Notes: generated by a model not told the origin, from the sequence alone. 64,000 bases of DNA from Gemmatales bacterium (GCA_041640595.1 JBEPZY010000001.1:1184001-1248000), one strand, 5' to 3'; numbered from the stretch's first letter, positions 1 to 64,000 are shown. A program made the numbers and translations.

Positions 1-348
1 AGTGCGCAATGAATACATGGCGAGTGGCGCGGGGTAAGAGCGGATATACTTTTCGCCGACGAGTATGCTATGGCATCCTTCGAGAACGGAGTTAGAAATA
101 AAACCCCAGATAGCGACACCAGTAAACACATAAGGGGCATACTCGCCCAAGTTCGTTTCTACGAATATCTGACTAAAAACCAAGCACATGACCGTAGTAT
201 AAGCCAGGGGTTGCAGCAATGCCCAGGCAATTCCCAGAAACGACCGGCGATAACGCGCATCGAGATCCAGCTTGACCAAGGCCAGCCAGAAATAGCGGCG
301 TTTCCAGATTTCAGAGAGATAATGTGCGGTGTAAGAAAGGGCAGCCAT
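1..348 (-). CDS. wzm: ABC-2 type polysaccharide/O-antigen export permease (Wzm-like), 5' part; runs off the window edge
   Basis: Not in the ORF track; manual translation from ATG at 348: MAALSYTAHYLSEIWKRRYFWLALVKLDLDARYRRSFLGIAWALLQPL..., containing the typical 'DL..RYR.S.LG..W..L.PL' Wzm motif. Confidence 0.85.
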   Translation of the reverse strand, partial: MAALSYTAHYLSEIWKRRYFWLALVKLDLDARYRRSFLGIAWALLQPLAYTTVMCLVFSQIFVETNLGEYAPYVFTGVAIWGFISNSVLEGCHSILVGEKYIRSYPAPLAMYSLRT

Positions 349-523
349 AGAATGCGTCCCAGTGTGCTCCGGTTTCTATATCCACAATTGGCCGAATCCT
401 AGCAAAAGATGCAATGAGGCGGAAGGCCAGATTACAAGCATCCAGTGGCCAGCTCGAGGAACGCAGCAAATGTCGTTGTTACGGGGCCTGAACGATTGGT
501 GCCTGGCTGGCCGGTGGAAACGG

Positions 524-1192
524 TTACAGATACGGTTCATGGACCTCGCGGCTGCGAACAATGCGAGCGGGAAGACCGTAAGCGACGACCTGATCGGGCA
601 GGTCTTCGACCACCAGGGCCCCTGCTCCAACCACGGTGGCCTTACCAATTCGTCGTCCGTGAAGCACGCAAGCACCCAGGCAGATAGCAGCGTAGGCGCC
701 CACACAAACACCGCCGCCCAGACACGCATGAGGGCCCAGGCTGGCGAACTCGCCCAGTCGGCAGTCGTGATCCACCGAACAATGCGTGTTCAATATGCAC
801 CCCGGCCCAATCTCCGCACCGGCATTGACGATGGCTCCAGGCAAAACCACCGTACCGGTTCCCAGTCTGGCAAAAGGCGAGACCCAAGCCGTGGGATGCA
901 CCGCGCTGACAGGCTGCCAGTGCGGAAAACGTTGCAGTATCCGTTGCGTTAGTTGCCAGCGTTGCCAGTTGTCGCCGATACCGATCACAAAGCCATCAAT
1001 GCGAAATTGCTCCGCCAAACGCGGCAGGTCGGCGTCGTTTCCCAGTATCGGCACGCCCAAAAGCGAAGTGCCCGGTGCCAGCCGGGGATCAATGATGCCG
1101 GTAACCTGCACGCGATCCTCAGCGAGCAGCGTATCGAGCACGACCCGGGCGTGACCGCCGGCTCCGAAAAGCAAGACGTTGAGACGCGACAT
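524..1192 (-). CDS. NeuD/PglD-family sugar acetyltransferase (left-handed beta-helix)
   Basis: N-terminal 'LFGAGGHARVV', 'IGIGDN..R', hexapeptide repeats, 'SVDHDC', C-terminal 'YGLPAR'. Confidence 0.9.
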   Translation of the reverse strand: MSRLNVLLFGAGGHARVVLDTLLAEDRVQVTGIIDPRLAPGTSLLGVPILGNDADLPRLAEQFRIDGFVIGIGDNWQRWQLTQRILQRFPHWQPVSAVHPTAWVSPFARLGTGTVVLPGAIVNAGAEIGPGCILNTHCSVDHDCRLGEFASLGPHACLGGGVCVGAYAAICLGACVLHGRRIGKATVVGAGALVVEDLPDQVVAYGLPARIVRSREVHEPYL

Positions 1193-1456
1193 AGGATGGT
1201 CGCTGTATCAAGCCGGGAATGGTACCGTTCGGCCAAACAAGGGAGATACCAGAACCGGAAGTGTGCGCGAAGTCCAAATTTACCAGCTCCGCACGGACTC
1301 GCTTTGGGCTCCCGTGATCCGCATGGTGACGTCCAAAAACCCTCTTGCTGACCAGCCTGGCAGGGAAATTTCGTATTGCTCTTGACCTCGGGCCCGAGGC
1401 GGGTATGGCAAGGTTGATGGTTCCGGATATCGAACAGCCGAGAATTGGAGGGGCGC

Positions 1457-1942
1457 ATGCGCTGGCAAATCACGGCGGCACTGGTTCTAGGAATGGCCTT
1501 GGGCTGGTGCCTTGGTGGCGAGTGGTTCCGAGGCGGCAACGTGCGAGCCGGCAACGACCGCTGGCAGGAATTTGCTCTGGCCACCGGTGCCATTCTGGCC
1601 GGCCCGGTCGGACACGATCAGGATGGCGTCTGGCTGCTCGATTCCAAAAACGGCAAGCTCCTCGCTTCGGCTGTGAGCCGAACCACAGGCCGTATCTTAC
1701 CCTGGGCTGAAGTAGATCTTTCGCGGGAGTTCGGACTTGCCTCGCCTGCTCAGGGACAATTCCTCATGACTACCGGTCAGGTTGGCCGCGGAGCTTCCGT
1801 CTTATTCGTCGCCGAGGTCACCAGTGGTCGGCTGGCAGTTTATTCCATGAGCCTGGCGGAAGGACAAAATCCCGGCGTAGTCGTGCGCCGACACGACCTG
1901 GTGGCATTTCGTCCCGGCTCGGTGCGTAGCTCTCCTAACTGA
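1457..1942 (+). CDS. Secreted/membrane hypothetical protein, planctomycete type
   Basis: GGAGG before ATG 1457, signal-peptide-like N-terminus, 'DGVWLLD..GKL' and 'FLMTTG' segments. Confidence 0.7.
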   Translation: MRWQITAALVLGMALGWCLGGEWFRGGNVRAGNDRWQEFALATGAILAGPVGHDQDGVWLLDSKNGKLLASAVSRTTGRILPWAEVDLSREFGLASPAQGQFLMTTGQVGRGASVLFVAEVTSGRLAVYSMSLAEGQNPGVVVRRHDLVAFRPGSVRSSPN

Positions 1943-2141
1943 TTCCCTGTCGTGCGATTTCCTGCAACAGCTGCCGCGCCACTTTGTAGGCGTGGCGGAT
2001 GGTGACGGCACGAGCTTCGATTTGTTCTGGCGTGTAGTACCGGCCGGGCTCTGCTCGTGGAAGTCCGGCCAATTCGAGCACCAGGGGAAGCAAGGTTACG
2101 AATTCCCGAGCCCGTTGCTGTTGCAATTCCAGTTCAGTCAT
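1935..2141 (-). CDS. Small hypothetical protein (68 aa)
   Basis: AAGGAG RBS, natural helical composition, ends convergently with the preceding gene. Confidence 0.65.
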   Translation of the reverse strand: MTELELQQQRAREFVTLLPLVLELAGLPRAEPGRYYTPEQIEARAVTIRHAYKVARQLLQEIARQGIS

Positions 2142-2290
2142 GGCTAAGCTCCTTGGCGTGCCTGCCAGCGAATAACCTCACCGGTGGCCAAGCCGATTTT
2201 CGGGTTTGCCTGCTGCCAAACGCCTCGCTTTTTCTTAGCATACCCGAAAATGCGTCCGAGTAAAATAGCCAGGCTACTGGAGGATGCGCC

Positions 2291-2515
2291 ATGACTAGCC
2301 TTCCCGACCCTTCCAACCCCGCTCCACGATGCATCCACTTGTGCTGCAAGTCCATGCTCACCTACGGGGAACAATTCCAAGAAGACCCTGAATTTCAGGC
2401 CGGACTGGTGGATTTCTGGTGTGTGCTTACCGCACGATCCACGGGGCCAGACGGCGGTGACGTAAGCTGGCAGGCCTGCTGCGACCCAAACCGCACCTGT
2501 TACCGCGAATATTGA
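2291..2515 (+). CDS. Small Cys-rich hypothetical protein (74 aa)
   Basis: GGAGG RBS; pattern C.HL.CKSM...FWC..T....GPDG......CC.P.R.CY. Confidence 0.65.
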   Translation: MTSLPDPSNPAPRCIHLCCKSMLTYGEQFQEDPEFQAGLVDFWCVLTARSTGPDGGDVSWQACCDPNRTCYREY

Positions 2516-2746
2516 TGCAGGAAACCGCGGCAATCGCTGACGGCGTTCTATACTACTCAAGAGCCAAAGCGCTTCGTCCTGTTCCATCGGCAAACCGAAT
2601 ACTTCCCAACTTGGATGGACGCGTCCTGACCCACACAAAGCGGTGCAAGATAATATCTGCATCACTGGCACCCGACTGGAATTTCACGTCTTTTGGGCGC
2701 TGGAAAGTGATGAAGAAAATTTCGCCTCGCATCCTGGCGGATTAGC

Positions 2747-3859
2747 ATGCGACTACTTTGCCCCCACTGCCGCAAAGAAGTACAAGTTGGCGACCACCTT
2801 GCTGGGCAGGTTTCCACTTGCCCGCTGTGTCAGAAGCCATTCCGCGTGCCTGTGCCACCTTCGGCTTCGGCTGGGACGAGTCAAGCGGCCACCGCGCCCC
2901 CATCGGTCGCCCCTTCGACCTCCAGCGTACCGCCGCCCAGTGCGGGAGCGGCAGGCTGGGATACCGCAGCACGGGGAGTGGCACCGAGTCCAGGTGTCCC
3001 GACTTCCGCGCCGCCTGCCCCAGGCTACACGCCAACGTTTTCCCCTTCGACTGCAACGCCGCCTTACGTTCCTCCAATCTCGCCTCAGCCGCCGATAAGC
3101 AGTCCGTTAGGCGCTACGGGCCCGGCTGCGCCCTCGCTCCCGGTCTCCCCTGGCGTAGCTGCATCGCCCACGCTACCGCCCCCTGTGCCTTCTCCGGGCT
3201 ACTCGGACTCCATCCAGCTTCTAGTTCTTTCGCCTGTAAAATTGCAGTTCCTGCAATTTCTGGGAATGCTTCTGTTGGCAGTGCTTCTGTTTTTTCCCTG
3301 GCTTCGCGTGCCTCCCGGCACCGGGATTCTCTTCCAGCAAAACGGGTTTCAGCTAGCGTTTGGTCGCGGAACCGGCGAGCTAAAAGACAAAATCGAACCC
3401 GGCGTCTCGCCTTTGGGGATAATTTTTTTCTTTTTAGCCCTCTTCTCCGCGATCCTGAGCGGTCTTTTGCTATTAGCCGCGAAGCTGGACTGGCCGGAAT
3501 TAAGACCCTACCTGCGTTTCCGCCATTTGCTGACCGGCGGACTGATTTTGCTCCTTGCCACAATATTGTCGTTACAGGTTCTTATAGGCTTCCCCTTGAA
3601 TGCCGCCTGGACAGCAACTGCTAAGCTTTCCGATGAGGATGCGAAAAAAGTATATCAAGCCGTCGAAACCGCACAGGTTTCGTGGTTAGATGTATTAGCT
3701 CGTTCCGTAATTAAAAACCCGGAAGAGCATATAGGGTGGGGCTGGGGACTATACGGAACATGCCTGTTAGTGATTTTGCTCGTAGCTCTGGCACTGTTGG
3801 ATTTCTGGCAGCAGCGTCGCGGCAGTCCCCTTCCGCCTCGTCTATTATTAGAAAAATAA
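2747..3859 (+). CDS. Membrane protein with N-terminal zinc ribbon, Pro-rich linker and about four TM helices
   Basis: CPHC...CPLC, long P/S/A-rich stretch, hydrophobic C-terminal segments. Confidence 0.8.
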   Translation: MRLLCPHCRKEVQVGDHLAGQVSTCPLCQKPFRVPVPPSASAGTSQAATAPPSVAPSTSSVPPPSAGAAGWDTAARGVAPSPGVPTSAPPAPGYTPTFSPSTATPPYVPPISPQPPISSPLGATGPAAPSLPVSPGVAASPTLPPPVPSPGYSDSIQLLVLSPVKLQFLQFLGMLLLAVLLFFPWLRVPPGTGILFQQNGFQLAFGRGTGELKDKIEPGVSPLGIIFFFLALFSAILSGLLLLAAKLDWPELRPYLRFRHLLTGGLILLLATILSLQVLIGFPLNAAWTATAKLSDEDAKKVYQAVETAQVSWLDVLARSVIKNPEEHIGWGWGLYGTCLLVILLVALALLDFWQQRRGSPLPPRLLLEK

Positions 3860-4416
3860 GTTCCCGCATGAACGCAGGCTTACCCAATGGCTCGACGTTT
3901 GACATGTCCCGATCGGCAAGCTAAGTTTCAGCGGGCGCACCGACACTCGCGGACAAAGTCAGGCTAGGCTCTGTCACGCATTCGGCAGCGTTATGTTATA
4001 ACTTTATAGCCACAGGGCTGTCGTGAGGAAATCGAATTGGGGCAATCCAGGAGGCTGGGAGGCCATGCGCTACATGATCACGGATGAAATGTGGGTGGTT
4101 ATCGAGGAATGTTTGGCCCAAGCGAAGATAGAAAAACGGGGCCGACCCGCAGAGATTTCCGACCGCAAGTTCCTCGAGGCCTTGCTCTCCTTGCTCTACG
4201 TGGCGCGAACGGGGATTCCCCGACGGGATTTGCCCAGGGAATTTGGGAAATGGGATGCGATTTACAACCGGTATCGCCGCTGGCTCAAAAACGGTACGCT
4301 GCAGAGGCTGTTTGAGTTGCTCACTGCCCACCCAGAGTTAGCGGCCATCAGACGCATCCTGATAGATGCCACGAATGTGCGAGCCCATCGGTGCGCGGCA
4401 GGGGCACCGAAAAAAG

Positions 4417-4517
4417 GGTCTGCCTCCGAGCAGGGTCCGCGTGGGAGTCGGCAGTTGTAAGTGGTCGGACAAGCGAAGTTCCGGTCTGCCTCCGAACAGG
4501 GTCTTGGTCGGAGTCGG
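4417..4517 (+). repeat. 35-bp imperfect direct repeat x2 with a 31-bp unique insert (period 66)
   Basis: GGTCTGCCTCCGAGCAGGGTCCGCGTGGGAGTCGG (4417-4451) and GGTCTGCCTCCGAACAGGGTCTTGGTCGGAGTCGG (4483-4517). Confidence 0.9.
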
Positions 4518-4681
4518 GGTGGATTCTCGACGAAGATGGTGCTCACTGCCCTAGATGAGAACACACCGGTGGCCGTAGAGCTGTTACCTGGTCAGGTGCA
4601 TGAAGCAACGCAGGTCGAGAAGATGCTTGATGCGAGCCAAGCACGTCTTCCTCAGATTGAGGAAGCGGTGGTGGATAAGGG

Positions 4682-4848
4682 GTTTGACGGTGAGCCACAG
4701 CGGGCAGCTATGGTCGCTCTTGCATGCATTGTTGGCCCCCCTGTGCGGAGTTTGACGGTGAGCCTCAGCGGCAAGCGATGTTGTGAGTTCGCCTGCGCCT
4801 CCGGGTCGTTGTCCGCGTTTGACGGTGAGCCACAGCGGCAAACCATGG
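4682..4848 (+). repeat. ~32-bp imperfect direct repeat x3 with two 36-bp inserts (periods 68, 67)
   Basis: GTTTGACGGTGAGCC(A/T)CAGCGG... starting at 4682, 4750 and 4817. Confidence 0.92.
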
Positions 4849-5087
4849 CAAGTCGGAACATCCGGCCGGTGATTCCCTATCGAGCCAATCGGCAAAAAGG
4901 GGGGGCGACTAAACCGGAAGGCGTATGCGGAGCGTAACAAGATAGAACGGCTGATTGGCAAGTTGAAAGAGTTTCGTCGCATCGCCACACGATATGACAA
5001 GTTGAAAGAGACATTTCTTGGCATCATTCAACTGGCTCTCGCATACATTTGCCTAAAAGCTAAGTTAATCGTCAACAGAGCCTAATT

Positions 5088-5594
5088 ATGACAGCATTAG
5101 CGACTGGATTTTCTCTAAGCACGGCAACAAGCCTGACGCTGGTTACGGGATACTGGCCAGGTTCCGGTCTGGGAGGCGTGCTGGTGTTTGCAGTGAGCTT
5201 TGCTGCATTCTGGGGATTCAGTATGTTAGTTGGGGCGCTGAGCCGGAGCAGTGCTGCCGTGCTGGTTGCGAATGTCCTATTGTGGTTGGTAAGCTACGCG
5301 GTGAACGTTTCGCACTTATGCCAGACCTCGTATCCGAGCGAGCACATCACTGCTTCAGTTTTGGCCCGGCTACCTTACTGGTGCTTGCCGAAACCGGCCG
5401 ACTTGTTGATACTGTTGAGCGACCTCATCGGTGCAGGCCAACATTTCGCCAGCTTCCCGGAACTACTGGATTCCCGAAACGTGGCTGAGTTTAACCCATG
5501 GTGGAGCGTTGGAAGCAGTTTAGGCTTCGGTCTGACCATGGCTGTCCTGGCCGGCTGGGAGTTACGCCGGGCGGAAACAGAAGTCTTTTCATAA
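5088..5594 (+). pseudogene. C-terminal part of an ABC-2-type permease, probably 5'-truncated at the IS
   Basis: Multi-TM ORF with 'YWCLPKPADL'; starts a few bp after the right IS end with no RBS. Confidence 0.55.
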
Positions 5595-5652
5595 GTTGCC
5601 ACTTCAGCAAGCCTTATGAAAACAGGAAAAAAGGAAACATTTTTACGCGGCT

Positions 5653-5684
5653 ATACTTGACGAAAAAGTAAACGTTCCTAGAAT
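5653..5684 (+). promoter_or_regulatory. sigma70-like promoter of the suf operon overlapped by an IscR/Rrf2-like operator
   Basis: TTGACG (5657-5662), 16 bp, TAGAAT (5679-5684); ATACTTGACGAAAAAGTAAACGT resembles IscR type-1 sites. Confidence 0.55.
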
Positions 5685-5711
5685 ACTGGCAGCCACGAAC
5701 GGTAGCTGACC

Positions 5712-6287
5712 ATGAAAATTTCCGCCCAGGAAGAGTATGGCTTGCGGTGTCTTTTGCAGCTAGCGGTCGCTCCGGATCACACCCGGACGATCGCCGAAAT
5801 AGCTGCCGCGGAGGGTCTGTCGCAACCGTACGTCGCGAAACTGCTGGCGGTGTTGCGTCAGGAAGGGCTGGTGGAAAGCGTGCGTGGTCGGACTGGCGGC
5901 TACCGGCTCACGGAGCGACCCGAAAAAATTCAGCTTGGTCGGGTGCTGCGGGCTCTAGGCCAGCCACTATACGATGAGCCGGACTACTGCCGCCGGCACG
6001 CCGGCACAGAAACCGAGGGCAGCTGTGTTCACAGCCTGCAGGCCTGCAGTCTGCGAGCCTTGTGGCAGACTTTGGAGACCTGGCTCCGCCACGCCCTGGA
6101 TCAGCTGCACTTGAGCGATCTGTTGCAGTCACCCTGTGATTTAGCTCAGCGACTCAGGCAACGCCTGGAACAAGCGATCCAGGAACTACCCGCGGCTACG
6201 GAATCGTCCCTGATTTCCGGCATTGACACCACTAAATTGCAAAGACGCCCTGCGGAACTTAGTCATGCCTGGCCTGCGGACTCCTAA
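5712..6287 (+). CDS. Rrf2-family transcriptional regulator (IscR-like) heading the suf operon
   Basis: '[11 protein letters not shown]', '[15 protein letters not shown]', three Cys in the C-terminal half. Confidence 0.92.
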
Positions 6288-6382
6288 ACACTCTAATTAG
6301 TCTCGTTAAGCAAGCGCGGAACAATCAGCTTTTCCCCTTAGCATCCCGAATTCATGCGAGCCTGAACAAACGGAGATTCGCT

Positions 6383-7831
6383 ATGCCGACGGATACAGCA
6401 ACGATTGCCCAGCTCACTCAGCGCGAATACGAGTGGGGCTTTTATACTGACATTGAAGAGGAGAAAGTCCCTAAGGGACTTAACGAGGATATTATTCGCA
6501 CCATTTCTCGACTCAAAGGCGAGCCGGATTGGTTGTTAGAATGGCGTCTCAAAGCATATCGGCACTGGTTGACGATGGAAGAACCGAGGTGGTGGCCCCA
6601 CATCCAATACAGTCGCATTGATTATCAGGATATCCACTATTACGCAGCACCGAAGCGACGTAAACCGCTGGCCAGCTTAGACGAAGTGGACCCGGAAATC
6701 CGCCGTACTTTTGAAAAACTAGGCATCCCACTCGAGGAGCAAAAACGCTTAGCCGGGGTTGCAGTGGATGCGGTTTTCGATAGCGTCTCCGTGGCTACCA
6801 CCTACAAAGAAAAGCTCAAGCAATTGGGCATTATCTTTTGTTCCTTCTCCGAAGCCGTAAGGGAGTACCCGGACTTGGTGCGACAGTATCTCGGTTCCGT
6901 GGTTCCTTATAACGACAACTTTTTCGCTGCCTTGAATTCTGCCGTATTCAGCGACGGATCATTTGTTTATGTTCCTCCGGGAGTGCGATGCCCTATGGAA
7001 CTTTCGACCTATTTCCGGATCAATGCACGGGAAACCGGTCAGTTCGAGCGTACCTTGATTATTGCGGATCGCGGCAGCTATGTGAGCTACCTCGAAGGTT
7101 GCACTGCTCCGATGCGAGATGAGAACCAGTTGCACGCGGCGGTGGTAGAACTTATTGCGCTCGACGAAGCCGAAATCAAGTATTCCACAGTGCAGAACTG
7201 GTATCCGGGTGATAAAGAGGGGCGCGGCGGGATTTACAACTTCGTCACCAAACGCGGTGCATGTCGAGGACGTCGCTCGAAAATCTCCTGGACGCAGGTC
7301 GAAACCGGTTCGGCAATCACCTGGAAATATCCGAGTGTCATCCTTCAAGGAGATGAATCCGTAGGCGAATTCTATTCCGTAGCCGTTACCAATAACTATC
7401 AACAGGCCGACACCGGTACGAAGATGATTCATATCGGTAAGCATACACGCAGCACAATCGTTTCAAAAGGTATTAGCGCGGGGCATGGGCAAAATACCTA
7501 TCGAGGCTTGGTCAAGGTGATGAAAGGGGCGGCGTATGCCCGCAATTATTCCCAGTGCGATTCCCTGCTCATCGGGGACAAATGCGGCGCCCACACCATG
7601 CCCTATATCGAGGTTCGCAATTCGACAGCCCGTGTCGAGCATGAGGCCTCGACCTCGAAAATTGGGGAAGACCAGATCTTCTATTGTCGCCAGCGGGGCC
7701 TTTCAACTGAAGACGCCGTAAACATGATCGTCAACGGATTTTGCAAACAGGTGCTCTTGAATTTGCCTATGGAATTTGCAGTGGAAGCCCAAAAGTTGCT
7801 GGGAATCAGTTTGGAAGGAAGTGTCGGCTAA
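6383..7831 (+). CDS. sufB: Fe-S cluster assembly protein SufB
   Basis: '[10 protein letters not shown]', '[14 protein letters not shown]', 'YLEGCTAP', 'LPMEFAVEA...SLEGSVG'. Confidence 0.98.
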
Positions 7832-7864
7832 AAATCAATGTGTAAATAGTGCGAGGAGCTAAAG

Positions 7865-8635
7865 ATGCAACCCATGCTAGAAATCCGTGATCTCCATGTG
7901 CAGGTGGAGGGAAAAGAAATCCTCAAGGGGGTAAATTTAGTACTGCCCGTTGGCCAGGTACATGCGATAATGGGGCCGAACGGCTCCGGTAAGAGCACCC
8001 TGGCTGCTGTATTAGCGGGGCGAGAGGATTATGAAGTTACTCAGGGGGAAATCCTCTATCAAGGGCGATCGCTACTGGAACTTGACCCCGAAGAACGTGC
8101 CCGGGAGGGAGTTTTCCTGGCGTTCCAATATCCGGTAGAAATACCCGGTGTAACAAATATGTATTTCCTCCGGGCTGCGGTTAATGCGATTCGTAAGCAT
8201 CGCGGCCTGCCGGAACTTGATGCTATGGACTTTCTCCAGCTGGTACGCGAAAAGTTGCGTCTTCTGCGCATGGACGAATCCCTCTTGAAACGCTCCGTTA
8301 ATGAGGGATTCAGCGGTGGCGAAAAGAAACGCAACGAAATTTTGCAGATGGCGATATTAGAGCCGAAACTCTGCATCATGGACGAAACCGATTCCGGTCT
8401 TGATATAGATGCTTTACGTGTCGTAGCCGATGGTGTTAATTCTCTTCGTTCGCCAGAGCGTAGCATACTGGTGATCACGCATTATCAACGCCTGCTCAAC
8501 TATATCATTCCCGATCAGGTACATGTATTAGTAGATGGCCGAATCGTTCGCAGTGGTCCCAAAGAACTGGCTCTGGAACTGGAAGCAAAAGGTTATGGCT
8601 GGCTAGAACAGCAGCTGGCAACGAGCAAACTCTAG
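7865..8635 (+). CDS. sufC: Fe-S cluster assembly ATPase SufC
   Basis: 'GPNGSGKST', '[13 protein letters not shown]', '[13 protein letters not shown]', '[12 protein letters not shown]'. Confidence 0.98.
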
Positions 8636-8659
8636 CAAATCACTAATAATGGGTGCGCT

Positions 8660-9988
8660 ATGCTGAAGACACGCGGGCCAGGAAGTAAAATCACCCAGCA
8701 ATGGTCGGCTTTCTTGAGAGGTCAGCCGACACAAGAACCTCGTTTCGTCGTAGCCGCCAGGCAAGCGGCAGAAGCTGCTTTTTCAGAACTTGGCTATCCA
8801 CTGCGTAGAAATGAAGACTGGAAGTACACCAACGTCGCCGCCGTTGCCCAGACCGCATGGCAACCAGCACCACCGGCACAACTGGTGCGCCAGTTTGATT
8901 GGGAAGCAGTTCGGGTCATCATCGCCAACGGTCGCGTACTTGATGTACACGTACCGCCTGCCTCGGCCAATAAACTTCGCATTATGAACTGGCATGACGC
9001 ATCTCAAAAGCATGTCGATTTCCTGGAAAGCCATTGGAATCGGACAGCACGCTGGTCTCAGCATGCCTTTGCCGCGCTTAATGCTATGCTTTTCGAGGAT
9101 GCGGTTATAGTGCATGTGCTGCCGAATCAAGACCTTGATTTGCCGGTGCATATAGAAATATATCAGCAAGCAAATGAGCAACTGGAACCACAGGCGGTGT
9201 TTCCCCGCATCCTGTTCGTTCTGGGGCAAGGAAGCCGTGCCAGTCTGGTCGAGAGCTACAGTGGCGGTTCTGAGCGGTGTTTCACCTGCGGAGTGGTAGA
9301 ACTTATCCTGGAGCGCGGCGCTCACCTTAGTTACTATAAGGTTCAGCAGGAGCACCCAAATAGCATTCATATCGTTCAAGCCTATGCGCGATTGGCACAG
9401 CAGGCAGAATTACAAGCTTACATTGTTTCCCTCGGTGGAGGACTGGTGCGAAACGAGTGTGATGTAAGGCTGGAAGGCGAATACGGTTCTTGCACTTTGA
9501 ATGGCCTTTATTTAGCGCGGGGCAAGCAACATATTGACAACCATACCGAAATCGAACATCTGGCACCCGCCTGTACCAGTTACGAATTGTATAAGGGGAT
9601 ACTTAGCGAACGAGGTCACGGCGTTTTTCAGGGCAAGATTTACGTACATCCGGGAGCTCAAAAAACCGATGCCAAGCAGACGAATCAGGCCCTGTTGCTT
9701 TCCGACGACGCCGAAGTGGACTCTAAGCCTCAATTAGAAATCTACGCCGATGACGTTCGCTGCACTCATGGAGCGACAGTCGGCCAGTTAGACGAACAAC
9801 AGCTCTTTTACCTGCAGACCCGGGGGATCGGCAGGGAACAGGCACGAAGCCTGCTGATTTATGCTTTTGCCGAAGACATCGTCTCTCGGATTCAAGTCGA
9901 GCCGGTGCGTCTCCAGCTCGAGGACCTCCTCCTGGCCGAGGAAGGCTTGCCGCTGGAGCGCGAACTCAGGAGATTGTCGCTGCCATGA
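8660..9988 (+). CDS. sufD: Fe-S cluster assembly protein SufD
   Basis: 'EDWKYT', 'KPQLEIYADDVRCTHGATVGQLD', 'LFYLQTRGI'. Confidence 0.97.
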   Translation: MLKTRGPGSKITQQWSAFLRGQPTQEPRFVVAARQAAEAAFSELGYPLRRNEDWKYTNVAAVAQTAWQPAPPAQLVRQFDWEAVRVIIANGRVLDVHVPPASANKLRIMNWHDASQKHVDFLESHWNRTARWSQHAFAALNAMLFEDAVIVHVLPNQDLDLPVHIEIYQQANEQLEPQAVFPRILFVLGQGSRASLVESYSGGSERCFTCGVVELILERGAHLSYYKVQQEHPNSIHIVQAYARLAQQAELQAYIVSLGGGLVRNECDVRLEGEYGSCTLNGLYLARGKQHIDNHTEIEHLAPACTSYELYKGILSERGHGVFQGKIYVHPGAQKTDAKQTNQALLLSDDAEVDSKPQLEIYADDVRCTHGATVGQLDEQQLFYLQTRGIGREQARSLLIYAFAEDIVSRIQVEPVRLQLEDLLLAEEGLPLERELRRLSLP

Positions 9989-11253
9989 CCCGCATCACAT
10001 CTGTACCGGCAGCCCAGAAGAGCATGCTCCGCTCCTGGACACCTGAGACTTTGCGGGCGGAGTTTCCTATTCTGCTACGCCCGGTGCGGGGAAAGACGCT
10101 GCACTACCTGGATAACGCTGCCACCACCCAGAAACCGCGGGTTGTTATCGAGTCGCTGGTGCGGTATTATGAGGAATGGAACGCCAATGTGCATCGCGGC
10201 ATTCATTATCTAAGCGAACAGGCGACACATGCCTTCGAACAAACACGTACGACCGTGCAGCGGTTTATAGGTGCTCGTAGTTCGCGCGAGATCATCTTTA
10301 CACGCGGAACAACAGAAAGTATCAACCTCGTAGCCTGGTCGTTTAGTCGTCGCTTTATGCAGGCGGGTGACGAAATTATTATTACGCACTTGGAACATCA
10401 TTCTAATATCGTGCCCTGGCAGATGGTTTGTGAAGAGCGCGGTCTGAAGTTGCGTGTTGTTCCGTTGACACCGGAAGGAGAGTTAGACTGGAAAGTTTTC
10501 GAGCGTCTGCTGAGCCCGCGCACGCGACTGGTAGCCGTAGCGCATGTTTCTAATGTGCTTGGGACAGTAAATCCGGTGCAAAAAATTGCTGAGCTGGCCC
10601 ATGCTGCCGGAGCACGGGTTCTTGTAGATGGTGCACAAGCCGCACCGCATTTGCCGGTCAATGTCCAGGAGCTCGATTGCGACTTTTATGCGTTCTCAGC
10701 CCATAAGATGTATGGACCGACGGGCGTAGGCGTGCTTTACGGGAAAGAAGAATTATTAGAGGCTATGCCACCTTATCAAGGTGGTGGTGATATGATCGCT
10801 TCGGTAACCTTTGAAAAAACGACCTACAATGTGCTACCCTATAAGTTTGAAGCTGGCACGCCGAATATAGCGGACGTGGTTGCATTCAAGGCGGCTCTGG
10901 ATTTTCTGAATCAGCTGGGTATGGAAGAAGTAGCCGCCCAGGAGGAGAAGTTGATGGAGTATAGCTTACAAGCATTACGCGAGATACCCGGGTTGACTAT
11001 TTACGGCAATCCGGCATGGCGATGCGGTGCCATTGCTTTCAATTTAGACGGCGTCCATCCACACGATTTGGGAACTGTACTTGATCAGCAGGGTATCGCC
11101 ATACGCACAGGACATCACTGTGCCCAACCGTTAATGGAGTGGTTAGGAGTCCCAGCTACCGCACGGGCCTCGCTCGGCATTTACAATACTGCAGAAGATA
11201 TAGATGCCCTGGTTGCCGGATTGTACCAGGCCCGAGAATTTTTCCGCATGTGA
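9985..11253 (+). CDS. sufS: Cysteine desulfurase SufS
   Basis: 'YLDNAATTQKP', 'SAHKMYGPTG' (PLP lysine), 'RTGHHCAQP'. Confidence 0.98.
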   Translation: MTRITSVPAAQKSMLRSWTPETLRAEFPILLRPVRGKTLHYLDNAATTQKPRVVIESLVRYYEEWNANVHRGIHYLSEQATHAFEQTRTTVQRFIGARSSREIIFTRGTTESINLVAWSFSRRFMQAGDEIIITHLEHHSNIVPWQMVCEERGLKLRVVPLTPEGELDWKVFERLLSPRTRLVAVAHVSNVLGTVNPVQKIAELAHAAGARVLVDGAQAAPHLPVNVQELDCDFYAFSAHKMYGPTGVGVLYGKEELLEAMPPYQGGGDMIASVTFEKTTYNVLPYKFEAGTPNIADVVAFKAALDFLNQLGMEEVAAQEEKLMEYSLQALREIPGLTIYGNPAWRCGAIAFNLDGVHPHDLGTVLDQQGIAIRTGHHCAQPLMEWLGVPATARASLGIYNTAEDIDALVAGLYQAREFFRM

Positions 11254-11272
11254 AATCAGGATAGCCACTAAC

Positions 11273-11734
11273 ATGTCTGATTTGCGAGACCTTTATCAGG
11301 AGGTGATTCTCGATCACCAGAAGCATCCGCGAAACTTTCGGGTGCTTGCCGAGGCAACGCGGCGTCAGGAAGGATATAATCCCCTCTGCGGAGACCGCCT
11401 GACGCTGTATATAAAGCTAAGCAACAATCGTATCGAGGACATCGCTTTCCAGGGCAGTGGCTGTGCAATCTCTATGGCGTCTGCGTCGGTCATGACTGAG
11501 GCGGTAAAAGGCAAAACCGTAGAAGAAGCCGAGGCACTTTTTCACGCCTTCCATGAGCTCGTGACAGGCCAGGAATCTCCAGAAGCTGCGTCAGCCGCAC
11601 GGCCACCGCTAGGTAAACTGGCGGTTTTCTCCGGAGTGCGAGAATTTCCGGTACGGGTCAAATGCGCCACACTACCCTGGCACACCCTTCACGCTGCCCT
11701 GCAAGGCCGGCAGGAAACTGTTTCCACCGAATAA
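11273..11734 (+). CDS. sufU: SufU/NifU-like sulfur-transfer protein
   Basis: 'LYQEVILDH', 'NPLCGD', 'GCAISMASAS', 'RVKCATLPW'. Confidence 0.95.
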   Translation: MSDLRDLYQEVILDHQKHPRNFRVLAEATRRQEGYNPLCGDRLTLYIKLSNNRIEDIAFQGSGCAISMASASVMTEAVKGKTVEEAEALFHAFHELVTGQESPEAASAARPPLGKLAVFSGVREFPVRVKCATLPWHTLHAALQGRQETVSTE

Positions 11735-11795
11735 ATAAAATATCTCGCTATCTTGAAGTACGCAGCACTTTGATTGCTCCCGATGGGATATACCT

Positions 11796-12191
11796 ATGAG
11801 CAACAATGACAAGACACTAAATTCCCAGACTGACAGCGAAACTCAGGAATCGCACTGTGCAACACCGAGCGAACAAATAAATCACCTTGAACTAGAACAG
11901 CAGGTGATTCGCGTGTTGCGATCTATTTTCGACCCGGAAATACCCGTGAACATATATGATCTTGGGCTGATTTATAAGCTGGAGGTGCAGCCCACGGGGG
12001 AAGTTTATATCCGGATGACGCTCACATCACCGATGTGTCCGTCGGCTGCGACGCTTCCGTACGAAGTGGAGCAGAAGGTGCGTCAGGTACCTGGTGTCAA
12101 GGAAGTTAAGCTGGAGCTGGTCTGGGACCCGCCCTATCATCCCTCTATGATGTCTGACGCCGCGCGTATTCAGCTCGGATTTTTTGATTGA
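11796..12191 (+). CDS. sufT: SufT / DUF59 (MIP18) Fe-S assembly protein
   Basis: 'DPEIPVNIYDLGLIY', 'MTLTSPMCP', 'LVWDPP'. Confidence 0.92.
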   Translation: MSNNDKTLNSQTDSETQESHCATPSEQINHLELEQQVIRVLRSIFDPEIPVNIYDLGLIYKLEVQPTGEVYIRMTLTSPMCPSAATLPYEVEQKVRQVPGVKEVKLELVWDPPYHPSMMSDAARIQLGFFD

Positions 12192-12246
12192 ATTGCGTAA
12201 CTTCCGGTCACGTAGTCGCTAAATGGCGATCTAATCTCCAAGCTAC

Positions 12247-12924
12247 TTAGTCAGGCTGCGTTCGCGCACGACTAACCAGCAGATGCGCTAAGCGAGTTGG
12301 TTCAGGAACGCGGTAGCCGCGACAGCATTGCATTGTCCAGAAGATAGCCTGCTCCAGATCGAGACGATGTCCTATGGAAACATAAATCGGGCGAACATGA
12401 AGCCGGGTGCGTAAAACAGCGCCCACGATCTCCTCACAGTCGTAAAGAGGCACCCACGCACCAACCTGGTCGGGCACTTCGTCATGTTTGCCAATCAAGC
12501 GGCTTTTCGCACAACCGATTGTCGGGATGTCGAGAAGCACCCCTAAATGACAGGCAATGCCAAACCGGCGGGGGTGGGCATAACCATGTCCATCTATCAT
12601 CAGCAGGTCGGGTTGCCTGTGAAGATGTTGCCAGGCATGAAGGACGCCAGGGCTTTCTCGAAAGGATAATAGCCCGGGAACATAAGGAAACGATACCGGT
12701 TGTCGCACTACTTGTTGCTCGATTACCTGATTATGCTTACGGTCCCATATAACTATAGCCGCCACGAGATGACGGTCACTGCGAGTGTAAGCGACGTCCG
12801 CTCCGGCAACATAGCGGCAGGAATACAACTTACCGGCGAGTTGTACCCGGCTGGCCAGTTGCTTCTGCAAAGCGATGGCCTGCTGCGGCGTAAGTTCCCA
12901 GGAATGAACCTGTCCGGCGATCAT
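12247..12924 (-). CDS. nfi: Endonuclease V
   Basis: '[12 protein letters not shown]', '[17 protein letters not shown]', 'PIYVSIGH', 'YRVPEPTR'. Confidence 0.97.
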
Positions 12925-13985
12925 GCAGCTTGCAAGGCTAAACGCTTAGCTGTCTCTTGAATGATAATGGCTGCCTGTTCGGCTTGCGCTCGACTAACAT
13001 CCAGATGAGTAACTAAGCGGATACGCTGGGGGGAAACCGGTAGTACAAGAACGCGCTGTTCGGCCAGGGCGCGAGCAAAATCCGCCGCAGTACCTAATCT
13101 CGGATCAATGTCGGCATAGAGGATATTCGTTTCGATGTGCTGGGGAAACAAACGAAGCCCCGGGGTATTACGAATGGTTTGTGCCAGGATTTGGGCGTTT
13201 TGATGATCCTCGGCCAGGCGGTGGAAGTGGTGTTCGATCGCGTATAATGCAGCCGCTGCTAAGACACCGGCCTGACGCATGCCCCCGCCAAACAGCTTGC
13301 GGACACGCCGTGCCCGGCGGACAAAGTCTTTCGTACCGGCCAGTGCCGAGCCTACCGGAGCACCGAGTCCCTTGCTGAAACAGACCGAGACAGAATCGCA
13401 GGGTTCGGCCCAGTCCCGAAGCGGAATGCCGGTCGCGATAGCAGCATTCCACAATCGTGCCCCGTCAAGGTGCACGACCAGATTGTGGCGGTGTGCCCAA
13501 TTAGAAATACGGCGAATCGCCTCCAGTGGGAAAATGCTACCGCCACCGCGATTGTGTGTGTTCTCGATGCATACCAAGCGTGTACGCACCAGATGATCAT
13601 TATCCGGTCGAACTAACCCTTCGAGATGTTGCACATCGAAAATACCGCGTTCGCCCTCGATGGTGCGGCACATAACACCGCTAAGCACTGCCGGGCCGCC
13701 TGCTTCATAGTTGTACACATGGGAATTAACGTCGCATATTAGTTCGTCACCCGGCTGGGTGTGCACCTTGATGCAGATCTGGTTAGACATAGTACCCGAG
13801 GGCACGAAGAGCGCGGCTTCTTTACCTAATAACTCGGCAACGCGTTCTTCTAAACGTCGCACAGTGGGATCTTCACCGAAAACATCGTCGCCTACTTCCG
13901 CAGTAGCCATAGCCGCTCGCATGCCCGCGGTGGGACGGGTAACCGTATCGCTGCGCAGGTCAATTACCGATGTCGCTCGTCTCAT
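12921..13985 (-). CDS. ltaE: Low-specificity L-threonine aldolase
   Basis: 'DLRSDTVT', '[10 protein letters not shown]', '[10 protein letters not shown]', 'SKGLGAPVG'. Confidence 0.96.
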
Positions 13986-14094
13986 ATTCACACCTCGTTT
14001 CCGGATAAGCACTTTGCCAGTGCGAATCTTTTGCTGTTATATAGAGCCAGAGCACAGATTGGCGATGCTGTGACAGTGAGCAGGCAGCGCGTTC

Positions 14095-14454
14095 TCACTC
14101 GTGTTCCGTCAAGGGACTCAAGCGCACGGCTGTTCCATAGCACAAAACTTCGGTGACACCCTGCATGAACTCCGTAGCATCGTAGCGCATGGCAATGATT
14201 GCGTCGGCACCGAGTTCCCGGGCGTGGTCTATCATGCGGGCAAAGGCTTGTTTGCGTGCTTCTTCGCACACCGTAACCCAGGTTTCGATGTTGCCGCCAA
14301 CGATGGATTTCAGTCCGCCAAGAAAGCCACGGGCAATTCCCGTGGAGCGAACGACTATGCCCCGCACAATGCCGAGGTACTCCGTGATAGTGTAACCTTC
14401 GACGTGGTTGCTGGTGGTAACGATCAAATAGCCTGGTTTGCCCCCTGCACTCAT
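14095..14454 (-). CDS. YbjQ/UPF0145 family protein
   Basis: 'LGIVRG', 'IVGG.I', 'GADAIIAMRYD', 'EVLCYGTAV'. Confidence 0.93.
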   Translation of the reverse strand: MSAGGKPGYLIVTTSNHVEGYTITEYLGIVRGIVVRSTGIARGFLGGLKSIVGGNIETWVTVCEEARKQAFARMIDHARELGADAIIAMRYDATEFMQGVTEVLCYGTAVRLSPLTEHE

Positions 14455-14576
14455 ACGTTGTGCCCTCAGTGGTAAGCATGCGAAGTTTTTCAGGCGTGAA
14501 TTAGTTTATATCAGAGGCTGGGAAACGGCAGTAGAATATCGTGGTCGGAGCATGTAGCACATTCCTGGGAGAACCA

Positions 14577-15707
14577 ATGGCTGGTAATACCTTCGGATTG
14601 CTCTTTCGCGTCACTACGGCCGGTGTCAGTCACGGCCCTGGCTATGTCTGCATCGTGGACGGCTGCCCGCCGGGATTACCTCTTTCCGAGCAAGATCTGC
14701 TGCCAGACCTGGCACGCCGACGGCCGGGCCAGTCGAAACTGGTGACGCAACGCGATGAGCCGGATTACCCGGAAATATGGTCTGGCGTCTTCGAGGGCAA
14801 AACCGACGGCACGCCGATTGCTATCTTGTTCCGTAATCAGGATCAGCGGAGCCAGGATTATAGCGAGTTGCGCGACAAATATCGTCCCGGACATGCGGAC
14901 TTCACTTACGATGCCAAGTATGGTTTTCGGGACTACCGCGGCGGTGGTCGGTCGAGTGCTCGTGAAACGATTTGCCGGGTTGCCGCCGGTGCGATTGCCA
15001 AAAAAATACTTGGACAACTCGGCATCCGCGTTGTCGGTTACGTGAAACAGATTGGCGACGTGGTGGCTAATGTAACCGACCCCGCCAGCGTTCGTCTGGA
15101 AGATGTAGAAGCCAACCCCGTGCGCTGCCCGGACCCAGTCGCTGCGGAACACATGATGGCCCTGATTGATCAGGTGCGCCGTGAACTGGATTCGATTGGC
15201 GGAGTGTGTGAAATTGTGGCCACCGGTGTGCCACCTGGACTGGGTGAACCGGTCTTCGACAAGCTGAAGGCCGACCTCGCCCACGCTTTTTTATCGCTGC
15301 CCGCGGTGACCGGGTTTGAATACGGTGCCGGTTTCGCCGTCGCCCGAATGCGTGGCAGCGAAAATAACGACGCCTTTATTCGCAAGCCGGACGGCCGCAT
15401 CGGCACCGAGACCAATCGGCACGGTGGTATCCTGGGCGGGATTTCTACTGGTGAGCCGATCGTGTGTCGGGTAGCGCTCAAACCGACTTCCAGCATTCCG
15501 CAACCTCAGCGCACCGTGACTCGAAACGGCGAACCGACCACGATCCTGGTCAAAGGCCGACATGATCCGTGCCTGTTGCCGCGTTTCGTGGTCATGGGTG
15601 AGGCAATGCTGGCCCTGGTCCTGGTGGATCACTGGTTGCGCTGGCGAGCCCAGTGTGGTAGCATCCCTTCTCTCGAAGTGCCTGCTGTCTTCCCCCATCG
15701 GACTTGA
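14577..15707 (+). CDS. aroC: Chorismate synthase
   Basis: 'GNTFG', 'SHG', 'RPGHADFTY', '[10 protein letters not shown]', '[10 protein letters not shown]', 'KPTSSI', 'GRHDPC'. Confidence 0.98.
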
Positions 15708-15718
15708 CCAAGGCCAGG

Positions 15719-16342
15719 CTAACGCGGTTCCTGGCTGTCATCCGGAAGATGAATGCGCAAGATACGCCGGGGACTTGCGACTGGCGGAGTTGCCGTCGGC
15801 TGATGCAACGGTAGCGGCTTCGCCGACAGAGCAGTGAACGCCTCGCCCGGCACTGCCGGCAGCTCAACAGCGTCCGACGCCAAATCATGCGGTTCCCGGA
15901 CGCGAATAGCGGAAGATGCCGGAAATCCAGGTGCTGTCACCGGTGCCGCTGGAACCAATGGTGGCGTCCCCGTCATTGCTGAACCAGGACTAACCGGTAC
16001 ATTTTGGACCGTTCTTATGGGATACACCAGACCGCCGGGGATAGCGTTAGAGTGCGTTGATGGCACTATCCGTGAACCCATAGCTGGTTCAATGGGGCTG
16101 CCAGGCGTGGTGTAGCCACTTATCACGGGACCTGTAATGCTCACGGGGCCTGTAGTTGTTGCAGCGTTACCTGGCCAGGGGCGCCAGCTGGTCGGGAAAT
16201 AACCATAATAGCCACCGAAAGAACTAAGTCGCGGAGCGGGAGCCGCTAAACCTAATTTTTCCCCTAGCTGTGCCCTTATCGCCTGCGGTGAGCCTAACAG
16301 CACCAATCCGGTCAGCCAGCAAGCGATTAGTAATCGCGCCAT
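15719..16342 (-). CDS. Secreted Pro-rich hypothetical protein
   Basis: GGAGG RBS, signal peptide, 'YYGYFPTSWRPWP' motif, then low-complexity tail. Confidence 0.7.
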   Translation of the reverse strand: MARLLIACWLTGLVLLGSPQAIRAQLGEKLGLAAPAPRLSSFGGYYGYFPTSWRPWPGNAATTTGPVSITGPVISGYTTPGSPIEPAMGSRIVPSTHSNAIPGGLVYPIRTVQNVPVSPGSAMTGTPPLVPAAPVTAPGFPASSAIRVREPHDLASDAVELPAVPGEAFTALSAKPLPLHQPTATPPVASPRRILRIHLPDDSQEPR

Positions 16343-16373
16343 CTTAACAGCCTCCCGAATTGCATCGAAGCGC

Positions 16374-16784
16374 TTAGCGATAAGGTATTGCCCACACTCT
16401 GCGAGTTGCCGCTGAGGAAACACTCGGCGTGGGCGAGATCGGCCCCTGACGTGGCCCGACATTAAAATACCAGCCGGTGTTCATGAAATAAGTTGGATGG
16501 CCGGTCGCAGGCATGGTCTCCTGCTGCTGCAAAATTTCCTGCTGTCGGCGAAGGTCGCCTAAACTAAGTTGCATCTGGCGAACGGTCTTTCGCATCTCTA
16601 ATTCCGGTCGCACCAGTGTAAAGTAGTTAAACCCGGGTCCGCCACCCCGACGCAGGAGGTTGAGATAAGGACTTACAGCAGGTGGCGAAGGGCGATTGTT
16701 CGGCACCTGCGCCATCGTGTCACTATGGGCAAGTTCAACCGCTGCGATAAGAAGGATGGCATTTCTTAGAAGTGTCCGCCTCAT
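16374..16784 (-). CDS. Secreted hypothetical protein, planctomycete type
   Basis: Signal peptide; 'PAVSPYLNLLR', 'NYFTLVRP', 'TGHPTYFMN'. Confidence 0.75.
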   Translation of the reverse strand: MRRTLLRNAILLIAAVELAHSDTMAQVPNNRPSPPAVSPYLNLLRRGGGPGFNYFTLVRPELEMRKTVRQMQLSLGDLRRQQEILQQQETMPATGHPTYFMNTGWYFNVGPRQGPISPTPSVSSAATRRVWAIPYR

Positions 16785-16858
16785 ATAAAGTTCCCCCTTA
16801 CATGGAGATTCGGTTGCCGATAAAAGTATAGCCGGGCGTCGCGTGGCAATGCAAGGTA

Positions 16859-17962
16859 TTAGAATCCAGTGCCGCTGGCGTTACGGTTATTACCATTGCC
16901 TACCGCACGAATAGTTGCGTTGCCTAGCAAGGTGACACCAAAGAGCCGTTCAATGGGGGTGAGGATTTTAGCCAGTGTATTATCCAGCGTGATCCAGTGA
17001 TCAGCCTGGACATAGATGCGATCGCCTGGCAATATCTGGTAATTAGTTGCCGTGCACCCGCGCATGGTGATGGCTTCCCAATTGACTGGCAAAATTTGTT
17101 CACCCCCTGCTTCCGGCGGTGCCGGGCGTGCGATCCAGATGTGTTTATTAGAGGCCTGGAAGGGTAACCCGTTCACCTTGGCAAGGGCATCTAAGACTGT
17201 CTCATTGCCGGTTATCGGCAAGGGGATAATTTGCTGACCATAACCACCGCCGTCGAAAATGACGTAATAGACTTTGCTGTTATAAGCGAGCACATCCACG
17301 GAAACTTCGGGATCCTGCAAAAATTTAGAAAGATGGCGTTCGATGGCGAGTTTAGCTTCGGCGAGGGTCATGCCGGCCACATAAACACTACCATAAGTGC
17401 CCAGGCCAATCGTGCCATCGGGCCGGACTAAGTGTTCGCCACGAATTTGCTGGAGTGCCCGCGATTCTGCCAAGCTCACGGTAACCCGCGGGTCTTTGAG
17501 AATCCTGCGAAGGTAAGATTCGATGGTCTGGCGAGCTTCTTCGAGGGTCTGACCGGCAACGCGAACCGAACCGTAACTTGGACCGAGCAGAATTGTCCCA
17601 TCCGGGTCCACACGGTACAACCCTGCAATAGGTTCATCCGGCAGCGTGCCTAACACCTGTATGAACAGCACATCCAGAGGCTCGATGCGATAGGGCGGCA
17701 ACGGAATGACCCGTACCGCGTCAATCAGCAAAATGTCCGGCGGCTCGATTACGTAGCTGGGCAACGACACTTTTTGCAGCTCGCGCGGCAGGTCGGGAAA
17801 AAACGGCTGGCTCATGCGAGTGTCAGCACAACCAACAAGCCACAGCGCTGCGCACATCAGGAGCGTTCCGGTTGCGCTTGGGCGCGACTGCAACCGAGAT
17901 TTTCTCCCAGGCGCCACTGGAATCGCGCAGCTAGTCGGACTGAAGCAAGCTGGCCCCGTCAT
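16859..17962 (-). CDS. Polysaccharide biosynthesis/export lipoprotein (Wza-like, duplicated Poly_export domain)
   Basis: Lipobox-like 'LVGC', 'YVIEPPDIL', two 'V.PDGTI.LG.YGSV.VAG.TL.EA' repeats, 'NYQILPGDRIYV'; start uncertain. Confidence 0.9.
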   Translation of the reverse strand: MTGPACFSPTSCAIPVAPGRKSRLQSRPSATGTLLMCAALWLVGCADTRMSQPFFPDLPRELQKVSLPSYVIEPPDILLIDAVRVIPLPPYRIEPLDVLFIQVLGTLPDEPIAGLYRVDPDGTILLGPSYGSVRVAGQTLEEARQTIESYLRRILKDPRVTVSLAESRALQQIRGEHLVRPDGTIGLGTYGSVYVAGMTLAEAKLAIERHLSKFLQDPEVSVDVLAYNSKVYYVIFDGGGYGQQIIPLPITGNETVLDALAKVNGLPFQASNKHIWIARPAPPEAGGEQILPVNWEAITMRGCTATNYQILPGDRIYVQADHWITLDNTLAKILTPIERLFGVTLLGNATIRAVGNGNNRNASGTGF

Positions 17963-18727
17963 GTCTCCCCGCGCAAAAAGCTGGCATGGATATAACCGGC
18001 TGGCCAGGAAATGCTAGTCCAGCTTTCACATCGCTAACGTTTGTGCAGCCGCAGTTTCGTTCAGTAAGCGGCCAGTCGAACCGCATCATGGAAGCGATCG
18101 CTGGCGTTCGCTCAAAAGCAAGTTCAGCCAAAGTCAGCGTTGCCGCGGTTCGGCGAAAGCAGGTTATTGCGGTTTGTCCGATACAACTTCGGGAAGGGTC
18201 AGCAATTCGCCGCGAGGTAAGTGGGCGGGTTGGATGACCTCAGCTATTGGCAGGCAAAACAGGTCGCGTTACAAAGGCTGGAAATGCTCGCCCCAACCGA
18301 AACCATCTCTGTCTTCTATCCACCAGCGGCAGGTTCCATGAGCTCGAAATGCTTGCACAAGGCAAAGATGGCTGGACAAGTTTACAGTTTTCGGTCGGTC
18401 CTGGCCGTGTTTTTCAGCGAGGCTGTTGTTCGAGGACAGGGGGCGATAACTCACGTGCCAACCGGACATTGTGAAACGTTGCCGAGTCAAGATCACCTGC
18501 CTACCGAGCCGAACAACTGGTCTCGTCAAGCCGATGGCTTTGTGATACAAGGGGCGAGCCGAATCGCTGACCCGCATCGCTCATAAGGCTTGCTGCTAAG
18601 GAAGTGCCCGGAAAAATTGGCAGCTTCGCGGCAAGGGCTGGTGAGCCCGCATAACCGCGTGAGGCAAACTACTTCGCCGGGGGTCAGCAAACTCGGTGTC
18701 GCCGCCAGGTGAGCGGCTAGCTAAACC

Positions 18728-20332
18728 ATGCGGGGCTGGCGGATCCGCCACAAACTGATTGCCGGGCTGACTCTCGTCGTCAGCTGCGTCGGGGTGTTAC
18801 TGACTGGCACCCTGTGGGGGTTATTTTCGTATCGCGCCACGATGAAAAGCATTGATAGCAAACTTGCCGAACTGCGTACCGCCCAGGAAGTGCAAGAGGC
18901 GGTGATGGCCCTGGCGGCACTGGCGGAAACCGAACAGGCCGTCACCATCTCGGAATTTGCCCGACGGCTCGAACAAGCCCGACAAGCGTTAGCAGCTTAC
19001 CAGCAGCAACTCGAATACAGCGTTGCCCTGGGTCGCGATCCGGATCGCGGCCAGGATGAACGCGATGTCGTGGATGCCTTCAGGGCACTGCTGGCAGAAT
19101 TGGACCAGCTAATCGGGCAGACGGAACCGGCGGTGATGAGCGTGGGAGGGGGCGAAGTTCGGCCACTGCAGGAAAAAGCCCTGACCGTTTTGCAACGGCT
19201 ACGCCAGCTAGCTCCGGAACTGCGGGAGGTAATTCATAGCGATCTGAACCGACGTATCCATGCGGCCCGGCACGATTATCGAAATAGCCTGCTGGCCGTG
19301 TCGCTTGCTTCCGGCCTGGCCGTGTTGCTGGTCTTAGCGCTGGGCTTGCTGGCTTACCGCTGGATCATGGCACCCATTCGTGAATTGCACCAGAAAGTCA
19401 TGCGATTGGCCCAGGGAAACTTCGACAGTCACATCTCGGTGCAGAGCCACGATGAAATGCGTGACCTGGCGCAGGCCTTCAATCACATGATAGACCGCCT
19501 GCGGGAGATTTACCGCGACCTGGAACGCCAGGTTCAGGAACGCAGCCGACAACTGGTGCGTTCGGAACGCCTGGCAGGCATTGGTTTCCTTGCCGCAGGC
19601 GTAGCCCACGAAATCAATAATCCGCTGGCCAGTATCGCCTTTTGCTGCGAAGCTCTGGAAAGACGCCTGACCGACCTGCTGGGCGACAAACAGGACCATC
19701 CTGATTACGCCACCGTTTTCCAGTACCTGCGGATGATGCAACAGGAGGCTTTCCGTTGCAAAAAGATCACGGAAAAGCTCCTGGAGTTCAGCCGCGTTGG
19801 TGAAAAGCATCGAGAAGTTACTGACCTGGCCGAACTCGTTCAATCGGTGCTGCAAATGGTGGAACACATGCCCCATCACAAAGGGAAAATCGTCCGCTTC
19901 GACATTCGCCATCGGCCGCGGGTGCTGGTGAACGCCCATGAAATCAAATCCGTGGTGCTCAACCTGGTGGTCAACGCCCTGGAAAGCATGGATGAAGGCG
20001 GGGAGCTGGTGATCACGCTGGACGCCGACCAGGACTGGGCAGTGATGACCTTCCGCGATACCGGTTGCGGCATGACACCCGAAGTGCTGGAAAACATCTT
20101 TGAGCCGTTCTTCACCCGCAGCCGCACCGGTAAGGGAACGGGGTTGGGTCTATCCATCACGCACCACATTGTAACGCAGCATGGCGGAGAAATCGAAGCC
20201 CACAGCGATGGCCCCAACCGCGGCAGCACGTTTACCGTGCGATTGCCACTTCGTGCCTCATTGGCAACGGAACCAGCGCGCGAGCCGAAAGTAACCAACT
20301 CACACTCGCCGCTCCTGGCTAAAGCGGCTTGA
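18728..20332 (+). CDS. Membrane sensor histidine kinase with HAMP domain
   Basis: Two TM helices, HAMP, H-box 'AHEINNPL', N-box 'NLVVNA', 'DTGCG', 'FEPFFT', 'GTGLGL'. Confidence 0.97.
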
Positions 20333-20357
20333 GGATGAACCGGAGAGGAGGTCAGTA

Positions 20358-21767
20358 GTGCAGGCGACAGCAACGCGACGCTTGCGCGTGCTTTTTGCCG
20401 ACGACGAACCCCACTTGCGAGAATTGCTCCAGACCGAATTGAGCCGCCTCGGACATTACGTTACGGTTTGTCCGGATGGCCCGAGTGCTCTCAAAGCCCT
20501 GGAAAAGGGGAGTTACGACGCGGCTATTCTGGATATTCGCATGCCCGGCATGAGCGGCCTGGAAGTGCTCATGCGGATGAAACAAATTGCACCCAATACC
20601 GAGGCGATTTTGCTGACCGGCCATGCCAGCCTGGAATCGGCGGTGGAAGCGTTGCGGCTGGGAGCGTTTGAATATATCACCAAGCCGTGCAAGCTGGCGG
20701 AAATCGAAGCGGTGTTACGCCGCATTGCCGAGAAAAAAGAACTCACCCTGCACAATCTCGCCTTGCAACGCCGCCTGCGCGCTGCCGAAGGGCCGACTGT
20801 GCTCATTGGCGAATCTCCGCCCATGCAGCAGGTGCGACGCCTGATTGCAACCATCGCCCCTACCGACGCCACGGTGCTGATTTTGGGAGAGACCGGCACC
20901 GGCAAGGAACTGGTGGCCCGCATCATCTACGAACAAAGCCGGCGTGCGGCTATGCCTTTTGTTCCGGTTAATTGTGGTGCTCTTTCGGAAAACCTGGTCG
21001 AGAGCGAACTCTTCGGACATCGCAAAGGCGCGTTCACCGGTGCCGACCGCGACCATAAGGGATTATTCGAGGTGGCCAACGGGGGTACCCTGTTTCTCGA
21101 TGAAGTGGCAGAGTTGAGCAAGCACATCCAGGTGAAACTGTTACGCTTTCTGGAATCGGGCGAGATTCGCCGCGTCGGTGAAACTGAACCGTTTCGCACG
21201 GACGTGCGGGTGCTGTGTGCCACCAACCGAGACCTGCGGCAGATGGTGGAACGCGAGGAATTTCGTGAGGACCTTTACTTCCGCATCAACACTTTCGAGA
21301 TTCATCTCCCACCGTTACGGGAGCGACGAGCGGATATTCCGGAGCTAGCCCGGCATCTTCTGGCGCGGGCAGCACGCAAACCGGTGGAACAGGTGGCGGA
21401 ATTGCTGCGTCCAGAAACACTTGACGCCTTGCTGGAGCACGATTGGCCTGGCAATGTTCGCGAACTGGCCAACGCCATGGAGCATGCCTGGATCGTTTCC
21501 GGTGGCGGGATGATTACTCCCGATCACCTGCCGCGGCACGTCGTGGAACGTGCTGCCGGGGTCAGTCTGGCCACAGTTCGACAGCACGGTCCTGGAGAAC
21601 CCCCGCAGCCACGCACCCTGCGCGAAGTGGAAATGGAACACGTGCTCCGCGTTCTGGAAAAACATGGCGGTAACAAACCCGCGGCCGCTGCTGAACTCGG
21701 CATCAGTCTGAAAACACTTTACAATAAACTGCATCAGCTCGAGGCCGAGCGCAAACAGGCGGGCTAG
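20358..21767 (+). CDS. sigma-54-dependent response regulator (NtrC family)
   Basis: Receiver domain, 'GETGTGKE', 'ESELFGH.KGAFTGA', 'WPGNVREL', Fis-type HTH. Confidence 0.97.
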
Positions 21768-21939
21768 CCCATTTCCATGGGGCTATCAACCTAAAAGTCT
21801 GCCCAGCAACGACGGCACATACACGGAGCATCTGTCCAGCCTGTACGCCTCATCGCTCTTTTTGAGGACAGAGCGGTCAAACTTTTCGGGTTAGAAGACC
21901 GGCCAGCGACGGGCAACATTTTCCACAGGATACGTGGCC

Positions 21940-22380
21940 ATGTCGAGCGAAGCTGTTAGCCGCACCACGCCGGCAACTGCTGGCCAGAATCGGGGCGAAG
22001 TATCAGCACGTCCACCGCGACGCTGGCGGGATAAGTTCGCCGATGCTTTCCGCGGTCTCAAGCTGGGAATCCGTGGGCAGTCCAGCTTTTTCGTACATTT
22101 TTTCGTGGCCGCCGCTGCCCTGGCTGCTGCTTGGGTAATGGCCCTGGACTGGGTCAGCTGGTGCTTGCTGCTGTTATGTATCGGCATGGTTTTGACAGCT
22201 GAGATGTTCAACAGCGCCCTGGAGACGTTTTGTCGCGGTCTGGACGAACCCAGCCGTAACCGTTGTGCCCCGGCTCTGGATATTGCCGCAGGGGCAGTGC
22301 TTTTAGCGGCGAGCACGGCAATTCTTGTCGGGGGAGCAATTTTTCTGGTTCGGCTGGCTGTTTTGCTGCACTGGTTCTAA
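21940..22380 (+). CDS. dgkA: Diacylglycerol/undecaprenol kinase (DgkA family)
   Basis: 'F..AFRG', 'AEMFNSALE', 'DIAAGAVL', three TM helices. Confidence 0.88.
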   Translation: MSSEAVSRTTPATAGQNRGEVSARPPRRWRDKFADAFRGLKLGIRGQSSFFVHFFVAAAALAAAWVMALDWVSWCLLLLCIGMVLTAEMFNSALETFCRGLDEPSRNRCAPALDIAAGAVLLAASTAILVGGAIFLVRLAVLLHWF

Positions 22381-22446
22381 AAGAGCCGCACCGTTGACTA
22401 AAATAATCGAGGCGAGGACGGAAACTCATCCTGGAGAGGGCTGCTT

Positions 22447-23169
22447 ATGCGCGTCCTGGTGGCTATTCCCGTATATAACGAAGAGCGGAACGTTGTGACG
22501 GTGTTGCGACAGGTTCGGGAATGGGTGAGCGAAATCCTGGTGGTCAATGACGGTTCGACCGATGGCACAGCCGATTTGCTGGCCCGGGAAAAAGACCTGC
22601 ATTTGATCACACACCGGCAGAATCGGGGTTACGGAGCGGCGATCCGCTCGGCCATGGCGTTTGCCCTGGCGCATCGTTACGAGGTGCTGGTGACCATGGA
22701 CTGCGATGGCCAGCACGAACCGCACCGGATTCCCGTGTTGCTGGAAGCCCTCAGCGAGGAAATCGAGCTGGTCTCCGGCTCACGTTACCTGCGCCGTTTT
22801 CATCATGACGACGAACCGCCACACGACCGCAGACACATCAATCAAGTCATCACCCAGGAGCTCAACCAGCGACTTGGTTTGCAAATCACGGATGCTTTTT
22901 GCGGTTTCAAAGCCTATCGGGTGCGTGCGCTCAAAGACCTGGACCTCGACGAAGATGGCTGGGGCATGCCTTTGCAACTGTGGGTACAGGCAGCGTTTTT
23001 AGGCTGGCGAATCCGCGAAGTGGCTGTCCCGCGCCTCTACCTTGACCCCCATCGAGCTTTTGGCGGTACGTTGAACGATCCCGAGGTGCGGCTGGCTTAT
23101 TATCGCAGTGTCCTCGAACGGGAACTAACCCGCTGTCTCATTGGCTGGCGGGGAGGCTACCGCGGATGA
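22447..23169 (+). CDS. GT2-family glycosyltransferase
   Basis: 'IPVYNE', 'NDGSTD', 'NRGYG', 'DCDGQH', 'DAFCGFKAYR'. Confidence 0.93.
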   Translation: MRVLVAIPVYNEERNVVTVLRQVREWVSEILVVNDGSTDGTADLLAREKDLHLITHRQNRGYGAAIRSAMAFALAHRYEVLVTMDCDGQHEPHRIPVLLEALSEEIELVSGSRYLRRFHHDDEPPHDRRHINQVITQELNQRLGLQITDAFCGFKAYRVRALKDLDLDEDGWGMPLQLWVQAAFLGWRIREVAVPRLYLDPHRAFGGTLNDPEVRLAYYRSVLERELTRCLIGWRGGYRG

Positions 23170-24869
23170 ATGCCGCCAGATGGCATGCCCCGCAGGAAGA
23201 CGGTGGCACACTCATCGAACCACCACCGTCCAACTGGCCTGAATGTGTAAAGACCAACGCCGAGTGTTTCCGGACAATCGAGACGCGATTCTGTGGCATT
23301 TCGTTGGCCGATTGGCGCAGCGAACTGCGCACCCTGGTTGCGCAATTGGCAAGTGTTCAGCTTCAGCGCTGGGGCGAAAATGTCCGCTGGCCCGAGGGAG
23401 GATTTCTGGTAACCGGCCATCAACCGGAATTGTTCCATCCCGGCGTCTGGGCCAAGTGCTTTGCCCTTGCCGAGGCTGCACCAAAAATCGGATTAGTCCC
23501 ACTGAATTTGATCGCCGACCACGACCAGCCGAAGCCTCTGGCCATTCGTGTCCCAGTCCGCAATGAACGGGGGCTGACTACGGAGTGGGTTCCGTTCTGC
23601 GATGCCAGCCCTGCCCTGGCATGGGAAGAATACGCTGTTAGCTGGGGACAGGAATACTCGTTACCAACACTGCAGGCACAACTTCAATCGAGCCCGCCTA
23701 TCCCCACACAGTCGGCACCAAACTTGTGTTCGGAAGAACGTTTTCAAAATTTCCCCAAACAGGTCGTGCGAATATGTGGTGATTTGTTACCGGAGATGAT
23801 TCTGCCGGACTTCTGGTCGTTAGCGATGGAGCTAGCGGCGCGACTCAATCCCCCGGCCTGCCTCGCGGAGACTTTGTCCGGAGCCAGAAGGCTCTGGGAA
23901 CAGCGCTGGGGTTATCACAACGCCGAATTGCGAGTCTCGGCCCTGTCAGATACGGAACCGTTTCATGCGTTTGTCGTCACGTTGCTCGATCAATTGCCGA
24001 GCTTTGTCCAGCAACACAACGCCGAACTGTACGCTTTTCGACGCGAGAACCGTCTGCGCAGTCGCACCCATCCGGTGCCTCCATTGCGGAGCGCTGAGGG
24101 TTGGTGCGAATCTCCTTTCTGGGCGTGGACGCGTGGCCAACCGCGACGACCGTTATGGTGGTCTGCTCGGAACGATGGCTGGCAATTGCGTTTGGGGGAA
24201 GCCGGCCCAATTCTTCACGTCCGCGCCGTTCGACGTCGGGAAGATTTATCAGTCTGGCGGCAGGCACTTCAGCAGGCCGGGTGGAAAATTCGTCCCCGCG
24301 CACTGACCCTGACACTTTTCGTCCGCCTTTTCCTTGCTGAGCTGTTTGTGCACGGCATCGGTGGAGCAATTTACGACCGGTTTACCGACCGACTACTATG
24401 GCGTGTGTGGGGAATCAAGCCGCCGCACTACACGGTGGTTTCGGCAACGTTGCGGTTACCATTGCCGCGTCCGGCAGTACCCTCGTGGAACCGTGCGGAG
24501 TTATTACAGCGTGTGCGCGATTGCCAGTTTAACCCCGACCGCGTCTTACCACCGCAAGCCCTGGCGCTACCGCAAGTGCAATCGCTGGTAGCGCGCAAAC
24601 GAGCTCTTCTGCAGCAATGGGCTGAGGCTAGCCGAGAGCAACGACCGGTCCTGCATCGGCAGCTTGCAGAAATCCGCGAGGCTTTGCGGCCTATGACGCG
24701 GCAGGTCGAGGCAGAGCTACGCCAGCGACTCAATATGCTCGCCCATTATCAGGCACAATCGGCTCTGGTAACGGCTCGCGACTGGGCTTTCGTCTTATAC
24801 AGTGACAGCGCGTTGACACACCTGGTGGAAATCGTCCGGCAAAAATTCTCGGTGTTGCGAGGCGTTTGA
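23166..24869 (+). CDS. Hypothetical protein (567 aa), possibly distantly BshC-like
   Basis: ATGA-coupled to the GT2; motifs 'TGHQPELFHPGVWAK', 'DHD', 'IRPRAL', 'HGIGG..YD', C-terminal coiled coil. Confidence 0.75.
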   Translation: MNAARWHAPQEDGGTLIEPPPSNWPECVKTNAECFRTIETRFCGISLADWRSELRTLVAQLASVQLQRWGENVRWPEGGFLVTGHQPELFHPGVWAKCFALAEAAPKIGLVPLNLIADHDQPKPLAIRVPVRNERGLTTEWVPFCDASPALAWEEYAVSWGQEYSLPTLQAQLQSSPPIPTQSAPNLCSEERFQNFPKQVVRICGDLLPEMILPDFWSLAMELAARLNPPACLAETLSGARRLWEQRWGYHNAELRVSALSDTEPFHAFVVTLLDQLPSFVQQHNAELYAFRRENRLRSRTHPVPPLRSAEGWCESPFWAWTRGQPRRPLWWSARNDGWQLRLGEAGPILHVRAVRRREDLSVWRQALQQAGWKIRPRALTLTLFVRLFLAELFVHGIGGAIYDRFTDRLLWRVWGIKPPHYTVVSATLRLPLPRPAVPSWNRAELLQRVRDCQFNPDRVLPPQALALPQVQSLVARKRALLQQWAEASREQRPVLHRQLAEIREALRPMTRQVEAELRQRLNMLAHYQAQSALVTARDWAFVLYSDSALTHLVEIVRQKFSVLRGV

Positions 24870-24889
24870 ACCCATAGCGGTTCACCGGA

Positions 24890-27145
24890 CTAGGCCGCTT
24901 GGCTGTGCGACCAGCAACAGGAGGACGCCTTGCCCACTGCATTCAAGGTACGTTTACGCTCCGCCACTTCGTAAAAGATATCGAGCAGAGCCCGGTACAA
25001 ATGATCCATCGTCCAGTCTGCGGCAGCACGACGAGCATGCAGGGAACATTGCCGGCGGATATCTGGTTGGGAGAGCAAATCCAGATACTCCGCCAGTCTC
25101 CAGTAATCATGCGGGTCATCCAGCACGAAACCGTTCAGCGGCGGGGTCAACAATTCGGCGGCGCCGTTGTAGCAGGTGGTGATGACGGGCAAACCGCAGG
25201 CCAGGGCTTCCATGACTACCAGCGAACAGGGATCGTAAAAGGTGGGATGCACGACAAAATCCGCAGCGAAGAAGCAGCGTCGCACGTCCGCTTGGTAGCC
25301 GAGAAAATGTACCTGTTCACTCACGCCCAACCGGTGAGCAAGTTGTCGGTAAGCGACATCCTTCCGACTGCCGCAAACCAGCAACCGCAATGGTTTGCCG
25401 CGAAGAACCTGCATGGCCTGGAGAAGTGTCCCCAGCCCTTTGAGGGGATAGTTGTGGCCGACGAACAACGCCACCGGGACATCGGGGGCGATGCCCAGGC
25501 GTTGCCGCATTTCCTGCCGCAGATTTTCCCGCTGGTCCTCGGCGAATCGCTGAGGATCAATGGCGGCATGCAAAACACGAATTTGGTCGGCAGGAAGATG
25601 GTAATAGCGTTGACAATGGCGTTTGACCATATCGCTTACCGCGATGATCAACGGTCGGCGTCCGCGACAAAACTGTTTGCGCTCCAGCAGTAAATACGAC
25701 CAGTAGCAGATGTCCAGCATGCGCCACACTCGAGCTATCCCCCGTCGCCACCAACTGCGATAGCGCAGGATGTTGTGGTCGGCGTTGGCCACATGCAAAC
25801 CGCCTCCGAGAATGATTACGTCCTGGTGCCAGGTTTTGACAAAGCCGACCGTAACGTCAAAATGCTGTTGTCGCAGGGCATCTTCGCAGGATTGTGCGAA
25901 ATACCACGGCCGCAAAAACCGCGGCATCCACCGCATCGGCAAACGGTGGAAAATGAGGCTGTCTGGCAAAGCCTCCGCATCCCGCTGCCAGGCAAAGAGG
26001 TGAACCTCGTGACCGTCTCGTATCAGTCGGCGAATCAGATCCACGATAAAGACTTCCATGCCCCCACGGGCCGGATACACTTTGTCGTAACACAGCGCAA
26101 TCCGCAGCGGTACTGGATGGCAGGGCAGAATGGACGAAGAACTGTTCCCGCTACTCCAGACACGAAGGCCTGCCGCCCGACCTCCACTGCTCTCCGACGG
26201 CGTTTCGATTGTTGGCGTGGACGGTTGGTCAGATCGTGATGAACTCGTTGTCGCCTCAGTATGTATCCACCAGTTTCGCTTGGATTGTACACCGGCGTGA
26301 TGGGCATTTTGCCGGCGATAGCGTTCGGCTTTGCGCAGGACTCGACGCAATAGGCGCAGGTCGCATGGGTTTAGCTGGTCGCGATTCAGGTAGGAGCGGA
26401 AGAAGATCATCCAGTCGTCCGGCTCCAGGCCCGGTACGGACATGGAGAATGCTAATTGTGCTAAATCCTTGGTTCGCCAGCGCCAAACGAGCCAGTTATG
26501 CTGTCGCATCCGGTGCAGGTCAATCAGATAGATCCGGTCGCGCAATTCTGCATCGGGGCGCAAACACTCAGCGGGCAGGAAAAAGTGGCACAGGTACAAA
26601 TCCTTGTGGAATCGTTGGGCAGCATGTAAGCGACGCACCAGCTGACCCAGATGCTGGAGCAAGCACGTTTTCCAGTGCTGAAACTCCTGCGGAGTAAGCA
26701 TTCGCCAGGCAAGCGGTATAGCCTGGTGCAACGGAAGCATGTCTTGGAGCTCGCGCACCGCCAGGAAACTTTGCAGACGCAAGCCCGGTCCAAAATGTTC
26801 TCCTGCGGCCAGGGCTTCAGGGACAGCCAATCCCGCTGCTTTCGCCCATTGCAGGTTTCGCCATTCCTGCATGGCACTGGATTCCCCGAACCCACATAAC
26901 ACCGTCAGACGCTGCCACAACGGTAACCAGTAGTGGCGTTTCAAAAAAAGAGTCAATTGACCGTCGGGGCCGCTCACGGTCAACTTCCCCACCGAACGCC
27001 CTTGCTTGGAACTGGCGATTTCCTGCACCGACCACCGCAGCACATCTTGCACGGCAGCCTCGCCGAAGTAGCGCCGCCAGGTCGGTGTGCTTTCCACCAC
27101 GACTTTTCCTCGCCGCCAGCGTTGCCACCATGCATACCAGCTCAT
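24890..27145 (-). CDS. Fusion: LPS kinase (WaaP/Kdo kinase-like) plus GT4 glycosyltransferase (WaaG-like)
   Basis: N-part 'FLKRH', 'EWRNL', 'FHKDLYLCHF', 'LIDLHR', 'KDLAQL'; C-part 'RGGME', 'KG', 'YDPCSLVVMEALACGLPVIT'; start may extend to 27235. Confidence 0.88.
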   Translation of the reverse strand: MSWYAWWQRWRRGKVVVESTPTWRRYFGEAAVQDVLRWSVQEIASSKQGRSVGKLTVSGPDGQLTLFLKRHYWLPLWQRLTVLCGFGESSAMQEWRNLQWAKAAGLAVPEALAAGEHFGPGLRLQSFLAVRELQDMLPLHQAIPLAWRMLTPQEFQHWKTCLLQHLGQLVRRLHAAQRFHKDLYLCHFFLPAECLRPDAELRDRIYLIDLHRMRQHNWLVWRWRTKDLAQLAFSMSVPGLEPDDWMIFFRSYLNRDQLNPCDLRLLRRVLRKAERYRRQNAHHAGVQSKRNWWIHTEATTSSSRSDQPSTPTIETPSESSGGRAAGLRVWSSGNSSSSILPCHPVPLRIALCYDKVYPARGGMEVFIVDLIRRLIRDGHEVHLFAWQRDAEALPDSLIFHRLPMRWMPRFLRPWYFAQSCEDALRQQHFDVTVGFVKTWHQDVIILGGGLHVANADHNILRYRSWWRRGIARVWRMLDICYWSYLLLERKQFCRGRRPLIIAVSDMVKRHCQRYYHLPADQIRVLHAAIDPQRFAEDQRENLRQEMRQRLGIAPDVPVALFVGHNYPLKGLGTLLQAMQVLRGKPLRLLVCGSRKDVAYRQLAHRLGVSEQVHFLGYQADVRRCFFAADFVVHPTFYDPCSLVVMEALACGLPVITTCYNGAAELLTPPLNGFVLDDPHDYWRLAEYLDLLSQPDIRRQCSLHARRAAADWTMDHLYRALLDIFYEVAERKRTLNAVGKASSCCWSHSQAA

Positions 27146-27246
27146 CCTGGTCTCCGGTTCTTCCGTAAAATCTTCGCTCAGCCAGTCTCTCGAATCGCCC
27201 GAGGTCACGCAGCTAGCCAACTTGCGCTGTGGCAAGTTTCAGACAA

Positions 27247-28086
27247 TCACGCGTCAGCATAAAGGAGGCAATCCTGGAGAGCTACCTGCCAGCGCCGCTT
27301 GCGTACCACCGTTTCACGGCAACGCTCAGCTTCGCGCCGCACAGCTTTCCACAAAGGCAGACACCGGGCGCCAGTCGGTTGTAGTCGGTCTCCTCGTAGT
27401 TGGCCGGCGGTCAAACGCCCCAGATAGGTTTCCAGGAACTCCCGAAATTCCCCTGCTCTAGCCTGCCCTTGCGGCAGGGACGAAGCCAGTTTGGCCAGTT
27501 CGCGGATGCGTTCGGGCCAAGGGACGAACTTGTCCTGCCAGGAGCGAGCCAAATCGAGTACACCGATTTCCTGGTCAGTTAACCGCACGTAAATGTGCCA
27601 GGCATACAGATCGGGGTGGGCCAACCCGGCTCCGTGAAACTTAGCGAGCCAACTGGCCAATCGTTTCAATAGGCCTTGCCATTCCTCGGTAGAGGCTCCA
27701 ATAGCGTATTTGTCCAGTGGTACGCAATCCTGAAGTTCGGCAGTCAGCAAAAAGCCCTGCGAGCCGCGCTGCCCACAAGCCAGCACTGTTGGCACCAGAA
27801 AACCCGCCGCCTGTGCTCGGCGTAACATCCGCCATTCACGAACCGATTTGCCTACTGGTCCAAAACCATCCCACCAGTTGCGGAATTTTTCCTTGGCAGC
27901 AATGCGAAATTCTCGTTTCAGATACGCCGTCAATGGCCCCAAGCGCAGGCGTGTTACACTACGGCTACCGTTTTGCCGACGCCGCACCACCACACCTTGG
28001 CTCACCTTCAAAAAATCATCGAAGCGCAGCAGATTTTGTTCCTGCAGCAGGGTCAGGTAACCAGGATGCCGCCACAGCAATTCCAT
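27247..28086 (-). CDS. Lipopolysaccharide kinase (Kdo/WaaP/InaA family)
   Basis: 'YLKRE', 'REW..L', 'HPDLYAWHI', 'LDLAR'; GGAGG before ATG 28086. Confidence 0.85.
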   Translation of the reverse strand: MELLWRHPGYLTLLQEQNLLRFDDFLKVSQGVVVRRRQNGSRSVTRLRLGPLTAYLKREFRIAAKEKFRNWWDGFGPVGKSVREWRMLRRAQAAGFLVPTVLACGQRGSQGFLLTAELQDCVPLDKYAIGASTEEWQGLLKRLASWLAKFHGAGLAHPDLYAWHIYVRLTDQEIGVLDLARSWQDKFVPWPERIRELAKLASSLPQGQARAGEFREFLETYLGRLTAGQLRGDRLQPTGARCLPLWKAVRREAERCRETVVRKRRWQVALQDCLLYADA

Positions 28087-28146
28087 CGGCTCGCCTCCGT
28101 GCTCGAAAAGACCTAATAATTGGCAATTGGGAAACAGCACTCGGCT

Positions 28147-28258
28147 CGCTTCCGTGCTTTCGCTGTAATCAAGGATGATAAGGCCTCGGGGCGGGCAAAT
28201 CTCGCAGTGGGGTTAGACCACCGCTTCCGTGCTTTCGCTGTAATCGAGGATGATCAGG
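28147..28258 (+). repeat. 33-37 bp direct repeat x2 with a ~38-42 bp unique insert (period 75)
   Basis: CGCTTCCGTGCTTTCGCTGTAATC(A/G)AGGATGAT at 28147-28179 and 28222-28254, one mismatch. Confidence 0.92.
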
Positions 28259-28325
28259 AGAGGCCTGCCATCGCCTTATGGAAGCTGGTGCTTTCACGAT
28301 GCGCTTGCGAATCCGTGATCGGGAA

Positions 28326-29480
28326 TTAAGGATTCCGGTTTAGGCTAGGGATGAATGCAGCCGAGGCTTGCACAGTCTCGAGCGGGACAGTGCAAGCATC
28401 CCGCCAGCGATGCAGCCAGGAGCATGCCTGTTCAAAGACAAATTCGGGCGCCAGTTCGCGCATGCAGCGGTGATCGCGCGGGCATCGCCGCAATTGACAC
28501 GGTCCGCAGGAGACAACCTGTTGCAGGTGCAGCGAGCGCGGATGGAAAGTTTCCGTCCAGGCGATGTGAGTCGGCCCGAAGATTGTAACCACTGGACGGT
28601 CAAAAGCTACGGCAATGTGTCGCGGCCCGCTGTCCGTAGTAATCAGCATCGCCACCCGTTTCAGGCACGCCTTGACCAATCCCAGATCGATCCTTTCGTG
28701 GTGCAATCCATAGACCTGCGGATGGCTGGAGAGCTTTTCAATTTCCTGGGCAATTTTTCGCTCGGCTGGCCCACACAAGACCAGAACACCACATGCCAAT
28801 TCCCAGGCCAGCCGGCGGGCCAGTTCCGCGAAATAATCCACAGGCCAGCATTTCGCCGAACCGTAAGCCGCTCCGGGGTGTAAAGCCACCACCGGACGAG
28901 TTTGCCAATTCCGCTTCTGCCAGATGCGCTCTGCGGCCGCCTCCTGCTCTGGTGTGGTAAATAGCTGCATTTGCACTCCGGGATCGGGGCATCCCAATCG
29001 CTGAGCCAGGCGGTTATAGGCCAGCAGGACGGGATAAGGTAACCGTCGGCCCTTTTCGATGGCTGGCCAGTCGAGTGCTTCCGTGAGTAACCAGCTGCGA
29101 CCATCTCGTCGGTAACCGATACGGTTTCGGCAGCCACCCAGCCATGCCGCCAGCGCTGTCCGCAGGGAATTGGGAAATAATAAGCCCCAAGTTGCCTGCC
29201 TGGAGCGCAGTTGACGTACCATCGGCCAAAAATCGTCACTGGCAATCGCGTCGTCGAACCAGGGACATCCCGCCAGCAGTTCGGACAGATAACGCCGATA
29301 AACCGCAACGATTAACGCCTGCGGAAAATGCTGTCGCAAAGCCCTCAGCGCCGGCGTGCACATGACCACATCTCCCACCCAATTCGGCAAAAACACCGCC
29401 AGCACCGGTTTGGCGTCAGGCTTCGTTCCGGCAACCAGGCGAACCCCACCGGTGGTTTCGTCGAGCATCGGGGTGGTCAT
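28326..29480 (-). CDS. waaF: LPS heptosyltransferase II (GT9)
   Basis: 'PNWVGDVVM', 'FPNSLR', 'PGAAYGSAKCWP', 'DSGPRHIA', 'FGPT'. Confidence 0.93.
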   Translation of the reverse strand: MTTPMLDETTGGVRLVAGTKPDAKPVLAVFLPNWVGDVVMCTPALRALRQHFPQALIVAVYRRYLSELLAGCPWFDDAIASDDFWPMVRQLRSRQATWGLLFPNSLRTALAAWLGGCRNRIGYRRDGRSWLLTEALDWPAIEKGRRLPYPVLLAYNRLAQRLGCPDPGVQMQLFTTPEQEAAAERIWQKRNWQTRPVVALHPGAAYGSAKCWPVDYFAELARRLAWELACGVLVLCGPAERKIAQEIEKLSSHPQVYGLHHERIDLGLVKACLKRVAMLITTDSGPRHIAVAFDRPVVTIFGPTHIAWTETFHPRSLHLQQVVSCGPCQLRRCPRDHRCMRELAPEFVFEQACSWLHRWRDACTVPLETVQASAAFIPSLNRNP

Positions 29481-29626
29481 GGCCGAACGAAACCTGCGGC
29501 TGCGCTGCAAATGGGACAGCCAGCACAGTTCTCGTGACTGAGCTGAACAAACTTATCTCCAGCAAGTGCCGTCTTTCGAGGAAGCAAGCTCCACACTGGT
29601 TCTGTCCTCCCTGGAAAGCGGACGAC

Positions 29627-31177
29627 CTAAGCCGCGCGGCTAACGGTCGCAGTCATCAACCGATGAATTAAAGCGGTGGTGCTGAACCCGTCATGGTACG
29701 CGGCAATATGGACACGCCCACCGTAAGATTGCACGAAATCGGCTCCGATTACTTCCTGGGGCCGGTAATCACCTCCTTTGACAAGCACATCGGGCCGAAT
29801 CCGGCGGATCAGTTCCAGAGGTGTGGCGTCGTCGAAGACCACCAGAAAATCCACCGCCTCCAGTGCCGCCAGGACGGCCAGCCGGGCTTCGCACGGTTGC
29901 ACCGGCCGATTCGCTCCTTTCAATTGCCGAACGCTGGCATCGCTATTGACCGCCACAAACAGGACATCTCCCTGAGCTTTGGCTTCCTGCAAATAACGCA
30001 CATGGCCCACGTGTAACAAATCAAAACAACCGTTGGTGAAAACGATACGCAGACCCGCCTGGCGGCAACGCTCGACTACGGCAGGGATTTCCTCGCTACT
30101 CAGGATTTTGCGAGGCGTAAGTCCCGCAGATTTTCGCCAGGAATTTCCGAACTGGCAGGCAGATTCCATTTCGCGGAGGTCCTGCAAAATTTCGTCGCGT
30201 GTTACGGGAGCAACACCGATCCGCTCGACTTCCAGTCCACCGGCCACATTGGCCAGACGGATAGCCTCGGGATAATCCGCTCCGGCCGCCAGTGCCATTC
30301 CCAGCATGCTCAAAACCATGTCGCCAGCTCCGGTAATGTCATACACCTGCCGGGGACGTGTCGGAAAATGCGATCGGCGGCCACTGCGGTCAGCCAGAAC
30401 CATGCCGTCCTTGTCGAGGGTGACAATGCACGCTTCCAGTCCCAGCCAGTCCAGCAACTGTCCGGCGGCAGCCAGTGCCTGCGGTACCGTAGTCGTCGCC
30501 AGTCCGGTCGCCAACGCAGCTTCGAGACGATTGGGCGTCAGGGCTGTGCAGCCCCGGTATTTTTCGTACACGTGGTTCTCGGCGGAACTCTTGCAACGCA
30601 CCGGGTCTGCCAGGATTTGTTTGCCTCTCGTTTTTGCTTCTGCCACCACCCAGGCCAACAGCGACGGCGTGCAAACGCCCTTGTCGTAATCGCTAACCAG
30701 AACGAGATCGGCCCGACCTATCCGCGGACGCAAAAGCTCACGCAACCGCGATTCGATACCGGAACCGATCCACTCACGGCTTTCGTAATCCACACGCAGC
30801 ATCTGCTGCGGATGGCGTTGCTGGGCCCGACCCATGTAACGTTCTTTGACGGTAGTGGGTCGGTCGGAGTCCACCAGCACAGCTTCGCGTTCCACTCCCA
30901 GATCATCGAGAAGCTGGCAAACACGGCGAGCATCGGCATCCTCACCAATAACTCCGGCCAGCATTACTCGAGCTCCCAGCGCACGTAGCAGGGTCGCCAC
31001 ACTACTGGCACCACCCAACCGTTCTTCCTTGCGATCCGCATGCAATAGCACCACCGGAGCTTCCTGACTGATCCGTTCAGCGTTGCCCCAGATGTAGCGG
31101 TCGAGCATGATGTCGCCCACTACAAGAATTTCCGGTTGACCCAATCGCTCCACCAGTGCTATCAGGTCGTTGGTCAT
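29627..31177 (-). CDS. hldE: Bifunctional heptose-7-P kinase / heptose-1-P adenylyltransferase
   Basis: 'GDIMLDRY', 'SDYDKG', 'DITGAGD', 'FTNGCFDLLHVGH', 'LVKGGDY'. Confidence 0.97.
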   Translation of the reverse strand: MTNDLIALVERLGQPEILVVGDIMLDRYIWGNAERISQEAPVVLLHADRKEERLGGASSVATLLRALGARVMLAGVIGEDADARRVCQLLDDLGVEREAVLVDSDRPTTVKERYMGRAQQRHPQQMLRVDYESREWIGSGIESRLRELLRPRIGRADLVLVSDYDKGVCTPSLLAWVVAEAKTRGKQILADPVRCKSSAENHVYEKYRGCTALTPNRLEAALATGLATTTVPQALAAAGQLLDWLGLEACIVTLDKDGMVLADRSGRRSHFPTRPRQVYDITGAGDMVLSMLGMALAAGADYPEAIRLANVAGGLEVERIGVAPVTRDEILQDLREMESACQFGNSWRKSAGLTPRKILSSEEIPAVVERCRQAGLRIVFTNGCFDLLHVGHVRYLQEAKAQGDVLFVAVNSDASVRQLKGANRPVQPCEARLAVLAALEAVDFLVVFDDATPLELIRRIRPDVLVKGGDYRPQEVIGADFVQSYGGRVHIAAYHDGFSTTALIHRLMTATVSRAA

Positions 31178-31237
31178 GCACTCACACCTCGGTTTTGTGG
31201 GAAAGGCACAATCGGCTTGGCTGTTCTCTGCCCGAGC

Positions 31238-32341
31238 TTACCTTCGCAGCTGGTGCAAATGCGACACTGCTCCATCCGCTACCGGTGCTGCCAGCGCACA
31301 AATTACCGCCGCGTGCAATAACGGGATGAGGATTTCGTGATGCCCGATAATTTCGATGCTGGCATCTGCGGGTCGCTCACAAACGTTGACCCGACTGCGG
31401 TACTGCACATGCTTATCGAGGTTCACCGTGAGCAACCCCTGCAGCGAATAGCCAAGATTGCGAGCCACGCTCACGGCTTTCAGGAAAACTTCCGGCATGA
31501 TGACTGCACTGCCGAGATTCATCCAGATACCATGTGCCAAACCCGCGACCACACCGCAAAGTTTTCGGAAATCCGTAAGACTCGCTTCGCCCAGGTCGGC
31601 TCCGCGAACCTGTGGATGCATGTGCACGATATCCGTCCCCAGTGCCACATGAACGGTACAGGGAATACCGGCTTGATATGCCGTCGCTACCAGGCTGCAA
31701 TGCAGGTATGGCAAACGGTCTTCCACCATGCAGGCACCCAGGGCAGCTCCCAAGCCGATACCTTCGCGGGCAGCACGTTCGGCGGCTCGAGCGAAGATCG
31801 CTGCCGTTTCGCGGGCCATGCCGAATTTTCCCTGCGGTAATTGTGCGGCAACATCCTCGCTGGTCTTCCCGGCGCAGGCGAGCTCAAAATCGTGAATCGC
31901 CGCCGAGCCGTTCATGGCTACCGCATGCAGGATGCCGCGCTGAATCCAGTCGTTCAGGTAGGGACCGCAACCGGTCTTAACCACGTGCCCGCCAATCGCC
32001 GCCACGACGGTGTGCTTATTTCGCACTGCGTTCACGATGGCGTCGCGCAGACGCCGTATCTCTACGGCTGCCAGTTGCTGCGGCAGACTTTCCAGCCAAT
32101 CGCTAAAACTTACTCGACCTGCTAGAGGACGGCCCAACTGTCCCACGTGCACCTTGCTAGGACGATCATGGAGCGAATAGGTGGTGAGCCGTTCCCAGGG
32201 CAGATCGGCGGGCAAACCAGCTTGCGAAGCTCTGCTGCGAGCAGCATCGTCAGTAGTGGGACAGGATGCTGACGTCCTGCGGACGCCAGACTCGGCACCG
32301 AGGCAATCCGAATCGCACGGTCGGGCAGGATTACGTTCCAT
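31238..32341 (-). CDS. Conserved hypothetical protein, deoxyhypusine-synthase-like features
   Basis: 'GGHVVKTG', 'MNGSAAIHDFE', 'FGMARET', 'HVALGTDIVHMH', 'GSAVIMPEVFLKA', 'GHHEILIP'; in operon between lpxK and hldE. Confidence 0.75.
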   Translation of the reverse strand: MERNPARPCDSDCLGAESGVRRTSASCPTTDDAARSRASQAGLPADLPWERLTTYSLHDRPSKVHVGQLGRPLAGRVSFSDWLESLPQQLAAVEIRRLRDAIVNAVRNKHTVVAAIGGHVVKTGCGPYLNDWIQRGILHAVAMNGSAAIHDFELACAGKTSEDVAAQLPQGKFGMARETAAIFARAAERAAREGIGLGAALGACMVEDRLPYLHCSLVATAYQAGIPCTVHVALGTDIVHMHPQVRGADLGEASLTDFRKLCGVVAGLAHGIWMNLGSAVIMPEVFLKAVSVARNLGYSLQGLLTVNLDKHVQYRSRVNVCERPADASIEIIGHHEILIPLLHAAVICALAAPVADGAVSHLHQLRR

Positions 32342-33569
32342 GACCGGTTCCTAAAACGGCAAGTTCTCCGCTGCGGTTGCGGTCATCCGAAGTAGTGGAG
32401 GTTTCGGAAGGTCTCAGAATCTGCCGGACTCGCTGCCACAAAATGTCCCCGCCTTCGATCCAGGCAAATTCGCAGACCAAAGCCCATAACGGTTTGCCCG
32501 CCAGCTCCCGCATGGGTAGTTTGACCAGGTCTTTGCGGGTTGTAACGGCGAAGCTGGCCTGCGGATAAGCGGAGGCCCAGTTCCGGAGTTGGTCAAGGAT
32601 TTGCGAGTAATCGCAATGGTCGGGACAGAAACAACTGGCCACGATTTCCGCCCCCAATTGTCGCAAACCGGCCAGAAAAGCAGCAGGATTACCAAGGCCA
32701 CAAAACGCCAGTATTTTCTCGCCTCGCAGTTGTTGCAATCCCGCAACGGTGCCTCCGGAGTTGACGAGATGCGCCGGGGCGTGGCGGGCCAGTGTCATGA
32801 CCGCCTGCGGAGCCGTCTGGGCGATTTGCCGCTGCAACTCACGACAACGCTTCTCACTCACCAGGTCGCACCGAGTGAGCACAATCACGTCGGCTCGTCG
32901 CAACGCGCTACGCGGTTCACGGAGCATACCTCGGGGCAGAAGATGGCCCCACCCCCAGGGATTCGTGGCATCCAGGAGAACAATGTCCAGGTCGCGGTGG
33001 AGCCTGCGGTGTTGAAAACCATCGTCCAGCAGCAATACCTGTGCACCGTCCGCAATAGCTTGCCTGGCCAGTTCGGCACGATTCCTCCCCTGCCGGAGCA
33101 GGATGCCCGGTAACTCAGCCAAAAGTTCCCGCCCTTCATCGTTGTAAGTTTGCTGCCAATGTGTTGCGGCGATTGCGTCTGAACCCGCATGCTCACACGG
33201 CAAACACCTTGTCGCCGCAGATGCCCTGTAACCCCGGCTCAAAATAGCCGCACGCAACCCCGTTTGAAGTAAACGCTTAGCCAGCCAGGCAACCAGAGGC
33301 GTCTTTCCCGTACCCCCTGCTGTCAGATTGCCAACACTGATAACCGGCACCGGTACGGTCAGCACCCGCGAGCGAAAGGTATCGTAAAACCGATTGCGCA
33401 GATGCACAGCAACGCCGTATCCCAGGCTGGCCAACCACAAGTTACCGCGAACCAAAGTTGCAGGCCAGGACCTCTGCTCGGCGGAGATGGTTTTCCACCA
33501 CCACGCCGCCAGACGTTCCTTGATAGAGCCGGCCAGCATAAGCGGATTCGGTTGGAGTTCCGGCAGCAT
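32331..33569 (-). CDS. lpxK: Tetraacyldisaccharide 4'-kinase
   Basis: 'VISVGNLTAGGTGKTP', 'SRGY', 'LDDGFQHRRL.RDLDIVL', 'LLPRG.LRE'; start uncertain. Confidence 0.96.
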   Translation of the reverse strand: MLPELQPNPLMLAGSIKERLAAWWWKTISAEQRSWPATLVRGNLWLASLGYGVAVHLRNRFYDTFRSRVLTVPVPVISVGNLTAGGTGKTPLVAWLAKRLLQTGLRAAILSRGYRASAATRCLPCEHAGSDAIAATHWQQTYNDEGRELLAELPGILLRQGRNRAELARQAIADGAQVLLLDDGFQHRRLHRDLDIVLLDATNPWGWGHLLPRGMLREPRSALRRADVIVLTRCDLVSEKRCRELQRQIAQTAPQAVMTLARHAPAHLVNSGGTVAGLQQLRGEKILAFCGLGNPAAFLAGLRQLGAEIVASCFCPDHCDYSQILDQLRNWASAYPQASFAVTTRKDLVKLPMRELAGKPLWALVCEFAWIEGGDILWQRVRQILRPSETSTTSDDRNRSGELAVLGTGHGT

Positions 33570-33648
33570 ACACGGTTGAACCCAATTGGTTCCTACAAGC
33601 CCATACCACAAAAACAGGCTTCGTGCAATGCCAACCCGACCGGTGTGG

Positions 33649-33750
33649 TTAGGTTAGCCTAATTATTCTGATTAGCCAAGCCGAATGATAATTAGTGGTA
33701 CCTAATGCTCATAGTTAGTGCCACCTAGCTAAGAAATTAGGAAAACCTAA
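33649..33750. promoter_or_regulatory. Five phased TTAG-N6-CTAA palindromes (DtxR/MntR-type operator array)
   Basis: TTAGGTTAGCCTAA 33649, TTAGCCAAGCCGAA 33672, TTAGTGGTACCTAA 33692, TTAGTGCCACCTAG 33715, TTAGGAAAACCTAA 33737. Confidence 0.75.
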
Positions 33751-33770
33751 CAATATTGCGGAAGGTCTCT

Positions 33771-34631
33771 ATGAACGCATACAGTCTAAACTTAGGCACG
33801 ATGGCGCTATGGCTGGCATTTTCGGAAACAGTGTTAGCCCAGCTCCCGCCCAATACCGCGTCAGGCAACGGAATTGATAAACCTGCCTTCCGCCCTACCA
33901 GCGAAGCCACAGCCAACAGCCGATCAACTTCGATACGCCGACCAGGGCCTGACACTGCCGATCTACCTGACAGCCCTTACGCTGTACCGCCAGGTGTCGT
34001 TTACGTTGAAACCGCACTAACCTATCAGCGGAGTAAGTCTCCCGCTGATCATGAGTATTTCACGGCCACACTGGTTCGCGTCGGTCTTCTACAGAATTGG
34101 GAGCTACGGGTGGGCGGTCCGGGTTTGATCGTTCGGGATGGTTTGCCAGACTCCACTACCGGATTTGGCCCGATTACCATCGGTGCGAAGTGGCACTGGT
34201 GGGAGGAAATCGAGGACAGGGGAACTCCTGCGGCCGGACTGATTTTCCAGGTAACCACCCCAACCGGTTCCGATGCTTTTCGGCCTGAAATTGCCGAACC
34301 GGCTGGCTTCCTCTCTTTTTGCCATCCACTGCCCTGGGAAATGGAATTTGAATGGAACGTTGGTCTTGCTCTGACCAGGGGCCAATGCGAGCGGACTCAG
34401 CTTGAGGGTTGGCTATTGTGGGCTTTGAGCAGGCAAGTTACTCCGAATTTGAACGTATTTATGCACGGCTACATAGTTACGCCGGGCCTCGTCAGCGAGA
34501 CCGAAATCGTTTTGGGGCCTGGTCTGATCTGGTTTATCAGCGAACGAATGGCATTGGATACCAGCTCGGTTTTCGGCGTTACCGACGATGCTCCTACCAT
34601 CGCACGCGTGGGATTGAATCTGGCCTTTTAG
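33771..34631 (+). CDS. Putative outer-membrane beta-barrel transporter (MetA-pathway/phenol-degradation-like family)
   Basis: Signal peptide, 'RPGPD.A..P.SP..VP.G..Y.E', 'RVGL...WELR', amphipathic strands, terminal Phe. Confidence 0.72.
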   Translation: MNAYSLNLGTMALWLAFSETVLAQLPPNTASGNGIDKPAFRPTSEATANSRSTSIRRPGPDTADLPDSPYAVPPGVVYVETALTYQRSKSPADHEYFTATLVRVGLLQNWELRVGGPGLIVRDGLPDSTTGFGPITIGAKWHWWEEIEDRGTPAAGLIFQVTTPTGSDAFRPEIAEPAGFLSFCHPLPWEMEFEWNVGLALTRGQCERTQLEGWLLWALSRQVTPNLNVFMHGYIVTPGLVSETEIVLGPGLIWFISERMALDTSSVFGVTDDAPTIARVGLNLAF

Positions 34632-34658
34632 CATCGGACGTCGAATTTCCCCCTGTCA

Positions 34659-34770
34659 GGTGTGCCAGTGGTGATTCGTTTCGGAGGCCAGCCACATTCT
34701 CGTCGGCTTCCTCGAGGTTTAACCTACGCGAGGATGTGCCAGGGGGCTTCGTTTCACAAGCCAGCCAAAT
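34659..34770 (+). repeat. ~38-bp imperfect direct repeat x2 with a ~35-bp insert (period 73-74)
   Basis: TGTGCCAGTGGTGATTCGTTTCGGAGGCCAGCCACAT (from 34661) vs TGTGCCAGGGGGCTTCGTTTCACAAGCCAGCCAAAT (from 34735). Confidence 0.75.
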
Positions 34771-34849
34771 GACCGACGTGTGATATTTCGCTACCTTATA
34801 CCGTAACTTCCTGCCCACCAAAAGTCCCTGCCCAACGGAGTCAGCAACC

Positions 34850-37264
34850 ATGAAACAATGTCTGCTGGGGAACACGTGGTTACTGGTGATTCTGGTCGGA
34901 GCGGCGATGATCGGTTCAGCCCAGGGAGACCGTGTCAAACCGCCCGACCGCATGGTGCAAGAATTACTGCAACTTTCGCCCGACGTGTATCCGACGCAGT
35001 CAGATGAGGCAAAGCGTTTACGGCAAGCGTGGCCGGAATTGTTGCGTGATGGCTTACGGCAGGCGAATCGTCGCAGTACCCAACAATGGCAAGGCTTGCA
35101 AAGTCGGGCCGATTGGGAGCAATTCCGTCGGGAAAAACTGGCAAAGCTTCGCCAGGCCCTTGCCATTCCCGAAGCTCCACCACCTGCGCCACGGGTAATG
35201 GTGACCGGACGCATCCGCGGCGAAGGTTACCGCATCGAAAACTTGCTCTACGAAAGCCGGCCTGGTCTGTGGGTCAGTGCGAATCTCTATTTGCCCGAAC
35301 CGGTCCAGGCAAAGCCAGCCGGGTTGATCCTGGTGCACAGCCATCACACTCCGAAATGGCATACTGAATTGCAGGACATGGGCATCCTGTGGGCGAAAGC
35401 GGGATCGGCTGTGCTGGTGCCGGACTTGCTCGGTCACGGTGAGCGGCGGACCCATCCTTTCGTAGATGCCAAAAGTTTCCCCGAACCATTCCGGGTGGGT
35501 CGGCAGGATTATTACTTCCGCTACAACACGGCAGCGCAGTTGTACCTGCTGGGAGAAACGTTGATGGGCTGGATGGTGTGGGATTTGCGATGCGGTGTGG
35601 AGGTGTTGCTCAAGCATGCTCAGGCGGATCCAAAGCGGATCGGCATTTTGGGCTCTGTGGCCGGTGGAGGCGATGTGGCTGCTGTAACCGCCGCCGTCGA
35701 GGAACGCATCTCCGCTGCGGTGGTCTTCAACTTCGGCGGACCGGAACCGGAAGACCCGTTCCCACTACCAGACGATGCCGAGGTCTCTTTCAACTACGCA
35801 GGTAGTGGCTCCTGGGAATCCACGCGCAACCTGATCCATTCGGCCCGTGATGGATTTTTGCCGTGGGTCATCGTGGGAGCGATCGCCCCGCGACGGCTCT
35901 GCTATGCTCATGAGTTCAGTTGGGACCGCGAGCGCGATCCAGTATGGAGACGCCTGCAGCGCATTTGGGCATGGTATGAGGTGCCGGAGCATTTGCGCTA
36001 CGCTCACGGTCGCGGTCAACTAAGCGGAAAGCCCCCGGAAAGCACTCACTGCACCCATATCGGCGAATTTCACCGTCGCTCCGGAGTTTACCAGGCACTC
36101 CAGGCATGGTTTGGTTTGCCAATTCCGCAACACGAAAACACGACGCATTATTCCATCACCGAACTGACCTGCTGGACAGAAGAAGCACGCAGGCAGCTCC
36201 GTCCATTGCCCTGGCCCGAATGGCTTTCGCGCTGGTATGAACAACAAAAGGCGAGTATCAAAACTACTTCCGTTGGCCCGACGGCAAACGAAGTATGGGC
36301 TGGCTGGGTCAAACGAAACGCCGATCGGCAAAAGGAGCCCGCCCGCCCTGCTCTGGTTCGCCAGCAAGCGTTCCAGGGAGGTCGTGCACAGTGGTGGCTG
36401 GTATCCAATCTGGACGGCATGCCAATCCCTGTTATGTTGCTCCTCGCTGATACTGGGGGTAAACAAAAACCGGGCGTGGTCGCCGTCTGTTCGCAGGGCA
36501 AGGCAAGGTTTTTGCGTGAACACGCCGGAGCGGTGGCGCAATTGCTCGCCTCCGGTGTGGATGTCTGCCTGGTGGATGTGCGCGGCGTTGGCGAGACGGC
36601 AACGGAGAGCGTTCCCAGTCGCACGGGTGCAGGCACGTCGCATGCCGCTACCGCACTTATGCTCGGCCAGAGTATCGTCGAACTTCGTCTGCTGGATCTG
36701 CTGGCCGTTGTAGGCGACGAACAATCGCCCAGGGCCGATAATGCCCCCAAGCGGCGGATAGCGGTGTGGGGAACGGATGAAGGTCCGGTCAATGGGCCGG
36801 CAATTATGACCGAAGTGCCCTGGGATGCGAGTCGGTTGCCGGCTTTCGCCGACCCGACCGGTCCTCATTTAGCCTTACGTTTGGCAGCGCTGGATAAAGC
36901 GGTGGTAGCTGTCTATGCTGCCGGTGAACTGGCGAGTTATCGTTCCGCCCTGGCCTCCCCATTCTTGTTTCTGCCGCTGGCTGCTATCGAGCCGGGTATG
37001 CTCGATCCGAAACGGGGTCGCGGCGACCCAGCCGACTTATTGCCTAGCCTTGCTCCACGGCCAGTACGGCTGGAAGCGCTTCGGGATGCCCGGAATCGTT
37101 TGCTCAACGATGCTTCCGTGCAATCCTGGCTCGCAGACTTACACGCCACACTTCGCCAGTACGGACACCGCCAACCGGAAACGTGGCTCCAGGCCAGCAG
37201 CCAGCGCAGTTCTGACACCGACATCGCCCTCTGGCTCCTCCGCCACCTTCACCGCAATCACTGA
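34850..37264 (+). CDS. Secreted alpha/beta hydrolase with two hydrolase-like domains (acetylxylan-esterase-like)
   Basis: Signal peptide, 'YRIENL.YESRPGL.V.ANLYLP', 'D.LGHGER', 'DPKRIGILGSVAGG', second 'DVRGVGET'. Confidence 0.85.
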   Translation: MKQCLLGNTWLLVILVGAAMIGSAQGDRVKPPDRMVQELLQLSPDVYPTQSDEAKRLRQAWPELLRDGLRQANRRSTQQWQGLQSRADWEQFRREKLAKLRQALAIPEAPPPAPRVMVTGRIRGEGYRIENLLYESRPGLWVSANLYLPEPVQAKPAGLILVHSHHTPKWHTELQDMGILWAKAGSAVLVPDLLGHGERRTHPFVDAKSFPEPFRVGRQDYYFRYNTAAQLYLLGETLMGWMVWDLRCGVEVLLKHAQADPKRIGILGSVAGGGDVAAVTAAVEERISAAVVFNFGGPEPEDPFPLPDDAEVSFNYAGSGSWESTRNLIHSARDGFLPWVIVGAIAPRRLCYAHEFSWDRERDPVWRRLQRIWAWYEVPEHLRYAHGRGQLSGKPPESTHCTHIGEFHRRSGVYQALQAWFGLPIPQHENTTHYSITELTCWTEEARRQLRPLPWPEWLSRWYEQQKASIKTTSVGPTANEVWAGWVKRNADRQKEPARPALVRQQAFQGGRAQWWLVSNLDGMPIPVMLLLADTGGKQKPGVVAVCSQGKARFLREHAGAVAQLLASGVDVCLVDVRGVGETATESVPSRTGAGTSHAATALMLGQSIVELRLLDLLAVVGDEQSPRADNAPKRRIAVWGTDEGPVNGPAIMTEVPWDASRLPAFADPTGPHLALRLAALDKAVVAVYAAGELASYRSALASPFLFLPLAAIEPGMLDPKRGRGDPADLLPSLAPRPVRLEALRDARNRLLNDASVQSWLADLHATLRQYGHRQPETWLQASSQRSSDTDIALWLLRHLHRNH

Positions 37265-37458
37265 ACCTCTAACCGTAACCCTGCCGGGCGAAATTGCGTT
37301 CGGTACTTGATCCGCGATCAAGCAACGGCAAGAGGAATAATCGCTAGGATGATTGCAAACCGGAATGGTTCGACTGAATGAACCGCACATCGCTATCCAA
37401 GCCGGCTCTACCGAAGAATATCCAGTGCGGATAAGCCAAGTTTGGGAAGGAAGTGGGC

Positions 37459-37911
37459 ATGCTTACGCGGCAGGAATTCGATGTCATTCTCGCGGACACC
37501 ACCAAGCGCATCCTGGGAGATATTGATTGGCGAGAAGATGCAGACCATTCTCCGGCCCGCGAATTTCGCATCGAGGTTAGCTCGGATAACGGATGGCCCA
37601 TTTTCATCGTCGGCCGTTGGAATCCCTATGCCGGGACGTTGAGCTACGTTCTCATCCATCGCGGTGCCGGACGCATCTACGGACTGGACCTGGGCGCTGA
37701 TCATCACAATCCTACTTGCGAGCGGGTCGGCGAGAAACATAAGCACGCATGGACTGAAGAATTTCGCGATAAGCAGGCTTACGTGCCCAGCGACATCACA
37801 GCGTCTTGGGACCAGCCCGTGGAGGTGTGGCGTCAGTTTTGCCGTCAGGCCAACATCACGCACCAGGGTCAAATGCATCCTCCCTCGGTGCAAGGGGAAC
37901 TAATCCCATGA
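37459..37911 (+). CDS. DUF6978-like protein
   Basis: 'RIYGLDLG..HHNP..E.V...HKH.WTE' and C-terminal 'FC..ANI'; family name from memory of the motif. Confidence 0.7.
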   Translation: MLTRQEFDVILADTTKRILGDIDWREDADHSPAREFRIEVSSDNGWPIFIVGRWNPYAGTLSYVLIHRGAGRIYGLDLGADHHNPTCERVGEKHKHAWTEEFRDKQAYVPSDITASWDQPVEVWRQFCRQANITHQGQMHPPSVQGELIP

Positions 37912-38684
37912 CTTGCGAAGAACTGCGTGCGCAATTGCACGCATCCGGACATCTGCTATTTGAATGCAGTCCGGCCCCACGGGAAGGGATCAGAGTCCGG
38001 ACATTTTTGCTTTATCCGGACGGAGGCATCATTGATGTTTTCGTCGTGGAGCGGGATGGACAGTTAGAGGTGACCGATTTCGGCGAAGCTTTGGGCTGGC
38101 TTCGCCTGCAATCTCCGAGAGGACATCTTTCCCCCAAGCAAAAGCGTCTGATTGCTGACGTATGTCTTACCCTGGGCGTGGAATGTTTTCGTGGCCAGCT
38201 GGTGTGCCGAGTCAAAAATAATGACGTCTCCGCGGCAGTTCTGAAGGTGGCTCAAGCAGTGCTGCGCGTGACCGATTTGTGGTTCACCATGCGCACGCGA
38301 GTAATTGAAAATGTCGCAGACGAAGTGGCGGACTGGCTCAGCGAGAAAGGCATTGCCTTTGAACGTGGTGCCACACACGTCGGTCGTTCGGGACGTGTCT
38401 GGACCGTGGACTACCAGACGCACTTGCCTCAACGTACCTCGCTTGTTTTCCTGCTCGCTACAGGTTCGCGTGCGGCAGCCCGTCGAGTCACCGAACATGT
38501 GCTGGCCGGGTTATACGACCTCAGCCACCTCAAGGTAGTGCAGCCCCAGCTTGCGTTCGTCTCACTTTTCGACGACACCGAGGACGTCTGGCAGGAAGAG
38601 GATTTTCGACTCGTCCAGGATTTGTCCGTGGTGGCACGATGGTCGCGGCCGGACGAGTTCGAAAAGATACTGCGGGCCGCATGA
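37908..38684 (+). CDS. DUF1828/DUF1829-like protein (chaperone-like N-domain plus putative PD-(D/E)xK-like C-domain)
   Basis: ATGA overlap with the upstream gene; 'T.F.YPDG..IDVFV', 'VTDFGEAL', 'GRSGR.WTVD', 'SLFDD'. Confidence 0.75.
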   Translation: MTCEELRAQLHASGHLLFECSPAPREGIRVRTFLLYPDGGIIDVFVVERDGQLEVTDFGEALGWLRLQSPRGHLSPKQKRLIADVCLTLGVECFRGQLVCRVKNNDVSAAVLKVAQAVLRVTDLWFTMRTRVIENVADEVADWLSEKGIAFERGATHVGRSGRVWTVDYQTHLPQRTSLVFLLATGSRAAARRVTEHVLAGLYDLSHLKVVQPQLAFVSLFDDTEDVWQEEDFRLVQDLSVVARWSRPDEFEKILRAA

Positions 38685-39090
38685 ATTGCAAACACCGCCG
38701 GCTCATTGCCAGGCAACCACCGCTCCGACCCCACAAGCAGCTCTCGGCGACACGCGAACATGAGGCTGATTTCTGGCACAGCCGTTCAGGGGCCATATAC
38801 CCCTACTTACACCACCAGCGTCAGAAAAACAGAACCAGGGTGGAATCCCGCTGGCAGCACGCCACACGTTATCGGTGACACGCAGCTATTGTCCCTGTTC
38901 ACGCTTAGTTACGGGCTTTGTTCACGATAATTTCTTTGGCAAGCCAACGAATAAACACGAGGAGCAAAGTCAAGGGCAAAACCAGCAGTGCGTTCCGAAT
39001 ATATTTCCTAGCTAGCCCACGGCCAGGCTTCTTTTTTCGGTGCTCAGGCGAACATCCGGAACCGAGTCGGCAAGGTGGACACCAGGCGAC

Positions 39091-39978
39091 ATGGACACCA
39101 CGCTGTTAGCCGACAACACCGTCGGCAAAATCTATTTCGCGGATAACCTGGAGGTGCTCAGGACGTTTCCGGACGAATCGGTGGATTTGATCTACATCGA
39201 TCCGCCGTTCAACACCGGGAAGGTACAGGAACGCATCTCCATCAAAGCGGTGAGGTCGGAAGAAGGTGACCGGGTCGGCTTTCAGGGACGTCGCTACCAA
39301 AGCGTCGTCATCGGGAGAAAGCGTTTCGCGGATATGTTCGACGACTACCTGGGCTTCCTGGAACCGCGTCTGGTCGAAGCCTACCGCATTCTCGCGCCCC
39401 ACGGATCGCTGTATTTCCATGTGGATTACCGTGAGGTGCACTATTGCAAGGTGCTGCTCGACTGCATATTTGGCCGACAGTGTTTCCTGAACGAAATCAT
39501 CTGGGCCTATGACTACGGTGGGCGTCCTAAAGACAGATGGCCGGCTAAACACGACAACATTCTGCTTTACGTGAAAAGTCCTGGTCAGCACGTGTTCAAT
39601 GCAGATGCGATCGAACGCATACCGTATATGGCCCCAGGATTGGTAGGTGCGGAGAAAGCAGCCCGCGGAAAACTACCGACCGATGTCTGGTGGCACACCA
39701 TCGTTCCGACCAATAGCGCTGAAAAAACGGGATACCCGACCCAGAAGCCCCTGGGCATCCTTCGCCGCATCATTCAGGCCTCTTCTCGACCGGGTGCCGT
39801 TGTGCTCGACTTTTTTGCCGGCAGCGGAACGACCGGGATGGCTGCCCTCGAACTGGGCCGCCGCTTTATTCTCGTGGACAACAACCCCGAAGCCCTGGCA
39901 GTGATGGCTCGCCGCTTCGACGGCATCAAAGGAATCACATGGTCCGGCTTCGACCCTGCTGCATCGCGGAGAATTTGA
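39091..39978 (+). CDS. Site-specific DNA methyltransferase (N6-A/N4-C, beta motif order)
   Basis: 'DLIYIDPPFNTG' precedes 'YPTQKP' and 'VLDFFAGSGTTG'. Confidence 0.95.
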   Translation: MDTTLLADNTVGKIYFADNLEVLRTFPDESVDLIYIDPPFNTGKVQERISIKAVRSEEGDRVGFQGRRYQSVVIGRKRFADMFDDYLGFLEPRLVEAYRILAPHGSLYFHVDYREVHYCKVLLDCIFGRQCFLNEIIWAYDYGGRPKDRWPAKHDNILLYVKSPGQHVFNADAIERIPYMAPGLVGAEKAARGKLPTDVWWHTIVPTNSAEKTGYPTQKPLGILRRIIQASSRPGAVVLDFFAGSGTTGMAALELGRRFILVDNNPEALAVMARRFDGIKGITWSGFDPAASRRI

Positions 39979-40151
39979 ATCCGCAATTTCGATCAAAGGA
40001 ATCGACTGGTTCGGTTTCGACCCGCTAGCGATTGCGACAGCGTTTCAATCCCACCGATCGAAGGAACCGCATGGTCCGGCTTCACCCGCAATGGTCGTTT
40101 TGAACGAATCCGTTACCGCGGCACCTAAGGAATATGCTTCGGCTTCGACCG
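39925..40151 (+). repeat. ~32-bp degenerate repeat x4 with 33-35 bp inserts, derived from the methyltransferase 3' end (periods 67, 65, 66)
   Basis: ATC(A/G)AAGGAA....TGGT(C/T)CGG(C/T)TTCGACCC-like copies at 39925, 39992, 40057 and 40123 (last one most degenerate). Confidence 0.85.
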
Positions 40152-40160
40152 AACCTTTAC

Positions 40161-40415
40161 CGGAAACACGTCTGGCAGCGGCAAGCGGCGGTGCAGTTCT
40201 ACGGCGACGAGGCGATGAAGCTGCTCCGCGACGCGGTGGCTAAGGGATTCAAGGATGCCGCTCGCATGAAGAAGGACAGCGCCTTCGACGTGATCTGATT
40301 GGAAACAGTCACGGCAACGTCCAGCGCCCGCATGCAAAAGGACAGCGACCTCGACCCGCTGCGGCAACGTTCCGACTTCCAGCAATTGCTGCAGGAGTTG
40401 CTCGGCCCCCGGTGA
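40161..40415 (+). pseudogene. C-terminal fragment of a planctomycete TPR-tailed Ser/Thr kinase-type protein
   Basis: Manual translation 'FYGDEAMKLLRDAVAKGFKDAARMKKDS...RMQKDSDLDPLRQRSDFQQLLQELL*', interrupted by a 66-bp insert containing TGA (40296-40298). Confidence 0.75.
40260..40355 (+). repeat. 30-bp imperfect direct repeat x2 with a 36-bp insert (period 66)
   Basis: GCTCGCATGAAGAAGGACAGCGCCTTCGAC (40260-40289) and GCCCGCATGCAAAAGGACAGCGACCTCGAC (40326-40355). Confidence 0.88.
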
Positions 40416-40802
40416 ATCGGTCAATAACCAGTTTCCCCTGGAAAAGTGCGATGACCGCCCAATGGTGGACCACGACGGCCCGAGTCCGCAAGCAGCGGAC
40501 TGGTGGCCACGTGTCACATGGATTTTTGGCAGGTCGGTTGGCAAATTGGGACACGCCACAACGCCTTCTGCAACACACGTGAAGGGGAGCGTTATTGTGG
40601 CCAGAAGAAAGTCGGTGCCGGAGAGGTTTTCGACAAGAATGGCGGCATCGCCCCTCGCAGTCGGGAACAATAGCGGCATGGCCTGCCACAATGGGGGCCG
40701 ATATTGGTCCCGCAATCAGGATCGCTGCCGAAGCCCCATCGGAGCCTGGTGCTGGCTTGCTAATTCAATCCAGCCGTCGCTCGATTAGCACCGTCGAGGA
40801 AT

Positions 40803-41165
40803 TATTGGACCTTGGTGCGGGCAGCCGGTCGCGGCTCGTCCTCGCAAGCGCAGCAAGCCCCAAAACGCCTCGTGCACGGTTTACTGGCGAGCAGTTTGTA
40901 CCTACCCCTACATCGGTTTCAAACTCTGGTTCTGATCCCGCTCGGTTTACTGGCGAGCAGTTTATGCCTACCCGCACCGCCGTCTGATGGATCCCCAGAA
41001 AGCTGAAGAGGTGACGCAGGCCTTCTTTGCGAAGCTGCTGGCCAGGAAATACCTCCACGCACTCACGCCAACACGGGGACAATTCCGAGCATTTCTGCTG
41101 ACCGCTTGCCGGCGTTTCCTGCAATAAGCGCTGGAGCCGGGCCGCCCTACAGAAGCGCGACGACG
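40803..41165 (+). pseudogene. ECF sigma-70 factor remnant (planctomycete type)
   Basis: 'YWTLVRAAG..SSSQAQQA', frameshift, 'VYWRAVYAY.HRR..D.QKAEEVTQAFFAKLL', 'RGQFRAFLLTACRRFL', stop at 41125-41127. Confidence 0.8.
40874..40973 (+). repeat. 34-bp imperfect direct repeat x2 with a 32-bp insert (period 66)
   Basis: GCACGGTTTACTGGCGAGCAGTTTGTACCTACCC (40874-40907) and GCTCGGTTTACTGGCGAGCAGTTTATGCCTACCC (40940-40973). Confidence 0.92.
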
Positions 41166-41178
41166 TGCGGGGCGGCGG

Positions 41179-43128
41179 TTATTTTTTCACTTCGAAGTCG
41201 GCGTCAATGACGCCTTCGGATGGACCGCCAGTCTGACGGCTGCCATCGCCACTGGTGGTGGTTCCCGCACCGGCCGCCTGGCGATACAGGTGCTGCGACA
41301 TGGCGTGGGAAGCCTGTTCGAGTTCGGCAATGGCTTGACGAATGGCGGTAATGTCGTCGCCCTTCATCTTTTCCTTGAGCCGGGCTATGGCCGACTCCAC
41401 CGCGGCCTTGTCGGCGCTGGAGAGTTTGCTGCCGTGCTCGCGCAACACTTTTTCGATGTGGTAGATGAGGTTGTCAGCCTGGTTGCGAGTTTCGGCCAAT
41501 TCGCGGCGACGACGATCCTCGGCCGCGTGGGCTTCGGCTTCTTTGCGCATGCGTTCGATTTCGGCCTGGGTCAGGCCGCTGGACGCTTCGATACGAATCT
41601 TTTGCTCCTTACCCGTGGCCAGATCACGGGCCGAGACATGCAGGATGCCGTTGTGGTCCACCTCGAAGGTAACTTCGATTTGCGGCACGCCCCGCGGGGC
41701 TGGCGGAATGCCTTCGAGGTTGAATTGGGCCAGCAAACGGTTATCAGCGGCCATTTCGCGCTCGCCCTGGAACACGCGGATGGTAACTGCTGTCTGGTTA
41801 TCTTCGGCAGTGGTGAAAATCTGCTTGCGGGACGTCGGGATGGTGGTGTTGCGCTCGATGATTTTGGTGAACACGCCACCCAGCGTTTCGAGACCGAGCG
41901 AGAGCGGCACAACGTCCAGCAGGAGCACTTCCGATTTGCTCCCCAGCAAGAGCTGGTGGCCCTGGATGGCGGCACCTACCGCAACGACTTCGTCGGGATT
42001 GACGCCCTTGTGCCCTTCTTTGCCGAAAATCTCCCGCACCAGTTGCTGGACGCGCGGCACGCGGGTCATACCGCCGACGAGCACCACTTCGTCAATGTCG
42101 CTGGGTTTCAAACCAGCATCGCGTAGGGCCTGCATGACCGGTCCGCGGCAACGTTCCACCAGATGCTCTGTCAACTGCTCGAATTTCGACCGGGTAATGG
42201 TCATTTGCAGGTGCTTCGGGCCGCTCGCATCAGCGGTGATGAACGGCAGGTTGATGTCGGTCTGGGTCTGGCCGGACAATTCCTTCTTGGCTCGCTCGGC
42301 TGCCTCTTTCAGCCGCTGCATGGCCATGTTATCCTTGCGCAGGTCAATGCCGGTTTCCTTCTTGAACTCATCGGCGATGTAGTTGATCAGCACCTCGTCC
42401 CAGTTATCGCCACCCAGGTGGGTATCGCCGTTGACCGCCTTCACTTCAAACACGCCATCGCCCACCTCCAGGATGGATATGTCGAAAGTACCGCCGCCCA
42501 GATCGAAGACTGCGATCTTCTCGTTTTTCTTCTTTTCCAAGCCGTAAGCCAGGGCAGCCGCGGTCGGCTCGTTGATGATACGCATACGCTGACGAACGAT
42601 TTTGCCGGTCTTCGGATCTTCCAGTTCCCATTCGGGGTCAAACCCGGCAATGGCAGCGGCATCAATGGTGGCTTGGCGTTGGGCATCGTTGAAGTACGCG
42701 GGCACGGTAATCACAGCCCGGCGAACCTTATGGCCCAGATAGTTCTCGGCCGCCTCCTTCAACTTGCGCAGCACCATGGCCGAGATTTCGGGCGGCGTGT
42801 AAATCTTGTCGCCGATTTTAACGGCGGCCATTCCTTTGGAGTCGGGCACCACTTCATACGGAACCATCTTGCGTTCCTGCTCGACTTCCTCGAAACGCCG
42901 ACCCATGAAACGCTTGATGGAGTAAATCGTGCGTTTCGGGTTGGTGATGGCCTGGCGTTTGGCCGGATCGCCCACCAGAATTTCGCCCTTGTCGGTAAAC
43001 GCAACCACGCTCGGCGTCAACCGGTTGCCCTCCTGGTTGGGGATCACTTTCACCTCGTTTCCTTCCATGACTGCCACAACGGAGTTTGTGGTGCCCAGGT
43101 CAATTCCGATAATCACGTCGCTAGCCAT
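41179..43128 (-). CDS. dnaK: Molecular chaperone DnaK
   Basis: '[10 protein letters not shown]', '[14 protein letters not shown]', 'DLGGGTFD', 'VNPDEVVA', C-terminal 'DADFE'. Confidence 0.99.
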
Positions 43129-43306
43129 GGCTCACTCCTGTCATTAGAGGTTGGTCGTTTTCCAGTCCGTTCGCTCCCTGCGGCCGGGGCGGGAAAATTG
43201 CCCACCCCTACGGTAGGCAAGCGCGGCAGCACCAGCCGAGTTAGGGTAGGTTCTCTGCAGCTCGCCGCACCGGTAAATCGTTCTCTCTTCAATTGTACAG
43301 CATAGG

Positions 43307-43322
43307 AGCAACCGACGTGCCA
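43307..43322 (-). promoter_or_regulatory. sigma-54 (-24/-12) promoter of dnaK
   Basis: Minus strand reads TGGCACG-TCGG-TTGCT, matching the TGGCACG-N4-TTGCW consensus, ~180 bp upstream of the dnaK ATG. Confidence 0.75.
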
Positions 43323-43628
43323 GGAATTCTGGTCAGCGAGCAAATCATCAAGTGTTTGTATCACAGCGACTTGCGTCATAAGCCGTTATCGGGGCTAGTC
43401 CAGGTTCGCGGAAAAATGCCGATTCGGCAGTATTATGGTGGCCAAAACGACGCCATCGGCTGATATATGCCATTTCGGCAGCATGGAATATTGGCGGGCA
43501 GGAACAGCCAGGCTGGCAGTTTTGCAATTCCCATGATTTTTGCCGGAAAATCTTTGTGTAGATTATTGACAGTGGACAGTCGCGGTCATAAATTACAATG
43601 GCATCAGGGAATTCAGTCGAGGCCAGCC

Positions 43629-44762
43629 ATGAGTCGCAAGTCGAGCGAAGATGGCAGCGTCACTGTAACTCGATCCCAGGCCCAGTTGCGGTCGTTGCGG
43701 GGCCAAATTGACAAACTCGATTTGCAAATCCTCAAGCTGATCAACGAGCGGGCAGCCATTGCCTTGAAAATTGGCCAGTTGAAAAACGATCACGGTCAGG
43801 AAGTTTTTTCGCCAGCACGAGAAGAGGAAGTGTTGCGGCACGTGTTGCAAGCCAATAAAGGGCCGCTCTCGGAGCAAGCAGTTCGGGCCATTTTCCGGGA
43901 ACTCATGAGTGGTTCGCGGGCCTTGCAAAAGGTGCTGCGTGTGGCTTATTTGGGCCCGGAATACAGTTTCAGCCATCTGGCCGCACTGGAACGGTTCGGG
44001 CAAAGCGTGGAATTCATCCGCGTTGGTACGATTGCCGCCGTTTTTGAGGATGTGGATCGTGGCCAGGCCGATTACGGCGTCGTGCCGCTGGAGAATTCCA
44101 CCGATGGCCGCATTGTGGACACCCTTGAAATGTTTGTCCGCATGCCGCAAATCAAGATTTGTGCCGAAGTGCGACTGCGGATCCACTATCACCTGATGGC
44201 GAACTGTGCCCCCAGCGAAATCCGCCGCGTTTACAGCAAGACGCAGGCCTTATCGCAGTGCCGCAACTGGCTGGCCAAGAATGTTCCGCAAGCCCAGCTC
44301 ATCGAGGTCGCGAGCACGGCGACGGCGGCGGAACTGGCCCAGCGGGAGCCGGGAGCGGCTGCAGTAGCGAGTAGGCAGGCGGCTACGCGGTACGGCTTGC
44401 GTATCCTCTTTTCCAACATCGAGGACTATCCCTACAACGAAACGCGTTTTGCCGTCATCGCCACACAGTCCCCGCCGCATTCCTCAGAGGTGCCGGAAAA
44501 GACGGCCGTCATGTTTCAGGTGCCGCATCGCCCCGGTGCTCTGGTGGATGCGCTCAACGTCTTCAAGCAGAACAAGGTCAATCTGACCTGGATTGAATCG
44601 TTCCCGGCTCGTTCGGGTCGGCCGGAGTACGTGTTTTTCGTGGATTTCGAGGGGCATCAGGACGAACCCAAGATTCGCCGCACCCTCGAAGCGCTCCAGG
44701 AGCACTGCGAACGTGTGGTCATCCTCGGCTCCTTCCCCACCAGCGAACCCGCGGAAACGTAA
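43629..44762 (+). CDS. pheA: Chorismate mutase / prephenate dehydratase (P-protein)
   Basis: 'LR.QID.LD..IL.LINERA', 'AYLGP', 'VPLENSTDG', 'QCRNWL', 'N.TRF', ACT domain 'NLTWIESFP'. Confidence 0.97.
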   Translation: MSRKSSEDGSVTVTRSQAQLRSLRGQIDKLDLQILKLINERAAIALKIGQLKNDHGQEVFSPAREEEVLRHVLQANKGPLSEQAVRAIFRELMSGSRALQKVLRVAYLGPEYSFSHLAALERFGQSVEFIRVGTIAAVFEDVDRGQADYGVVPLENSTDGRIVDTLEMFVRMPQIKICAEVRLRIHYHLMANCAPSEIRRVYSKTQALSQCRNWLAKNVPQAQLIEVASTATAAELAQREPGAAAVASRQAATRYGLRILFSNIEDYPYNETRFAVIATQSPPHSSEVPEKTAVMFQVPHRPGALVDALNVFKQNKVNLTWIESFPARSGRPEYVFFVDFEGHQDEPKIRRTLEALQEHCERVVILGSFPTSEPAET

Positions 44763-45004
44763 GCACACTTGCCCGCCCCCGCCTGCGTATCATCCTCGTC
44801 CTCGCCACACTTAAAGCTGTTCGCACCACATCCGGCCTGCCTGGTGTGCTGTGCGTCACCGCGACGCGAATTAACTTTGGCCGCTACTGCACGGTAAACA
44901 GTTCCAGCTCGGCTTCGGTCGGCCAAGGCAAAAAAGCGAACCAGTCTGGGTTGTTCGAGAAATCCAAGTTGCGGAAGGCTCTGGCAATATGGTCCCGTAG
45001 GCTT

Positions 45005-47614
45005 TCAGTTGGCGAAGGGGACGAGGCGATAAGAAAACTGCACGTCATCGGCCGGGGTCAGGCTGTCGGCCAGCTGAATGAAGAGCGTTCCCTGGGCGGC
45101 GCGGTGCACCGGTCGCGGTTTGTCGAACTCAATCCGCACGCCGAAACCGCCACGATCGATCAGCACCCCTCGCGCCATCACCGGCTTGTCGGCAAGTGGC
45201 TCGCCCGCCTGACCGTCGTCGCCCAGTACCGTAACGGTGGTCGGCAGCGGTTTCTGTCCTGGCCGGGCTTTACCCTGCGGCAAAAACGGAATGAGTTCGT
45301 ACACCTCGCGGACCTTGCCACGGAACGGATTTTTCAGCCACAGCGCCAGTAGCTCTTTATCCTGCGTCTGCTGCAATTGTACCTGGCAGCGGATGCCGTC
45401 CGGTTCGAAGATGTACACCCGCCGGCAGCGTAACGGTGTTCCGCGGATGTCACCGGAGCTTTCCACCCGTTGTCCGACAAGGCGGGCATCGAAGTGTTCG
45501 CTATCCCCGGCGACAAACGGCGAACCGTCGGCCTGAATCCCGGCCAGGGTGTGCAGGCGGAAACCGCGCCATTGGGAAACGTCCATATTCTCGCCATAAG
45601 CCCCATTGAGCACCGAAGCCAGGACCAGTCCCCTACCCGGCACATGCAACTGGCAGATCATGCCGCCACCGTAACCGGATTGCCCCAGGTGGCTGTGCGT
45701 TTCCCATTTCGGCGACAACCGACCGTGATAGGTCAGGACGTAATAGTTTTTCCGGCGAGCGGCGAACCACTCGTTGGCCCCGTTGACCGACTCGGTGAAA
45801 TCCGGCCCCGGCAAACCTTTCCAGGCGAAAGGCCCTTCGGTCTCGATTTTCCAGTGGGGATAGTAGTGGGTACGGGAACTCCACGGCCCAGCAGGAACGT
45901 TTTCGTCGGCCAACGTGTAGCTGAACCATCGCCGCACGCCATCGTACACCTTTTGCAACCGCGGATCGGGCAGGTCAGCCAGGATTGCTTGCCACGTTGT
46001 CAGGATGTAAGAGCCGTAGTGATACGCATAGGCGAACCCTTCCTGCACCGGTCCGGAAGGCCCGACGCCGACTCGTTCGCCCCAGCCACCACGGGTAAAA
46101 CGCTCCCAGTAGGTGTCGAACAATTCCTTCTGCAGCGGATCGCCGGTCGCTTCGTAACAATAACGCAGCGCCGCCAGCACCTGGGCGTATGAGTTGCCGT
46201 TGACCCGTTCCCAACTGCGGCAAAACGCCAGCCGATCACCAGCCACCAGAAACGCCTCGCGGACGATCGCTTTCACCTCGTCCGGTGCATCGCTGTGTTG
46301 CAGGATGTGCCACGCCGGCCGCCAGTATTGCCACGCATAGTTGCTGAACTCGTAAGCGAGATTGGCAAACGGCCCACCCATCGCGACGGCGACGTGATCG
46401 TTCGGCCCGATGGCTCGCAGCCCGGCGAACAGTTCCCGCAACGCCACATTCAACGCCGCACGGTTTTTGTGTGCGGGATAATGATGCATAATCCGATCGC
46501 ACAGGGGCGGCTGGCCGTACGGACCGTTCACCGGCAAAAAGTTTGGTCGCTGCGGAAGCACAGGCAACTTCTGTCCCGGCGGATAGCCCGCCACCGGTGT
46601 CGCCAGTTCCCCTTTTTCGTTCCGCACCTCGAAATCTTCCGGCCGCAGCTTCTTCAGCCAGTCGTGGAAGCGAACCTGGAAGCCGTGCCAGAATACCTCG
46701 CCGTCGTGATAAATGGCACCGTTGCGGATCGCCCGAGCCGTCGCTTCATCAGCTGCCAGCACCGCCGGCACTGCCGGTTCGCCCCGATGGTGTACGTTGG
46801 CATTTCGCTGCAACCGCAACTTCACCAGGAGCAGGAAATCATTATCCCCCGGCGATACTTCCAGCCGCAGCACCTGATCCCACAGTTGTTCCGGCTGGGC
46901 AAAATCCACCGCCGTCTTCCAGAAAATCGGTCCCGGCTCGTTGGCCACCAGTTCCTTGCCGTCGGGAGTATAGATCGCCACACGCCGTTGTCGCGGCCGG
47001 TCGTATTCCGCGATCGCCACATACAGCCCGACGCTGCCCCGCGGCACATACAAATACGCTCGCCGCCATTGCTCGCCGTGCCCGTGCAGCCAATCCGGAT
47101 GGCCCGCCATTGCCGTCGGCAGCTCCGGTTCGATCTTGAACGACACTACATGATCCGTCGCCCCGACGATCACCACCCGATACACGCCCGCCTGTCCCCC
47201 ACGCACTGCAAAGCGAAAGTCGCGCTTCGGCACCGCCGCCAGCCGGGCCGGGTCCATGACCGCACTCCAGCGAAGCAATGCCGCTCCCTTTTCCTGAGCG
47301 TAAGCGTGATACCACGCTTCATGGTCCCAGCCGCCCATCGGCAACTGAAACAGCGGCTTGGTAATACCGTCATCGGGCAGCACTTGCCGCACCACGCACC
47401 GCCCCTGCGGATCATACACCTTCACCAGCACCTCACGCGGGCCGAACTCATACAGGTTCAGGTCGCGGACACCCAGATGCACCGTGAAATCCTTACCCGC
47501 CTCGTTGACCACGAAGACGGTAATCCCGTCATGCAACCTATGCGTGGATTGTGCCTGCAACAGCGGCGCGCACCCTATCAGCATCAGAGCCACCAGTACC
47601 GCGTTCCTTTTCAT
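45005..47614 (-). CDS. Large secreted hypothetical protein (869 aa)
   Basis: GGAG RBS, signal peptide, strong GC3 bias, W/Y/H-rich central region; no family recognised. Confidence 0.85.
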   Translation of the reverse strand: MKRNAVLVALMLIGCAPLLQAQSTHRLHDGITVFVVNEAGKDFTVHLGVRDLNLYEFGPREVLVKVYDPQGRCVVRQVLPDDGITKPLFQLPMGGWDHEAWYHAYAQEKGAALLRWSAVMDPARLAAVPKRDFRFAVRGGQAGVYRVVIVGATDHVVSFKIEPELPTAMAGHPDWLHGHGEQWRRAYLYVPRGSVGLYVAIAEYDRPRQRRVAIYTPDGKELVANEPGPIFWKTAVDFAQPEQLWDQVLRLEVSPGDNDFLLLVKLRLQRNANVHHRGEPAVPAVLAADEATARAIRNGAIYHDGEVFWHGFQVRFHDWLKKLRPEDFEVRNEKGELATPVAGYPPGQKLPVLPQRPNFLPVNGPYGQPPLCDRIMHHYPAHKNRAALNVALRELFAGLRAIGPNDHVAVAMGGPFANLAYEFSNYAWQYWRPAWHILQHSDAPDEVKAIVREAFLVAGDRLAFCRSWERVNGNSYAQVLAALRYCYEATGDPLQKELFDTYWERFTRGGWGERVGVGPSGPVQEGFAYAYHYGSYILTTWQAILADLPDPRLQKVYDGVRRWFSYTLADENVPAGPWSSRTHYYPHWKIETEGPFAWKGLPGPDFTESVNGANEWFAARRKNYYVLTYHGRLSPKWETHSHLGQSGYGGGMICQLHVPGRGLVLASVLNGAYGENMDVSQWRGFRLHTLAGIQADGSPFVAGDSEHFDARLVGQRVESSGDIRGTPLRCRRVYIFEPDGIRCQVQLQQTQDKELLALWLKNPFRGKVREVYELIPFLPQGKARPGQKPLPTTVTVLGDDGQAGEPLADKPVMARGVLIDRGGFGVRIEFDKPRPVHRAAQGTLFIQLADSLTPADDVQFSYRLVPFAN

Positions 47615-47642
47615 GCGAGCGCTCCTTGTTGACCTCCAGCGT

Positions 47643-47975
47643 CCGCAGTCTTAGCCGCGAGTGCTCCAACTATTCCACCTGAGATGGTGATCGAAATGCT
47701 AAAGGGGTAATGTGCTTGTAGCGTTAGCCGTAAGCGACCCAAGTATCCCACTCAGGTGGCGAAAGTGCGGCTATGTATTCTGCTGGAGTTTGTAGCGTTA
47801 GCCGCCAGTGCCCCTAGCATCCCAGTCGGATTGCAGCAGTGCGGCAATGTGCCCTGTTTGGGTTTGTAGCGTTAGCCGTAAGCGACCCAAGTATCCCACT
47901 CAGGTGGCGAAAGTGCGGCTATGTATTCTGCTGGAGTTTGTAGCATGAGCCGCCAGCGATCTAAGTATCTCAGAC
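47643..47975. repeat. 74-bp tandem repeat, about 4.5 units
   Basis: TTGTAGC(G/A)T(T/G)AGCCG at 47716, 47790, 47864 and 47938, degenerate copy near 47643; units from 47716 and 47864 are essentially identical. Confidence 0.95.
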
Positions 47976-48005
47976 CTGGGCCGGATTGTCTGGTGCTCGC
48001 TGACA

Positions 48006-48103
48006 CTTTCGCCGTCAGCGTGTATCGCAACGGTGCCGCTACCCCGTCATTATGCGAACCCCAGCCCACGATGTACACACACCTCTGTTCGTTGACCGCT
48101 GAT
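48006..48103. repeat. ~98-bp dispersed direct repeat, copy 1
   Basis: CGCCGTCAGCG...CCGCTACCCCGTCATTATGCGA...CAGCCCA.GATGTACACACACCTC...TTGACCGCTGAT, also at 48734-48895. Confidence 0.9.
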
Positions 48104-48343
48104 TTGACAGCGAGCTTGTTGCCCTGCTAGCCCTAGAGGGGCACATCCGCCTCTCGTTAACATTGACTCATTCCAAGGCATGCCTTCTAGAAACGAGAGC
48201 AACTACGCCCTGGCAGACGCAGCCTTAGCGTGGCATGAGTGCTGGATTCTAGCCGGTGGCACAGCTCGCCTATAAAAATTCTTGATAAACACTCGCACAA
48301 AAGCTCGGCGAACGAAGCTGATACGGCGCAATGGGAGTCAGCC

Positions 48344-48697
48344 ATGTCCAAACGTTTTACACTTAGAAAGGTGCTGTTAGGTATAGCTAGTCTCACTGCT
48401 TTGCTGATCGGGGCTCCCATCTGGCCTATCTTTTCAATCGTAGCAGCAATGGACCGGCATTTCGATCTGACCACAATTATCGTGCTAATGACCGTGTGGA
48501 GTGTTGCATCGCTGGTGACTTTTGGCGTGGCCATGTACTTTATCTACCTGGTATACCACAATGAAGCGCTACAAGCAGAACAAAAGGTGATTTGGACCAT
48601 GCTTTTGATATTTTTCTGGCCGGTGATGCCTGTGATATATTGGTACAACTATATTTGGAAGGAACCGCAAGCCGACCGGAGCCCACAAGGAGGCTAG
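48344..48697 (+). CDS. Small membrane protein with PLDc_N-like C-terminus
   Basis: GGGAG RBS, three hydrophobic segments, 'EQKVIWT.LLIFFWP....IYWY'. Confidence 0.7.
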   Translation: MSKRFTLRKVLLGIASLTALLIGAPIWPIFSIVAAMDRHFDLTTIIVLMTVWSVASLVTFGVAMYFIYLVYHNEALQAEQKVIWTMLLIFFWPVMPVIYWYNYIWKEPQADRSPQGG

Positions 48698-48733
48698 CTC
48701 GTCACTACTAAATGCAGGATTCTGAACCGTCGC

Positions 48734-48895
48734 CTTTCCGCCGTCAGCGTATGTCGCAGCGTTCCGCTACCCCGTCATTATGCGAACTCGTCAAGGTTAG
48801 CTATAGACCATCCAGAGACGCACCCAATTACCCTGCTGCGTCATTATGCGAGCCCAGCCCAGGATGTACACACACCTCCGTCCTTGACCGCTGAT
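48734..48895. repeat. Dispersed direct repeat, copy 2, carrying a ~66-bp insertion
   Basis: Matches 48006-48103, but CGTCATTATGCGA occurs twice (48773 and 48839). Confidence 0.88.
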
Positions 48896-49180
48896 CGACT
48901 TCAATGACCGCTCCTTATAGACAGAAGGAATTACACTGTGCTATCTTTCATTAAGTAGCAACTGCTACCCTAAGCGCGAACAGTACTGTCAAGCTACCAA
49001 CAAACCAAATCACAATCCCCTTCTTAGCAACACCGGCCTAACATTACTGATATGCCTAATAAGACGGGGCCTGAGCATCTGGAATCCATCGGCGCGAAGA
49101 TGTTCCCCCTTGGTCAGGTGAACCACGCCTGGATATGATCTCGTCTACTTCCTACCCACACGGGAGAGGACATAAGTCCT

Positions 49181-49408
49181 ATGAAGAGGTCCATCCGCAA
49201 TTTCACTACGTACGATCGCGGTAATGCCGATGAGCTATTTGTAAGCGTCAGCACCGAAAATGGCCTCATAGCGCTTGTGCTGTCGCTGAAAGCTGACGGT
49301 GATATTACCGTGTTCCTGGACACCCCTGCTGCTAGAGAGCTAGCAAACGCACTCATTGAGGCAGCTAACCAGTCCGAATTAGAATACCCGCCCCACGAAA
49401 CTACGTAG
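49181..49408 (+). CDS. Small acidic hypothetical protein (75 aa)
   Basis: GAGGA RBS, globular beta-beta-beta-alpha-like pattern; no family recognised. Confidence 0.55.
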   Translation: MKRSIRNFTTYDRGNADELFVSVSTENGLIALVLSLKADGDITVFLDTPAARELANALIEAANQSELEYPPHETT

Positions 49409-49861
49409 TTGTTGTTGCTGATGGGGGTCGGGGCGCGTTAGGACTGGGCTTTCGACCAGTACCTGCGGAAACCGATCGAGGAGTGGATCCGCATGTGCAA
49501 GTGGCGTTCGCAGCCTGTGTTCAAAACACAGAGTGCATTCAATTTTGGGATAGCTTTGCGGCTGGACGGGAATCGCAGTGGCGATCAGCGCCTTTCCAGC
49601 CAGTGCACCTCAACTTCAGATGAGTCGTAAAATATTAGTGGGGTCGCGCCTTTACACCGCTGCAACTACAAGAATCATTCACATTCGGCCTCAGCATGGG
49701 CGAGCCGGTTTGAATTGATTATCATACACTTCGAGGGCATAAGATACCCCGTACTGACTCGGATGTGTTGGAGAGTAAACTTCATTCTTCTGGAGACAAC
49801 CTAACAAACTAGTCACGGAAGCTTTTCGTTAGACAATTAACGAGTACCAGAGGAGGTTCAA

Positions 49862-50299
49862 ATGACACCAGAAGAGGTAATATCGAGGGCGGAAAATCAG
49901 CGAGAACTAGAAGATATACCCACTTATGATGCCTTCTTCCACCCGTCTCATATCGAATTTTTCGCAGAGCTTTTCCAGCTGAGGATTCCTATCTGGATTC
50001 CGGATTATGACCTCGCCAGGTTGAAGCGTAAGATATGGTTCATTAAGGTGATGGAGGTACCGACCAGGCGTCATGATCTACTTGTTTACCACGTCCAGAG
50101 GTATTTCGTCGAGCGGGAGGCTGAGCTAGACCGCCATGTGCTTGGAAGGTTAATCTACTCCCCTGAGAAGCGCTGCCTATCGCTATTTTCGAATGACGGT
50201 CTGAAGGTCGAAATGGAAGTGTCGGCATTATGCGTTGAGCTGATAAAAAGACAAGAAGTGCGGTGGGATTGGCGTTGGCTTGATATCATCTGTTGTTAA
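49862..50299 (+). CDS. Hypothetical protein (145 aa)
   Basis: AGGAGG RBS directly before ATG; atypical, lower-GC codon use. Confidence 0.65.
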   Translation: MTPEEVISRAENQRELEDIPTYDAFFHPSHIEFFAELFQLRIPIWIPDYDLARLKRKIWFIKVMEVPTRRHDLLVYHVQRYFVEREAELDRHVLGRLIYSPEKRCLSLFSNDGLKVEMEVSALCVELIKRQEVRWDWRWLDIICC

Positions 50300-50964
50300 G
50301 ATAATGGGACTTACGTGTGCTAGGCTTTTGGTACCCTTGGGCAACAGCGGGTATTCACTCTTGGGGGCGTAACTCTTCGCGTTTCGCCCTACGCGTTGCT
50401 GCGACCCACAACCTAGCCACCCCTCCGCGAAGACCCACTCTCGTTCATCACCGGCGGTGACCGCGATAGGGGATGTAAACTAGCCATGCCCCTTTCTCGG
50501 TATGAGAGAAACTAAGCAGACCGCCGGGCATGTAAGTTGCGAAAACGTGTTCGTGCCTCTACTTATACATGCACAGAAAATCAGCGCATCGCTGAACAGA
50601 GAAATTGTGGCACTATACTTGAGAATTCACTTCCCGGTACAATGCAAGTTGGCACACCGTTTGGCTTCCAATGTTAGCCGCGAAGGAGACTTGCCTTTGG
50701 CCTTGAGTTGCAATGCAAGTTGGCGCTCCGTAGGCCACCGAACGTGTGGCTCTTTGTCCGCGGCTCCAGTTATAGGCGCAAAGGAAACCAGAGCCTCGTC
50801 GGGCCGGAAAAGTTGCCAGAAACTATTGTCGGCTGTCATTCCTGGTTATTAATGGCTCCAATTGCTGGTTCGATGCGAAGCTAATAGATCGCCGGGCAGG
50901 TAGGCTGATGTGCGTTGTTCGCAAGCGTCTTGATGCGAATCGGACAGCTAAGCTTGCAGGCAGA

Positions 50965-51480
50965 CTGCTGTCCTCTGTCCGCAACATAACCGAACATGTG
51001 ACTAAGCTCTTAGGCGCAAGGACATTCTAGCCGGACTGCTGTCGTTTGTCGCAACGTGACTGAGGGTCTGGTTAGTGTTTAGGCCCAATCTACATTCCCG
51101 GCGGGCTGCGGTGTTTGTTCGCAATGTGACCGAGGGTCTGGATAGGCCTATAGGCCCAATCTGCATTCCGGGCGGGCTGCGGTGTTTGTTCGCAATGTGA
51201 CCGAGGGTCTGGATAGGCCTATAGACCCAATCTACATTCCCGGCGGGCTCTGGTGTTTGTTCGCAATGTGACCGAGGGTCTGGATAGGCCTATAGGCCCA
51301 ATCTGCATTCTGGGCGGGCTGCTGTCGTTTGTTTGCTACGTGACCGAGCGTCTGGATAGGCTTTTAGACCCAATCTACATTCCGGGCGGGCTGCTGTCGT
51401 TTGTTTGCTACGTGACCGAGCGTCTGGGTAGGCTTTTAGACCCAATCTACATTCCCGGCGGGTCCGGTGTTTGTTCGCAT
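50965..51480. repeat. 70-72 bp tandem repeat, about 7.5 units, non-coding
   Basis: Unit ~CTGCGGTGTTTGTTCGCAATGTGACCGAGGGTCTGGATAGGCCTATAGGCCCAATCTACATTCCGGGCGGG; anchor at 50981, 51051, 51121, 51192, 51263, 51335, 51407 and 51477. Confidence 0.97.
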
Positions 51481-51584
51481 CGCCACTTATAGGTGGGACA
51501 AAGCTTACAGTGCTGGACAGGTATAGCGGTGCGGGGAACGGTGAGCAAACTCCTCTAATTCGGCAGAGTCTTCTTTATAAGTGG

Positions 51585-51676
51585 AACCGGGAAGGTATAG
51601 CTGTGCGGAACCTTGATAGGACGCCGTATCGGTCTCGTGCTCGCGAAAGTAACCGGGAATGTAAAGCTGTGCGAAA
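51585..51676. repeat. 26-30 bp imperfect direct repeat x2 (period 66), with a weaker third copy 74 bp upstream
   Basis: AACCGGGAAGGTATAGCTGTGCGGAA (51585) vs AACCGGGAATGTAAAGCTGTGCGAAA (51651); GGTATAGCGGTGCGG at 51520. Confidence 0.78.
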
Positions 51677-52284
51677 GCGCTAAGCGAACTCGGTTGGGTG
51701 GCGGTGGGCGACTCCGCCGACCCGAACCGAGTCGCGTCCGGCCTGCGTTAGCGAAACCCCGAAAGTCTTGTGATGCGGATCGCTCAGCTTCGCATGGAAA
51801 TAGCTAGCTGCCTGCCGTCGGCCACAGTGGGCGGAGCGGGATGGCAGTCGGAAAAGCGGGTTGGACTCACTCCTCACCAGAGAAATACGCAGAACCCGAG
51901 GAGAAATTAGGTAGCCAGCAGTTAAAAAACCGTCAGTCCATCCCCGAATTCCGCCGGGGCTTGACGGAACCCAGGTGAGTCGGTAAAATTGGTATAACAT
52001 GGTAATACCGACGGTGAGCAACTTGGTTCAGATGGCTTCGTGCCTCTCGGACGGCCAGATGGTCAGGGAAGGCATTCCGAATGGCTTACAGGGCCGAAGG
52101 AGGCCCTTGCTGGCCAAAATAAACAAGCCATTGCCCAGCCATGGTGAAGGAACGCGCTGGTGCAGAACAACCGGGAGCCGCAGAGCCTGTTCCACACAAG
52201 CTAGGAAGCAAGTCCTTTCTTGTCAATAACTTATGGCGAAAATCGCGGCGTATTTCCTGAAAATTTAGCAAATGGAGGTGGAAA

Positions 52285-53319
52285 ATGCGTGTCGGCAGAA
52301 AACCGGCAGACTCAAAGTCTCCGCAAGTGCAAAAATGGTGGCTGCGAATCCCGGCCAAATGGCTCGCGGTCGGTTTGGTCGTGTTGTTAGGCATGACGGC
52401 TGGTGGATGCGTGAGGCGACTGGAAGGCGATCCCTGGGGTGGGACGTCGAAACTTCGCGTGCTGGCGACGATCGTGCCCTGGCACTGTCTGGCCGCCAGC
52501 ATCGCGGAACCGGAGGCTGATGTCCGATGTTTGTGCATAACCAACGGTCCGCACGAATTTCAGCCGACGGCCGAAGAAGCGAGGCTGCTCAACAGTGCCG
52601 ACCTGGTAATTGCGAATGGTCTGGGGCTGGAAGGGTTCCTGGTGCCGATGCTGCGTGGCAGTGGGCGGAAAGACTTGACAGTGTTGCGGGTGGCGGAAGA
52701 ATTACCGCGTCGCGGCGGCAAGTTGATCGAGGTACCGGGCTATGAACATCACGGGCACGTGCATGGTCCTGGTAACGATCCCCATGTCTGGCTGGGTTTC
52801 CAGGAAGCGGAGTTGGCGGCCGAGATGATTACCGAAGCGCTGAGCCAGGCCCGTCCAGAGCATAAGGAAGCATTCCAGCAACGCTGCGAACAGGTCAAGC
52901 AACGACTGAATGCACTGCGTAAACAAGCTGAACCGCTGAGTCGCACGCAGGGCGCCCTTCTAACCGCTCATGACGCGTTTCGCTATTTCGGACGCTCGGT
53001 GTTCGGAGCGGACTACGAACAGCGGCTGATTGCCGTGCGCGGTTTGCACGGAGAAGAACTTGCCGCGGCCGACTTTGATAAACTGGTAATCGAGTGCCGC
53101 CGCAAACGTGTCCGTGCTTTCGCGATTGAACCGGGGTCTTCTCGCGTGATCCTGGATCGCATCCAGGAAAGTCTTGGAGAAAAACTGCCTGTCCTCGAAC
53201 TCGACCCGATAGAAACGGCCGATCCAGACCCGCAACGCCGCTTCTATGTCTCCCCCGACTGGTATTTCAAGGTCATGGAAAAGAACCTGCAACAACTCCT
53301 TGGGGTATTTCAGCCATGA
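52285..53319 (+). CDS. znuA: Zn/Mn ABC transporter substrate-binding lipoprotein (ZnuA/TroA family)
   Basis: 'GPHEFQPT', 'NGLGLEGFL', His-rich loop 'EHHGHVHG', 'DPHVWL', 'HDAFRYF'. Confidence 0.9.
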   Translation: MRVGRKPADSKSPQVQKWWLRIPAKWLAVGLVVLLGMTAGGCVRRLEGDPWGGTSKLRVLATIVPWHCLAASIAEPEADVRCLCITNGPHEFQPTAEEARLLNSADLVIANGLGLEGFLVPMLRGSGRKDLTVLRVAEELPRRGGKLIEVPGYEHHGHVHGPGNDPHVWLGFQEAELAAEMITEALSQARPEHKEAFQQRCEQVKQRLNALRKQAEPLSRTQGALLTAHDAFRYFGRSVFGADYEQRLIAVRGLHGEELAAADFDKLVIECRRKRVRAFAIEPGSSRVILDRIQESLGEKLPVLELDPIETADPDPQRRFYVSPDWYFKVMEKNLQQLLGVFQP

Positions 53320-54077
53320 AGCCGTCGGACGATGCCCTGGTTACGGTGGAAGACCTAAGTGTCACGCTGGGCGGGAAAGCTATCCTGCAGCACCTGCATA
53401 CGCGAATTCCGCGAGGCCAGATCACAGCGCTCATCGGTTTGAATGGTTCGGGCAAGACAACGTTTCTGCGGGCGATCCTGGGTGAGGTACCGTACACCGG
53501 ACGGGTGGTTTTTCACTGCGGCCACAATCATCGCTCCAGGCATCCGGAAAAGATCGGCTACGTTCCGCAACGGTTGCTTTTTGATATGAACCTGCCGATT
53601 ACCGTGGTGGAACTGCTAGCGTTGGGAATCACGGCACGCCCGTTGTTTCTCGGCATTGGGAAGGCGACCCGTCAGCGCATCCGCGAACTCTTGAGCCGGG
53701 TGCATGCCGAACACTTGCTCGATAGTCCCGTGGCTGGCTTGTCGGGTGGGGAATTGCAGCGTGTGTTGCTGGCTCTGGCACTGGAGCCGTTACCAGAGCT
53801 GTTGCTCCTGGACGAGCCAGCAGCGGGGATTGATTTCCGACACCAGGGAGAGTTTTACTCTCTGATCGCGGAGCTGAATCAGCAGCACGGTATTACCACC
53901 GTGCTGGTCTCGCATGACCTGAGCGTGGTAAGCAATTGTGCCCATCATGTGCTTTGCTTGCGCAACGGACAGATTCAATGCGAAGGGCCACCCCGGGAAA
54001 TTTTAAGCGGAGAGCGAATCGCGGAAATATTCGGCGAGGACAAGGCTGTTTATCCCCATCGTGCCCACCATCACTAG
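53316..54077 (+). CDS. znuC: Zn/Mn ABC transporter ATP-binding protein
   Basis: 'GLNGSGKTT', 'IGYVPQ', 'LSGGELQRVLLA', 'LDEP', 'SHDL'. Confidence 0.9.
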   Translation: MKPSDDALVTVEDLSVTLGGKAILQHLHTRIPRGQITALIGLNGSGKTTFLRAILGEVPYTGRVVFHCGHNHRSRHPEKIGYVPQRLLFDMNLPITVVELLALGITARPLFLGIGKATRQRIRELLSRVHAEHLLDSPVAGLSGGELQRVLLALALEPLPELLLLDEPAAGIDFRHQGEFYSLIAELNQQHGITTVLVSHDLSVVSNCAHHVLCLRNGQIQCEGPPREILSGERIAEIFGEDKAVYPHRAHHH

Positions 54078-54215
54078 CCTGGTTCCGCTCTTCCCTTGTT
54101 AGCAGTCTGTTCTGAAAATGGGCAGAAGAATATCGGGGCAGCCCTTCCAGCCCGCCTTCAGACTTGCTATCTCCAGGGTGGATTTGTTTGACTGGCGAAA
54201 CACCAGGGGAACCCC

Positions 54216-55538
54216 ATGCGTGCGGAAATCATTGCCATCGGCACGGAACTCGTCCACGGACAGAAGCTCGACACTAACAGTGCCTGGCTGAGCCGACGGG
54301 TGCAGGAGCTCGGTCTGGAACCCACCTGGCATACCACGATTCCCGATGACCTTGAAGTCATGGTCGCGGCCCTGGATTTGGCGCGACAGCGAGCGGACCT
54401 CGTTATCATCACCGGCGGTTTGGGTCCCACCCTGGACGATTTAACCCGCGAAGCTCTGGCACGGTTGGCCGGGGTCGAACTGGTGCTGCATGAACCGTCT
54501 TTGCGTCGCATCGAGGAACTATTTGCCCGCCGCGGTCGTCCCATGCCGGAACGCAACCGGGTCCAGGCAATGATTCCTCGAGGTGCCGAGGTCATCGTTA
54601 ACGAGTTGGGCACCGCTCCCGGTATCTGGATGAGCGTGCCTCGCCAGCCGTGTGGTTGCCCCCGTGAAGACAGCCCGCTGACGCTGGGCCTGGCTAAGCC
54701 GCGAACGTTAGTCATAGCCTTGCCCGGAGTGCCGAGCGAACTTTTTGCCATGTGGGAAAAAGAAGTTCGGCCACGCCTGCAAAAGCAACTGCCGGGTGGG
54801 GTAGTAGTCCGCGAACGATTGCTGCATTGTTTCGGGCTGGGCGAATCCGCCATCGAGGCCAAACTCGGTGATCTGACACGCCGCGGTCGCAATCCGGAGG
54901 TGGGAATCACCGCTTCCGATGCGGTGATCACGCTGCGGCTGGTGGCCCGTGCGGCTACGGAAGCGGAAGCACTCGCCCTTTTGCAAACCGATGAAGCGTA
55001 TATTCGCCAGCAACTGGGGGAACTGGTATTCGGTAGCGGACAGGAAGAACTGCAACATGCTGTGGCCTCCCTGCTGGCAGCCACAGGCCAGACGCTGGCA
55101 ACTGCGGAAAGCGTAACCGGCGGACTGCTCGCCAGTCGGCTCACTCAGGTTCCCGGTATCAGCAAATGGTATCGCGGCGGAATTGTGGCTTATCAGACGC
55201 CCGTAAAAGCCGAGGTTCTGGGCGTAGATAAGGAGTTACTGGATCGCTTTGGGGCGGTTTCCGCACCAGTAGCATCGGCGATGGCGGAACGCGCTCGACA
55301 ACTTTTTGCTTCCGACCTGGCTCTTTCGACCACCGGTGTCGCTGGCCCCGATCCGGATGAGCGCGGCAATCCGGTAGGTCTGGTGTACATCGGTTTGGCT
55401 TATCCGGGCGGCGTGCACACCTGCGAGGTCCGCTGGTTCGGCAACCGCCTGGAAATTCAGAGCCGTGCTGCTAAATCGGCTCTCAACGAATTGCGATTGC
55501 ATTTGTTGCGCAAGCTGCCAACTCCATCGCGGGCCTAA
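54216..55538 (+). CDS. cinA: CinA-like protein (molybdopterin-binding domain plus NMN deamidase PncC)
   Basis: 'IGTELV.GQ..DTNS', 'GGLGPT.DDLT', 'LPGVP.E', 'AESVTGG', 'GAVS', 'TGVAGP'. Confidence 0.96.
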   Translation: MRAEIIAIGTELVHGQKLDTNSAWLSRRVQELGLEPTWHTTIPDDLEVMVAALDLARQRADLVIITGGLGPTLDDLTREALARLAGVELVLHEPSLRRIEELFARRGRPMPERNRVQAMIPRGAEVIVNELGTAPGIWMSVPRQPCGCPREDSPLTLGLAKPRTLVIALPGVPSELFAMWEKEVRPRLQKQLPGGVVVRERLLHCFGLGESAIEAKLGDLTRRGRNPEVGITASDAVITLRLVARAATEAEALALLQTDEAYIRQQLGELVFGSGQEELQHAVASLLAATGQTLATAESVTGGLLASRLTQVPGISKWYRGGIVAYQTPVKAEVLGVDKELLDRFGAVSAPVASAMAERARQLFASDLALSTTGVAGPDPDERGNPVGLVYIGLAYPGGVHTCEVRWFGNRLEIQSRAAKSALNELRLHLLRKLPTPSRA

Positions 55539-55894
55539 ACGAAGCTACCGCGGCTTTTCGGACCATCCCGACAAAGTCGCAGCGACTGTGGGGGAGAATC
55601 CAAGCGAAAAAACCACCCTAGTCGCAACACGTTCTTTGCAAGATCGTTCACCTTGCCGGCCGACCTTGCGGCTCGCATACTTACTATTCGGTTCTTCCCG
55701 TGTACGGTGACCAATTACTCTTGCCACACAGCAAGAGCAACCGGAGGGCTTTCCGCGTTGCCTCGTGTAAAACCAGGGGCCACCGGCTAGTCCCGTGCTT
55801 GCCTATACTTTAGGAGTACATTTGTACGTAGTGGCAGGAGGTCGGCACTGGAGAATCGCAAACCCACTCGACAGGGGATCTGGAGAAGCGCACC

Positions 55895-56923
55895 ATGACC
55901 GATGGAATTCATGTGGCAGTAGTAGGCGCGACCGGCGCCGTGGGCGAAATGATGCGACGATTGTTGCTGGAACGCCGTTTCCCGTTAGCCAGCATCAGAT
56001 TCCTGGCTTCGGAGCGCAGCGCAGGCAAACCAATTGAGTTTGCGGGGAAAACCTACACGGTGGAACCGTTGCGTCCGGAGGCCTTCGCCGGTGTCGAACT
56101 GGTATTATCGAGCACACCGGCAGCGGTGAGCCGCGAGTGGAGTCCGGTAGCTGCCAGGGCCGGGGCGATCATCGTGGACAATTCCAGTGCCTGGCGGATG
56201 GATCCGGATGTGCCCCTGGTAGTGCCGGAAGTCAATCCGCATACGCTCGCCCGCATCCCCAAACGCATAATCGCCAACCCGAATTGCTCCACCATTCAGA
56301 TGGTGGTGGCCCTGAAGCCATTGCACGATTTCGCCCGGATTCGCAGAATCGTCGTCTGCACCTATCAAGCCTCTTCGGGCAAAGGCGCTAAAGGCGTTTA
56401 TGACCTGGAGCGGCAAATCCAGGCGCTGGCTCGCGGCGAACCGTTGCCCCCTTCCATCGCCCATGCTGCTCCCCTGGCCGGAAACGTCGTTCCGCATGAT
56501 TGGAAACTCGGCGAAGAGGGATACTCGGAAGAAGAATGGAAAATGATTCGGGAAACCCGCAAAATCCTGGGCGATGAAACCATCCTGGTTTCGCCGACCA
56601 CAGCCCGCGTGCCGGTGCACACTGGCCATGCCGAGGCGATCAACGTCGAATTTACCAGGCCGATCTCCCCAGAGCAAGCACGCGAATTGTTACGCAAAGC
56701 GCCGGGCGTTGTCGTGCTGGACGATTACGCGAAAGGGGAAGTGCCGATGCCCCTGACCGTCGCCGGACGGGACGAAGTGTTTGTCGGTCGAATTCGCCGG
56801 GATCCCACTGTGGCCAATGGCTTGAACCTGTGGGTTGTCGCGGACAATCTCCGTAAAGGAGCCGCTACTAACGCCGTGCAAATTGCCGAGGAGCTTCTGC
56901 GTCGCGGATTGTTGCGTCGCTAG
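55895..56923 (+). CDS. asd: Aspartate-semialdehyde dehydrogenase
   Basis: 'VGATGAVG', 'DNSSAWRM', 'ANPNCSTIQM', 'DNLRKGAATNAVQI'. Confidence 0.98.
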   Translation: MTDGIHVAVVGATGAVGEMMRRLLLERRFPLASIRFLASERSAGKPIEFAGKTYTVEPLRPEAFAGVELVLSSTPAAVSREWSPVAARAGAIIVDNSSAWRMDPDVPLVVPEVNPHTLARIPKRIIANPNCSTIQMVVALKPLHDFARIRRIVVCTYQASSGKGAKGVYDLERQIQALARGEPLPPSIAHAAPLAGNVVPHDWKLGEEGYSEEEWKMIRETRKILGDETILVSPTTARVPVHTGHAEAINVEFTRPISPEQARELLRKAPGVVVLDDYAKGEVPMPLTVAGRDEVFVGRIRRDPTVANGLNLWVVADNLRKGAATNAVQIAEELLRRGLLRR

Positions 56924-57018
56924 CTGATACTGCTCAGGTCATTCATCGCCAGCGTTAACTTTCATGTCCATTCACCGTCCGCAAATAGAGCCGAGCGTGG
57001 CCCGGCCGTTGTGCAACT

Positions 57019-57957
57019 TCACGATCCGCCTGTTGTTCCGCTCATCGCAGCAGGGCTATCCAGGGCGGCCCGCAACTGTCTCACCAATCCCTCTACGTTG
57101 GAAAGCAAGTCCGGCAGCGACAGGTTCTCGGCCTTCTCCAGATGAGAAACCAATGCACTGCCGACGATGATCCCATCGGCAAAATCGCGAAGCCAGCGGG
57201 CGTGTTCAGGCCGACTCACACCGAATCCCACGCACAAAGGCAAATCGGTGATGCTTCGCAACCAGCGAAGCCGCTCGACAAGCTCTTCCGGCAACCGCTC
57301 GCGCACGCCGGTTATGCCCGTTACACTCACGCAGTACACGAAACCGCTGCTGCACTCGACGATGCGCCGGGCACGGTGAGGAGGAGTGGTGGGCGTGACC
57401 AGCTGCACCAGAGCCAGTCCCGCTTCCCGACACCGCGTCGCCAATCCCGTCGACTCCTCCACGGGCAAATCCGGCACAATTAAACCACTGAAACCAGCAG
57501 ACTGACACCGCTCCACGAACCTGTCCTCCCCCTGACGAAACACCAGACTGTACGAGCACATCGCCACCAGCAACGGTGGCCGACTCTTTATGGAAACACC
57601 GGGCCCCTGGCCGCTGACCACCGACCACTGGCCACCCGTCTCCGAGTGCTGACCCGCCCTTGCCTCCTGCGTGCACCAGTCGCGCACCAGAGCGAAAATA
57701 TCATCCGCACGCACTCCGTGACGCAAGGCACGGGTGTAAGCTGCCTGGATGAGCGGACCGTCCGCGATTGGGTCGCTGTAGGGAAAGCCAACTTCGATAA
57801 CATCGGCTCCACTGCGGGCCAGGACCTGGAGCAATTGCCGTGTCGCTTCCAGACTGGGATCACCCGCCGGCAAAAACGTAATCAGAGCACGCCGACCTGT
57901 CTGTTTCAGTTCCCGCAGGTATTTTTCCAAAACTGGAGTGGCCTGTGTGTGTGGCAT
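57019..57957 (-). CDS. trpA: Tryptophan synthase alpha subunit
   Basis: 'AGDP', 'EVGFPYSDPIADGPLIQ', 'PDLP.EE', 'GFVY.VS.TG.TG', 'VGFG', 'DG.IVGSA'; start taken at ATG 57957. Confidence 0.97.
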   Translation of the reverse strand: MPHTQATPVLEKYLRELKQTGRRALITFLPAGDPSLEATRQLLQVLARSGADVIEVGFPYSDPIADGPLIQAAYTRALRHGVRADDIFALVRDWCTQEARAGQHSETGGQWSVVSGQGPGVSIKSRPPLLVAMCSYSLVFRQGEDRFVERCQSAGFSGLIVPDLPVEESTGLATRCREAGLALVQLVTPTTPPHRARRIVECSSGFVYCVSVTGITGVRERLPEELVERLRWLRSITDLPLCVGFGVSRPEHARWLRDFADGIIVGSALVSHLEKAENLSLPDLLSNVEGLVRQLRAALDSPAAMSGTTGGS

Positions 57958-58375
57958 GTTTCCCAGAAGAATGTTTGGCAGAGGCTGGACGGGTTTATCA
58001 TACGCTCTCCGGCACGGTCTCGACAATAAAAAGGCCGGGCTGCGCATCGTTACTTTTGGCCACGCGATAGGCCGGACTGCTGCAAACAGACGATCGGCAG
58101 GCGGAATTAGCGGGAAGAATGTGCCGCAACGGGGCGGCCATTCACGGCGAGCTTGGTCGCCAACGGGGCAAAGCAGTTCGGCCGTGCAGGCCATGGTGCT
58201 CTCGGAGGCGGTTGCAGGTCGCAGGGTTGGCAGCGTCTCTGCGGTCTGGACCGCCTCTGCATTTTTCACTGTAACGTACAGTTAGATTCCACGCACGCTT
58301 ACCGGTGTGGTCAGGTTTATGCGTGACGGTGTTTCCAGACTGGATGGTTCGCCTGAGTGATTGTCCCAAAAGCTG

Positions 58376-59626
58376 TCAGTCTTCCAGCGCAAAATCGAAA
58401 ACGTTTTTCTTGCCAGGCTCGACGGTAACCTCCAGAGGCGTGGTCTTGACACTGGCGTACTTCTTGGGCAACAGGTTCACAGACGTTCCATCTTCTCGTT
58501 CGCGAGTCAACTGAATGGTCACCTTGTATTTACCCGGAGCAGCGCCATCCCAGGCCTCATAGGTGCTCAGCCGGTACTGGCCGCCAGCATCCACCATGGC
58601 ATCCGCCCGGGGATTCGATTGCGGTTCCACCGGCATGAACGTCACGAACGCTCCCGGCACAACTTCGCCGCGGTAAGTCACTTTGCCCTCTACAGGCGTG
58701 GTCGGAACCATCTTACGCTTCGACCCTGGCTCGAAAGTATCCGGTACCTGCAAGTTTTCAGTGTATATGCCGTCCAGGAGAATATTGCACAGCACCGGGC
58801 CGTTTTTCTTCATGGTCACCCAAACCACGTGGTCAAACTCCCCGTAATCCACCCCGCGAAGCTTGCTGACACCGCCAGTCGTCGCCAGCTGATAATAAAT
58901 GCGGCCATGACGCACAAATCGCCGATAGCGGTGAATGTGGCCGGCAAAGACAGTGTAGGGCCGATCCTGGAGCAACCGCTCAAACTCCAGCCAGCCGGTC
59001 TCGGCTACTTTCGAGGAAGTCCACAGCGGCCGATGCAGGAAAATCAGCGTCCAGCGCACTCGCGGATTCGCTTTCAGCACCCGCTCGAAATACGCGATTT
59101 GCTCCTGCGAGATGTGCCCTTCTTGCGTTTTCGGCGGATCGTCCGAATTCACCATCAAAAAGAGCACGTCCTGATACACAAAGTGATAATACGGTTGCGA
59201 AAATTTTTCCTTCCACATTCGTTCCTGCACCGGGTTGGCATAATCATGGTTGCCCGGCACATAAAAGAACGGCATTTGCAACCGTGCGATGAAACTGTTG
59301 AATTCCTGCCATTCCTGCTCCAACTTCTTCACGTCTTCCGTGTAGCCTTCGATCAAGTCGCCTACCGAAACCACAAAGGCCGGCTGCAACAGATTCAGAT
59401 ATTCCACGGCGCGGGAGAAAATCTTGGCGCGGTGCCCGCCGGTACGATCGCTGACAATGGCGAAAGTGAATTCTTCGTCGCTGCGATTGATTCGCAAATG
59501 ATTCCACGGATTACGCTCGCGCACTTCGATCTGCAACGCCGGACGCAACGGTGCCTGGCCGATACTCCAGGCCACCAGTCCGGCAAAGATCCCCGTCACC
59601 AGCAGCAGGCAAGTCAGCCGCTTCAT
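58376..59626 (-). CDS. Secreted calcineurin-like metallophosphoesterase with C-terminal carboxypeptidase-regulatory-like domain
   Basis: 'SD', 'GDLI', 'GNHD', 'H.P', 'GHIH'; C-terminal 'VEGKVTY.G', 'GA.PGKYKVT', 'P.KY'. Confidence 0.9.
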   Translation of the reverse strand: MKRLTCLLLVTGIFAGLVAWSIGQAPLRPALQIEVRERNPWNHLRINRSDEEFTFAIVSDRTGGHRAKIFSRAVEYLNLLQPAFVVSVGDLIEGYTEDVKKLEQEWQEFNSFIARLQMPFFYVPGNHDYANPVQERMWKEKFSQPYYHFVYQDVLFLMVNSDDPPKTQEGHISQEQIAYFERVLKANPRVRWTLIFLHRPLWTSSKVAETGWLEFERLLQDRPYTVFAGHIHRYRRFVRHGRIYYQLATTGGVSKLRGVDYGEFDHVVWVTMKKNGPVLCNILLDGIYTENLQVPDTFEPGSKRKMVPTTPVEGKVTYRGEVVPGAFVTFMPVEPQSNPRADAMVDAGGQYRLSTYEAWDGAAPGKYKVTIQLTREREDGTSVNLLPKKYASVKTTPLEVTVEPGKKNVFDFALED

Positions 59627-60098
59627 CACCGTTCTCCTTCTGACCAAGAATGCTACAGCACGCTCACGGTTCCAGCGCAGTTCCAAGCCACATTGTAGGA
59701 TTCGCCTCCCTGGAATACAGTGCCATACCCGCCATCAATGCTGTAAATTTATGGTAAAAGTTCGGTTAGCCACTACCAGAGCAAGCGAGCCACACCGCCA
59801 TACTTCTGACGCAAAAAAGCCTCGGCGGTCGTCTCAACGTTCTGACTATCCAGGCTGTCCAGGTCGGTGACGGTTGGCTACGTAAAAAACGCCCCCCGGC
59901 GAAAGATTGAGCAGTCGCGCTGATACCCAGTCGCTGGCTGTGCGTTCGTACTGCTGGTGCAGCAGGGGCATCACCAGAGCCAACTATTGAGAGCGATAAC
60001 CAAGCATGCTGCTGCAAAAAAACGAATTCCCGTGCGCAAGACGCAGTGGCACACAACCTGTCGTCTGTACTATTAGAAAAATTGATTGTACGGTGCAC

Positions 60099-60126
60099 TT
60101 GCCATTAGCAATTTCAATGATATGAT
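60099..60126 (+). promoter_or_regulatory. Possible sigma70 promoter with overlapping T-N11-A LysR box
   Basis: TTGCCA, 16 bp, TATGAT preceded by TG; CATT-N9-AATG dyad in the spacer. Confidence 0.4.
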
Positions 60127-60135
60127 GCAAAAGCC

Positions 60136-61104
60136 ATGCATTTGGAGACCCTGAAAATATACTGCGACGTAGCTCGCTACCGCAGCTTCTCCCGAGCCGC
60201 GGCGGCCAACGATATCACGCAGTCGGCCGTCTCGCAGATGATTGCGCAACTGGAAAGACGGCTGAATGTGCAGCTGATTGACCGCTCCAGCCGGCCGTTG
60301 CAGCTGACTCCTGCCGGCCGGATTTTCTACGATGGCTGCCGCGACTTATTGCAGCGCTTCCAGGAACTGCAACGCTCGCTGGTCAGTGGTCTGCAGCATT
60401 TGCAGTTGCCAGTGCGACTGGCAGCTATTTATTCGGTAGGTCTGCGGGACATGGGGCAATATGTGGAGCGATTTCGCCGCATGGAGCCTCGCGCCAACGT
60501 GCAGATCGAATATCTCCATCCCGACCAGGTTTATCAGCGTGTGCTCGACGGCACCGCGGATTTAGGTCTGGTTTCCTTCCCCAAATCCAGCCGCAAATTG
60601 CTGGCCGTGCCCTGGCGTGAAGAAGAAATGGTGGTGGTCTGCCCGCCGCAGCATCCCTGGAGTCGCCGGGGGCACATCCGCGTCCGCGAACTGCGAGGTC
60701 AGCCTTACGTCCATTTTGAGCAAGGACTGGTCATTCGCCGGCAGGTGGATCGGTTTCTACGCCACCACGGGGCCCCTGTTCAGGTGGTTATGGAATTCGA
60801 CAACATCGAGAACATTAAAAAAGCCGTCGAGGCTGGCGCCGGAGTTGCTCTGCTCCCGGAACCGACAGTGGCGCGAGAAGTCGAAGCCGGCACGCTTATT
60901 GCTCTCCCCTTAGCCGATGCCGTGTTCGTGCGACCTCTGGGAATCATTTACCGGCGCAGCCCCCGCTTGAGTTTAGCTGCCCAGCGCTTTCTCGACGTGC
61001 TGCGCCAACCCGAAGAACTGAACGGTCAAGGCGGCGCCGTCGCGTCATGGACGCGGTCGCAGCGAAAACGTAGCCGTGCCGCCGCCAAAACTGCCGTCGG
61101 CTAA
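60136..61104 (+). CDS. LysR-family transcriptional regulator upstream of gltB
   Basis: 'SFSRAA....ITQSAVSQ.I.QLE..L...LIDR', 'LT.AG', substrate-binding domain. Confidence 0.96.
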   Translation: MHLETLKIYCDVARYRSFSRAAAANDITQSAVSQMIAQLERRLNVQLIDRSSRPLQLTPAGRIFYDGCRDLLQRFQELQRSLVSGLQHLQLPVRLAAIYSVGLRDMGQYVERFRRMEPRANVQIEYLHPDQVYQRVLDGTADLGLVSFPKSSRKLLAVPWREEEMVVVCPPQHPWSRRGHIRVRELRGQPYVHFEQGLVIRRQVDRFLRHHGAPVQVVMEFDNIENIKKAVEAGAGVALLPEPTVAREVEAGTLIALPLADAVFVRPLGIIYRRSPRLSLAAQRFLDVLRQPEELNGQGGAVASWTRSQRKRSRAAAKTAVG

Positions 61105-61321
61105 CGCGCGTCCGTCTTCAGCCGACAGCCCTCCAGTCGTACTTCTTCCCGACTCCCAGCGCTCTGAACAAGGCCAGCATCACCAACGGCTGGCAGCGCA
61201 ATATGCAGCGAGAAACTTATCGCTCTCCCTCTGCAGAACCGCGTAACGGTCGCCCAAACGCAAAAGCAGCTTCCTTGCATCAGCAACCAGAACCAGCAGC
61301 TTTACATCTGAGGGGTATTCC

Positions 61322-64000
61322 ATGACGCAAAACGAGCAGGTGGCTTGGGGACAACCCCGCGGACTCTATGACCCCTGGTACGAGCACGATGCCTGCGGCG
61401 TGGGCTTTATAGTGGACATGAAAAATCGCCGCTCCCACGACCTCGTGCAAAAAGCCATCCAGATTCTGCTCAATCTGGAACACCGCGGGGCTTGCGGTTG
61501 TGAGGAAAACACCGGCGACGGTGCTGGTATCCTCTTGCAAATGCCCCATCGTTTCTTAGCCCGCGTCGCTGATGAAATTGGCATTCGTTTGCCGTCCCCT
61601 GGCCAGTACGGTGTGGGTATGGTTTTCCTGCCCACGCACCGTCAGGAACGCCTCACTATCGAACGCCAATTTGAAACCATCGTCCGTGAGGAAGGGCAAC
61701 ACCTGCTGGGCTGGCGCACCGTGCCCACGGACAACTCTCCTTTAGGCGAAACCGCTAAGTCCTGCCAGCCGGTTATTCGTCAGGTCTTTATTCAGCGCGG
61801 CGAAGGTTTTGCCGATGAAATGGCTTTTGAACGCAAGCTCTTCGTGATCCGCAAACGCATCGAAAACTGGGTGCGCCAGTCTAACCTGACTCAAAAACAC
61901 ATGTTCTATATCCCCAGTTTGTCTTATCGAACCATCGTGTACAAAGGTATGCTCAAAGCGAGCCAGCTCACCACGTTCTATCCCGACCTGCTCGATCCGG
62001 ATATGGAAACCGCCCTGGCTATGGTGCACTCCCGTTTCAGCACTAACACCTTCCCCAGCTGGTCTCGGGCCCACCCTTATCGCTATCTATGTCACAACGG
62101 CGAAATTAATACTCTGCGGGGTAACGTTAACTGGATGCACGCCCGGCAAACGCTGTTCGCCTCGCCCTTATTTGGCGAGGACATCAAGAAAGTGCTACCG
62201 GTTATTGACGAAACTGGCAGCGATTCTGCCATGTTCGATAACGCCTTGGAAATGTTAGTGTTAGGAGGACGTTCCCTGCCCCACGCTGTGATGATGATGA
62301 TCCCCGAACCGTGGAGTAAACACGAGAGCATGAGTCCCACCAAGCGGGCTTTTTACGAATACCATGCCTGCTTGATGGAACCCTGGGACGGGCCAGCTTC
62401 CATCGCTTTTACCGACGGCACACAGATCGGCGCTGTCTTGGATCGCAACGGTCTTAGACCGTCGCGATATTACGTGTTGAAAGATGACCTGGTGGTAATG
62501 GCGTCGGAAGTGGGCGTCCTGGATGTGCCGCCGGAACGCGTAGCTTTCAAGGGACGGTTACAACCCGGCCGAATGCTTCTTGTGGACCTTAACGAGGGAC
62601 GGCTTATTCCCGATGAGGAGCTCAAAGAAAAGATCGCCCGCGAAAAACCCTACGCTGACTGGCTCCGCCAGTATTTAGTGCCCATCCATCGCTTGCCGAC
62701 TCCCGAATCGCAATTTGCCGATCCTTCTGCGCAACGCTGGCCTTCTAAGTCTGGCAACGGCCAGACGCTATCCGGTAATGGACAGGCTGATACTAAGCAA
62801 ACCACACTCGGACACGCTGAGTTTAGCGATTCATCCGAGAAGGAATTGCGTACCTTACAGCAGGCTTTCGGTTACACTTTAGAGGATCTGCGCCTCATCA
62901 TGGCACCCATGGCACAAGATGGCGTGGAGCCTGTTGGTTCTATGGGGACCGATACTCCCCTGGCTGTCCTCTCGAATAAGCCGCAACTCCTGTATAACTA
63001 CTTCAAACAACTCTTCGCCCAGGTAACTAATCCGCCTATAGATGCCATCCGTGAGGAGTTGATCGTTAGCGAAGAAACCACCATCGGCGCGGAAGGCAAT
63101 TTATTAGACCCCCAGCCGGAATCCTGCCGCCAGATCAAGTTGCCAATTCCCATCCTCACTGAGGAGGAACTCGAAAGACTAAAGGCCCTGGATGGCTCCA
63201 ATCCCTGGCGATTTAAATCGCGGACCCTCTCTATACTGTTCCGCGCTGACGAACAAACGGAGGGTTTGCGTCGGGCGTTAGAGCGACTTTGCCAGGAGGC
63301 GGATCAAGCCCTGGCCGATGGTTGCGACATCTTGATACTTTCGGATCGCGGCGTCTGCCGGGAGTGGGCGCCTATTCCTGCCCTGTTAGCCACAGCTGCC
63401 GTGCATCATCACTTGATCCGACAGGGTACGCGTACCCGTTGCGGCCTGGTAGTCGAAAGCGGCGAACCCCGCGAAGTGCACCATTTTTCTCTTCTAATCG
63501 GTTACGGCGCCGGGGGCATCTGTCCCTACCTTGCTTATGCGACCATTCGCCAGATGATACGCGAAGGTTTGCTTGCCAATATCGAGGAAAAGAAAGCCAT
63601 CCACAACTATATCAAGGCGGTAGTCAAAGGCGTGGTCAAGGTCATGTCCAAGATGGGCATTTCGACCATCCAGAGCTACCGCGGTGCCCAGATTTTCGAG
63701 GCTATCGGTCTGGGCAAGGAAGTTATAGATCGTTATTTCACCTGGACTGCCTCGCGGATTGGTGGCATTGGATTAGATATTATAGCCAGGGAGAGCTTGG
63801 CCCGTCACCGCAAGGCCTATCCAGAACGCCTGATCAACGGACACGTTCTTGATCCTGGCGGCCAATATCAGTACCGCAAAGATGGAGAGTTTCACCTTTT
63901 CAACCCGGAAACGGTACACAAGCTGCAGTACGCAGTGCGCACCGGCGACTATAAAGCGTTCAAGGAGTATAGTGCACTGATTGATAATCAGGAAAAAAAC
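61322..64000 (+). CDS. gltB: Glutamate synthase large subunit, 5' part; runs off the window edge
   Basis: Not in the ORF track; from ATG 61322: 'EHDACGVGF', 'HRGA', 'GDGAG', '[12 protein letters not shown]', '[11 protein letters not shown]', 'EPWDGPA', 'QVTNPPID', 'MSKMGIST'. Confidence 0.98.

Follow-up and report, generated by a model that had tools for sequence, protein, structure and literature searches.

The genome of this Gemmatales bacterium carries repeat-insert-repeat units that we read, with a probability of roughly 90%, as fossil off-target (leader-independent) spacer integrations made by its own two putative Cas1-Cas2 integrases. In these units a stretch of host DNA, different at each locus, is duplicated around an unrelated insert, and the two geometries found (~30+36 and ~37+37 nt) are those of both resident CRISPR arrays. 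The original prediction had suggested such an origin from nine sites in one stretch of 64,000 nt, here called the window, and had named beforehand what would speak against it: a flat period distribution, no CRISPR-Cas system of matching unit length, inserts present in ancestral sequence, or an assembly artefact. All these tests were run, and none of them refuted the Cas1-Cas2 reading.

Scars in the window and their empty counterparts

All nine predicted sites exist. Eight were recovered by the repeat search and the ninth (34659) by direct alignment, and their periods were also as predicted (Table 1), including a third one of ~66 at 39925, where a degenerate fourth copy is visible near 40123. 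The ORFs flanking the 4417 scar match Pfam DUF4096/DDE_Tnp_1 and the 4679 neo-array lies in the same dead transposase, in line with the IS5 targets that had been proposed; likewise, the 39925 neo-array sits at the 3' end of a DNA methylase gene (39040-39978), the predicted methyltransferase end. The labels need some correction. The 28147..28258 scar lies just upstream of a Kdo/WaaP-family kinase ORF. An 'ECF sigma' target could not be confirmed, as Pfam gave no match for the ORFs at 40125-41124. The 34660..34768 scar sits in an inter-ORF spacer. The gene remnant at 40259 corresponds to a TPR-containing C-terminal region in a homolog from a relative, and no + strand ORF of at least 80 aa covers it. 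The 4679 neo-array holds two unrelated inserts, and the genome-wide scan recorded the 51585 scar as 30 nt with an identity of 0.83. One detail counts against the proposed origin: the apparent partition at 4417 is 35+31, not 30+36.

Table 1. Coordinates of scars, arrays and adaptation genes. Positions without a contig name are those of the window.
Feature	Location or copies	Insert	Period (nt)	Remarks
Scar in dead IS5-family transposase	4417-4451, 4483-4517	4452-4482	66	
Three-copy neo-array	4679-4712, 4747-4780, 4814-4847		68, 67	same dead IS5-family transposase as 4417
37-nt-class scar	28147-28183, 28222-28258	38 nt	75	copies 95% alike
37-nt-class scar	34660..34768	~38 nt	73-74	copies ~35-37 nt, ~84% column identity, one indel
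Four-copy neo-array	39925-39956, 39992-40023, 40057-40088, ~40123-40152		67, 65, ~66	last copy degenerate
30-nt-class scar in gene remnant	40259-40289, 40325-40355	35 nt	66	
30-nt-class scar	40874-40907, 40940-40973	~32 nt	66	copies 91% alike
30-nt-class scar	48762..48851	~36 nt	66	second target copy diverged
Empty-site paralog of the 48762 scar	47985..48115			
30-nt-class scar	51585-51610, 51651-51676		66	copies 88% alike
Whole-unit tandem array	47711..47973		74	~3.4 copies
Whole-unit tandem array	51022..51479		71-72	~6.3 copies
I-B cas1	C8:22581-23348			
I-B cas2	C8:22207-22422			
RT-linked cas2	C1:356211-356405			
RT-linked cas1	C1:358631-359470			

The list of sites was incomplete, because two whole-unit tandem arrays (47711-47973 and 51022-51479) had been missed. 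The first may be a 37-nt-class scar amplified through unequal recombination, and the second may likewise be an amplified scar. Weaker pairs of period 71 lie near the latter, at 50640/50711 and 50958/51029.

For five of the nine sites (4417, 4679, 39925, 40259 and 48762) an empty counterpart exists, a paralog or homolog in which the target stands once and the insert is missing; the remaining four have no usable paralog or homolog. The gaps at the empty-site alignments measured 66, 135, 65 and 66 nt. For 4417, a paralogous IS copy (G000:C1:~12.1-12.5 kb) has a single target copy and lacks the insert, and in an IS copy on contig C10 this target is also duplicated, but encloses another insert. The paralogous IS copies on C10 and at C1:~12 kb have the 4679 target once and lack 135 nt, the sum of both periods (68+67). 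At 39925, the homolog in G017 carries the target once, inside coding sequence and without insert; at 40259, the alignment with homologous coding sequence of G017 and G007 runs through the scar and leaves a gap of precisely 66 columns. The 48762 target is present once in a paralog within the window itself, with an alignment gap of 65 columns.

These counterparts bear on the idea that the loci are decayed orphan mini-CRISPR arrays, horizontally acquired or recombined from arrays, each with a foreign repeat. A degenerate near-canonical 30-nt repeat pair outside the arrays, at C3:328836-328932, would fit that idea. However, the 'repeats' in the window are local transposase, methylase and TPR-tail coding sequence, single in paralogs and homologs, and canonical repeats with at most five mismatches occur only twice outside the arrays in the whole genome, so we give orphan arrays hardly any credence. 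Canonical CRISPR arrays were rejected as well, each locus having its own repeat, 309 of 326 loci having a single insert, and no leader-like flank having been found.

The genome is a metagenome-assembled draft in 42 contigs, which could raise the suspicion of assembly artefacts. Independently assembled contigs from another sample, however, cross five of the window scars without gaps (X2 record 7 that at 28147, X2 record 11 that at 40874), covering 27001-39517 (116 differing letters) and 39489-47000 (9 differing letters), which argues that the scars are not made by assembly. Moreover, at least half of the words sampled from the stretch occur in each of 17 runs from several studies, and diverged copies of fixed length are not what an artefact is expected to produce; we consider this explanation extremely improbable. 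In runs X5 and X11 the segment 34632-34748 is swapped for 259 other letters, indicating that this locus varies between strains.

Genome-wide geometry and the two adaptation modules

Outside the arrays, pairs of direct repeats that enclose an unrelated insert are concentrated in two period classes, 64-69 (201 pairs, mode 66) and 71-77 (222 pairs, mode 74). The period histogram, far from flat, rises to sharp maxima at 65-68 and 72-76 against a background of ~2-5 per period. Filtering by copy number left 344 pairs, which occupy 326 loci. The same scan of contig C2 gave 311 matches in the real sequence and 2 after 25-bp block shuffling, so chance does not explain the units. Duplicate lengths peak at 29-31 and 36-38 nt. 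When the identity at the period offset was drawn along 217 isolated loci, it formed a box ~30 wide (109 loci) or ~37 wide (108 loci), with an identity of ~0.87 that dropped to a baseline of 0.26 in the inserts and in both flanks.

Two complete adaptation modules, each a cas1 and cas2 pair beside a giant array, are present in the genome. In the module on C8 the order is cas4-cas1-cas2 (I-B), together with cas3, cas5b, cas7 and cmr1-6, and the array beside it comprises 317+27 repeats of 30 nt with spacers of 35-40 nt (mode 36). The C1 module has the order cas2-RT-cas1, the group-II-intron-like RT being a separate gene, and an array of 247 repeats of 37 nt with spacers of 33-40 nt (mode 37). The unit lengths of the modules, 30+35-38 and 37+35-39, equal the two peaks: the duplicates have the resident repeat lengths, and subtracting 30 or 37 from the period leaves insert modes of 36 and 37, equal to the spacer modes of the arrays. 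This agreement suggests that each class was produced by one module.

Relatives provided a natural control that speaks for the Cas1-Cas2 reading. In the same-genus genome G002 only a 37-nt-type cas1 was found, and the nine scar-like pairs in its 323 kb have periods of 71-79, the 64-69 range being empty. In G027, where no cas1 was found, none of 27 matches (400 kb) fell at periods 64-77.

Could the units be ordinary tandem duplications of 66-75 bp, from slippage or unequal crossing-over, in which part of the unit has diverged past recognition? The two whole-unit arrays in the window, with periods of 71-74, and 87 whole-unit tandem matches in the two period classes genome-wide (peaks 66-67 and 72-75) agree with this possibility. 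The isolated loci do not, as their sharp identity box gives way to baseline in insert and flanks; nor do the empty sites, which have no counterpart of the insert. Slippage also gives no reason for two periods that match CRISPR units, and in G027 tandem periods are mostly multiples of three. We therefore regard this account as highly improbable. Minisatellites were rejected on the same baseline identity of the inserts, whole-unit similarity in the window being confined to the two arrays. MITEs or IS elements with target-site duplication were also rejected, as 322 of the 344 inserts have no second copy in the genome; the other 22 are mostly paralogous copies of whole scars.

Inserts, targets and age

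Some inserts are spacer-like in sequence as well as in size. Array spacer 184 and the insert at C2:174416-174453 agree at 30 of 31 aligned bases (96.8%), and their registers are almost identical. Another insert, 40024-40056 in the 39925 neo-array, has the opening 15 nt of the canonical 30-nt CRISPR repeat at its end; a run of that length or longer turned up in about 1 in 20,000 random 36-mers. Two inserts derive from 23S rDNA. The I-B array shows a CCD PAM at 28-29 of 31 array protospacers, but this PAM was clearly visible at only one of three self-derived scar protospacers, which counts against our reading.

The duplications have a terminal G/C preference that mirrors the ends of the canonical repeats: with either strand counted, 49% of the 30-nt class have G as their 5' base, and in the 37-nt class C and G each account for ~35%. 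Beyond that, the 30-nt-class targets are barely like the canonical repeat (11.4 against 10.9 matches, p=2e-4), those of the 37-nt class do not resemble theirs (p=0.27), and a search for leader-like sequence beside the scars found none.

The scars are mostly old and have accumulated over time. The two copies differ by ~13-15%, with mismatch distributions peaking at 4/30 and 5-6/37, and perfect pairs number only 9 of 344. This is not the picture of a steady ongoing process, and one must suppose either that activity was high in the past or that fresh perfect repeats are preferentially lost. C-G transversions make up 19% of the between-copy differences, which is unexplained and counts against our reading. 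Contig C15 is the source of at least 31 recent I-B array spacers, and no insert matched it, indicating that the current invader gave rise to no recent off-target event. The claim that integration had been frequent therefore has to be qualified, the scars being mostly old and accumulated, with no sign of events from the element that the array targets today. The expectation that scars are kept where they do little harm agrees with their depletion in long open frames, which points to a selective filter on scar survival.

These features have to be weighed against an unknown fixed-ruler insertion process, for example another integrase or transposase family, whose match to CRISPR would be coincidental. 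Targets almost unlike the canonical repeats and lacking a leader-like flank, the old age of nearly all events, and the lack of any insert from C15 would suit such a process. Yet two independent geometries would both have to coincide with the resident repeat lengths and spacer-length distributions, the inserts include one that agrees with an array spacer and one that contains half of a canonical repeat, and G002, with the 37-nt module alone, shows the 71-79 class alone. In addition, the inserts are all different and so do not form a mobile element family. This alternative, which had been left standing beside the Cas1-Cas2 explanation, is not needed, and we judge it very unlikely.

Proposed integration mechanism and known systems

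Under the Cas1-Cas2 explanation, each integrase would bind a processed prespacer and attack the two strands of ordinary chromosomal DNA one repeat length apart. The type I-B Cas4-Cas1-Cas2 would use a ruler of 30 bp, and the Cas2-RT-Cas1 one of 37 bp. Gap filling would then duplicate the stretch between the cuts, leaving target copy, spacer and target copy. Such events would survive mainly in pseudogenes, gene ends and intergenic DNA, where harm is small, and the copies would then drift. Repeated events at some sites could give the arrays of three to four copies, and recombination between copies could amplify some units. The Cas1-Cas2 proteins of the two modules would be the catalysts.

Transposons and casposons also duplicate their targets through staggered cuts and gap repair. 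Unlike theirs, the scar inserts are 33-40 nt long, all different, and without terminal inverted repeats or family. Casposon duplications are ~14-15 bp, unlike the 30 or 37 bp of the scars. RT-associated CRISPR adaptation modules (RT-Cas1) were reportedly described by Silas et al. in 2016; here, too, an RT gene lies next to cas1/cas2 by the 37-nt-repeat array, as a separate gene. We found no report of off-target scars for RT-associated modules in the literature searched. The type I-E ruler is 28 bp. Compared with the E. coli I-E system, the modules here are I-B with Cas4 and RT-linked, with rulers of 30 and 37 bp.

In citing papers, Nivala, Shipman and Church (2018, Nat Microbiol; via 10.1101/148544, PMC7054753, PMC6698737) are credited with showing that off-target integration creates 'neo-CRISPR' loci when E. 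coli over-produces I-E Cas1-Cas2, with 'circumstantial evidence' only for two other species (via 10.1101/148544). As there, a spacer-sized insert lies between one-repeat-length duplications of non-CRISPR host DNA, integration occurs away from a leader, and a new site can gain further spacers. Unlike the E. coli events, described as rare and under forced expression in culture, those here are natural, fixed, old and spread over several hundred loci. For Pyrococcus furiosus, a 30-nt-repeat system like the I-B one here, full-site integration in vitro by Cas1 and Cas2 alone is reported, also at non-CRISPR sites; its off-target sites share repeat features (PMC6698737), whereas the similarity here is marginal and limited to the terminal G/C preference.

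The mechanism is therefore already known from Nivala et al. (2018), according to citing papers, whereas the literature searched held no precedent for its scale in nature or for the two non-I-E modules. For the Gemmatales host, a hot-spring bacterium, the scars would mean that misplaced spacers have been fixed several hundred times in a wild genome.

Two period classes of repeats and two adaptation modules

The original prediction held that local host DNA had been duplicated around unrelated inserts (hereafter, scars) at nine sites in the window. A repeat search of the window recovered eight of the nine with the predicted periods, and site 34659 was confirmed separately (see the table). The window occupies C1:1184001-1248000 of a 4.45-Mb genome in 42 contigs. 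Genome-wide, direct repeats 20-300 bp apart, sought with 12-mer seeds, showed sharp peaks at periods 65-68, 72-76 and 88-93 and at their multiples, and two giant CRISPR arrays account for most of the signal in the first two. When the arrays were masked, a sensitive scan (at least 22/26 matches, offsets 30-130) still left 1,138 hits: 33, 89, 60, 24 and 9 at periods 65 to 69, respectively, 53, 63, 75, 62 and 19 at periods 72 to 76, and 0-10 at most remaining periods. The period histogram outside the arrays is therefore peaked at two periods and not flat. Block-shuffling contig C2 (25-bp blocks) left 2 hits, compared with 311 in the real contig.

Coordinates of the CRISPR arrays, scars and tandem arrays (bare numbers are window positions; C1, C8 and C10 are contigs of the genome)
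Feature	Coordinates	Period (nt)	Copies	Basis
CRISPR array, 30-nt repeat	C8:2-21973, continuing at C10:65236-66999		317+27	
CRISPR array, 37-nt repeat	C1:359749-377935		247	
Scar	4417	66		repeat search
Scar, three copies	4679 (4679-4847)	68/67	three	repeat search
Scar	28147	75		repeat search
Scar	34659	73-74	two, of 35-37 nt, with one indel between them	
Scar / neo-array (more than two copies)	39925-40152	67/65		repeat search
Scar	40259	66		repeat search
Scar	40874	66		repeat search
Scar	48762	66		repeat search
Scar	51585	66		repeat search
Whole-unit tandem array	47711-47973	74		
Whole-unit tandem array	51022-51479	71-72		

The two classes (66, with a 30-nt repeat, and 74, with a 37-nt repeat) comprise 510 hits, of which 423 (201 + 222) are insert-bearing, their repeat being at least 15 nt shorter than the period, and the remaining 87 are whole-unit tandem repeats. 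Removal of pairs whose repeat occurs at more than three genomic places left 344 pairs at 326 loci, with one insert in 309, two in 16 and three in 1; this filter overlooks weak units, such as units 2 and 3 of the 39925 array. With strict extension, the 66 class has a modal duplicate length of 29-31 and the 74 class one of 36-38. Identity at the period offset, profiled over 109 isolated loci of the first class and 108 of the second, forms a box ~30 or ~37 wide and ~0.87 high, and it drops to 0.26 within the insert and both flanks. The drop shows that the inserts are unrelated to their flanks and excludes diverged tandem duplication as the origin of the scars. The insert lengths (period minus repeat length) have modes of 36 and 37, and the spacers of the two arrays measure 35-40 (mode 36) and 33-40 (mode 37). 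Whole-unit tandem repeats, counted without the arrays, peak at 66-67 (n=16) and 72-75 (n=59), suggesting that some scars were later amplified via recombination between their own copies, as may have happened in the window's two tandem arrays.

The third peak (87-96 bp) was rejected as a class of scars, as it consists of one dispersed hairpin element with the same sequence at every locus. This element accounts for ~250-290 hits (for example C1:764202-765077, C2:38119-39928 and many more places outside the window), its unit being two copies of one GC-rich hairpin of ~29 nt around ~63 nt, from a sequence family common to all loci, and it looks REP/MITE-like. A period of exactly 126 bp gave 54 direct-repeat hits genome-wide, 22 of them whole-unit; these probably stem from a coding repeat of 42 residues or from some other repeat family.

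Comparison of the period peaks with the resident arrays and cas1/cas2 genes showed, as anticipated, that both unit lengths are matched by resident modules. The genome has two Cas1 and two Cas2 profile matches, every pair adjoining one array. By the 30-nt array NCBIfam identifies Cas1b, Cas4, Cas3, Cas5b, Cas7 and Cmr1-Cmr6 (the I-B module), and by the 37-nt array a group-II-intron-like reverse transcriptase (550 aa) with Cas1 after it (the RT-linked module). The I-B cas1 open frame has 458 aa (C8:22440-23816, minus strand), with the Cas1 match beginning at residue 156; its N-terminal 155 residues matched no NCBIfam family and could be due to a wrong start codon or represent an unknown extension. 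The I-B array, which is active, holds at least 31 spacers with matches in the 9.6-kb contig C15 (C15:1-9585), nearly all of them among the last 55, at the cas-gene end. A CCD motif lies upstream of the C15 protospacers (C at -3 in 28/31, at -2 in 29/31, at -1 never). None of the seven large ORFs of C15 has a PHROG family, and the contig probably belongs to an unknown virus or plasmid that was binned together with the host.

Relatives served as controls. The only cas1 of a same-genus genome (93% complete) is RT-linked and adjoins a closely related 37-nt repeat. In 323 kb of this genome's larger contigs, nine scar-like pairs lie at periods 71-79 and the 64-69 range is empty; 72-bp hits in a leucine-rich-repeat-like coding stretch and hits in an acidic coding repeat were left out of this count by eye. 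Given the 201:222 ratio of the genome under study, nine events in a single class have a probability of ~0.003, with the clustered events not being independent. In a member of the same family (396 kb), in which no array was found, all four hits are at 71-75; a member of the same order with no cas1 found (400 kb) has no hit at 64-77 among its 27, most of which fall on multiples of three.

Insert-free counterparts of window sites

That the scars arose by insertion plus target duplication, as had been proposed, was checked against paralogs and homologs, and single-copy, insert-free counterparts exist at five of the nine window sites. For 4417 and 4679, three paralogous copies of a dead IS5 element could be aligned. 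The paralog at ~12 kb of C1 has a single target copy and is insert-free at both positions, and that on C10 is empty at 4679 and at the 4417 position carries the same target duplicated around a different insert. Because the inserts differ, the 4417 target would have been hit at least twice, or a longer neo-array would have collapsed in two ways. Site 48762 has a paralog with a single target 750 bp upstream in the window (47985-48115), with a gap of 65 columns. At 40259, the alignment to coding homologs in two relatives (G017 and G007) runs through the site with exactly 66 gap columns, and the G017 protein region contains TPR repeats; the remnant at 40150-40440 has a stop in the one frame in which 40151-40438 was translated. 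At 39925, the methylase homolog of G017 has a single in-frame target and then continues differently. The insertional damage here includes a dead transposase, a methylase whose C-terminus was replaced and a TPR tail that was split. No usable paralog or homolog was found for 28147, 34659, 40874 and 51585, and a search for DNA-level empty sites in three same-genus relatives met coding DNA only ~65-67% identical and intergenic parts without alignment.

Inserts and targets

Most inserts (322/344) have no second genomic copy; of the 22 others, most belong to entire scars that exist as paralogous copies. One insert (C2:174416-174453) is flanked by copies of a non-CRISPR 30-mer and agrees with array spacer 184 in 30 of the 31 bases aligned (96.8%); the register is shifted by ~2 nt and the ends differ, as is to be expected if one protospacer was captured twice, from related alleles. 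The window insert 40024-40056 has at its end the first 15 nt of the canonical 30-nt repeat, a run of a length found in ~1/20,000 random 36-mers, and this insert looks like a spacer captured from the array itself; in the other catalogued inserts such runs reach only 9-10 nt, the chance level. Two inserts derive from the 23S rRNA gene. The match to that gene spans 4,667 nt (C5:166219-170885) against a 2,925-position model, so the gene probably holds an intervening sequence of ~1.7 kb. No insert matched contig C15. Only three class-66 inserts have a genuine source at another genomic place; the PAM is a clean CCG in one, fits with a 1-nt shift in another and does not fit in the third, too small a sample to build on. 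At C3:328729-328932, a degenerate near-canonical 30-nt repeat pair with one spacer is flanked by duplicated copies of a host 30-mer; this locus is nested or compound.

Pooled over strands, the first (5') base of the duplicated stretch is G in 49% of cases in the 30-nt class (41 sharp-boundary pairs), and in the 37-nt class it is C in ~35% and G in ~35%, with T enriched at position 2 (49 sharp-boundary pairs). These preferences mirror the termini of both canonical repeats. Overall likeness of the target to the canonical repeat is marginal in the 30-nt class (11.4 vs 10.9 matches, p=2e-4) and absent in the 37-nt class (13.5 vs 13.3, p=0.27). Searched with BLAST, the two leaders had 10 short non-self hits, and no scar lies within 300 bp of any of them.

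Age, mechanism and meaning of the scars

Perfect pairs are rare (9/344), and mismatches peak at 4/30 and 5-6/37, in a distribution whose upper side is bounded by the detection limit of the scan. Copies differ by 938 transitions and 790 transversions, with C-G changes (332) unexpectedly common. Contigs from another sample span 27001-39517 with 116 differences and 39489-47000 with 9, both gap-free, and therefore strains ~1% apart share the five scars compared. Half or more of the sampled words occur in 17 sequencing runs from several studies, labelled as hot springs; among the matches listed, which are contigs and drop rare variants, none omits 66 or 75 letters at the five scars. The 34659 locus does vary between strains, since runs X5 and X11 carry 259 other letters in place of 34632-34748 (117 letters, holding the scar); the excess of 142 is about two units, and these strains may carry more or different spacers there. 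Separately, runs X3 and X5 have 39 other letters in place of 915 bp at 33652-34568, a stretch that takes in most of the ORF 33756-34631 (Phenol_MetA_deg family); this is therefore a strain-level difference in gene presence.

Scars are underrepresented in long open frames: stop-free frames of at least 200 codons cover 85.3% of the genome and hold 37.5% and 38.6% of the insert midpoints of the two classes. Scar density varies from 0 to 28 per 100 kb, with 0 over C1:500-900 kb vs 15-28 over C2:0-400 kb, and coding density alone does not explain this because open-frame coverage differs only slightly between the regions.

Integration by Cas1-Cas2 at non-CRISPR DNA, the interpretation put forward originally, is the best explanation of the scars, supported by their geometry, by the two modules of the genome, by the empty sites and by inserts that resemble spacers. 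The two strand-transfer points of a Cas1-Cas2 complex would lie one repeat length of its own system apart, and the target between them would be duplicated when the gaps are repaired. We infer that Cas1-Cas2 was the catalyst, that each class belongs to the module with its repeat length and that selection acted as a filter. The shortage of perfect pairs falls outside this simple model and would reflect either higher activity in the past or the usual loss of fresh perfect repeats through deletion between them, a process that would bring back the exact original sequence; with such loss, only scars with acquired mismatches would persist.

A more far-reaching reading, to which we give roughly three chances in ten, is that both integrases wrote spacers chromosome-wide, independently of a leader, and that the ~330 scars are the stabilised survivors. 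Fresh scars, with perfect 30-37-bp direct repeats, would mostly have reverted by repeat-mediated deletion, which would explain the scarcity of perfect pairs. Hot-spot targets would have been hit repeatedly, like the IS5 site with different inserts in two IS copies, the three- to four-copy arrays would be repeated hits, and units would have been amplified by recombination.

The kind of event is known. Nivala et al. are said to have described in 2018 off-target integration making 'neo-CRISPR' loci in E. coli, with the I-E system. In contrast to that forced expression, the genome under study holds several hundred natural events and two adaptation modules in one cell, I-B and RT-linked, each with its own ruler. 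According to papers that cite this work, off-target events in E. coli are less frequent than array expansion (PMC7054753), P. furiosus Cas1-Cas2 makes off-target integrations in vitro (PMC6698737), and the evidence in two other species is circumstantial, the natural frequency being called unclear (bioRxiv 10.1101/148544). In the full-text literature, with subscription journals mostly outside its coverage, we found neither a survey of natural scars nor off-target integration by RT-linked or I-B modules; the natural scale and these two module kinds were thus not found in print.

The natural events in this genome let the target preferences of I-B and RT-linked integrases be read, and make insertional damage by an immune system measurable. 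The scars are raw material to test the birth of new CRISPR arrays, their inserts keep several hundred ancient spacers long gone from the arrays, and their age structure, with almost no perfect repeats, raises the question of how scars are lost or stabilised. If the scars are indeed survivors, the off-target rate would be far above what their count suggests, the scars would serve both as a nursery in which CRISPR arrays arise and as a fossil record of mobile elements now extinct, and CRISPR adaptation would be a measurable insertional mutagen in nature.
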